Source: Candidatus Methanophagaceae archaeon
GTDB lineage: Archaea > Halobacteriota > Syntropharchaeia > Alkanophagales > Methanospirareceae
Assembly (NCBI GenBank): GCA_003194425.1
Contig: PQXB01000001.1
Coordinates: 520,444-552,443 of the forward strand
Direction of reading: 5' to 3'
DNA length: 32,000 nt
Position 1 is the first letter of the stretch; each line of letters begins with the position of its first letter. This document shows positions 1 through 32,000 of this stretch, one piece after another. The notes beneath the pieces are model-generated. The model did no database searches, had not been told where the DNA came from, and saw only the letters and a program-made list of their open reading frames with translations. The translations under genes and the position numbers were made by a program.

Positions 1-396
1 AAAAACAACCGCGAACAAGCCTGCCACGCCCAACTTCTCGTCCTTCATCGCCCGCCGCTTCTCACTCCGCCCTCCTCCCGCCATCAGACCGTCGAAAAAG
101 TCTGCCAAACCGTCCAAGTGCAGCAGACCTGTAAGAGAGTAGAGAGCGAGCAGAACGAGCAGAGCCGCAAGCTCTGACCCTGCTTCCGACCCTGCCTCTG
201 ACCCCAAAACACCAAACCGCCAAACCGCTAAACCACCAAATCGCAAAACCGCTAAACCACCAAACGCCACCGCGCCAACAACCAACCCAATAAACGACGC
301 AGCGAGCGGGAAGAGGTAACTCTTGGCTGCTACCGTCTCTATTTTCGCTCCTCTTTTTACCGGCAGCCGCGTCAAGAAACTGACTACATCAAACAT
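1..396 (-). CDS. cobS: Adenosylcobinamide-GDP ribazoletransferase (cobalamin synthase CobS/CobV), N-terminal part; the gene runs off the left edge
   Basis: Own translation of the minus strand from ATG (cat at 394-396): MFDVVSFLTRLPVKRG...YSLTGLLHLDGLADFFDGLMAGG. FLTRLP and LHLDGLADxxDG are CobS hallmarks. The frame is open to position 1 (132 codons). It is missing from the ORF track because there is no stop in the window. Confidence 0.8.
   Translation of the reverse strand, partial: MFDVVSFLTRLPVKRGAKIETVAAKSYLFPLAASFIGLVVGAVAFGGLAVLRFGGLAVWRFGVLGSEAGSEAGSELAALLVLLALYSLTGLLHLDGLADFFDGLMAGGGRSEKRRAMKDEKLGVAGLFAVVF
174..264. repeat. In-frame tandem repeats inside cobS (12-nt units at 174-206; 24-nt unit aaccgctaaaccaccaaa... 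at 223-240 and 247-264)
   Basis: Direct reading. They encode (FGGLAVxR)x2 and (SEAG)x3 between the two conserved CobS motifs. Confidence 0.8.
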
Positions 397-429
397 CGCC
401 CAGTCAAAATAACCTCCGCTCCCCACTCT

Positions 430-612
430 TCAGAGAGCTGCGTCGCACCCAAGTAAGCGTCCACCGCTGCATTTTATCGGCGGGCCAGCGTGCCCGAAGT
501 TGAGGAAGATGCCCGAGGAGCACATCGGACCGAAAGTCCCCGTAGTTACAACACTGCCGTCCCCGATTCTTTCGTTTATCTCGCCGACTGTTTTGGTTTT
601 TCCCCTCTTCAT
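430..612 (-). CDS. Hypothetical 60-aa protein upstream of cobS
   Basis: The ORF starts directly at the AT-rich divergent promoter region, on the same strand as cobS and 33 nt upstream of it. I recognise no motif, and it could be spurious. Confidence 0.3.
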
Positions 613-694
613 TTCTCTCTCTCTTTATTTTGGAAAGGTTAATGAGAAATTAATAAATATTGTTGCGGGAATTTAAAACGGAGAAGAAAGTCTT
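613..694. promoter_or_regulatory. Divergent AT-rich intergenic region with TATA-like boxes
   Basis: ttaataaatatt at 650-661 lies 34-45 nt upstream of the ATG at 695. tttattttgg at 624-633 lies on the other side, facing the minus-strand ORF. Position and composition are the only evidence. Confidence 0.3.
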
Positions 695-1549
695 ATGGCT
701 AAACGCTGTTTTGTGATAATGCCGTTCTCGGCAACGACGCCGGAGCACACCGCGGCGTACTGGGACAAGTTCTTCTTGAGGTTCGTGAAGCCGTTGGTTG
801 AGGGGCTTGGCTACGGCTGCAGTCGGTCCAAGGCAGAGCCGTCAAACATTATAAAGGACATTCTCAAGGAACTCTGCGACGCGGATTTGGTCTTGGCGGT
901 TCTGACGGACTACAACGCGAATGTCTGGTACGAGTTGGGAATCAGGCACGCTTTGCGGAGAGGCACGATTATGATGATCGAGGAGGGGCAGGAACTGCCC
1001 TTCGACATTAGCCTCTACGGCGTTATCAAGTACGAGAACACGATTGTGGGTGCGGCTGACTTTAAGGAGGAGTTACGAAGTTTTGTTAGGAGAATTGAGG
1101 TTGAGAAACCTGCAGACAGTGCTGTAAGCGAGTTCTTGGGAGTTCCGAGTTACAAGGAACACGAATATCCTCCCTCAATACCAAAACCGCCTGACAAGAA
1201 GCCGAAACTAGATCTAAAATTCAAAAAAATAAAAGAAATAGTAAGTGGCGGTGAAAGGTGGTACATTGTTAAAATCTTTATTGAAGGAGAGAAAGAGGCT
1301 TTAGATAAAATTAAAGAGGTGGAATATAAACTTCATCCAACCTTTAAAAGACAATTTATCAAATCTAACGACCGAAAATCGTGTTTTTCAAGAACGATTA
1401 GAATTTGGGGGTCCTTTACAGTTAGAGCAAAAGTTCTTATTCAAGGAGATCAAAGAGATGAAACAATTGAGTTGGCTCGACTTATAAGTTTTAAAAATGA
1501 AAAAGGAAAGAGATCAAACGCCGCTTTGAGACACCGCCGCCCATCTTGA
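695..1549 (+). CDS. Two-domain protein: N-terminal TIR/nucleoside-2-deoxyribosyltransferase-like Rossmann domain plus C-terminal prokaryotic YEATS (pYEATS)-like domain
   Basis: N-terminal CFVIMPF...DADLVLAVLTDYNANVWYELGIRHAL...LPFDI matches the TIR-like/NDT-like pattern. C-terminal ERWYIVKIFIEG...IKEVEYKLHPTF...IRIWGSFTVRAKV matches my memory of the pYEATS consensus (W-x-W, V-x-Y-x-LHPTF, WGxF). Confidence 0.7.
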   Translation: MAKRCFVIMPFSATTPEHTAAYWDKFFLRFVKPLVEGLGYGCSRSKAEPSNIIKDILKELCDADLVLAVLTDYNANVWYELGIRHALRRGTIMMIEEGQELPFDISLYGVIKYENTIVGAADFKEELRSFVRRIEVEKPADSAVSEFLGVPSYKEHEYPPSIPKPPDKKPKLDLKFKKIKEIVSGGERWYIVKIFIEGEKEALDKIKEVEYKLHPTFKRQFIKSNDRKSCFSRTIRIWGSFTVRAKVLIQGDQRDETIELARLISFKNEKGKRSNAALRHRRPS

Positions 1550-1714
1550 TTTTCACCGATTCTTCGACAGTAAAGCGCGACGGTAGAAGAGTAAAGAGCG
1601 AAGGAGCCCTACTTGTCACAGCGAGCACGAGGGAGTTACTTTGGAAGATGACGGAGGTGTTGAATTTATGAAGGAAATGTTGCGGAGTTTTAGAGTTGAG
1701 TTGGAGTTGGACAA

Positions 1715-1987
1715 ATGAACAAACGTCGTGTGCTTGAAGAGTTAAAAAGGAGACCGAAGAATGCTCGGTTTGAGAAATTATGCGCGATTGCAGAGGCATT
1801 TGGTTTTAAATTTAGAGGAGGGAAGGGCAGTCATCGAATTTATGTGCGCGAAGGAGTGGAAGAGATATTGAATTTTCAAAATGTAGGAGGTAAGGCAAAA
1901 CATTATCAAGTAAGACAGTTTATAAAAATAATCGAGAAATATGGCTTGTTAGCGGGGGAGAAGGAAGAGGATGAGAAAAATGACTAA
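1715..1987 (+). CDS. hicA: HicA-family mRNA interferase toxin
   Basis: 90 aa with a GKGSHRIY motif, characteristic size, and a 17-nt overlap with the downstream HicB-like ORF. Confidence 0.85.
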   Translation: MNKRRVLEELKRRPKNARFEKLCAIAEAFGFKFRGGKGSHRIYVREGVEEILNFQNVGGKAKHYQVRQFIKIIEKYGLLAGEKEEDEKND

Positions 1988-2231
1988 ATATACGATAGAA
2001 ATATTTTACAGCGAAGAGGACGAGGGCTACATTGCGGTGGTTCCAGAGCTGCCGGGGTGCTCCGCGTTCGGGGAAACGGAAGAGGCAGCGTTGGAAGAGG
2101 TAAAAATCGCTACCGAACTCTGGTTAGAAACCGCAAAAAAAGAAGGTCGTGAGACGCCGCGACCTCGTGGAAAAGAACTCTTCAACACACTCACACCACG
2201 ACCTCAAAAGGCTGCTACACAACACGCGTAA
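1971..2231 (+). CDS. hicB: HicB-family antitoxin (N-terminal HicB fold only)
   Basis: YTIEIFYSEEDEGYIAVVPELPGCSAFGETEEAALEEVKIA is the typical HicB/UPF0150 signature. An alternative in-frame ATG lies at 1980. Confidence 0.8.
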   Translation: MRKMTKYTIEIFYSEEDEGYIAVVPELPGCSAFGETEEAALEEVKIATELWLETAKKEGRETPRPRGKELFNTLTPRPQKAATQHA

Positions 2232-3977
2232 ATGAAAATCGTTTTCAAGGATTCGGGAAAAGAAGCTGGAAAAGAAGCCGAACTCGTTAAGGGTCGGACA
2301 ATTCTCTCCTACCTGCAGGAGTTGGGAATTGAGATAAATGCGTCGTGCGGCGGCGAGGGGAAGTGCGGGCAGTGCCTGGTCGAGGTCGAGTGCGTCCCCG
2401 GAGCACTCTCGGAGAAGACCGAGGCGGAAGAGAAGTTTGTTCGCAAGGAGACGTCCAAACACACGCAGAGGCTTGCGTGTCAGTCGCGGATTTTAAGGAC
2501 AGACGAGCCTGTTTTTGTCCGAGTCCCGAGAAGAACCTACTTTGTTTTGGAGTCGGGCGAGTACAAGGAAATCCCGCTTGAGCCGTTCGTGCACTGCGAG
2601 GGCGAGCGAGTTTTTTGGAAGTGGGAGGACGTCGGCGAGTGCAGAGGAGCGATTTACGGCGTCGCTCTTGACATCGGGACGACGACGCTGGTGGTGTATT
2701 TGATCGACCTTGAGAGCGGGGAAGTGGTTTCAGTGAGCTCGCGGGAGAACCCGCAGACCAAATACGGAAACAATGTAATCTCGCGGATAGAATTCGCAAA
2801 GACGAAAACAGGACAGGAGCGGCTTGAACGAGAAATCCGAACCGCAGCGAGCAAAATGATTTCAGAACTTGTAAATGCAAACGCAGACCCGGGCAGAGTT
2901 TATGAAATTGTGGTCGTAGGCAACCCAGTAATGCGAGACCTCTTCTTCGGCTACTCGGTTGAGTCGCTCGGTAAAAGTCCCTACGAGCCACAGAGCGTGG
3001 AGGCGGTAACCAAAACCGCGGAAGAACTGGGACTTGGGCAGGGGGTTGAGCAGGGGGTTGAGCAGGGGGTTGTGGTAAATCCAAAAACCCGGGTTTACGG
3101 TCTGCCGCTGATTGGCAGTTTCGTGGGTGCGGACGCTCTGGCGGTCGTGCTGGCGACCGAGATTTACAAGAACCCGAGCGAGAAAATCTGCCTCGCGATC
3201 GACATCGGGACGAACACCGAGATTGTGCTTGGAAACCGAGACCGGCTGATTTCAACCTCTTCTGCTGCAGGTCCTGCGTTCGAGGGTGCTGGCGTGAGTT
3301 GTGGAATCGGGGGCGTGAATGGGGCGGTAAAAGATGTGAAAATAAAGAAAATAGAGAACCGCGAAGGCGAAGGAAAGTACGAAGTTCTGTTCAAAACAAT
3401 CGGCGACGCTCCTCCAGTTGGCGTTTGCGGTTCGGGCTTGATCGACGCTCTGGCGGAACTGCTGGAGGAGGGAATAATTGACGGCAGGGGGAAGTTCAAA
3501 GAAGTGGGTAGAGAGGGTAGAGAGGGTAGAGAGGGTAGAGAGGGTGGAGGCGGCGAGAAGGAGTTTAGAATCGCCGAGACGGAAAGGGGCAAACGAATTA
3601 GCCTTTCAGAGAAGGACATTGACCAGTTGAACCTTGCGAAAACCGCGGTTGCAGTCGGCGTAAAAGTGCTGCTTGAAAAATACGGCGGCGGACTCGGGGT
3701 TAAGGACTTGGACACCGTCTTTCTGGCAGGCGGCTTCGGAAACTTCGTGGACACCGAGAATGCGATAAAAATCGGGCTTCTCCCCGCGGTCGAGCCGGAG
3801 AAGGTGAAGAAGGTCGGGAACGCCGCGGTTGAAGGCGCGAGACAGGTCTTAATCTCAAAGACGAAACGCGAGGACGCAGAGGCGGTTGCAAAGCGAATTG
3901 AGCACGTGAAACTTGAGGAGGAGGAGAATTTTATGGAAATATTTGTCAGCGAACTTTATTTCCAGAAATACCTTTAG
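2232..3977 (+). CDS. Corrinoid reductive activase-like protein (RACo-like): N-terminal plant-type [2Fe-2S] ferredoxin plus ASKHA ATPase (DUF4445-type)
   Basis: CGGEGKCGQC...LACQS cysteine pattern, then ALDIGTTTLVVYL and AIDIGTNTEIV ASKHA phosphate motifs and VCGSGLIDA. The ATG directly follows the hicB stop. Confidence 0.8.
   Translation: MKIVFKDSGKEAGKEAELVKGRTILSYLQELGIEINASCGGEGKCGQCLVEVECVPGALSEKTEAEEKFVRKETSKHTQRLACQSRILRTDEPVFVRVPRRTYFVLESGEYKEIPLEPFVHCEGERVFWKWEDVGECRGAIYGVALDIGTTTLVVYLIDLESGEVVSVSSRENPQTKYGNNVISRIEFAKTKTGQERLEREIRTAASKMISELVNANADPGRVYEIVVVGNPVMRDLFFGYSVESLGKSPYEPQSVEAVTKTAEELGLGQGVEQGVEQGVVVNPKTRVYGLPLIGSFVGADALAVVLATEIYKNPSEKICLAIDIGTNTEIVLGNRDRLISTSSAAGPAFEGAGVSCGIGGVNGAVKDVKIKKIENREGEGKYEVLFKTIGDAPPVGVCGSGLIDALAELLEEGIIDGRGKFKEVGREGREGREGREGGGGEKEFRIAETERGKRISLSEKDIDQLNLAKTAVAVGVKVLLEKYGGGLGVKDLDTVFLAGGFGNFVDTENAIKIGLLPAVEPEKVKKVGNAAVEGARQVLISKTKREDAEAVAKRIEHVKLEEEENFMEIFVSELYFQKYL
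3039..3074. repeat. 12-nt in-frame tandem repeat (cagggggttgag x3) in the RACo-like gene
   Basis: Direct reading; encodes (QGVE)x3. Confidence 0.9.
3507..3542. repeat. 9-nt in-frame tandem repeat (ggtagagag x4) in the RACo-like gene
   Basis: Direct reading; encodes (GRE)x4. Confidence 0.9.
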
Positions 3978-3985
3978 TCTTCTAA

Positions 3986-5260
3986 ATGCACGAAACCGAG
4001 CGGGGAGTGATAAAAATATTAAAGAAGCACAAAATTAATGTCGTTTCTACGCTACCCTGCGAAAAAATGAGTGCTTTGTTTCGGCTCGTTGAGAGAGAGT
4101 CGAGGGAGGTGGGAGAGGTAAGAGAAACGGGAGAAACGGGAGAAGCGGGAGAGCAGCGAGGATTTTGCAGTGTAGGTCTAAACCGAGAAGAGAACGGCGT
4201 TGGCATCTCGGCAGGCGTCTACCTCGCAGGCGGTAAGCCGCTGATGCTTATTCAAAGCACGGGTTTAGGGAACTCATTCAACGCACTCCTCTCGCTCACT
4301 GTAACTTACGGACTGCCGCTCCCGATAATCGCGAGCTGGCGTGGCGTTTACAAGGAGAAAATAGAGGCGCAGGTCGCTTTTGGGAGGGCGTTGCCCGGGG
4401 TTCTAGACGCGTTTGGCCTGAAATACACGGTAATTGAAGACCCCTCCGCGGTGGTAGGGTCGGTAGAAGAAGTCGTTCTGGACGCCTTCGCCAACGAGCG
4501 ACCGCATGTTGCACTCGTCTCGCCGAGAGCGTGGGAGAACGGGACGGGAACTGCAGCAGCAGAAGAGACAGCAGAAGAGACAGCAGAAGAGACAGCAGAA
4601 GAGACAGTTCCTCCGCAAGTTCGTGAAAGCGCGTTTAAGTTGCAGAAGGGGAAGGAGCGAGAATTTAAGGCGCCGGAAATGAGGCGGTTCGACGCGATAA
4701 AAATAATTTCAGAATATCTGGGCGAAGACGAAGAGGCGGAGGCGGTTGTCTCGAACATCGGAGTGCCGAGCAAGGAGCTCTACGCGGTTAAAGACCGTGC
4801 TCTCAATTTTTATATGCTCGGCAGTCTCGGTCAAGCCACGCCTGTAGGACTCGGCGTCGCACTGAAGACGAGACGAGAGGTGGCGGTGCTCGACGGGGAC
4901 GGGAGCCTGCAGATGAGCAATATTCTGCCGGTGGTTGCGGAGAAGAAGCCGAAAAACTTCTCTATTTTCTGCCTTGACAACGGTACCTGGGGAAGCACTG
5001 GCGACCAGCCCACTCCTTCCTCTTCTGCGGCTGGAGATTTGGAACTGACCGCGGTTAGTGCAGGCGTGGAGAACACGGCGAAGGTGCGCAGAGAGGCAGA
5101 GCTGCGGTCTGCTTTGGAACGGCTTTACGAGGAGGCAGGACCGAGATTTCTGCACATTCTCGTGCGACCCGGTAGTGCAGAGGAGGGGAATATAAAATTG
5201 AGTGCCGAGCAGATAAAGCGAAGGTTTATGGCTGCTTGTTCAAGACTTCCAAGAGAATAA
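3986..5260 (+). CDS. comDE: Sulfopyruvate decarboxylase, fused alpha/beta (ComDE; TPP enzyme, coenzyme M biosynthesis). Phosphonopyruvate decarboxylase is not excluded.
   Basis: N-terminal half MLIQSTGLGNSFNALLSLTVTYGLPLPIIASWRG (ComD-like). C-terminal half MLGSLGQATPVGLGVAL...VLDGDGSLQMS...LDNGTWGSTGDQPT (TPP-binding GDG...N motif, ComE-like). Confidence 0.75.
   Translation: MHETERGVIKILKKHKINVVSTLPCEKMSALFRLVERESREVGEVRETGETGEAGEQRGFCSVGLNREENGVGISAGVYLAGGKPLMLIQSTGLGNSFNALLSLTVTYGLPLPIIASWRGVYKEKIEAQVAFGRALPGVLDAFGLKYTVIEDPSAVVGSVEEVVLDAFANERPHVALVSPRAWENGTGTAAAEETAEETAEETAEETVPPQVRESAFKLQKGKEREFKAPEMRRFDAIKIISEYLGEDEEAEAVVSNIGVPSKELYAVKDRALNFYMLGSLGQATPVGLGVALKTRREVAVLDGDGSLQMSNILPVVAEKKPKNFSIFCLDNGTWGSTGDQPTPSSSAAGDLELTAVSAGVENTAKVRREAELRSALERLYEEAGPRFLHILVRPGSAEEGNIKLSAEQIKRRFMAACSRLPRE
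4559..4606. repeat. 12-nt in-frame tandem repeat (gcagaagagaca x4) at the ComD/ComE junction
   Basis: Direct reading; encodes (AEET)x4. A second degenerate GE(V/T)(R/G)E repeat lies at about 4105-4152. Confidence 0.9.
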
Positions 5261-5262
5261 GA

Positions 5263-6087
5263 ATGCAAAGAGGAAAAATAATCGCGGTAGCAGGAAAAGG
5301 CGGGACAGGGAAGACCGCTCTCTCCGCACTGCTGATTCGGGAAATACTCAAGTGCAGAGCAGAGAGAGGAGAGGAAGAAGGAGGCGAAGAGGTGTGCATT
5401 TTGGCGGTGGACGCGGACCCGGACGCGAACCTACCCGACGCTCTTGGTCTCGGTTTTGGTCTCGAGACCGGGACCTCGAGCGACTCGGATTTCAGAATCA
5501 GGACAGTGGGAGAGATGCGGGAGAGCCTGTTAGAGGAGAAGCAGCGAGATGCTACTTTGGATGTGCGGTCGGAGTTTGAGGGCAAGATTGCGGAGATAAT
5601 TGTTGAGGAGGAGCGGTTTGACCTGCTGGTGATGGGGCGACCCGAGGGGCCGGGTTGCTACTGCCCCGTGAACCACATTTTAAGGATGATTTTGGACACG
5701 CTGACGCAGAACTACGACTACACGGTGGTTGACTGCGAGGCGGGGCTGGAGCACCTCAGCAGGCGGACGACGAGGGGCGTGGACGCGATGCTCGTGGTGC
5801 TGGACACGACGCAGAAGAGCGTTAAGACCGCGCTGCGACTGCGACGAATTGCGGAGGAAATCGGCATTGAGGTCGGGCGGCTGCTGAATGTGGCGAACAA
5901 AATCCCTGCGGGGGTGGAGGAAAAAATGAAGGAGGAAGTGAAGCGGCAGGGGCTTGAGATTGCGGAGGTAATTCCGTTTGACCCGCTAATTCAGGAGTAC
6001 GACTTTAAGGGGCTGCCGGTTTGGGACTTGCCAGACGACGCACCCGCGGTTGCAGGCGTGAGAAGAATCGCGGAGCGGGTTGTTTAG
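5263..6087 (+). CDS. cooC: CODH nickel-insertion accessory ATPase CooC
   Basis: P-loop AVAGKGGTGKT, DADPDANL, and the Ni-binding GPGCYCP (CxC) motif. The track start at 5236 is TTG, so I prefer the ATG at 5263, 3 nt after the comDE stop. Confidence 0.85.
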   Translation: MQRGKIIAVAGKGGTGKTALSALLIREILKCRAERGEEEGGEEVCILAVDADPDANLPDALGLGFGLETGTSSDSDFRIRTVGEMRESLLEEKQRDATLDVRSEFEGKIAEIIVEEERFDLLVMGRPEGPGCYCPVNHILRMILDTLTQNYDYTVVDCEAGLEHLSRRTTRGVDAMLVVLDTTQKSVKTALRLRRIAEEIGIEVGRLLNVANKIPAGVEEKMKEEVKRQGLEIAEVIPFDPLIQEYDFKGLPVWDLPDDAPAVAGVRRIAERVV

Positions 6088-6243
6088 CTTTATGAGAGAG
6101 AATAAGCAATTATGCAGCATCAAATTCGTTTTGAAGTAAAATCCTTTTTAGGAAAGAAAATCAGAACAACAGAGGGATATTGGGAACTAATCTCAGAAGT
6201 AAATTGTCTATCTTTAAATGCTTACCTCTTTTTTATCTCTAAA

Positions 6244-6270
6244 CACAGTTACCGCACAGTTACCGCACAG
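6244..6270. repeat. 11-nt tandem repeat (cacagttaccg x2.5) immediately 3' of the cbiB stop
   Basis: Direct reading. It is non-coding and its period is not a multiple of 3. Confidence 0.85.
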
Positions 6271-7302
6271 CTACACCGCAGATGCGAACAAAATCAAAGT
6301 ATAAAAAAACGCAACGCAGACCAAAGCGAAGGCAACCGCAGACCGCTGCATAATTTTTATCGCCTCTTCAATGTGCTCGGTTCTCGCATCCTCAAACTCA
6401 AAACCCTCTCCACTCCCCCCTACGCAGTAATGCCCGACCTTCTCCAGCCTAACCCTCAAGGCTCGGCTCATCGCAACGATCGTCAAATGCACCTCTCCTG
6501 TTTCGCCTCTCAACCCTGCCCCTGCCCTTGAACCACCCGCCAGCAAAATCAAGCCCGCTGCAACCCGCTCAGGGACAAAGTTCATTATGTCGTCCAACCT
6601 CGCCGAGAACCAGCCGAAATGCTTGTACCTCTCGTTCCTGTAGCCGACCACCGCGTCCAAAGTGTTCACCACCCTGTAAAACATCGCGCCAAAAACGCCG
6701 AACCCGAGTAAACCGAAGAACGTGAAGTAGAAGAAAGGGGCTACGACGCTGTCGGTCGTGTTCTCAGCCACCGATTCAATGGCTGCCGAGTTGAGCTGTG
6801 CCTCGTTCAAGCCCGCTACTTCTCGGCTGACTATTTTCGCCACTGCTGCTCGCTTCACCTCCAAATTCGCCCCTTCTCCTCTCCCTAACTCCTGCCCTGC
6901 CACCTGCCCTGCCACCTGCCCTGCCACCTGCCCTGCCACCTGCCCTGTCTCCTTCCCTGCCTCTGCCACGGCTCTGCCGAACCGCTCCAGCCCTTTTATC
7001 GTGAAGGTCATTTTGAAGACGAGCGAGCCCAAAACGATGTAGAAAAGGTCAGGCAGAAGAGAAAGCGTCAGACAGGGCAGTGCGAAGACCGAAATCGTAG
7101 CCACCGCAGAGACCGCCCCAAGAACCTTCTCCCGCCTCGGATTTCCTCTCTGCGTTATTCTGTCAAAGAAATACGCCAACCTGCTTATCCAGACAATCGG
7201 GTAAAACCGCTCGAACCTCGTCCTCTCCGGCGGGTCGCCTACGAGAAGGTCAAGTAGCACGGCAATTGAGAAGACCGCGATTTGGTCAGGGAGCAGATTC
7301 AT
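6271..7302 (-). CDS. cbiB: Adenosylcobinamide-phosphate synthase CbiB/CobD (membrane protein)
   Basis: LLDLLVGDPP...YPIVWISRL at the N-terminus, then ENTTDSVVAPFFYF...YRVVNTLDAVVGYRNERYKHFGWFSARLDDIMNFVPER, the conserved CbiB core. Confidence 0.85.
   Translation of the reverse strand: MNLLPDQIAVFSIAVLLDLLVGDPPERTRFERFYPIVWISRLAYFFDRITQRGNPRREKVLGAVSAVATISVFALPCLTLSLLPDLFYIVLGSLVFKMTFTIKGLERFGRAVAEAGKETGQVAGQVAGQVAGQVAGQELGRGEGANLEVKRAAVAKIVSREVAGLNEAQLNSAAIESVAENTTDSVVAPFFYFTFFGLLGFGVFGAMFYRVVNTLDAVVGYRNERYKHFGWFSARLDDIMNFVPERVAAGLILLAGGSRAGAGLRGETGEVHLTIVAMSRALRVRLEKVGHYCVGGSGEGFEFEDARTEHIEEAIKIMQRSAVAFALVCVAFFYTLILFASAV
6891..6947. repeat. 12-nt in-frame tandem repeat (cctgccctgcca x4.7) in cbiB
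   Basis: Direct reading; encodes (QVAG)x4 on the minus strand. Confidence 0.9.
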
Positions 7303-7694
7303 CTTTTTCCGGGCGTCGGCGGAAATCTCTCTTTTAACGCCAAAAATAATTCTCTCAATTCTCCTCCTGCAACCCCTTCCTCCTCCTCAAGCCTCTCAAC
7401 GCTCTCCACCCCCCGCTCCTTGAACATTTCCAACAGCCCTTCCGCAACCTCTGGTTCGTGAATCCAGTAGCAGTTAGAGCAGTCCCAGACTCGTCCGCCG
7501 TCCTTTGCTTTCCTCCGCGTCCACTTGCCGCCGGTCTGCTCGTCTTCGCAGGGATAAAACGGACAGAAACACCAAGTGCAGTCCTGACCCGCGAAGTGGC
7601 AGGGGTAGTACTCGCACTCCTCGTCGGCTCCCACGAGCCTCTTCTCTTTCCCCTCCAAGACCTTCTTCAGATGTTTGCGAGCAAGCGGGTGCAT
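7299..7694 (-). CDS. Cysteine-rich small-domain protein (probable metal-binding), translationally coupled to cbiB
   Basis: CEYYPCHFAGQDCTWCFCPFYPC...CSNCYWIH cysteine pattern, as in the archaeal 'cysteine-rich small domain' family. Its stop overlaps the cbiB start (ATGA at 7299-7302). Confidence 0.65.
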   Translation of the reverse strand: MHPLARKHLKKVLEGKEKRLVGADEECEYYPCHFAGQDCTWCFCPFYPCEDEQTGGKWTRRKAKDGGRVWDCSNCYWIHEPEVAEGLLEMFKERGVESVERLEEEEGVAGGELRELFLALKERFPPTPGKR

Positions 7695-7716
7695 TTTTCA
7701 TCAGACGAGAATTAAC

Positions 7717-8028
7717 TTACTCAACCTTAACTTTCTCCTTCTTTCCCTTTCCCGCTCCCTCTTCTTCCCCCTTCGCCTTAAGTTCCTCTTTGTACTTCTC
7801 CAGCAGTTCCACCTCCTTCTTCAGCGCAGTTATTCTCACTCCAATGAGGTCCGAAGCGAGCCTCGAAGGCGAAGGTTTGGGGAGGTATTCCTCAAGCGAC
7901 CCCGCCAAGCCCCCCACCAAATCAACCGCAACCTTCAGAGGCACAAACGCCGTCCCTGCAAGAACCTTCACCGCCTTCACCAACTCCTCCTCCCTGCCTT
8001 TCTCCCTCTCTCCTTTATTTTCTTCCAT
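7717..8028 (-). CDS. Small hypothetical protein: central hydrophobic or amphipathic segment plus a K/E-rich coiled-coil tail
   Basis: The ORF lies between arsA and the Cys-rich gene on the same strand. VLAGTAFVPLKVAVDLVGGLAGSL is followed by KKEVELLEKYKEELKAKGEEE. Start chosen at ATG 8028; the track start at 8067 would overlap arsA by 53 nt. Confidence 0.45.
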   Translation of the reverse strand: MEENKGEREKGREEELVKAVKVLAGTAFVPLKVAVDLVGGLAGSLEEYLPKPSPSRLASDLIGVRITALKKEVELLEKYKEELKAKGEEEGAGKGKKEKVKVE

Positions 8029-9352
8029 TGTCCTTTTCGTCCTTAAAATAAATGTGAAGTTCTCCATTTAAAAGTTTCGCACGCTCCAGCCGCATCATTT
8101 GCGCGATCGTCGGAAGCGGAATAAAATTTCTAACTTCTCCGATCTCCGTCGAAACGACCACCGAGAGGTCCTCTCCCATCCGTTCCACCTCGCAGACTTC
8201 TTTATCCCCGCTTGCGAGCGGCAGCGGAACCACCACCTCCAAGCCCTGCCCCCGTCTCAACGCCTCCACTCTAATCGCCTTGCCCTCAAAATAAATCTTG
8301 GCAGGGTCTTCAGGCTCCTTCTCGTCGCCGTCGCCACCACCGTCGCCACCACCGTCGCCACTGCCGTTGCCACCACCGTCGCCACTGCCGTTGCCACCAC
8401 CGTCGCCACCGCCGTCGCCACCGCCGAACAACTCGTTCCCAAGTTCAGAAAGAAGCCCCAGCCCCTTAACTTCAGACTGAAACAGTCGCAGCCGTTTTAT
8501 CGGGAGCGGGTGGAACGCCGCCTCCGCCTCCACCAAATATTTCGCCTGTGCGTCCTTCCAGCCCCTGAAATACGCGTCGCTAACCTTCTCTGGAATTACC
8601 TTGTTAATTATCGCGAGGTCAACGTTTATGTCGTAAAGATTTGCGAGGAGGTGCGTCCTCCGCAGGTTCTGAACGCTGAACGCGTCGGGGTTCGCGATCA
8701 ACCGCAAACTCGTGACCTTGCGGTCAATTATTATGTCTTTGAGCCGCCCGAGAATTTCCATCAGCCGAATGTCCTCGTTTATGACCTCCTTGCTCGGCGT
8801 CGGCAGACCTACGATCGGCTCGACTATTTTAGCGATGCCTGCAAGCGGGGCTACCATTTTAATCAGTTTCGCAGCCGTTGAACCGAGCAGCGTTGGCAGG
8901 TAAATGTTCTTCAGCGCCTCGCCCGAGGGCACGGTGTCAAGCACAATCACATCGTAGCTGCCCGACTCCACGAACTCCACGACCTTCAGCAGCGCGACGA
9001 ACTCGGTCATATTCGGCAGCGCCGCGATCTCGTACGCCAGCACCTCGTCCAGCCCTTTTGACTTGAAGAGTGAGACGATGTATTCCTGAATGACGCTGTA
9101 CTTCTCGCGAACTTCTCTTATCGGGTCGACCTGAACCGCCCACAAGTTCTTGTTTTTGTTCTCGCTCCCCCCAACCTCGATTTTTGTCGGCGTGTGTTGC
9201 ACCCGCGTCTCAAGTGCGTCGGAAAGCGTGTGTGCAGGGTCAGATGAAATAACCAGCGTCTCGTAGCCCAACTCTGACAGTTTCAAAGCGGTTGCACACG
9301 AGATTACCGACTTTCCAGACCCGCCTTTGCCTGTGTAAAATATTACTCGCAT
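8015..9352 (-). CDS. ArsA/GET3-family ATPase with a C-terminal HSP20-like domain
   Basis: P-loop GKGGSGKS, DPAHTLSDAL, LDTVPSGEAL (A-loop-like). The C-terminal ~90 aa have a beta-sandwich-like pattern (LEVVVPLP...LSVVV...RNFIPLP...AKLLNGELHIYF). Confidence 0.8.
   Translation of the reverse strand: MRVIFYTGKGGSGKSVISCATALKLSELGYETLVISSDPAHTLSDALETRVQHTPTKIEVGGSENKNKNLWAVQVDPIREVREKYSVIQEYIVSLFKSKGLDEVLAYEIAALPNMTEFVALLKVVEFVESGSYDVIVLDTVPSGEALKNIYLPTLLGSTAAKLIKMVAPLAGIAKIVEPIVGLPTPSKEVINEDIRLMEILGRLKDIIIDRKVTSLRLIANPDAFSVQNLRRTHLLANLYDINVDLAIINKVIPEKVSDAYFRGWKDAQAKYLVEAEAAFHPLPIKRLRLFQSEVKGLGLLSELGNELFGGGDGGGDGGGNGSGDGGGNGSGDGGGDGGGDGDEKEPEDPAKIYFEGKAIRVEALRRGQGLEVVVPLPLASGDKEVCEVERMGEDLSVVVSTEIGEVRNFIPLPTIAQMMRLERAKLLNGELHIYFKDEKDNGRK
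8324..8425. repeat. In-frame G/D-rich tandem repeat (27-nt unit plus 12-nt subunits) in arsA
   Basis: Direct reading; encodes GGDGGGDGGGNGSGDGGGNGSGDGGGDGGGDGD between the ATPase and HSP20-like domains. Confidence 0.9.
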
Positions 9353-9448
9353 TTTTCGTTTTTATTTGAAGTGCAACAAAGTAAAGAAAATCCGAAATTT
9401 ATTTTAAGTGAAACAAGAATTGTAGATAAATGAGGATTGTTTGTAAAG
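9353..9448. promoter_or_regulatory. AT-rich divergent intergenic region (arsA operon / porAB operon)
   Basis: Strongly AT-rich, with tttttatttg and aaatttatttta stretches. A GAGG at 9432-9435 precedes the ATG at 9449. No TSS can be derived from the sequence. Confidence 0.3.
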
Positions 9449-10711
9449 ATGAAAAAGCAGAAGAGGGTGGGTTTGGAAGGTTCTTTTGCGGTTGCAGAGG
9501 CGGTGCGGATGGCGAACGCGGATGTCATCTCGGCGTACCCAATTACACCGCAGACGCACATCGTTGAGCGGCTCTCGGAAATGGTCGCAGACAGGAAGTT
9601 AGACGCGGAATTTATCTGCGTTGAGAGTGAGCATTCCGCGATGAGTGCGTGCGTGGGTGCGTCGGCGGCTGGAGCGCGGGTCTTTACCTGCTCGGCGGGG
9701 CAGGGCTTGGAACTGATGCACGAGGTTTTGTACATTCCGTCTTCAATGCGGCTGCCTGTGGTTGCGGTGGTAGCGAACCGGGCGTTGTCCGCTCCGCTTT
9801 CGGTCTGGTGCGACCACTCGGACGCGATGGCAGTCCGCGACATCGGCTGGATTCAAATGTTCGCCGAGAACAACCAGCAGGCGTTCGACCTGACGCTGTG
9901 TGCCTACCGAGTGGCGGAGGACAGGGAGGTGCTGTTTCCCGCGATGGTTCACATTGACGGGTTTTATTTGTCGCATGTGATTGAGGATTTGGTGCTGCCG
10001 GACGAGGAGGAGGTGGCGGGCTTCCTGCCGGATTACGAGCACCCGTTTGCGTTAGACCCCGCGAAGCCAGTGAGCATGGGCTGTTACGCACCGCCGTTCA
10101 TTTACCCTGAGACGAAGAAGGCGCAGGTGGTTGCGTTTGAGGGGACGAGACCGAAGATTCTTGAGGTGTGGAAAGAGTTCGGCGAGGTTTTCGGGCGGGA
10201 CTACGCACCTGTTGAGGAGTACAAAATGGAGGGTGCGAGGGTTGCGTTACTGACGATGGGGAGTTGCAGCGAGACCGCGATGCTTGCGGTGGACGAACTG
10301 CGAGCGGAAGGCGGCGACGGGGCGGAGGCGACGACGGGTCTCGTCAGGCTGCGGTTGTGGCGGCCGTTTCCGTTCAAAGAGTTTCGGGAGGCGGTGAAGG
10401 ACCTTGAGGTGCTCGTGGTCTTGGACAGGGCGGTCTCGTTCGGAATGGGCGGTCCAGTCTGCTCCGAGGTTCGGTCGGCGTTGTACGGGTGCGAGGAGGC
10501 AGAAAGACCGAAGATTGTCTCGTTTATCGCGGGGCTCGGCGGCCGCGACATTCGTGTAGAAGAGTTTAAATTTATGATTCGGCAAGCGTTGAAGGAGAAG
10601 GCGGAGGAGAAGGCGGAGGAGAAGGCAGAGGAGAAGGCAGAGGAGAAGGCAGAGGAGAAGGCAGAGCGAGGGGAGGAGATTGAAGCTGAGATGATTGGTG
10701 TGAGGGAGTGA
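9449..10711 (+). CDS. porA: 2-oxoacid (pyruvate-type):ferredoxin oxidoreductase, alpha subunit
   Basis: GSFAVAEAVRMANADVISAYPITPQTHIVE...ESEHSAMSACVGASAAGARVFT is the PorA/KorA/VorA domain I signature. The track start at 9437 is TTG, so I prefer the ATG at 9449. Confidence 0.85.
   Translation: MKKQKRVGLEGSFAVAEAVRMANADVISAYPITPQTHIVERLSEMVADRKLDAEFICVESEHSAMSACVGASAAGARVFTCSAGQGLELMHEVLYIPSSMRLPVVAVVANRALSAPLSVWCDHSDAMAVRDIGWIQMFAENNQQAFDLTLCAYRVAEDREVLFPAMVHIDGFYLSHVIEDLVLPDEEEVAGFLPDYEHPFALDPAKPVSMGCYAPPFIYPETKKAQVVAFEGTRPKILEVWKEFGEVFGRDYAPVEEYKMEGARVALLTMGSCSETAMLAVDELRAEGGDGAEATTGLVRLRLWRPFPFKEFREAVKDLEVLVVLDRAVSFGMGGPVCSEVRSALYGCEEAERPKIVSFIAGLGGRDIRVEEFKFMIRQALKEKAEEKAEEKAEEKAEEKAEEKAERGEEIEAEMIGVRE
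10595..10666. repeat. 12-nt in-frame tandem repeat (gagaaggc[g/a]gag x6) at the porA 3' end
   Basis: Direct reading; encodes (EKAE)x6. Confidence 0.95.
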
Positions 10712-10714
10712 AAA

Positions 10715-12808
10715 ATGAAAGCAGGAGAAGGGAGGTTAGAGGAGGAAGAGGATAACTTGTTTGTGCCGCGGTTGGTTACGACCGAGGAGAACTTCGCACC
10801 CGGGCATCGTGCCTGCATTGGCTGTGGCGAGGCACTCGCGGTTCGGCACGTCTGTAAAGCGTTGGGCAAGAATGTGATAATCGTGAATGCAACGGGCTGC
10901 GTAGAAATCATTTCGTCGCTGCTACCGCAGACCTCGTGGCAGGTAGCATGGATTCACACGCTCTTCGAGAATGTCGGTGCGGTGGTGTCAGGAATAGAGT
11001 CGGCGTACAAAGCGCGGGAGAGGAAAGGAAAACTTGCAGCAGCGGCTGGGGCTGGGGAGGGGAAGGTGAAATTTGTGGGCTTCGCAGGCGACGGCGGGAC
11101 TTCGGACATTGGGCTGCAGGCGTTGTCGGGCGCGATGGAGCGTTTTCATAATTTTTTATATGTCTGCTACGACAACGAAGCTTATATGAATTGCCTGCCC
11201 GCTTCTTCGCGGATAATGACCGAGAGCGGTCTGAAGAGGATTGTAGAAGTGGTGAGGGGGGAACGAGTGTACGCATTTGACCGAAAGAATCACGAGTTGG
11301 TGGTGAAGAGATGCGTGGGCGTGTTCGACAACGGTACGAGGGAGATTTACGAATTGAGAACCTTACATCACCAAATAGAAGCGACGCCGAACCACCCGTT
11401 TCTGGTTTTGAGGCGGAACGGTCGGGGAAGGGAAAATGAGTTGGTCTGGAGGACTTTGGGAGCGGTGAAGCCGGGGGATTTGGTAGTGGTTCTGAAGGAT
11501 TTGGCGGATTTTGGAGAGGGGCCGTCGTATGAGTTTGATCCGATTAGAAGAACGGAGGTCGGCGATTACAAAGTCACGCACTTGAATGAGATAGAACTGC
11601 CGGAGGAGAGCAGTCCGGATTTGATGAAATATCTGGGCATTTACGTCGGCGACGGCTGGACGCGGGTGAGGAGGGGTGAGACTGGCTTTGCACTGCCCGA
11701 GGGGACAGAGGAGAGAAGGACGCTGATTCAACTGCACTCAGATATTTTCGGCGACAGCATAAAAGAGGATGAAATGAATGTTTATGTAAATTCTGTGAAT
11801 CTTGCGAAGTTCATTGACAGCTTGAGTTTTGGCGCGGGTGCGAAGAACAAGACAATTCCTGGATGGGTTTTTACGCTGCCGAAGGCGGAGAAGGAAGCAT
11901 TTGTTGAGGGGTTGCTTCTCTCGGACGGCTACAAAGTCAAGACCAGCAACAGTTTGAGATATGTCTCGGCGAGTGACGAACTGCTCAAGCGATTGAGACT
12001 GTTGTTGCAGACGATGGGTTACCGCGTGGGGAAAATCCATAAGCAACGGCGGGAGAAGGGTTCGCTGTGTGTTTACAGACCGCTCCTGAAAGACACAGAA
12101 TGGGGCTACATCGCCTTTAGCAAGCGGAGTGCGTGGAATACCGACAAATATTTGTCCCAATACAAGTATCAGAATTTTTTGATAGAGAGTGAGCATTTTG
12201 ATATGGAGGAGGTGAAGGAAGTGAGGGTAGTGGGAAGAGAGCCGGTCTTCGATCTGCAGATTGAAGGCGAGCATAATTTCATCGCAGACGGGGTCGTTGT
12301 TCATAACACGGGAATCCAAAGGTCTTCCTCAACGCCCTACGGTGCGTGGACGACGACTGCGCCCGTTGGAAAGAAGAGCATTGGGCAGGCGACTTGGAAG
12401 AAAAATATGCCGGAAATCGCAGTTGCTCACCAAATACCTTACGTGGCGACCGCGTGCCCGTCGTACCCGTTTGACTTGATGGACAAGGTGAAGAGAGGTG
12501 CGGAGACCGAGGGTCCTGCTTACATTCATATTTTGTCCCCCTGCCCGACGGGCTGGCGGTGTCAGCCGAATCTCTCGGTAGAACTGGGTCGGCTGGCGGT
12601 GGAGACCGGCGTGTTCCCGCTTTACGAGGTCGTTAACGGCGAGTACCGGTTGAGCGTTGATTTGCCTTTGTCCGCGTTGAAGCCGGTTCGGGAGTATTTG
12701 AGGCGGCAGGGGCGGTTCAAGCACCTTACCGAAGAGGTCGTCGAGAAAATACAGGAGCGGGTGGAGAAAGAGTATTTGCGGCTGCGGGAGAAGGCAAGGC
12801 AGGGGTAA
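10715..12808 (+). CDS. porB: 2-oxoacid:ferredoxin oxidoreductase, beta (TPP-binding) subunit, interrupted by an intein
   Basis: Exteins: CIGCGEALAVRH, GFAGDGGTSDIGLQALSGA...CYDNEAYMN | TGIQRSSSTPYGAWTTT...PYVATACPSYP...PAYIHILSPCPTGW. Joined, they give the conserved PorB motif YDNEAYMNTGIQRS. Confidence 0.9.
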   Translation: MKAGEGRLEEEEDNLFVPRLVTTEENFAPGHRACIGCGEALAVRHVCKALGKNVIIVNATGCVEIISSLLPQTSWQVAWIHTLFENVGAVVSGIESAYKARERKGKLAAAAGAGEGKVKFVGFAGDGGTSDIGLQALSGAMERFHNFLYVCYDNEAYMNCLPASSRIMTESGLKRIVEVVRGERVYAFDRKNHELVVKRCVGVFDNGTREIYELRTLHHQIEATPNHPFLVLRRNGRGRENELVWRTLGAVKPGDLVVVLKDLADFGEGPSYEFDPIRRTEVGDYKVTHLNEIELPEESSPDLMKYLGIYVGDGWTRVRRGETGFALPEGTEERRTLIQLHSDIFGDSIKEDEMNVYVNSVNLAKFIDSLSFGAGAKNKTIPGWVFTLPKAEKEAFVEGLLLSDGYKVKTSNSLRYVSASDELLKRLRLLLQTMGYRVGKIHKQRREKGSLCVYRPLLKDTEWGYIAFSKRSAWNTDKYLSQYKYQNFLIESEHFDMEEVKEVRVVGREPVFDLQIEGEHNFIADGVVVHNTGIQRSSSTPYGAWTTTAPVGKKSIGQATWKKNMPEIAVAHQIPYVATACPSYPFDLMDKVKRGAETEGPAYIHILSPCPTGWRCQPNLSVELGRLAVETGVFPLYEVVNGEYRLSVDLPLSALKPVREYLRRQGRFKHLTEEVVEKIQERVEKEYLRLREKARQG
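11192..12307 (+). mobile_element. Class-1 intein with a LAGLIDADG homing-endonuclease domain (372 codons) inside porB
   Basis: The intein starts with Cys (tgc 11192-11194, CLPASSRIMTESG). Block B is EATPNHPF. The LAGLIDADG motifs are YLGIYVGDGW and FVEGLLLSDGY. The C-terminal blocks are VFDLQIEGEHNFIADGVVVHN, ending at 12307, with +1 Thr (acg 12308-12310). Confidence 0.9.
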
Positions 12809-12854
12809 GCAAGGCAGGGGTAAGCAAGGCAGGGGTAAGGCAAGGCAGAGGTAA
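12794..12854. repeat. 15-nt tandem repeat (gcaaggcaggggtaa x3 plus one degenerate copy) that contains the porB stop codon
   Basis: Direct reading. Copies lie at 12794-12808, 12809-12823 and 12824-12838, with a degenerate copy at 12839-12854. Each exact copy ends in an in-frame TAA. Confidence 0.95.
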
Positions 12855-12879
12855 GGTGAAATGAGAGAAAAACACGGAC

Positions 12880-12930
12880 AAAAAAAGGAGTAGCAAGAAA
12901 TGGGGACTGAAGCAGAAGCGAGGGAATATG
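12880..12930. repeat. Left copy of a ~50-bp imperfect direct repeat flanking the TA cassette
   Basis: Hand alignment with 13406-13455 gives 45 of 50 identical positions plus 1 indel. It covers the A-run, gag/ggag, the ATG and the first ~10 codons. Confidence 0.85.
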
Positions 12931-13139
12931 AACGGACAAGGACAGCCAAAGAGGGTTATGTAGTAAATGAGAAAGGAAAACGAATCGGAATCTTGATAGA
13001 CTTAAACGAGTATCATAAGATGCTTGAAGAGTTGGAGGAATTGGAGAGTATTCGTGCTTACGATGAGGCAAAAACTTCAGGCAGCGAGGCGATTCCTTTC
13101 GAAACAGCTGTTGAAGAGATCGAAAGAGAACGAGAATGA
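12900..13139 (+). CDS. Type II antitoxin (Phd/YefM- or RelB-like) paired with a RelE-type toxin
   Basis: 79 aa, with ...IGILIDLNEYHKMLEELEELESIRAYDEAKTSGSEAIPFE... typical of antitoxins upstream of RelE/ParE. Its stop overlaps the toxin start (ATGA at 13136-13139). Confidence 0.75.
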   Translation: MGTEAEAREYERTRTAKEGYVVNEKGKRIGILIDLNEYHKMLEELEELESIRAYDEAKTSGSEAIPFETAVEEIERERE

Positions 13140-13390
13140 GTTATTCGGTGTTTATTCTTCGACGAGGTCAGGGAGAGTTAGAGAAGTTACCTTTGGAATC
13201 TTATGAGCGTGTAAAAGAAGCAATCCGAAGGCTCAGCGAAGAGCCAAGACCGAGTGGATGCAAGAAACTTGCAGGTCGTGAAGGATGGCGTATCAGAGTT
13301 GGCGATTATCGAGTAATCTACGAGATTGATGACAAAGCAGAGGTTATAACGGTTCTTCATCTCGGTCGGAGGCGTAATATATATCGTTAA
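13136..13390 (+). CDS. relE: RelE/ParE-family type II toxin (mRNA interferase)
   Basis: 84 aa with ...RVKEAIRRLSEEPRPSGCKKLAGREGWRIRVGDYRVIYEIDDKAEVITVLHLGRRRNIY, the canonical RelE/StbE pattern (RxRxGDYRxIYxI...V..VxHR). Confidence 0.85.
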   Translation: MSYSVFILRRGQGELEKLPLESYERVKEAIRRLSEEPRPSGCKKLAGREGWRIRVGDYRVIYEIDDKAEVITVLHLGRRRNIYR

Positions 13391-13405
13391 GTTATATAAA
13401 ATTTG

Positions 13406-13455
13406 AAAAAAAGAGTAGCGAGAAATGAGGACTGAAGCAGAAGCAGGGGAATTTG
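13406..13455. repeat. Right copy of the ~50-bp direct repeat (native start region of the frhB-like gene)
   Basis: See 12880-12930. MRTEAEAGEF here corresponds to MGTEAEAREY in the antitoxin. Confidence 0.85.
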
Positions 13456-14591
13456 TAAATGTAAGACTGCCGATTTTTTTAGAGCAGGGGTTTTCGTGTT
13501 TAGAGCGAGAGGTCGTGGCTGAGCGGGTTTGCTGCCTTTGTGGGACTTGTGCGGCGTTCTGCGAGAAGATAAAGATAAACGAAGAGAGTAGAAACGAACT
13601 CAAGCCCGAGTTTGTTGAGGAGTACGACACGGTCTGCGGGCTGTGCTACGCCTTCTGCCCCAGGACTTTTCTGCCGTTCTCGGAGTTGGAGCGGCGGATT
13701 TTCGGTGTGGCGCGTGCGAGTGAGGCAAGGGAGGTGAGTGAGGCAAGGGAGGCGAGTGCAGAGCCGCTCGGCGTCTACCGAAGTTGCTACGCGGTTCGGT
13801 CGAAGAAGGAGAAGGGGGACTTAGAGGGAAGGGTGCAGGACGGGGGCGCGGTTACTTCGCTGCTCGCTTACGCTCTTGAGGAGGGCGTTCTTGACTCCGC
13901 AGTCGTTACCGCGGCGGACGAGCAGTGGCGACCGCAGACGAGAGTTGCGAGGAGTTACGAGGACTTGAAGGCTGCAGCAGGGACGAAATACACGATTTAC
14001 CCGAGCGTGTTGGGCGTGAAAGAGGCGTTTGAAGAGGGGTGTGAGAGCGTGGGGTTTGTGGGGCTGCCGTGCCAAATTCAGGGTCTGCGGAAGGTTCAAA
14101 CTTCGGAGCAGCCGTACGAGGTGGGGAAAGAGAAGATAAAGTTGCTGGTGGGTCTGTTTTGTATGGAAAATTTCAGTGCCGGGCTGCTGGAGTTCGTGAG
14201 TGCGAGGCTGGAGAAGGAAGGGTTGGATTTGGCGGGGGTGAAGAAGTTTGACATAAAAGGGAAGGATCTTTTGATTTCTTGGGGGGCAAGCGGGGGAGTT
14301 CATAAAATTGCGTTGGACGAGATAAAAGAGTACGAGAGCGAGGGTTGCTCGGTTTGCACGGACTACACCGCTGAACTCGCGGACATTTCGGTCGGCTCGG
14401 TCGGGTCGGAAGAAGGGTGGTCGACGGTTTTAGCACGCACAGAGCTGGGCGAGGAGGTGGTTAAGGGAGCGTTAGAGAAGGGGTTTGTAGAGGTGAAGGA
14501 GGTAGAGGAGAAGGGGTTGGGGTTGGTTCGGAGGTTGGCGGTGCGTAAGAAGCGGAGCGGTTCGGGAGGTAAGGCCGGGGCCGGGATTTGA
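13425..14591 (+). CDS. FrhB/FdhB/FpoF-family protein (coenzyme F420 hydrogenase/dehydrogenase beta-subunit-like) with an N-terminal 2x[4Fe-4S] ferredoxin motif
   Basis: CCLCGTCAAFC and CGLCYAFCPR clusters, then RVQDGGAVTSLLAYALEEGVLDSAVV, GLPCQIQGLRK, FCMENF and CSVCTDYTAELADISVGS, the FrhB N- and C-domain signatures. The last 19 nt overlap tRNA-His on the opposite strand. Confidence 0.8.
   Translation: MRTEAEAGEFVNVRLPIFLEQGFSCLEREVVAERVCCLCGTCAAFCEKIKINEESRNELKPEFVEEYDTVCGLCYAFCPRTFLPFSELERRIFGVARASEAREVSEAREASAEPLGVYRSCYAVRSKKEKGDLEGRVQDGGAVTSLLAYALEEGVLDSAVVTAADEQWRPQTRVARSYEDLKAAAGTKYTIYPSVLGVKEAFEEGCESVGFVGLPCQIQGLRKVQTSEQPYEVGKEKIKLLVGLFCMENFSAGLLEFVSARLEKEGLDLAGVKKFDIKGKDLLISWGASGGVHKIALDEIKEYESEGCSVCTDYTAELADISVGSVGSEEGWSTVLARTELGEEVVKGALEKGFVEVKEVEEKGLGLVRRLAVRKKRSGSGGKAGAGI
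13718..13760. repeat. 18-nt in-frame tandem repeat (gagtgaggcaagggagg[t/c] x2.4) in the frhB-like gene
   Basis: Direct reading; encodes SEAREV SEAREA SA. Confidence 0.9.
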
Positions 14592-14644
14592 ACCCGGGTC
14601 TAGGGATCCACAGTCCCAAGGGATGCCACTACCACACCCCGGCC
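14573..14644 (-). tRNA. tRNA-His (anticodon GUG) with genome-encoded G-1
   Basis: The reverse complement is GGCCGGGGTGTGGTAGTGGCATCCCTTGGGACTGTGGATCCCTAGACCCGGGTTCAAATCCCGGCCCCGGCC. It has an 8-bp acceptor stem (G-1:C73, a His identity feature), U8, A14, G18G19 and anticodon loop CUGUGGA. The T-arm is CCGGG/TTCAAAT/CCCGG. The D-stem is weak, and no CCA is encoded. Confidence 0.85.
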
Positions 14645-14663
14645 AGTCGTCTTCGCTCTTTGT

Positions 14664-14690
14664 TTTGTTTGGCTAATATATAAAACATTG
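14664..14690 (-). promoter_or_regulatory. Putative TATA box/BRE for tRNA-His
   Basis: The minus-strand sequence ttttatatattagcc (about 14672-14686) lies about 28-42 nt upstream of the tRNA 5' end at 14644. Position and composition are the only evidence. Confidence 0.35.
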
Positions 14691-14738
14691 AAAAAAATTG
14701 CTCTGTTGAATAATTCAATGATTTAACACTTCTTGCTC

Positions 14739-14764
14739 GTGCAGAATCATAGTGCAGAATCATA
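14739..14764. repeat. 13-nt tandem duplication (gtgcagaatcata x2) in an intergenic region
   Basis: Direct reading, with copies at 14739-14751 and 14752-14764. It is non-coding and its period is not a multiple of 3. Confidence 0.9.
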
Positions 14765-14859
14765 AGAAACTTTACGGCTGGAGTGGAGGGCGGCGATACG
14801 GCAGGCGGATGGAGAACTCATAAGTCAAGCCAGAAAACTGTGCAATGCTCTCTGGATTT

Positions 14860-15876
14860 TCATTCTTCTAATCTTTCAGAGAGGGCTTTTAGCGCCACCG
14901 TTCTCCACCCGACTTCAACCTCGTCAGGTCGGAAATTTGGCTTGACCGCGGACTTCTCAATCGGCGTCGTCTCACCGCTCTCAAACATCAGCAGCCCAAG
15001 ATAAGCAATCATCGCACCGTTGTCCTTCAAATACTTGGCGTCGGGAACAAAAAACCGCGCACCTCGGTCGCAGCACATCGTTTGCAGCATTCCCTGCAGC
15101 CTCTTGTTCGCGCCGACGCCGCCTGCCAGCAGCACCTCCTCCTTGCCGAGGTGAGCCACAGCACGCTCGGTTACCTCGGTGAGCATCGCAAACGCGGTCT
15201 CCTGAAACGAGTAGCAGACGTCCTCCTTTTCCTCGCCAACCTTTAGAGCGTCTTTGGCAGCAGTGACCAACCCGGAAAACGAGAGATCCATTCCCTTCAC
15301 CACGTACGGAAGGTGAATAAATTTAGTGCCGCGGGACGCGAGTTCCTCGACCTTCGGACCACCGGGGTGGCTCAGTCCGAGGTGGCGAGCGAACTTGTCA
15401 AGAGCGTTTCCGATTCCAATGTCCAGCGTCTCGCCCAAGACGCGGTACCTGCCAGCGCGGTACGCCAACACCTGCGAGTTCGCACCACTCACGTACAGCA
15501 CCACCGGGTCTTCCGCGCCGCACTGCCACCGCCCGATTTCAATGTGAGCGAGGCAGTGGTTGACGCCGACGAGCGGTATTTTTAGCGCAAGCGAGAGCGC
15601 TCTCGCTGCCGTTGCCACTGTTCTGAGGCAGGGACCCATTCCAGGACCCTGCGAGAACGCTACGGCGTCTATTTTGCTCAAAGATTTTAAAACCCGTGAG
15701 ACAACGCCTCTTAACTCCGCTGCGTGGTGCTGTGCTGCTTCTCTGGGGTGAATGCCGCCGTGTGCGGGCTTGTAGGTGGCTTCGGCTTCGTGAACTACTC
15801 GCTCTTCGTTGACGACCGCAGCACTGAGATTCCAGGCAGTTCCTTCAAGTCCTAAAATAAGCGACACTTTTTTCAA
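14860..15876 (-). CDS. kae1: tRNA N6-adenosine threonylcarbamoyltransferase Kae1 (no Bud32 fusion)
   Basis: ILGLEGTAWNLSAAVV, GGIHPREAAQHH, GPGMGPCLRTVATAAR, VGVNHCLAHIE and LLAGGVGANKRLQ. The track start is TTG (15876); an alternative GTG lies at 15867. Confidence 0.85.
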   Translation of the reverse strand: MKKVSLILGLEGTAWNLSAAVVNEERVVHEAEATYKPAHGGIHPREAAQHHAAELRGVVSRVLKSLSKIDAVAFSQGPGMGPCLRTVATAARALSLALKIPLVGVNHCLAHIEIGRWQCGAEDPVVLYVSGANSQVLAYRAGRYRVLGETLDIGIGNALDKFARHLGLSHPGGPKVEELASRGTKFIHLPYVVKGMDLSFSGLVTAAKDALKVGEEKEDVCYSFQETAFAMLTEVTERAVAHLGKEEVLLAGGVGANKRLQGMLQTMCCDRGARFFVPDAKYLKDNGAMIAYLGLLMFESGETTPIEKSAVKPNFRPDEVEVGWRTVALKALSERLEE

Positions 15877-15912
15877 AAATTTGAAATTAGAAAAATAAAA
15901 AAGAAGTAGAGT

Positions 15913-17613
15913 TTAAGTAGCGAACTCTACTCCTCCAACTTTTTTTGCTATTTCTTCTGCTACTTCTTTGGGTATTCCTTCTTTCTTCTCCCTCTCCCCC
16001 TCTCTCTTCCTCTCTGTCTTCGTCAGTTCCTGTTCTTGAGCCTGTTCCTGAGCCTGTTCCTGAGTGGAAGCAGTTGTTCTCGTTGGAACGAACTTCCAGT
16101 CTGCAGTGTCTTCGCAAATTGTCGCATACGGCGCCGTCGGCTCCAGCAGCGCAACGTACCACACAGCGTCGAATTCAAACGGAACCCAGTCTCCTACAGG
16201 AATAGAAACCTCGTACGCCTGGTCGAAGTTCGGCGGTAGTGTTAGCGGCGTAACCGAGATCTGCATCCAATCGAGGTACCAGACGAAATAAGTGTCCACG
16301 CTGCTTGCGGTTGGGTTCTTGAAGACAATGGTAGTGTTCAACGTGTCGCCGGGCGAATATTCGTACTTGTCCGTGTAGATTGTAATTATCGGTTCTGTTA
16401 GCTCCTCCCTCTCTAACTTCATGAGCCAGAAATCATAGGAACCGGCACCGTACGAGATTGTGTAGCCAGCAAGGATGTAGCCACCGTCTGCGGTCTGTTG
16501 GACTGAGTGTGCTTCGTCTTTGGAAGTTCCGCCAAAGGTCTTGTCCCATTGTAAGTTCCCCTCGAAATCCGTCTTCACGAGCCAAGCATCGTAAGAACCG
16601 GCACCGTACGAGTACGTGCGTCCAGCAAGGATAAAGCCGCCGTCCGCTGTCTGCTGCACTGAGTACGCCCCATCCCAACCAACCCCACCAAAGGTCTTGT
16701 CCCATTGTAAGTTCCCCTCGAAATCCGTCTTCACGAGCCAGAAATCGTAGGAACCGGCACCGTACGACCTCGTGTAGCCAGCGAGGATGAAGCCGCCGTC
16801 CGTTGTCTGCTGCACTGAACTTACCCAATCATCGTAGGAACCACCAAAGTTTCTGTCCCATTCCTTGTTCCCGTCGGCATCCGTCTTCACGAGCCAGAAA
16901 TCTTTGTCGCCAACACCAGACGAGTACGAGTACGTGTAGCCAGCAAGGATGTAGCCGCCGTCCGCTGTCTGCTGCACTGAGGTCGCGCCGTCACTTTTGG
17001 CGCCTCCAAATGTCTTGTCCCACTCTGCGGTTCCGTTCGCGTCCGTCTTCACGAGCCAGAAATCAGAGTCACCAGCCCCGTACGAAGTCGTAAGTCCAGC
17101 GAGGATGTAGCCGCCGTCCGCTGTCTGCTGGACCGACTCTGCCCAATCACTTCTGGCGCCACCAAATGTCTTGTCCCAGTCTGCGGTTCCGTTTGCGTCC
17201 GTCTTCACGAGCCAGAAATCAGAGTCACCAGCCCCGTACGAAGTCGTAAGTCCAGCGAGGATGTAGCCGCCGTCCGTTGTCTGCTGCACTGAGTTTGCCA
17301 CTTCTCTTGAAGTTCCACCAAATGTCTTGTCCCAGTCTGCGGTTCCGTTTGCGTCCGTCTTCACGAGCCAGAAATCAGAGTCACCAGCCCCGTACGAATC
17401 CGTAAATCCCGCGACGATGAAGCCGCCGTCCGTTGTCTGCTGCACTGAGTACGCCCAATCAATGCCAGCGCCTCCAAAAGTTTCCCTCCATTCCTCTGCA
17501 GGTGGTGTCGCCCCACTTGCGCTTGCGCATCCAACAACGGTTACGAGACCCAGCGTTGCGAATACGACTGCCGATAGAAATAGCCTCTCCTTCTTCCCTT
17601 CTCTTCTTCCCAT
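15913..17613 (-). CDS. Secreted or lipid-anchored protein with seven SBBP-type beta-propeller repeats, an Ig-like C-terminal domain and a charged tail
   Basis: Signal/lipobox-like LFLSAVVFATLGLVTVVGCASA, then seven ~52-aa repeats of W(D/R)xTFGGxxxDxAxSVQQTxDGG(Y/F)ILAGxTxSYGAGxxDFWLVKTDxxG. The track start at 17664 is TTG, so I prefer the ATG at 17613. Confidence 0.8.
   Translation of the reverse strand: MGRREGKKERLFLSAVVFATLGLVTVVGCASASGATPPAEEWRETFGGAGIDWAYSVQQTTDGGFIVAGFTDSYGAGDSDFWLVKTDANGTADWDKTFGGTSREVANSVQQTTDGGYILAGLTTSYGAGDSDFWLVKTDANGTADWDKTFGGARSDWAESVQQTADGGYILAGLTTSYGAGDSDFWLVKTDANGTAEWDKTFGGAKSDGATSVQQTADGGYILAGYTYSYSSGVGDKDFWLVKTDADGNKEWDRNFGGSYDDWVSSVQQTTDGGFILAGYTRSYGAGSYDFWLVKTDFEGNLQWDKTFGGVGWDGAYSVQQTADGGFILAGRTYSYGAGSYDAWLVKTDFEGNLQWDKTFGGTSKDEAHSVQQTADGGYILAGYTISYGAGSYDFWLMKLEREELTEPIITIYTDKYEYSPGDTLNTTIVFKNPTASSVDTYFVWYLDWMQISVTPLTLPPNFDQAYEVSIPVGDWVPFEFDAVWYVALLEPTAPYATICEDTADWKFVPTRTTASTQEQAQEQAQEQELTKTERKREGEREKKEGIPKEVAEEIAKKVGGVEFAT
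16029..16064. repeat. 12-nt in-frame tandem repeat (cctgttc[t/c]tgag x3) near the 3' end of the SBBP gene
   Basis: Direct reading; encodes (QEQA)x3 on the minus strand. Confidence 0.9.
16414..17490. repeat. Seven tandem ~156-nt coding repeats (propeller blades), some nearly identical at the DNA level
   Basis: Long stretches such as cgtccgtcttcacgagccagaaatcagagtcaccagccccgtacgaagtcgtaagtccagcgaggatgtagccgccgtccg recur at about 17041, 17199 and (partially) 17350. Confidence 0.85.
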
Positions 17614-17688
17614 TTTCTGGTTCTTCCCTTTCTTCCCTCTCTTTCGGTTTTCATTTACATTCAAAACCTAAATTTTTATTTGGTTCTC

Positions 17689-17701
17689 CTACTATAAAAA
17701 G
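17689..17701 (+). promoter_or_regulatory. Putative TATA box for the PIN-domain gene
   Basis: ctactataaaaag lies about 26-38 nt upstream of the ATG at 17727 in an AT-rich divergent spacer. Position and composition are the only evidence. Confidence 0.3.
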
Positions 17702-17726
17702 TCTTGAATTAAATGAAGTTGAGAAT

Positions 17727-18257
17727 ATGCCAAAAAAGGAAGTGATCGTAGACACGAATGCACTGCTACTACCTGGTGAATTTGGGATTGACATTTTTGA
17801 AGAGCTGGCGCGGCTTGGCTACGAGCGTGCTGTCGTGCCGAGGGCGGTTTTGAACGAGCTGGACAGGCTCAGGCAACACCCGCGTTTGAAAGGCAGCGAG
17901 AGGAGAGCGGCAAGTCTCGGCTTCTCTTTGGTTCTTGAGTACGTGCGTGCGTTTGCGTCGTCTGCGTCGTCTGCGTCGACAGGCAGCAGCAGCGGTGGGA
18001 GAGGGTGCACGGTGACGATAAAAGAGATAAATGAAAATGAAGAGGAGGAAGAGGAGAGGGAGAGGGAGAGGGAGAGGGAAAGGGAAAGGGAAAGGGAGAG
18101 AGTGAGTGAGACCGACGCGTTGATTCTGGAGTTGGCGTTGAAGAGGAGAGCAGCGGTGCTGACAAACGACGCGGAGTTGAGAAGGGAATTGTCAGAGGCA
18201 GGGGTAGCGACGGTGTATTTGAGAGGGCGGAGTAGGTTGGAGGAGAGGAGTAGGTAA
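17727..18257 (+). CDS. PIN-domain protein (archaeal Fcf1/Utp24-like, COG1412-type)
   Basis: MPKKEVIVDTNALLLP...AVVPRAVLNELDRL...ETDALILELALKRRAAVLTNDAELRREL carries PIN acidic residues in the expected order. The first 98 codons of the track ORF (17433-17726) overlap the SBBP gene and are rejected. Confidence 0.7.
   Translation: MPKKEVIVDTNALLLPGEFGIDIFEELARLGYERAVVPRAVLNELDRLRQHPRLKGSERRAASLGFSLVLEYVRAFASSASSASTGSSSGGRGCTVTIKEINENEEEEEERERERERERERERERVSETDALILELALKRRAAVLTNDAELRRELSEAGVATVYLRGRSRLEERSR
18041..18110. repeat. 6-nt purine-only in-frame repeat (gag[a/g]gg / gaaagg) in the PIN gene
   Basis: Direct reading; encodes EEEEEE(ER)x10. Confidence 0.9.
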
Positions 18258-18262
18258 ACAAA

Positions 18263-19471
18263 ATGAAACTTTTTCGCAGGCTTATTTCGTTGGACGAGGC
18301 ATTAAAGACGGTTTTGACTTACGCGAAGGGGCGAGAGACGAGAGTGGAAGAGGTCGCATTTGAGGAGGCTTTGAACCGGGTCTTGGCAGAGGACGTGCGT
18401 TCGCCAGTAGACAGCCCGCCCTTCGACCGTGCCGCGATGGACGGGTACGCGATCCGCGGCGAAGACTCGTTCGGCGCTTCTCCGAGCAGTCCGGTGTTTT
18501 TAAGTGAATATTTTCCAATTCAAACAGGGCAGCCGATGCCTGCGGACGGGCGCAGCAACGCGGTCGTTATGCTTGAGTTTGCAAAGGAAAGCGAGGTCGG
18601 GGACGGAGGAGGGGAGAAGCTGGAGATTTTCAAACCAGTCACACCAGGCAGAAATGTCTCTCTTAAGGGCGAGGATGTAAAGAAGGGAGAGGTGGTGCTG
18701 AAAGCTGGTCGGCGGCTGCTGCGGGCTCACGACATCGGAATGCTTGCGTCGGTCTTTAAACGCACGGTGCGGGTGCGTAAGAAGGCTAAGGTTGGGATAA
18801 TTTCTACGGGCGACGAACTCTCAGACCCGAAGCAACCACGGAACGAAAATAAAATCGCGGACGCAAACAGTTTTGTCCTTACGGCACTGACGCAGAAAAT
18901 TGCGAACCCGTGTAGGCTTGGAATTGTAAGAGACGACCGCGTTGAAATAAAGGACGCGATAAAACAGGGTTTAGAAGAGTGCGACGGGTTGCTGGTGAGC
19001 GGTGGCAGTTCGGTTGGCAGACGCGATTTTTTAGCCGACGCAGTAACGGACTTGGGAGAACTCGTCTTTCACGGCGTTGCGATTCGACCCGGCGAACCGA
19101 CAGGCTTCGGCGTCGTCGACGAGAAGCCTGTTTTTGTTCTGCCCGGTTTTCCTGTAGCCACAATCTCCGCCTTTGAACTGCTTGTTCGCCCGTTCTTGAA
19201 CGCGTTGCACGGGCTTGGGGTGAAGGAGACCCGTAGAGTGACCTACGCAGTAGCAGCCAAGAAAATTCCCTCGGCTGTCGGCAGAACCGATTTCGTCCGT
19301 GTGCGGCTGTTCTGCGCGGAGAACGAGAAGAGGTGCTACGCAGAGCCTGTGCGGGTGAGTGGCTCGGGAATTCTCTCCAGCGTTACGAAATCTGACGGGT
19401 TCGTGCTGGTCGAGGAGAACAGCGAGGGTGTAGAGGCGGGGGGGAAGGTTAGTGTGAATTTGTGGGAGTAG
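18263..19471 (+). CDS. moeA: Molybdopterin molybdenumtransferase MoeA
   Basis: ISLDEALKTVL..., SPPFDRAAMDGYAIRGED, IISTGDEL, LLVSGGSSVGRRDF, GVAIRPGEPT and LPGFPVA. Confidence 0.85.
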   Translation: MKLFRRLISLDEALKTVLTYAKGRETRVEEVAFEEALNRVLAEDVRSPVDSPPFDRAAMDGYAIRGEDSFGASPSSPVFLSEYFPIQTGQPMPADGRSNAVVMLEFAKESEVGDGGGEKLEIFKPVTPGRNVSLKGEDVKKGEVVLKAGRRLLRAHDIGMLASVFKRTVRVRKKAKVGIISTGDELSDPKQPRNENKIADANSFVLTALTQKIANPCRLGIVRDDRVEIKDAIKQGLEECDGLLVSGGSSVGRRDFLADAVTDLGELVFHGVAIRPGEPTGFGVVDEKPVFVLPGFPVATISAFELLVRPFLNALHGLGVKETRRVTYAVAAKKIPSAVGRTDFVRVRLFCAENEKRCYAEPVRVSGSGILSSVTKSDGFVLVEENSEGVEAGGKVSVNLWE

Positions 19472-19479
19472 AAGGGGGT

Positions 19480-19809
19480 GTAAGAAAAATCTTACGAAAG
19501 TTTTATTCCTTTCAACGCCGCTCTTACGAGCCCTATTTCTTCTTTTCTCTAAGCGACCTCGCAGTTTGTGTGGCAGAACACATCCCTCGAACTCGTCAGA
19601 AAATATCATCAAATCCCAGTCGCTCTCCTCCAAAAACTCCTGCTCCTACCCCGCCCGCGAGCCAAAAAGAAAAGCGGCTTTAGTGCCTTCTCCGCAGCCT
19701 GCTCGGAGAAGAACACCGAGGCGTAATATTTTTCCACCTCTAACAGCTTCTCTGCGGTGTCAAAATCCTCTAACGCCTGCTCCCACAACCTTGAAACTTC
19801 TTTTCTCAT
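19480..19809 (-). pseudogene. Decayed HEPN-domain gene (frameshift plus an in-frame stop)
   Basis: The 66-aa ORF starts MRKEVSRLWEQALEDFDTAEKLLEVEKYYASVFFSEQAAEKALK, the first two HEPN helices. It then loses the frame. A second frame carries ...LRGRLEKRRNRAR..., reminiscent of the HEPN C-terminal R/N motif, after a TAG. Confidence 0.45.
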
Positions 19810-19865
19810 CGTCTGTTGTATGTCTTTGAAGTATTAAAATGAATTTAAGAAAGGGGTGAAGAGGA

Positions 19866-19889
19866 ATGGTAAAAAAAATGGTAAAAAAA
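19866..19889. repeat. 12-nt tandem duplication of the aroE start (atggtaaaaaaa x2)
   Basis: Direct reading; gives MVKK-MVKK-IYGIIGDP. Confidence 0.95.
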
Positions 19890-20771
19890 ATCTACGGAAT
19901 TATCGGCGACCCGGTGGCACACAGCCTCTCACCAGTTATGCAGAACGCTGCCTTTGAGGAACTCGGAATGAGCGAGGGAAAAGAGGCAGCGGTTTACCTC
20001 GCTTTTCGGGTCTCAAGAGACGAGCTCGGCGACGCGCTAAGAGGAGCGAAGAGCCTCGGGTTTTCGGGTCTCAATGTCACAATTCCGCTGAAGGAGAAGG
20101 CACTCTCGTTCGTGGACGCCGAGGAGGTGGCGAAAAAAATCGGTGCGGTAAACACGATTGACTTCGGTGGTGGCGTTGTTGGTGGTGCTGCTCGCGGTCG
20201 AGGCTACAACACCGACGGAATTGGGGCGAAGCGGGTGCTGGAAGAGGAAGAGGGGGTTGGCGAAATAAAAGGCAAGAGAGTGCTGATTCTCGGTGCTGGC
20301 GGTGCTGCGAGGGCGATTTCGTTCTACCTCGCTGCCGCAGGCGGTGAGGTGACGATCGCGAACAGGACGAGGGAGAGAGCCGCAGAGTTGGCTTCTAACC
20401 TAAATCTGAACCTTCGTAACGCCCGTGCTCGTGCTCTTGGATTGGGCAGCACAGCAGAGTTAAAAAAGCAGCTCAAAGAGGCGGACATTCTGATAAACGC
20501 GACTTCGGTGGGAATGTCTCCGAACGAGAACGCCACGCTGGTAACTGCGGAAATGATGCACTCCGACCTCGCTGTCTTCGACATTGTCTACAACCCGCTG
20601 CAGACGAGGCTGCTGAAAGAAGCGAACCTTGCGGGTGTGAAAACGGTGGTAGACGGCGTGAAAATGCTCGTCTACCAGGGTGCTGCCTCGTTCAGAATTT
20701 GGACAGGGCAGGAGCCGCCGGTGGAGGTGATGGAAAATGCGGTTCGGAACGCTTTGGAGAGGAGGACTTAA
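19866..20771 (+). CDS. aroE: Shikimate dehydrogenase
   Basis: IYGIIGDPVAHSLSPVMQNAAF, GLNVTIPLKE, GYNTDGIG, ILGAGGAARA, ANRT and DIVYNPLQT. Confidence 0.85.
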   Translation: MVKKMVKKIYGIIGDPVAHSLSPVMQNAAFEELGMSEGKEAAVYLAFRVSRDELGDALRGAKSLGFSGLNVTIPLKEKALSFVDAEEVAKKIGAVNTIDFGGGVVGGAARGRGYNTDGIGAKRVLEEEEGVGEIKGKRVLILGAGGAARAISFYLAAAGGEVTIANRTRERAAELASNLNLNLRNARARALGLGSTAELKKQLKEADILINATSVGMSPNENATLVTAEMMHSDLAVFDIVYNPLQTRLLKEANLAGVKTVVDGVKMLVYQGAASFRIWTGQEPPVEVMENAVRNALERRT

Positions 20772-20799
20772 AATTACTGCACAGCCTAGCCTACTGCAC

Positions 20800-22392
20800 C
20801 TACTGCACCAGCCTGTTCACGGCGTTGATGAACGCCTCTACCGACGCCATCACAATATCCTCTCGCACGCCCCTCGCGGTTACCACTCTTCCCCCCCCTT
20901 CTTTTCCTCCTCTTTCTTTTCCTCCTCTTTCTTTTCCTCCTCTTTCTTTTCCTCCTCCTTCTCCTCTCTCTCCTCCTTTCTCCACGCCCACGATTACCTC
21001 TGCAAGCGCGTCAGAACCGCCAGTTATCGCTTCTATTCGAAACTCCTTAAGTTCAATGCCGCCGTCGATTTCGTCGCCGATTATTTCTTGAACCGCTTTC
21101 AACGCAGCGTCCACGGGACCAACGCCCATTTTCGCACTCGTGCACTCCTTACCCCGCACCACAGCCCTCAGCGACGCGGTCGCGGTCAGGTTGTTCCCGG
21201 TCATCACCGAGAGTTCTTTTAGCGTTACCACTCGCTCGTGCCCCGAGACCTCGCCGGTTACGACCTCCGCGATCGAAAACAGGTCGTCGTCGGTGACTCT
21301 TTTACCGCTCGCACCGAGTTCCTTCACCCGCTCTAAAATCTCGTCCACCTGCTCCCTCGACGCAGAGAGCCCGATTTCCGAGAGCTTCTTCACAACCGAG
21401 TGCCTGCCGGTGTGCTTGCCGAGCACGATTCGTCGCCTGTGCCCCACCATTTCTGGCGTTACAATTCCGGGCTCAAAAGTCTCGCTCTTCTCGATTACGC
21501 CGTGTGCGTGAATTCCTGACTCGTGAGAGAAAGCGTTCTCACCGACGAGGGGTCGTGTTGCAGGGATTTGGATGCCCGTGAACCGCTCAACGAGCTTCGC
21601 AGTCTCGAACAAGAACTCGGTCTTTATCTTCGTCCTCAGCCCGTAAGCCGAGTAAATCGAATTCAAACTCATCACGGTCTCAACGAGGTCAGCGTTCCCC
21701 GCCCTTTCCCCCAGCCCGTTCACCGAGACCTGAACCTCCGAAGCGCCCGCTTTCACCGCTGCGAGGCTGTTCGCGACTGCGAGTCCGAAGTCGTTGTGGC
21801 AGTGAATGCTGACCGGCACCCGCACGGCACGGCAGACCGCAGCCACGAGTTCGTGCATCGCAAACGGCTCACTCACGCCCACCGTGTCCGGAACATTTAG
21901 AATGTCCGCGCCCGCTTCTTCCGCGGTCTTGAAGAGGTCAAGCAGGAAGTCCAGTCTCGTCCGCGTCGCGTCCATCGCCGAGAACATGCAGGCAAGACCG
22001 TGCTCCTTCACATATCTCGTCATTTCGTACGCCTGCGTCTTCACCTCCGCCTCGCTCATTTTTGTGGTGTGCTTGCGCTGAATCGCAGAGGAGGAGACGA
22101 AAATATGAATTAGGTCTACGCCGCAGTCAATGCAAGCGTCAATGTCCTTCTGCAGAACCCTCGCCAGCCCGCAGATCTTTGCCGAGAGCCCGTCGCTGCA
22201 AATCGCCTGCACCTCCTCGCGCTCGTCCTTTGAACTGATTGGAAATCCTGCTTCAATTATGTCGACGCCGAGTTTGTCCAACTGCCTTGCAATCGCTCTT
22301 TTCTGCTCGTGGCTGAACGAGATGCCCGGCGTCTGCTCGCCGTCCCGCAGCGTCGTGTCAAAGACCTCTACTATCCTCTCCGTTTTACGCAT
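20800..22392 (-). CDS. 2-isopropylmalate synthase / (R)-citramalate synthase family enzyme with a C-terminal LeuA-dimer regulatory domain
   Basis: VFDTTLRDGEQTPGISF, HCHNDFGLAVANSLAAVKAGA, SHESGIHAHG, and a C-terminal regulatory domain. I cannot distinguish LeuA from CimA by eye. Confidence 0.8.
   Translation of the reverse strand: MRKTERIVEVFDTTLRDGEQTPGISFSHEQKRAIARQLDKLGVDIIEAGFPISSKDEREEVQAICSDGLSAKICGLARVLQKDIDACIDCGVDLIHIFVSSSAIQRKHTTKMSEAEVKTQAYEMTRYVKEHGLACMFSAMDATRTRLDFLLDLFKTAEEAGADILNVPDTVGVSEPFAMHELVAAVCRAVRVPVSIHCHNDFGLAVANSLAAVKAGASEVQVSVNGLGERAGNADLVETVMSLNSIYSAYGLRTKIKTEFLFETAKLVERFTGIQIPATRPLVGENAFSHESGIHAHGVIEKSETFEPGIVTPEMVGHRRRIVLGKHTGRHSVVKKLSEIGLSASREQVDEILERVKELGASGKRVTDDDLFSIAEVVTGEVSGHERVVTLKELSVMTGNNLTATASLRAVVRGKECTSAKMGVGPVDAALKAVQEIIGDEIDGGIELKEFRIEAITGGSDALAEVIVGVEKGGERGEGGGKERGGKERGGKERGGKEGGGRVVTARGVREDIVMASVEAFINAVNRLVQ
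20901..20960. repeat. 15-nt in-frame tandem repeat (cttttcctcctcttt x3-4) in the leuA/cimA-family gene
   Basis: Direct reading; encodes (KERGG)x3 within a 31-residue G/E/R/K insertion (20890-20982). Confidence 0.9.
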
Positions 22393-22516
22393 TTTTCCGT
22401 CCCTTTCACTTTAGAAAACAAAAGAATAAAAAAATAAAAGCGGTGAAGACTTTGAGGTGCTCTGCTCGGAACGACCGTCGGTTGCAGATTCTCCGCACCG
22501 TCTCGGTCTCTTTCTT

Positions 22517-22595
22517 TCTCTGACTCTCTCTCGGTTTCTCTCTGACTCTCTCGGTTTCTCTCTGACTCTCTCGGTCTCTCTCGGTCTCTCTCGCC
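22517..22595. repeat. ~20-nt pyrimidine-rich tandem repeat (tctctgactctctcggtttc-like x3, then tctctcggtc x2)
   Basis: Direct reading; lies in the 3' tail of the FwdA-like remnant. Confidence 0.85.
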
Positions 22596-22793
22596 TTAGT
22601 CTTCGGCACGAAAAAAAAAGACCTCTTCTTTGCACTGCCCGCACTTTTACACAGCCTGCCTGCACGGACTACAACCTCGCCAGATTTCAAGAGCCACTCG
22701 CAACAGCCCAGCCGCCTCTCTAACTCTGCTCTCCCTGTTTTTTCGTCGAGGTCGTAGACTGCAATGTCCGCGTCCGCACCAACGCCCAGGTGT

Positions 22794-22850
22794 CCCTTGC
22801 CTTTGTCGTTGCCGTTGCCTTTGCCTTTGCCTTTGCCTTTGCCGTTGTTC
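22794..22850. repeat. 6-nt repeat (gccttt/gccgtt x9) in the FwdA-like remnant
   Basis: Direct reading; encodes NNGKGKGKGKGNGNDKGKG on the minus strand. Confidence 0.9.
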
Positions 22851-22889
22851 TGATGCAGCAAGCCGAGCTGCCTCGCAGGGTTCGTTCTT

Positions 22890-23528
22890 ATGAGTTGTGC
22901 GACAAATAGTAAGAAAAAAATGAAGTGTGCAAAGTGCGAGAAAAAGGCGTGTTACGCGGGCAAAGACTGCACCGAGGCTGAAATTGGCGAGGCGGTCAAA
23001 AGTGCTTACAAGGAAGACGCCGAGGCTCTCAAGGGGTTGCAGGTCTCAACGCGGATTGAAGCACGCTACTATATGAAAAAGACGCGTGTAGAGGAGTTAA
23101 TTTTGTATGCGGAAGAGATGGGCTACGGGAAATTGGGGGTCGCGTTCTGCATCGGGCTGCAGGAGGAGGCGGCAGCGTTGTGCCAGATTCTGGCTCGGCA
23201 CTTCGCGGTGTCTTCGGTGTGCTGCAAAGTCTGTGGAATAGACAAGACCTATTTCGGGCTGGAGCGGCTTCACGAGGCTGAAGCTGGCGAGACAAAAGCA
23301 AAAGCAGAAGTAGAAGTAGAGGCAATGTGCAATCCAATAGGGCAGGCGAGGGTCTTGAACGACGAGAAGACGGACTTAAACATCATCTTGGGTTTGTGCA
23401 TCGGACACGACATTCTATTTACAAAACACTCCGATGCGCCGGTGACTACGTTCGCGGTAAAAGACCGCGTCCTTGCCCACAATCCACTGGGTGCGCTGTA
23501 TTCGGGCTACTATCGGAAGAGGATTTAA
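22890..23528 (+). CDS. DUF1847-family metal-binding protein
   Basis: N-terminal CAKCEKKACYAGKDC and C-terminal CNPIGQARVLNDEKTDLNIILGLCIGHDILFTKHSDAPVTTFAVKDRVLAHNPLGALY. An alternative ATG at 22920 gives MKCAKC.... Confidence 0.75.
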   Translation: MSCATNSKKKMKCAKCEKKACYAGKDCTEAEIGEAVKSAYKEDAEALKGLQVSTRIEARYYMKKTRVEELILYAEEMGYGKLGVAFCIGLQEEAAALCQILARHFAVSSVCCKVCGIDKTYFGLERLHEAEAGETKAKAEVEVEAMCNPIGQARVLNDEKTDLNIILGLCIGHDILFTKHSDAPVTTFAVKDRVLAHNPLGALYSGYYRKRI

Positions 23529-23530
23529 GA

Positions 23531-24475
23531 ATGAAGAGAAAATTCACGGGTGCGCTGTTGGGCAGTGCCGTGGGGGACGCGTTGGGTGCTCCGGTGGAGG
23601 GGTGCAGCAGGCAGAAAGTCAGTTCAGTCTACGGCGAAGGAGGGGAGTGGAAGATGATTTCGGGTCGCTACACCGACGACACCGAGATGATGATTGGAGT
23701 TGCAGAATCGCTGGTAGCGAACAGGGGCTTCAATGCAGAGGACTTAGCACGCAGGTTCGTCGCGAATTACGACCCGAGCCGGGGCTACGGTCCGGGGACG
23801 AAGGAGGTGTTGAGAAGGCTGAGCGAGGGCGAGAGTTGGGAAGAGGCGTCAAAGAAGGTGTTTGGCGGAGCGGGGTCGTACGGGAACGGTGCTGCGATGC
23901 GGGTTGCTCCTGTGGGCGTCTTTTACTGCGACGACTTGGCGAGGCTAAAAGAGGTAGCCTACAAGTCCAGCCAAATTACGCACTCTCACGAACTTGGCAA
24001 GGAAGGGGCGGCGTTGCAGGCTTTCTGCGTCGCTTTGGCAGTGCGGGGTGGACGAGGGGGGGGACGAGTGGGAGAGAGAAGGAGAGAGAGAGAGGGAATG
24101 TTGCACGAGTTGAAGGGGTTTGTCAAGAACGCGGTGTTTCGGGAGAAGCTGGAAAAAATAGAACTGGACAAAGCTAAAACCAGAGACGAGGTAGTCCGTG
24201 AATTAGGGAACGGAGAAGCGGCTTTCAACTCCGTCCCGACCGCGATTTACTCGTTTCTTCGGACCGAGAGTTTTAAGGACGCGGTTGCCTTTGCGGTAAG
24301 TCTGGGCGGCGACCCCGACACCATCGGAGCGATGACAGGGGCAATAAGCGGTGCGTACTACGGCGAAACGGCAATTCCAAAAGCGTGGCTGGAGAAGTTG
24401 GAGGATGGCAGAAAGGGCAGGCGTTACATAAAACGGCTGGCAGAGGAGTTGTACCGCGTAAAGATTAGTTTATAA
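23531..24475 (+). CDS. ADP-ribosylglycohydrolase family protein (ARH/DraG-like)
   Basis: MKRKFTGALLGSAVGDALGAPVEG, RYTDDTEMM, GNGAAMRVAPVG and GGDPDTIGAMTGAISGAYYG. The track ORF start at 23327 overlaps DUF1847, so I take the ATG at 23531, 3 nt after the DUF1847 stop. Confidence 0.85.
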   Translation: MKRKFTGALLGSAVGDALGAPVEGCSRQKVSSVYGEGGEWKMISGRYTDDTEMMIGVAESLVANRGFNAEDLARRFVANYDPSRGYGPGTKEVLRRLSEGESWEEASKKVFGGAGSYGNGAAMRVAPVGVFYCDDLARLKEVAYKSSQITHSHELGKEGAALQAFCVALAVRGGRGGGRVGERRREREGMLHELKGFVKNAVFREKLEKIELDKAKTRDEVVRELGNGEAAFNSVPTAIYSFLRTESFKDAVAFAVSLGGDPDTIGAMTGAISGAYYGETAIPKAWLEKLEDGRKGRRYIKRLAEELYRVKISL

Positions 24476-25882
24476 CCACTCTTTGTAAATTTCGTGCTCC
24501 CTCAAAACTTCTTTCGCCCTTTCCCGCTCTTCTTGGTGTCGCTTAATAAAAGAGAACATTTGTTCGGCAGCCTCCGACTTGCAGGCACTGCAGACTCGTC
24601 GCCCGTCCTTGCACGCCTCAAAAATCTCCTGCACACGAGCGTCCTCCTCAACCAAATGCGAGACCAAAAGTTCAAAGACCGTGCACTCTTCGGGCGAGCC
24701 ACCGAGTCGCTTCTGCTCTGCCACTGTCACTCGTCCTCCGGTTTTCGCCCGCTTGACTTTCCTTGCCGCCTCTTCCGGCGGTTCCGTCAGTGCGATGTAA
24801 CTCTCCGGAACGCTTGAGGACATTTTCCCGCCAGTCAGCCCCTGCATAAACTTGTGGTAAGTAGCGGAGGGCAGAAAGAAGCCGTAGCCGCCGAACTCCA
24901 ACTCCACCGCCCGCACCGTCTCCTCAACCTCTCGCACTCTTCGGTCAATTTCGTCCTCTACAACGCCTGTCTCCGCTCCAACACCAAAAATATCCAAGTG
25001 CATTTCATAAATCTTTTTCGGTCCCTCGGTCCGCCTCGCCACCTCTTCCAAGGCGTCTCTGCCCGCTTTGTTCGCCTGCTTCTGCCGCACGCTCACGAAC
25101 GGCTTCTGGTTCTTGTCCCGCCTCTTCTCGACGCGGAACATTCGCATTCGCGACGCGATGTCCCTCGTCAGTCGGATGTGCGGGTCCTGGTCAACGCCGA
25201 CAGGAATTACAACAGGTTTTGGTCCGCCGTACTCGGGCAGTTGCGGCTGTAGGATGTCCGCGTTCTGCACCACAACGCTCGTTAAGTGAGAGACGCACAC
25301 CTCGCCCGAGAAGCCGTAAATCGCACTCAGTTCGCTGAAATTAACCTCTGTTCCGAGTTCAAAAGCGAGGTCTTGCAGCCTTCTGTTCTCGGACTGAAAG
25401 TAAATATGCCCTCGCTCAGGGTCAAAGCCCAACGCCACGAGGCTCAAAATATACTCGTTCACTCCGACTTCTTTACACTTGCTCCACGGGACTCCCCTGA
25501 CCGAGTGCGATTCCAGATCCGCGATGCAGGCAAACGCGTCGCCGCCCCTCTGCTGATGCCAAATAATCTCATCCATCACCATCTTTCCGCCGAGATGAAT
25601 TCTTCCAGACGGCATAAACCCGCTCATCACCGCGAACTTTCTCCGCTCCTCCTCCTGCTCCTCCTGCTCCTCCTGCATCGCCCGCAGCACTTCTTCGTAG
25701 CCACGGTGCCCCACGATTACGCCCCTTCGCATATAAAGATGCGGCTTCTTTATTCTGCTCCTCCTCCCGTTCAGCAGTTCCTTGAAAGGCGAAATCCCAA
25801 ACTCCTCAAAGAGCCTCGTGTAGTCCTTTGTTTTTATGCCCGCAACGCCCACGCCCCACGGGTCAATTTCTACCCCTACCAT
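24470..25882 (-). CDS. trpS: Tryptophan--tRNA ligase, archaeal/eukaryotic type
   Basis: IDPWGV...KDYTRLFEEFGI, PSGRIHLGG (HIGH-like) and GKMSSSVPES (KMSKS-like). The track start at 25891 is GTG; the ATG at 25882 gives MVGVEIDPWG. Confidence 0.85.
   Translation of the reverse strand: MVGVEIDPWGVGVAGIKTKDYTRLFEEFGISPFKELLNGRRSRIKKPHLYMRRGVIVGHRGYEEVLRAMQEEQEEQEEERRKFAVMSGFMPSGRIHLGGKMVMDEIIWHQQRGGDAFACIADLESHSVRGVPWSKCKEVGVNEYILSLVALGFDPERGHIYFQSENRRLQDLAFELGTEVNFSELSAIYGFSGEVCVSHLTSVVVQNADILQPQLPEYGGPKPVVIPVGVDQDPHIRLTRDIASRMRMFRVEKRRDKNQKPFVSVRQKQANKAGRDALEEVARRTEGPKKIYEMHLDIFGVGAETGVVEDEIDRRVREVEETVRAVELEFGGYGFFLPSATYHKFMQGLTGGKMSSSVPESYIALTEPPEEAARKVKRAKTGGRVTVAEQKRLGGSPEECTVFELLVSHLVEEDARVQEIFEACKDGRRVCSACKSEAAEQMFSFIKRHQEERERAKEVLREHEIYKEWL
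25646..25675. repeat. 9-nt in-frame repeat (ctcctcctg x3) in trpS
   Basis: Direct reading; encodes (QEE)x3. Confidence 0.9.
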
Positions 25883-26511
25883 TTCTCGCACTTTGCTGGA
25901 AAAAAAACATCTTTAAAATTCTCCACTTTTCCGCCTTTCTTTGTCTCTTTATCTTTTATCTTTACGCCTTCCCCTTCCAACAAGACTATTTTATTCTCTA
26001 CTCCTTCTCCAACTTCTCCGCCCTTTTTTACGACGCGGTGGCAAGGAATCTCTCCTTCTCCAGATCCAGGCTTCGGGTTCTTCGCAAGAGCTTGCCCAAC
26101 AGCCCGAGCCGCACTCTCTGAGCCGGTTATTTTCCGAGATATTTCTCCGTAAGTTGTTACTCTACCTTTAGGAATTTTCTGCGTCAAGTTCCACACAGCG
26201 TTTTGGAAATCCTCGCAATTTCGTGCTACCACCGCTATTTCGTAGTCCTGAATTACCGGGTTGGCGAGAAGTCTTCTGCACATTTCCTCTACCTCCTGCC
26301 TCACCCTTTCTTCTTCACTCTTTTCTCTCCCTTCCTCTTCTCCTCCCCCCTCCCCCGCCTCCGCCTCCTCCTCTACCACAATTCTAAAAGTCTTCATCGT
26401 CTCTACAGCACGCACGTTTCTGAAACCCAGCAGGTTCAACGCCTTCTTCGTGTTCTCGCCCTCAGGGTCTGCAACCCCGTGCTTCAGTTTTATCCTCACT
26501 TCTGCTTCCAT
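25876..26511 (-). CDS. purS: Fusion ORF: PurS (FGAM synthase subunit) N-terminal domain plus MGMT/Ogt C-terminal DNA-binding/active-site domain
   Basis: Residues 1-~105: MEAEVRIKLKHGVADPEGENTKKALNLLGF...VEEMCRRLLANPVIQDYEI (PurS). Residues ~110-211: FQNAVWNLTQKIPKGRVTTYGEISRKI...AARAVGQALAKNP...IPCHRVV...LLEGEGV (methyltransferase PCHR active site). Confidence 0.75.
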   Translation of the reverse strand: MEAEVRIKLKHGVADPEGENTKKALNLLGFRNVRAVETMKTFRIVVEEEAEAGEGGGEEEGREKSEEERVRQEVEEMCRRLLANPVIQDYEIAVVARNCEDFQNAVWNLTQKIPKGRVTTYGEISRKITGSESAARAVGQALAKNPKPGSGEGEIPCHRVVKKGGEVGEGVENKIVLLEGEGVKIKDKETKKGGKVENFKDVFFPAKCEKW

Positions 26512-26531
26512 TTTCCTTTACCGAGTCTCTC

Positions 26532-27200
26532 CTACTTCCATTTTCCTTGTCTCTTTTTTAAACCCTTTCCAATCACATAAATCTCTGCACTTCTTTTCCT
26601 CGACGCCGACGGCGAAAACGACCTCGCGAACCTGAACCGCTCCTTCACCGCCCCGTAAAATTGCTCGTAGTAGGCGCCCTGAAATATCTTTGCGACGAAG
26701 TTTCCCTCTTGGTCTTCTGCTCCGTGGGGATTTAAGAGAGCAGACGCGATTTTCAGTGCCGACCTGCTCAGTTCGAGCGACCGAAACTGGTCGTAACTTC
26801 GGTTTCCGCTCAACTTCGGCGACGCGTCCGAAATCACGGCGTCCACCACCAAAGCCTTACCTCTCGAGAGAAGCACCTCTTTAACCACTTTTACAGTCTC
26901 GTCCTCGTTTGTTAGGTCGCTTTGCACTGCCACCACACCCGCTATTTTTTCCATCGGCTGCAAATCCACGCTCACGACTACTCCTCTGCCCCTGCCTCTG
27001 CCTCCCCCCCCAACTACTCCTGCTGCAACCTGCGACCAGCCCCCGGGAGCAGCACCCAAATCCACAACGACGTCCCCCTTTTTTAGCACTCCGAACTTAC
27101 GGACGATTTGCAGCAGTTTAAATGCGGAACGAGACCTGTAGCCCTCTTGCTTCGCTCTCTTGTAGAACCTGTCTTTTTTTAAGTCTGCCTGTCTCACCAT
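26532..27200 (-). CDS. rlmE: 23S rRNA (uridine-2'-O)-methyltransferase RlmE/FtsJ
   Basis: KKDRFYKRAKQEGYRSRSAFKLLQI, VVDLGAAPGGWSQVA, DASPKLSGNRSYD and FVAKIFQG. Start chosen at ATG 27200; the ATG at 27224 lies inside a duplicated junction. Confidence 0.85.
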   Translation of the reverse strand: MVRQADLKKDRFYKRAKQEGYRSRSAFKLLQIVRKFGVLKKGDVVVDLGAAPGGWSQVAAGVVGGGGRGRGRGVVVSVDLQPMEKIAGVVAVQSDLTNEDETVKVVKEVLLSRGKALVVDAVISDASPKLSGNRSYDQFRSLELSRSALKIASALLNPHGAEDQEGNFVAKIFQGAYYEQFYGAVKERFRFARSFSPSASRKRSAEIYVIGKGLKKRQGKWK

Positions 27201-27201
27201 T

Positions 27202-27276
27202 AAGGTCTCCAAGGGAAAAAACATTCTTCAGGGAAAAATAAGGTCTCCAAGGGAAAAACATTCTTCAGGGAAAAAG
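27202..27276. repeat. 38/37-bp tandem duplication spanning the mqnA-like stop and the rlmE upstream region
   Basis: aaggtctccaagggaaaaaacattcttcagggaaaaat (27202-27239) versus aaggtctccaagggaaaaacattcttcagggaaaaag (27240-27276). The copies differ by one A in the A-run and by the last base. Confidence 0.95.
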
Positions 27277-28170
27277 AATGTCAAGAGGCGGTCGCTCGAA
27301 AAATCCTCGCCTCTCCGCCATTTTGTAAAGTTCATCGAGACCTTTCACGACGCCCTCCGACATTTCGTAGGTGTCCTCGTTCACGTACATCAGTGCGAAT
27401 TTTCTGACGAGTTCTTTGTCCGCACCCCGTGAGTATTTCATTGCGTACTCCAGCGCCTCTTCTGCGTTCTCCAACGCGTACCGCACGCTCGCCCGCATCG
27501 CCGCGAGGAACTCCAGCTGTGCCGCCTCGGGGGTCTCCCTTTTTATGACATTTACGCCGAGAGGCAGGGGCAAGGGCGGGCGTCCTACCGCAGCAGTCTC
27601 CTCCCGCCACCACTCCCACAGGTCAAGGATTTTCACGAGTCCGTGCTGGGCGTAAGTTATTTGTGCCTCGTGAATTACCAGCCCCGCGTCCGCCTCTCCT
27701 CGCTGCACTGCGGGAACGACCTCGTCAAATCGCTTCTCAACCGGCTGAAAACCCTCGCCACCGTCGTCGTCTTCACCTTCTCCCTCGCCACCAACCGCCA
27801 ACTTTAGCAGCAAGTTCGCTGTGGTGTACTTCCCAGGCACTGCAATCTTCTTCCCCTCAAGACTCCTCCCTTCAACGCCAGTTCCCTCTCTCGAAATTTC
27901 TGCTCCCTCTCTCGCAACTACCACCGGCCCGTAGCCGTCGCCAACGCTCGCACCGGCAGACAAAATCCGAAACCGCGGGTGGAGAAAAGCGTAAGCGTGG
28001 GCTGAGAGTGCTGTGACATCAATTTCACCCCTGAACGCTTTCTTGTTCAGCATTTCAATGTCCGCGACAGTGTGCGTTATTTCCACCCCTTTCGGAGCAG
28101 GGATTTTGCCGGTTAGCAGCCCGTAAAACATAAACGCGTCGTCCGCATCTGGCGTGTGTGCGATAATCAT
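27265..28170 (-). CDS. MqnA/MqnD/SBP-family protein (menaquinone-via-futalosine-like periplasmic-binding fold)
   Basis: MIIAHTPDADDAFMFYGLLTGKI resembles the HSPxPxDxFMFYAL N-terminal motif of the family. Size and a ...GLVIHEAQITY... motif are consistent with it. Confidence 0.6.
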   Translation of the reverse strand: MIIAHTPDADDAFMFYGLLTGKIPAPKGVEITHTVADIEMLNKKAFRGEIDVTALSAHAYAFLHPRFRILSAGASVGDGYGPVVVAREGAEISREGTGVEGRSLEGKKIAVPGKYTTANLLLKLAVGGEGEGEDDDGGEGFQPVEKRFDEVVPAVQRGEADAGLVIHEAQITYAQHGLVKILDLWEWWREETAAVGRPPLPLPLGVNVIKRETPEAAQLEFLAAMRASVRYALENAEEALEYAMKYSRGADKELVRKFALMYVNEDTYEMSEGVVKGLDELYKMAERRGFFERPPLDILFP

Positions 28171-28173
28171 AGA

Positions 28174-29475
28174 TTAGAAATCTGCCGTGTCGTATAAAAA
28201 AGATTTCAATAAAATTCTCTTTATCTCATCGATTCTCGCGTCTGTCTTGACCGCGGTCTCCGAGAAATGAGTTCTGCTCGCTGAAAACCCGTCAGAACGC
28301 AACGCCTGGATTAACCAAGAAATCGGCGGCGGCGGAGCCTTCAAACTCTTGCAAATCGCGTGGTACTCAAAGAAAAAAGGAATGTCCAACTCATTTACGC
28401 ACCGCCCCACAATCTTCAACGCCTCTCGCTTCTTCCCCAACTCTCTCTCTTCCAACTCCGCCCACACCCGCTCGCAGAACCGCTTGTCTTTAATTGGACC
28501 GATGAAGAGCGGACCCGCGAGCCGAATCTTCGTCTTTGAACCGCAGACCTCGCACCTCTCCCCCACTCTCAAAATCTCGGAGTCAGTGTAAGGAAAAGCG
28601 AACCTGTTGCCGCAGGAGAAGCAGTGAGCGACGAAACCAAGTTCTTTCAGGCTCTCGTCGGCTCTCTTCGCACCCTTCTCCACGCCTGCAAGGATTCTTA
28701 CGAAATGTGCCGCGGAGTAGCAGAGCAGCGGTCTTACCGCCTTGTCGTACTTGCAGAGGTCTCTCGCTACTCTGCCCAACAGAACCCGCGTCGCCATTTC
28801 TCTGTGGTACTCGGTGTTAAGCGGTTTAGCGTCGTACTTCCGCAAGCCGCCCGTGTGAGCGCCGCACAACGGCGCGGTGTCGGTCGCTGTAACCAAGAGT
28901 AAACGCCTAACTGACTTGCAAGCAGCGTCCAAGAACGGAACCGGCGACCCAAACGGGTCCAAGTCCACCAAGTCGTACCTGTTCCGCAGCAGAAGCAGAT
29001 TTGCGTCCTCGTTGCACGCTCTCGCTTTTTCTTCTACTTCGTTCAACGCGATATTTCGGTTTACGAGTTCGTAAGCAGGCGTGCTTCGGTCGTTAATCAC
29101 CTCTTTCAGTTGCACTTGCGGTCCAACTTCAACCTCGTTCGCCACTCTCACGCCTCTTACTCCCGTCCCCGCGAGTGCGTCCAAGTAAGTTAGAGTCAGA
29201 GGTCGTGAAGGAGAGAGAGAAGGAGAGGGAGAAGGAGAGAGAGAAGGAGAAAGAGAAGGAGAAGGAGAGAGAGAAGGAGAAAGAGAAAGAGAGGGAGAGA
29301 GAGAAGGAGAGGGAGAGAGAGAAAGAGAGGGTAGCGAGGAGACGAAAGCAGCCACGCTTGCAATGTCAATGTCCCGGCACAGTTCCATCTTGGGGTTGTA
29401 AAAGACCGACTTTGTGGGTCGCTTCGGCACTAAAACCCTCGTAGTCCCTTCTTTAGTCTCTGCCTCTGAAAGCAT
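28174..29475 (-). CDS. trm1: tRNA (guanine26-N2)-dimethyltransferase Trm1
   Basis: VFYNPKMELCRDI, LDALAGTGVRGVRVANE, VDLDPFGSP, and the Zn-ribbon CFSCGNRF...CEVCGSK. Confidence 0.85.
   Translation of the reverse strand: MLSEAETKEGTTRVLVPKRPTKSVFYNPKMELCRDIDIASVAAFVSSLPSLSLSPSPSLSPSLSLSPSLSPSPSLSPSLSPSPSPSLSPSRPLTLTYLDALAGTGVRGVRVANEVEVGPQVQLKEVINDRSTPAYELVNRNIALNEVEEKARACNEDANLLLLRNRYDLVDLDPFGSPVPFLDAACKSVRRLLLVTATDTAPLCGAHTGGLRKYDAKPLNTEYHREMATRVLLGRVARDLCKYDKAVRPLLCYSAAHFVRILAGVEKGAKRADESLKELGFVAHCFSCGNRFAFPYTDSEILRVGERCEVCGSKTKIRLAGPLFIGPIKDKRFCERVWAELEERELGKKREALKIVGRCVNELDIPFFFEYHAICKSLKAPPPPISWLIQALRSDGFSASRTHFSETAVKTDARIDEIKRILLKSFLYDTADF
29203..29337. repeat. About 135-nt in-frame purine/pyrimidine-asymmetric repeat in trm1
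   Basis: The plus strand is pure GA (gagagagagaaggagaggg...). The minus sense strand encodes about 45 residues of (S/L/P), SLPSLSLSPSPSLSPSLSLSPSLSPSPSLSPSLSPSPSPSLSPS, just before SAM motif I. Confidence 0.95.
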
Positions 29476-29551
29476 TTGTTGTTGAAAATTAATTAAATTT
29501 ACCTTAAAATTTTTTAATTTTACGGAGGCTACAAAAATTGAGAGGAATGTG

Positions 29552-30817
29552 ATGAAAAAAGAAGATCCGGGCAGCGGCGAAGGAGAACGGATAAAAATAG
29601 CACAGGTCTCCTGCGGGACTGTTTACGGGAATGTGCAAGGCGAAATAGAGAAGGCGGCGAAAGAGGTAGGAGCCGAGATTTTCGTGCCTGAAGTTGACCT
29701 TGACTACGTGGCAGAGAAGGTGGACGAGTTCGGCTACGATTTTAAGAACAGCCTCGGGCTGAGCGTGGCGTTGGCGCGGGGCTACGCAGTCGCGGAAGAG
29801 CTGTGCGAGGCAGACGCGGTCTTCGTTGCGGGCTGCCACAAGTGTCCGCGTGGGGCGGTTGTGAGGACGGAGATTCGGAAAATAATTCAGGAACGGACGA
29901 GTTTGCCGCTTGTAATGTACCCGTTTTCAGAGCGGACGAAGGCGGGGGAACTGCTGACGCGGATGGAAGCGCTGGTTACGATTGTGAAGCGGCGGTGGGT
30001 GCTGGAGCGGAAGGTGCAGGAAGGGCTCACTGCCGGAATTGACTCCGGCTCGACGACAACGAAAGCCGCGATAATGCAGGAGAATGAGGTCTTGGGCGTT
30101 GCGTGGTCGCCGACGCGGGAAGTGGTAAAAACAGGCGAGAAAGTCTTTGCGGAGGCGTTGGAACTCGCGGGCGTAAAACGGGACGAGATTGAGGCGCTGG
30201 GAACGACGGGCTACGGCAGGCACGCGTTGGGCGAGCATTTTAAGGCGGACTTGGTGCAGGAGGAGCTGACCGTGAACTCGAAGGCTGCGATGTTTCTTGC
30301 GGGCATCGAGAAGGGCGAGGCGATGATAATTGACATCGGCGGAATGGACAACAAGATAATAACCGCGAACGACGGCATTCCCGACAATTTCACGATGGGC
30401 GGGATTTGTGCGGGCGCTTCGGGAAGATTTCTTGAAATGATTGCACGCAGGCTTGGAGTGGGCGTGGTCGAAATGGGAAAGCTGGCGTTGGAAGGCGACT
30501 ACGAGAGAGTGAAGACCGACAGTTACTGCATCGTCTTCGGGATTCAAGACCTCGTCTCGGCGTTGTCCAGCGGTGCGAGGCGGGAGGATGTTGCGGCTGC
30601 CGCCTGCCACTCGGTCGTGGAACAGGTGAAGGAGCAGTTGCTGCAGGAGATTGACCTCAGGCAGCCCGCGATTGAGGTCGGCGGCACTGCGTTAGTGGAG
30701 GGCGTGCCGGCGGCGATGAACGATGTTCTGGGCTTTGAGGTGGTCGTGCCGAAATATCCGCAGTACATCGGTGCGGTGGGCGGGGCGCTGCTCTCTTCGT
30801 CGTTCAGGCGGAAATGA
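29552..30817 (+). CDS. Methanogenesis marker protein 15-like (N-terminal HgdB/dehydratase-like region plus C-terminal BcrAD/BadFG-type ASKHA ATPase)
   Basis: KIAQVSCGTVYGNVQGEIEKAAKEVGAEIFVPEVDLDY..., then GIDSGSTTTKAAIMQ, IIDIGGMDNK, and GGTALVEG near the C-terminus. The call is from memory of the marker-15 family architecture. The track start at 29549 is GTG; an ATG lies at 29552. Confidence 0.6.
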   Translation: MKKEDPGSGEGERIKIAQVSCGTVYGNVQGEIEKAAKEVGAEIFVPEVDLDYVAEKVDEFGYDFKNSLGLSVALARGYAVAEELCEADAVFVAGCHKCPRGAVVRTEIRKIIQERTSLPLVMYPFSERTKAGELLTRMEALVTIVKRRWVLERKVQEGLTAGIDSGSTTTKAAIMQENEVLGVAWSPTREVVKTGEKVFAEALELAGVKRDEIEALGTTGYGRHALGEHFKADLVQEELTVNSKAAMFLAGIEKGEAMIIDIGGMDNKIITANDGIPDNFTMGGICAGASGRFLEMIARRLGVGVVEMGKLALEGDYERVKTDSYCIVFGIQDLVSALSSGARREDVAAAACHSVVEQVKEQLLQEIDLRQPAIEVGGTALVEGVPAAMNDVLGFEVVVPKYPQYIGAVGGALLSSSFRRK

Positions 30818-30840
30818 GGCGTGAAGAGAATAGTAAGATA

Positions 30841-30882
30841 GGAGGAGGAAGAAGAAAGATTGGAGGAGGAAGAAGAAAGATT
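30841..30882. repeat. 21-nt tandem duplication (ggaggaggaagaagaaagatt x2) between the marker-15-like gene and hemL
   Basis: Direct reading, with copies at 30841-30861 and 30862-30882. Confidence 0.95.
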
Positions 30883-30905
30883 GGAGAAATGGGAAGAAGT
30901 AAAAA

Positions 30906-32000
30906 ATGAAATCCACAAAATTATTTGAACTCGCCTCGAAATATATGCCCGGCGGGGTTAGCAGTCCGGTGCGTGCCTACGCGCCGTACCCTTTCTTTAC
31001 AGCGGGTGCGAAAGGCTCGCGGATTCGCGACGCAGACGGCAGGGAATTCGTTGACTACTGCCTGGCGTACGGACCGCTCGTTCTGGGGCACGCTAACGAG
31101 GAGGTGAAGGAGGCGGTGAAAGAGCAGCTCGAGAAGGGCTGGCTCTACGGCACGCCGCACGAGAGGGAAGTGGCGCTTGCGGAGAGGATTGTAAAGTGCT
31201 GCCCCTCGGTTGAGATGCTCAGGTTTGTCAGCACGGGCAGCGAGGCGACGATGGCTGCACTACGGCTCGCGAGAGGGTTCACGGGGCGAGACAAAATCGT
31301 AAAAATCGAGGGCGGATTTCACGGTGCTCACGACGGCGTCTTAGTTAAAACAGGCTCTGGTGCTGCTACTTTAGGAATTCCAGATTCTGCAGGGGTGCCG
31401 CGGGATTTCGTGAAAAGCACGCTGCAGGTCCCGTTTAACGACGCAGAGGCTCTTAACGAGGTGCTTGAGAAGGAGCAGAAGAAGAACAGTGGAGAAGGAG
31501 AGGTTGCGGCGGTTATAATTGAGCCGGTGCTGGGAAATGTCGGACCGATTCCGCCGGAGGCTGGCTACTTGAGCGAGGTTCGGAAAATAACAGAGGAGCA
31601 GGGGGTTCTGCTTATTTTCGACGAAGTAATTACGGGCTTTCGGTTGGCGTTGGGCGGAGCGCAGGAGTTTTACGGCGTGCGAGCGGACTTGACGACTTTG
31701 GGCAAGATTGTCGGCGGGGGATTTCCAATCGGCGTCTTCGGGGGTAAAAAAGAAATTATGAAACTCGTTGCTCCCTCGGGACCTGTGTACCAGGCAGGGA
31801 CTTTCAGCGGCAACCCGGTTTCTGTTGCTGCGGGTTTAAAGACGGTTGAGATTTTGGAGCGGGAGGGGAGGGGTGAGGGAGTGCTGCGGAGAATAAACGA
31901 GGTTGGCGAGCGGCTGAGAAAGGCGTTAGGCGAGATTTTGACGGATTCCGGCGTTGAAGGCTGCGTCTCGGGTGTAGGCTCGATGTTTAAGATCTTTTTC
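30906..32000 (+). CDS. hemL: Glutamate-1-semialdehyde 2,1-aminomutase, 5' part (runs off the right edge)
   Basis: Own translation from ATG 30906: [31 protein letters not shown]...[29 protein letters not shown]...[34 protein letters not shown]...FDEVITGFR...[10 protein letters not shown]. 365 codons are open to position 32000. Confidence 0.9.

Follow-up and report, generated by a model that had tools for sequence, protein, structure and literature searches.

Frame-preserving tandem-repeat insertions in housekeeping genes of one ANME-1 species

Introduction

The closest described counterpart of the repeats reported here comes from Borgs, the extrachromosomal elements of Methanoperedens, in which head-to-tail repeats pervade both genes and the regions between them (Schoelmerich et al. 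2023, PMC9879509). Borg repeats have units unique to each locus, are recent and near-perfect, vary in copy number within populations, generate disordered protein regions, and collapse or terminate contigs; the units are divisible by 3 within genes but in just 14-38% of cases between genes, and the tandem repeats have been argued to be under selection (PMC9879509). They are "virtually absent" from the host genome and are enriched in extracellular and membrane proteins (PMC9879509). The 32-kb stretch of DNA analyzed here (hereafter, the window) resembles Borgs in repeat distribution, locus-unique units, variable copy number, disorder, assembly behavior, in-gene periodicity, and purine-type compositional bias of the coding strand, and the fraction of its bases in repeats, 0.68% (perfect repeats of at least 50 nt with at least three units), is identical to that in the Black Borg. 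The differences are, however, substantial: here, the repeats are found on a cellular chromosome and in cytoplasmic housekeeping enzymes, the host is an ANME-1 archaeon, of another order than Methanoperedens, the bias is toward G+A (R/Y tracts) rather than A, and many arrays are imperfect (85-95% matches), with shorter units (mode, 12 nt).

Ongoing repeat expansion and contraction on a prokaryote chromosome has been described for an obligate intracellular bacterial pathogen (2005; Frutos et al. 2006, cited in PMC10710844), in which, according to the citing article, the process similarly separates closely related strains but targets non-coding regions, with a coding density of ~64%. By comparison, the genome studied here is 88% coding, and most arrays lie in-frame inside conserved enzymes. 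Bacterial contingency loci also consist of hypermutable tandem repeats with copy numbers varying between close strains; however, those repeats toggle genes by frameshift or promoter spacing and cluster in surface and virulence genes, whereas here, every in-gene change keeps the frame, and the affected genes are those of core metabolism and translation. Housekeeping proteins of Plasmodium falciparum carry lineage-specific, biased, length-polymorphic low-complexity inserts in surface loops of otherwise conserved enzymes, usually ascribed to slippage under biased base composition. Plasmodium, however, is eukaryotic, its genome is extremely AT-rich, and its inserts are N/K-rich, whereas the present case involves an archaeon with 54% GC, E/G-rich inserts, and DNA repeats that are still near-perfect. 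Finally, in yeast rad27 (FEN1) mutants, stretches of a few to ~100 bp are tandemly duplicated irrespective of their sequence, and minisatellites are unstable, a likeness in short tandem duplication that we treat as a lead only.

Results

Repeat load of the window

The window belongs to the chromosome of a single ANME-1 (Methanophagales) species; its source contig spans 1.19 Mb and carries trpS, kae1, leuA, and porAB. Using TRF, with a score of at least 50 defining a strong array and overlapping arrays merged, we detected 24 strong arrays, 1,349 nt in total, 18 of which are fully in-gene. Codon-shuffled windows (n = 200) contained a mean of 4.25 and a maximum of 6 arrays; because the intergenic sequence was kept intact, this mean implies approximately zero in-gene arrays by chance, compared with the 18 observed. 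The arrays are real and well above chance expectation. Strong arrays are present in 14 of the 27 genes, and ~4 further genes contain a weak low-complexity insert; the remaining 9, encoding a pYEATS protein, a CooC-like protein, two small ORFs, PorB, Kae1, MoeA, DUF1847, and a BcrAD-like protein, contain none. An earlier sequence-only reading of this DNA had placed repeats in at least 20 genes, that is, in almost every conserved gene; all arrays that it listed were recovered, at the same position or a few bases off, but the gene count proved somewhat high.

The periods that this reading took to be multiples of 3 within genes are indeed so in 16 of the 18 fully in-gene arrays (binomial test against 1/3, p = 1.7e-6). 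The duplications that it reported outside ORFs were detected as well, with TRF periods of 11, 13, 15/16, 21, and 37 nt. These include an 11-nt array (6244-6274; 2.8 copies), a perfect 13-nt duplication (14739-14764; two copies), a 37/38-nt duplication (27201-27282; 2.2 copies), a 21-nt array within the hemL leader, which contains GGAGG (30835-30886; 2.5 copies), and a 15/16-nt array that runs across the porB stop codon into the intergenic region (12791-12856; 4.2 copies). An additional 9/16-nt array lies at the 5' end of the SBBP gene or upstream of it (17585-17643).

Insertions in tolerant positions of conserved proteins

Alignments identified the repeats as lineage-specific insertions rather than ancestral sequence. 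The 15-nt array of leuA (20889-20983, minus strand; 4.3 copies, GGKER) is missing from 79 of 79 orthologues, and the 12/30-nt array of trm1 (29207-29331, minus; ~125 nt, SLSPSP repeated ~10 times), with its all-pyrimidine coding strand, from 35 of 35. The 12-nt array near the C-terminus of PorA (10593-10666, plus; 6.2 copies, KAEE) is missing from 70 of 72 orthologues, and the 18-nt array of the frhB-like gene (13716-13758, plus; 2.4 copies), located in the linker that connects the FrhB domain to the N-terminal Fe-S part, from 18 of 25. Another porA array (10304-10338, plus; 17/18 nt, two copies) corresponds to a 5-aa insert relative to the orthologues, and the 9-nt repeat in the N-terminal extension of TrpS (25641-25676, minus; 3.1 copies, QEE) likewise aligns with gaps. 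Four arrays are weak at the DNA level (TRF score 30-47), but three of these are insertions relative to homologues all the same: the low-complexity E/G insert of the PurS-MGMT fusion (26327-26373, minus), which is a gap in orthologues, with 16 aa missing from orthologue L032; the GRGRGRG stretch of RlmE (26983-27004, minus; 6 nt, 3.7 copies), a 4-aa insert compared with a PDB homologue; and the 12-aa G/E/D insert of the MqnA-like protein (27752-27792, minus), missing from Archaeoglobus fulgidus AF1704 (PDB 1ZBM). The fourth is a 12-nt/GA array encoding a G/R/E stretch in an ADP-ribosylglycohydrolase (ARH; 24045-24094, plus).

The inserts occupy loops, linkers, and termini, that is, tolerant, disordered positions; the sequence-only reading had expected surface loops or domain linkers. 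In addition to that of the frhB-like gene, linker arrays are found in comDE, where a perfect 12-nt repeat (4557-4607, plus; 4.2 copies, TAEE) joins the ComD and ComE halves, and in the arsA/get3-like gene, directly past the ATPase domain (8328-8426, minus; 12 nt, 8.2 copies, GGGD/GSGN). Others lie at termini, such as the C-terminal tail of the SBBP-repeat protein (16029-16064, minus; 12 nt, three copies, QEQA) and the beginning of aroE, where a 12-nt duplication includes the start codon (19865-19891, plus; 2.2 copies, MVKKMVKK). In the AlphaFold model of Trm1, residues 51-87, which correspond to the repeat, form the only long segment with pLDDT below 50. The 12-nt array of cbiB (6891-6961, minus; 5.9 copies, GQVA) breaks the CbiB HMM match into two stretches. 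The RACo/AcsV-like gene contains a 12-nt array (3034-3072, plus; 3.2 copies, GVEQ) and a 9-nt array with the unit GGGTAGAGA (3506-3549, plus; 4.9 copies, GRE), and the ComD half of comDE a 9-nt array (4122-4152, plus; 3.4 copies), degenerate from ~4105. The PIN protein gene harbors 9-nt (17944-17978, plus; 3.8 copies, ASS) and 6-nt (18039-18111, plus; 11 copies, ER) arrays, and an FwdA-like remnant 20-nt (22507-22593, minus; 3.4 copies) and 6-nt (22797-22847, minus; 8.5 copies, GK) arrays. The partial cobS gene combines 12-nt (2.8 copies) and 24-nt (2.7 copies) repeats (172-269, minus) that encode GSEA and FGGLAVxR, the CobS repeat being hydrophobic.

Composition of the units

The 24 arrays have 24 different units, mostly 6-37 nt long, and thus do not represent a mobile element; this diversity agrees with the sequence-unspecific duplication postulated previously. 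Beyond that proposal, the units are mostly polypurine/polypyrimidine (R/Y) tracts: in 15 of the 18 in-gene arrays, the purine content of the coding strand is 0.67-1.0, against a background of 0.59, and 3 of the 6 intergenic arrays lack R/Y richness. The encoded residues are dominated by E (20%) and G (20%), along with S, R, and Q, with no C, I, H, or Y. The Trm1 repeat consists of S, L, and P rather than E, G, K, and R because its R/Y tract is on the opposite strand. That the arrays are R/Y tracts indicates that their composition points to mutation rather than amino-acid choice, although the R/Y bias could partly reflect peptide tolerance.

Variation among strains

Copy number, as read from consensus metagenome assemblies, is the main difference among strains that are ~99% identical. 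Length varies in 11 of 16 arrays, compared with 25 of 226 control segments (11%), and 58 of the 79 indels between strains fall inside arrays; the number of indels per substitution is 0.35, as opposed to 0.04 in close pairs from other lineages. LeuA variants 99% identical to one another comprise 515, 520, 525, or 530 aa and differ only by one to four copies of the 5-aa unit. The arsA/get3-like product ranges from 437 to 449 aa, with L088 being 60 nt shorter, and TrpS from 469 to 473 aa. The SBBP C-terminal array is 12 nt longer in L001, and that of ARH 36 nt longer in L168 and L169; the 9-nt PIN array is 9 nt shorter in L002, and the 6-nt PIN array differs by +6, -6, -12, and -18 nt across strains. 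The trm1 array differs by +42, -12, and +15 nt, and the 6-nt array of the FwdA-like remnant by +6 to -24 nt. Some length changes do not correspond to an integral number of nominal units, namely -15 nt in the 12-nt porA array of L088 and -42 nt in the 20-nt array of the FwdA-like remnant (net -12, -30, and -42 nt across strains), so that simple one-unit slippage is not the whole story.

The sequence-only reading had invoked selection on the reading frame, and such a filter operates inside genes: all ~20 in-gene length differences between strains are multiples of 3, whereas intergenic differences amount to 1, 10, 26, -38, and -46 nt. Among the latter, the array at the porB stop is 26 nt longer in L001 and 46 nt shorter in L088, and the one near the SBBP 5' end is 1 and 10 nt longer in other strains. 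New duplications also arise. The 38-nt intergenic duplication (27201-27282) is specific to the window, with a single copy in seven other strains, and kae1 of L001 contains a perfect 15-nt duplication, a new array; whereas rad27 duplications usually have short direct repeats on either side, that in kae1 has no flanking microhomology.

Restriction to one species

The array load is specific to this species. We found 7.5-14 arrays per 10 kb in the window and strains L001-L007 and 5.3-8.4 in further strains of the species, with the high density extending more than 20 kb beyond the window (L001, 1-9500; L168), compared with mostly 0-2 per 10 kb in other ANME-1 species (39 loci) and in other archaea and other loci, GC-rich ones included (~120 loci). 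Likewise, perfect repeats (at least 24 nt, at least two copies) occur 625-821 times per Mb in this species, compared with 59 times in other ANME-1 and 29 times elsewhere. In the same-species strains L168, L173, and L174, a full-length MutL is encoded 6-8 kb from trpS; this protein is intact, the ATPase motifs being present along with those of the endonuclease (DQHAAAERINFE, ACK, and CPHGRP; DQHAxxExxxxE). The MutL of this species itself carries repeat inserts.

Discussion

These observations are probably best explained by high-rate, sequence-unspecific tandem duplication combined with slippage in one ANME-1 species, with reading frame and protein fold acting as filters. A process of this kind had been proposed from the window sequence, and it is supported by the insertion, density, assembly, frame, unit, and birth results; the checks named there as able to refute it, run on the available data, did not do so. 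A stretch of DNA, of any sequence but preferentially polypurine/polypyrimidine, would first be duplicated head to tail, and, as the DNA is replicated or repaired, the resulting two-copy array would then grow or shrink through out-of-register realignment, by slippage or template switching. Loops of at least 6 nt would probably evade MutS/MutL-type mismatch repair, although MutL is present in the species. Inside genes, selection would retain only frame-keeping changes at surface loops, interdomain linkers, and termini, whereas between genes, any length would survive. The expected outcome is that about half of the housekeeping enzymes contain young, disordered inserts of variable copy number, with abundant E, G, S, R, K, and Q; most of these inserts are likely tolerated rather than useful.

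Alternatively, the inserts might be adaptive, with selection favoring charged, disordered linkers and loops as they arise, for instance because they aid thermal adaptation, solubility, condensate formation, or protein-protein contacts; an unusual supply of mutations would then not be required. The enrichment of the repeats in disorder-promoting residues fits this possibility, as does the selection argued for Borg amino-acid repeats (PMC9879509), and, judged by accession neighborhood only, hydrothermal or thermophilic AOM settings seem to be the source of the species. Nevertheless, adaptation appears unlikely as the driver, given that copy number is free to differ among 99%-identical strains, that intergenic and gene-remnant arrays arise by the same process, and that Trm1 gains no charged residues and CobS gains a hydrophobic repeat. 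Furthermore, the thermophilic ANME-1 archaeon G60ANME1 (L033) has only 0.5 arrays per 10 kb, and the ~9-fold increase in the indel-to-substitution ratio is a feature of mutational supply.

That high ratio and the hypervariability of the arrays could also be produced by a mutator that has lost its post-replicative mismatch repair, whether of the MutS/MutL or the NucS/EndoMS type, in the manner of classical microsatellite instability. Such loss typically destabilizes mono- to tetranucleotide runs, unlike the 6- to 37-nt units seen here, and the intact MutL makes simple loss of mismatch repair improbable. Similarly improbable, in our view, is a dedicated repeat-forming activity, such as a particular polymerase or integrase-like enzyme, which a mobile element or virus might also possess or have donated. 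The close Borg parallel, for which an integrase-like repeat-forming enzyme has been speculated (PMC9879509), and the sharp appearance of the trait at the species level are compatible with this scenario; however, no such gene and no replication or repair defect was identified within the ~65 kb sampled for this species, unit sequences and lengths are heterogeneous, and generic duplication with slippage fits without an extra component. Artifact or chance, that is, assembly or polishing errors or low complexity resulting from purine-rich codon usage, is effectively refuted: although long arrays interrupt short-read assemblies (the Trm1 array is where contigs L173 and L174, as well as the partial protein P0036, stop) and some arrays survive shuffling within 20-codon blocks, the arrays recur, with differing copy numbers, in over 15 contigs that were assembled independently and come from four data sources (NCBI, ENA, JGI, and Logan), contrary to the assembly artifact that the sequence-only reading had allowed for, most are shorter than a read, they vanish on whole-gene codon shuffling, and GC-rich and purine-loaded comparators lack them.

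A pattern previously described mainly for Borg extrachromosomal elements is found here on a cellular chromosome, where floppy low-complexity loops have been inserted into about half of the ordinary housekeeping enzymes of one ANME-1 species.

Short tandem arrays in chromosomal housekeeping genes

With overlapping calls merged, TRF (score of at least 50, period 4-60) detects 24 strong tandem arrays in the window, totaling 1,349 nt, and 18 of these lie entirely within genes. All arrays listed in the sequence-only reading were recovered in place or within a few bases, but its claim that almost every gene, at least 20, carries such a repeat proved modestly overstated, with a strong array found in 14 of the 27 genes and a weak one in about four more. 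The arrays in ARH, purS, rlmE and mqnA are weak as DNA repeats; nevertheless, those in purS, rlmE and mqnA are insertions relative to homologs, and the one in ARH, for which there is no usable ortholog, differs in length among strains. Chance recurrence promoted by biased composition was ruled out by permuting the codons within each gene, with codon usage and amino acid composition preserved and intergenic DNA unchanged: in 200 trials, this whole-gene shuffling eliminated all in-gene arrays and left 4.25 ± 0.5 arrays per window (maximum 6). The survivors are essentially the unchanged intergenic arrays, so that approximately zero in-gene arrays are expected by chance, and most arrays were still lost when shuffling was restricted to 20-codon blocks.

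The genes of the window are ordinary archaeal and methanogen-type housekeeping genes. The window (GC 54%; 88% coding, with purine-loaded coding strands) encompasses cobS (partial), a RACo/AcsV-like corrinoid activase, comDE, a CooC/MinD-like ATPase, cbiB, an ArsA/Get3-like ATPase, porA, porB with an intein, an frhB-like gene, tRNA-His, kae1, genes for an SBBP beta-propeller protein and a PIN protein, moeA, aroE, leuA, a FwdA-like amidohydrolase remnant, DUF1847, an ADP-ribosylglycohydrolase (ARH), trpS, a PurS-MGMT fusion, rlmE, an mqnA-like gene, trm1, a BcrAD-type ATPase and hemL. An exact-sequence look-up identified PXF51326.1 and PXF51336.1 as identical to the ArsA and LeuA of the window, respectively; both come from the MAG of a 'Candidatus Methanophagaceae/Methanophagales archaeon', in which they are encoded on a contig of 1,187,124 bp. 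Thus, the window is ANME-1 chromosomal DNA and not a plasmid, a virus or a Borg, the extrachromosomal element of Methanoperedens.

Several features of the locus are of separate interest. PorB, the beta subunit of pyruvate:ferredoxin oxidoreductase (10715-12808, + strand), is interrupted by an intein with an N-terminal splicing region at aa 160-231 and a C-terminal region at aa 510-532, and the copy in the same-species contig L001 matches the Pfam Intein_splicing and LAGLIDADG models; inteins are uncommon in central-metabolism enzymes. PurS (PF02700) and the DNA-binding/active-site domain of O6-methylguanine-DNA methyltransferase (PF01035, with a PCHRV motif) form one ORF (25876-26511, - strand), a fusion that is kept in the strain loci L168-L175 (207-217 aa). 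A prokaryotic YEATS domain (PF20305) occupies aa 192-256 of a function-unassigned 284-aa protein (695-1549, + strand) that has no NCBIfam match. The gene for tRNA-His (GTG; 14572-14644, - strand), which is the only RNA gene found by Rfam and ARAGORN in the window, leaving none beneath the intergenic arrays, runs into the frhB-like ORF (13425-14591, + strand) over the final 20 nt of the latter; because of this overlap, the G/S/K/A-rich C-terminal tail of that ORF may be an over-extension.

The 151-aa FwdA-like ORF (22406-22902, - strand) represents what is left, at the 3' end, of an amidohydrolase gene of 493 aa; this gene is intact in two same-species contigs, L001 (8506-9987) and L002 (8541-10022), where it adjoins a chemotaxis operon. 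DUF1847-ARH-trpS stands at this site in the window and in strain loci L003 and L170, indicating that the rearrangement breakpoint is polymorphic within the species. A HEPN/nucleotidyltransferase (MNT) toxin-antitoxin pair between aroE and moeA is likewise strain-variable (window 19472-19865; L001 12581-13162; L002-L007): L001 has both genes, and the window is short of ~265 nt (~350 nt in L001 vs. ~85 nt in the window).

Unit composition and the reading-frame filter

The 24 repeat units are mutually different, a single pair reaching 75% identity, which rules out a mobile element or a common motif as their source and bears out the proposal that the underlying process is sequence-unspecific. Most units are polypurine/polypyrimidine tracts, with a coding-strand purine fraction of 0.67-1.0 in 15 of the 18 in-gene arrays compared with 0.59 across all coding sequence; taken together, in-gene units contain 42% G and 27% A on the coding strand (purines 0.70 vs. 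0.59). The trm1 tract is inverted, with 0% purine on the coding strand, and encodes S/L/P instead of the usual E/G/K/R, and three of the six intergenic arrays are purine-rich (0.81-0.90), which suggests that the compositional bias is at least partly mutational and not purely a matter of amino acid choice. Repeat-encoded residues account for 4% of all residues; E (20%), G (20%), S, R and Q are over-represented among them, whereas C, I, H and Y are absent.

In-gene periods are 6 (twice), 9 (four times), 12 (six times), 17/18, 18, 20, 24, 30 and 30 nt, so that 16 of 18 are divisible by 3 (binomial test against 1/3, p = 1.7e-6). Arrays not fully within genes have periods of 11, 13, 15/16, 21, 37 and 12 nt, the last of these lying across the aroE start codon; with only these 6 non-genic arrays, a direct test of genic against intergenic periods does not by itself reach significance (Fisher p = 0.08). 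The length differences between strains are clearer, and support the reading-frame selection that had been proposed from the window: within genes, all are multiples of 3 (-60, -42, -30, -24, -18, -15, -12, -9, -6, -3, +6, +12, +15, +36 and +42 nt), whereas intergenic differences are not so constrained (+1, +10, +26, -38 and -46 nt).

The SBBP beta-propeller protein (16417-17478, - strand) contains a 156-nt (52-aa) repeat in 6.8 copies at 79% identity, an ordinary protein-domain repeat that is unlike the short arrays in kind and age, although strain-to-strain indels occur within its region as well. The intergenic array of 2.5 copies of a 21-nt unit (30835-30886) duplicates a GGAGG-containing leader directly upstream of hemL (start ~30906, + strand) and could alter translation initiation or spacing.

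Repeats are insertions at fold-tolerant positions

In tblastn alignments to other species, in which repeat residues were scored against gaps, the LeuA repeat faces a gap in all 79 ortholog alignments among the matches listed, the PorA KAEE repeat in 70 of 72, and the FrhB-like repeat in 18 of 25; the TrpS and PurS repeats are gapped in the single ortholog at hand for each. A ~40-aa SLSPSP block of Trm1 is missing in 35 orthologs (49-74% identity), which have just '...VSSLPS..LTY' at this site, a plausible seed, as judged from the alignment, of the Trm1 array. Thus, orthologs of LeuA, PorA, the FrhB-like protein and Trm1 lack the repeat segments, and the possibility that these are ancestral sequence, which the sequence-only reading had considered, gives way to insertion.

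Several inserts could be located on solved structures and domain maps. Aligned to Pyrococcus horikoshii Trm1 (2DUL), the Trm1 of the window is longer by ~48 residues between positions 42 and 50 of that structure; aligned to A. fulgidus AF1704 (1ZBM), the MqnA-like protein shows three insertions (10, 12 and 6 aa); and RlmE has a 4-aa insert relative to a solved structure. The ArsA array follows the ATPase domain, the comDE TAEE array is situated in the linker between the D and E halves, the cbiB array cuts the HMM match in two, and the frhB-like array separates the Fe-S part at the N-terminus from the FrhB domain. In the AlphaFold2 model of Trm1 (35 orthologs; mean pLDDT 84.9), residues 51-87, which correspond to the repeat, are the sole long segment with pLDDT <50 and make up the loop between helix 28-46 and strand 93-100. 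The Trm1 repeat is accordingly predicted to be disordered, and the composition of the repeats in the other carriers and their loop or linker positions agree with this.

Copy number is still changing among strains

The arrays vary among closely related strains. Thirteen LeuA sequences at 99% identity are 515, 520, 525 or 530 aa long and differ almost solely by 1-4 copies of a 5-aa (15-nt) unit, and the lengths of seven ArsA sequences (98-100% identical) vary between 437 and 449 aa in 4-aa units, with D/N and G/S substitutions clustering inside the array. When window DNA was aligned to 7 same-species contigs, 58 of the 79 indels fell within TRF arrays; measured anchor to anchor, array length differs among strains in 11 of the 16 arrays that one or more other strains span, compared with 25 of 226 control 60-nt segments. 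In the right-hand part of the window, the differences are +36 nt in ARH, -3 in trpS, -3 in mqnA and +42, -12 and +15 in trm1. Overall, the strains of this species show 0.35 indels per substitution (325/938), against 0.04 (245/6088) for equally close pairs of other lineages in the same data sets.

Births of arrays were also captured. The highly conserved kae1 gene contains a perfect 15-nt duplication (GAGCAAAATAGACGC x2) in L001 and a single copy in the window, and a 38-nt intergenic duplication (27201-27282) is present in the window alone, with a single copy in 7 other strains. Many length differences correspond to whole units, as in leuA (30 = 2x15), PIN (multiples of 6), arsA (60 = 5x12), SBBP (12) and the 6-nt array of the FwdA-like remnant. 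Others do not, namely, -15 nt in the 12-nt array of porA, -12, -30 and -42 in the 20-nt FwdA array, and +42 and +15 in trm1. An assembly artifact, a concern of the sequence-only reading, is ruled out at the assembly level, independent assemblies carrying the arrays with differing copy numbers.

The short-read contigs L173 (10-204) and L174, both from strains of the species, start in or next to the Trm1 array, and where contigs end at this array, Trm1 is called as a 325-aa N-terminally truncated protein (P0036); hence, long arrays fragment assemblies and distort annotation in this species. One member of the ArsA cluster (P0005) reads RIEERRKGKEGKGK at aa 57-70 in place of KIEVGGSENKNKN in the others, the rest being 98% identical, which, by its sequence, looks like a compensated local frameshift in an A-rich low-complexity stretch.

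High array density is specific to the species

To place the window in context, we compared it with leuA loci (n = 80 among the matches listed, one genome per species), 80 porA-flanking loci from metagenomes and 16 same-species contigs. The window and the same-species contigs L001-L007 have 7.5-14 strong arrays per 10 kb (4-6% of bases), and the strain loci L168, L170 and L173 have 5.3-8.4, compared with mostly 0-2 both in other ANME-1 species (39 loci among the matches listed, with LeuA 70-81% identical) and in loci of other archaea and bacteria, including those with GC of 0.55-0.68. Same-species DNA beyond the window is equally repeat-rich: positions 1-9500 of L001 (the chemotaxis operon) contain 8 arrays, every period divisible by 3, and L168 contains 18 arrays within 21 kb. 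Perfect repeats (at least 24 nt, at least 2 copies) number 625 per Mb in the window and 821 in same-species loci, against 59 in other ANME-1 and 29 elsewhere. Thus, high array density is specific to the species of the window, of whose genome ~65 kb were sampled.

A general effect of ANME-1 membership, thermophily or GC content is ruled out by the low density in the 39 other ANME-1 loci among the matches listed, which include G60ANME1 and lineages with GC of 0.56-0.60, and in GC-rich archaea; the density comparison called for by the sequence-only reading thus favors a lineage-specific property. Raised density, 5-8 arrays per 10 kb, was observed in unrelated loci of Ca. Methanoxibalbensis ujae (L045) and two Methanimicrococcus MAGs (L066, L068). 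Since their periods are mostly not multiples of 3 (16, 17, 19, 22), these arrays are probably intergenic and different in kind from those of the window.

Mechanism of repeat formation

Collectively, these observations show that tandem duplications and copy-number changes are supplied at a high rate and are strongly filtered by purifying selection, both for reading frame and for positions that the fold tolerates. Judging from the pattern, the duplications and changes would stem from slippage during replication, from template switching or from flap mis-processing. Slippage by single units between microhomologies does not account for everything, given the non-whole-unit differences and the kae1 duplication, which has no flanking microhomology.

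Loss of MutL is ruled out: same-species strains (L168, L173, L174) encode a full-length, bacterial-type MutL ~6-8 kb from trpS (in L168 at 17886-19793, ~6.5 kb from trpS) that looks intact, retaining its ATPase motifs as well as DQHAAAERINFE, ACK and CPHGRP of the endonuclease. Because of this full-length gene, simple mismatch-repair loss appears unlikely. MutL itself has low-complexity repeat inserts in the linker and the C-terminal domain (EGEGEVEVEVEVEGE), and its called length is 628-635 aa among strains. Loops formed by units of 6-37 nt would probably be too big to be recognized by a MutS-type protein. A further reading, which we put forward tentatively and consider less likely than not, is that the species is a natural tandem duplicator, in which a heritable change in its own replication or repair machinery would drive the repeat-forming process that is also seen in Borgs; the factors involved may then include flap processing (FEN1), PolD/PCNA, large-loop repair, or the handling of R-loops or triplexes at R/Y tracts.

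Relation to Borg repeats and implications

The tandem repeats of Borgs are the closest described phenomenon (PMC9879509). In Borgs, in-gene units are divisible by three, compared with 14-38% of intergenic units; the repeats are 'virtually absent' from the host genome, favor extracellular and membrane proteins and have units enriched in adenine on the coding strand; explicitly left open there is whether they are produced by the element itself or by the machinery of its host (PMC9879509). The arrays described here are likewise head-to-tail, perfect or near-perfect repeats, genic and intergenic, with in-gene units divisible by 3 in 16 of 18 arrays and intergenic ones mostly not, with copy numbers that vary between close populations and with units unique to each locus; they too create new disordered regions (here modeled for Trm1), and contigs end at them. 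Under the Borg criteria (perfect, at least 50 nt, at least 3 units), 4 regions of the window qualify, corresponding to 125 per Mb and to 0.68% of bases, as in the Black Borg. Unlike in Borgs, the carrier is a segment of a cellular chromosome with trpS, kae1, leuA, porAB, aroE and moeA, the bias is toward G+A (purine) rather than A, and the affected proteins are mostly cytoplasmic housekeeping enzymes, the membrane or secreted ones being CobS, CbiB and the SBBP protein only.

Low-complexity inserts in the housekeeping proteins of Plasmodium falciparum are a functional analog. Contingency loci are surface, host-interaction or restriction-modification genes whose expression is switched by frame or promoter spacing, whereas the carriers here are core metabolic and translation genes in which length changes never shift the frame, and this reading fails for lack of any frame shift. 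In Ehrlichia ruminantium, active repeat expansion and contraction is described as aimed at non-coding DNA (PMC10710844). A limited search of the ANME-1 genomics literature found no mention of the feature (PMC13385816, PMC9894754, PMC9539880), and structural variants of ≤50 bp in ANME-1 were explicitly discarded (PMC13385816). In the window, Borg-like, in-frame, variable repeats occur on an archaeal chromosome, in core enzymes.

The finding is real and statistically solid, and the original interpretation, an active, unspecific duplication process filtered by reading frame, stands after every refutation test run. Among free-living prokaryotes, genome-wide, in-frame, copy-variable repeats in core enzymes are a great rarity, and they show to what extent insertions are tolerated by housekeeping proteins. 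In practical terms, long arrays in ANME-1 genomes interrupt short-read assemblies and shorten the genes called from them (Trm1), and structural-variant pipelines that drop events of ≤50 bp (PMC13385816) overlook the dominant class of between-strain variation in this species, for which the arrays would be good strain-typing markers. Relative to its sister species, this species has a ~10-fold higher repeat density and a ~9-fold higher indel-to-substitution ratio, a contrast that can be used to seek whatever generates tandem duplications or leaves them in place and that bears on the question of what makes the Borg repeats. If the species is indeed a natural tandem duplicator, Borg-like repeat formation would belong to the machinery of the ANME cell and not to the element, a comparison of repeat-rich with repeat-poor sister genomes could reveal the factor behind it, and the process would serve, in a free-living prokaryote, as a general source of new disordered protein segments.
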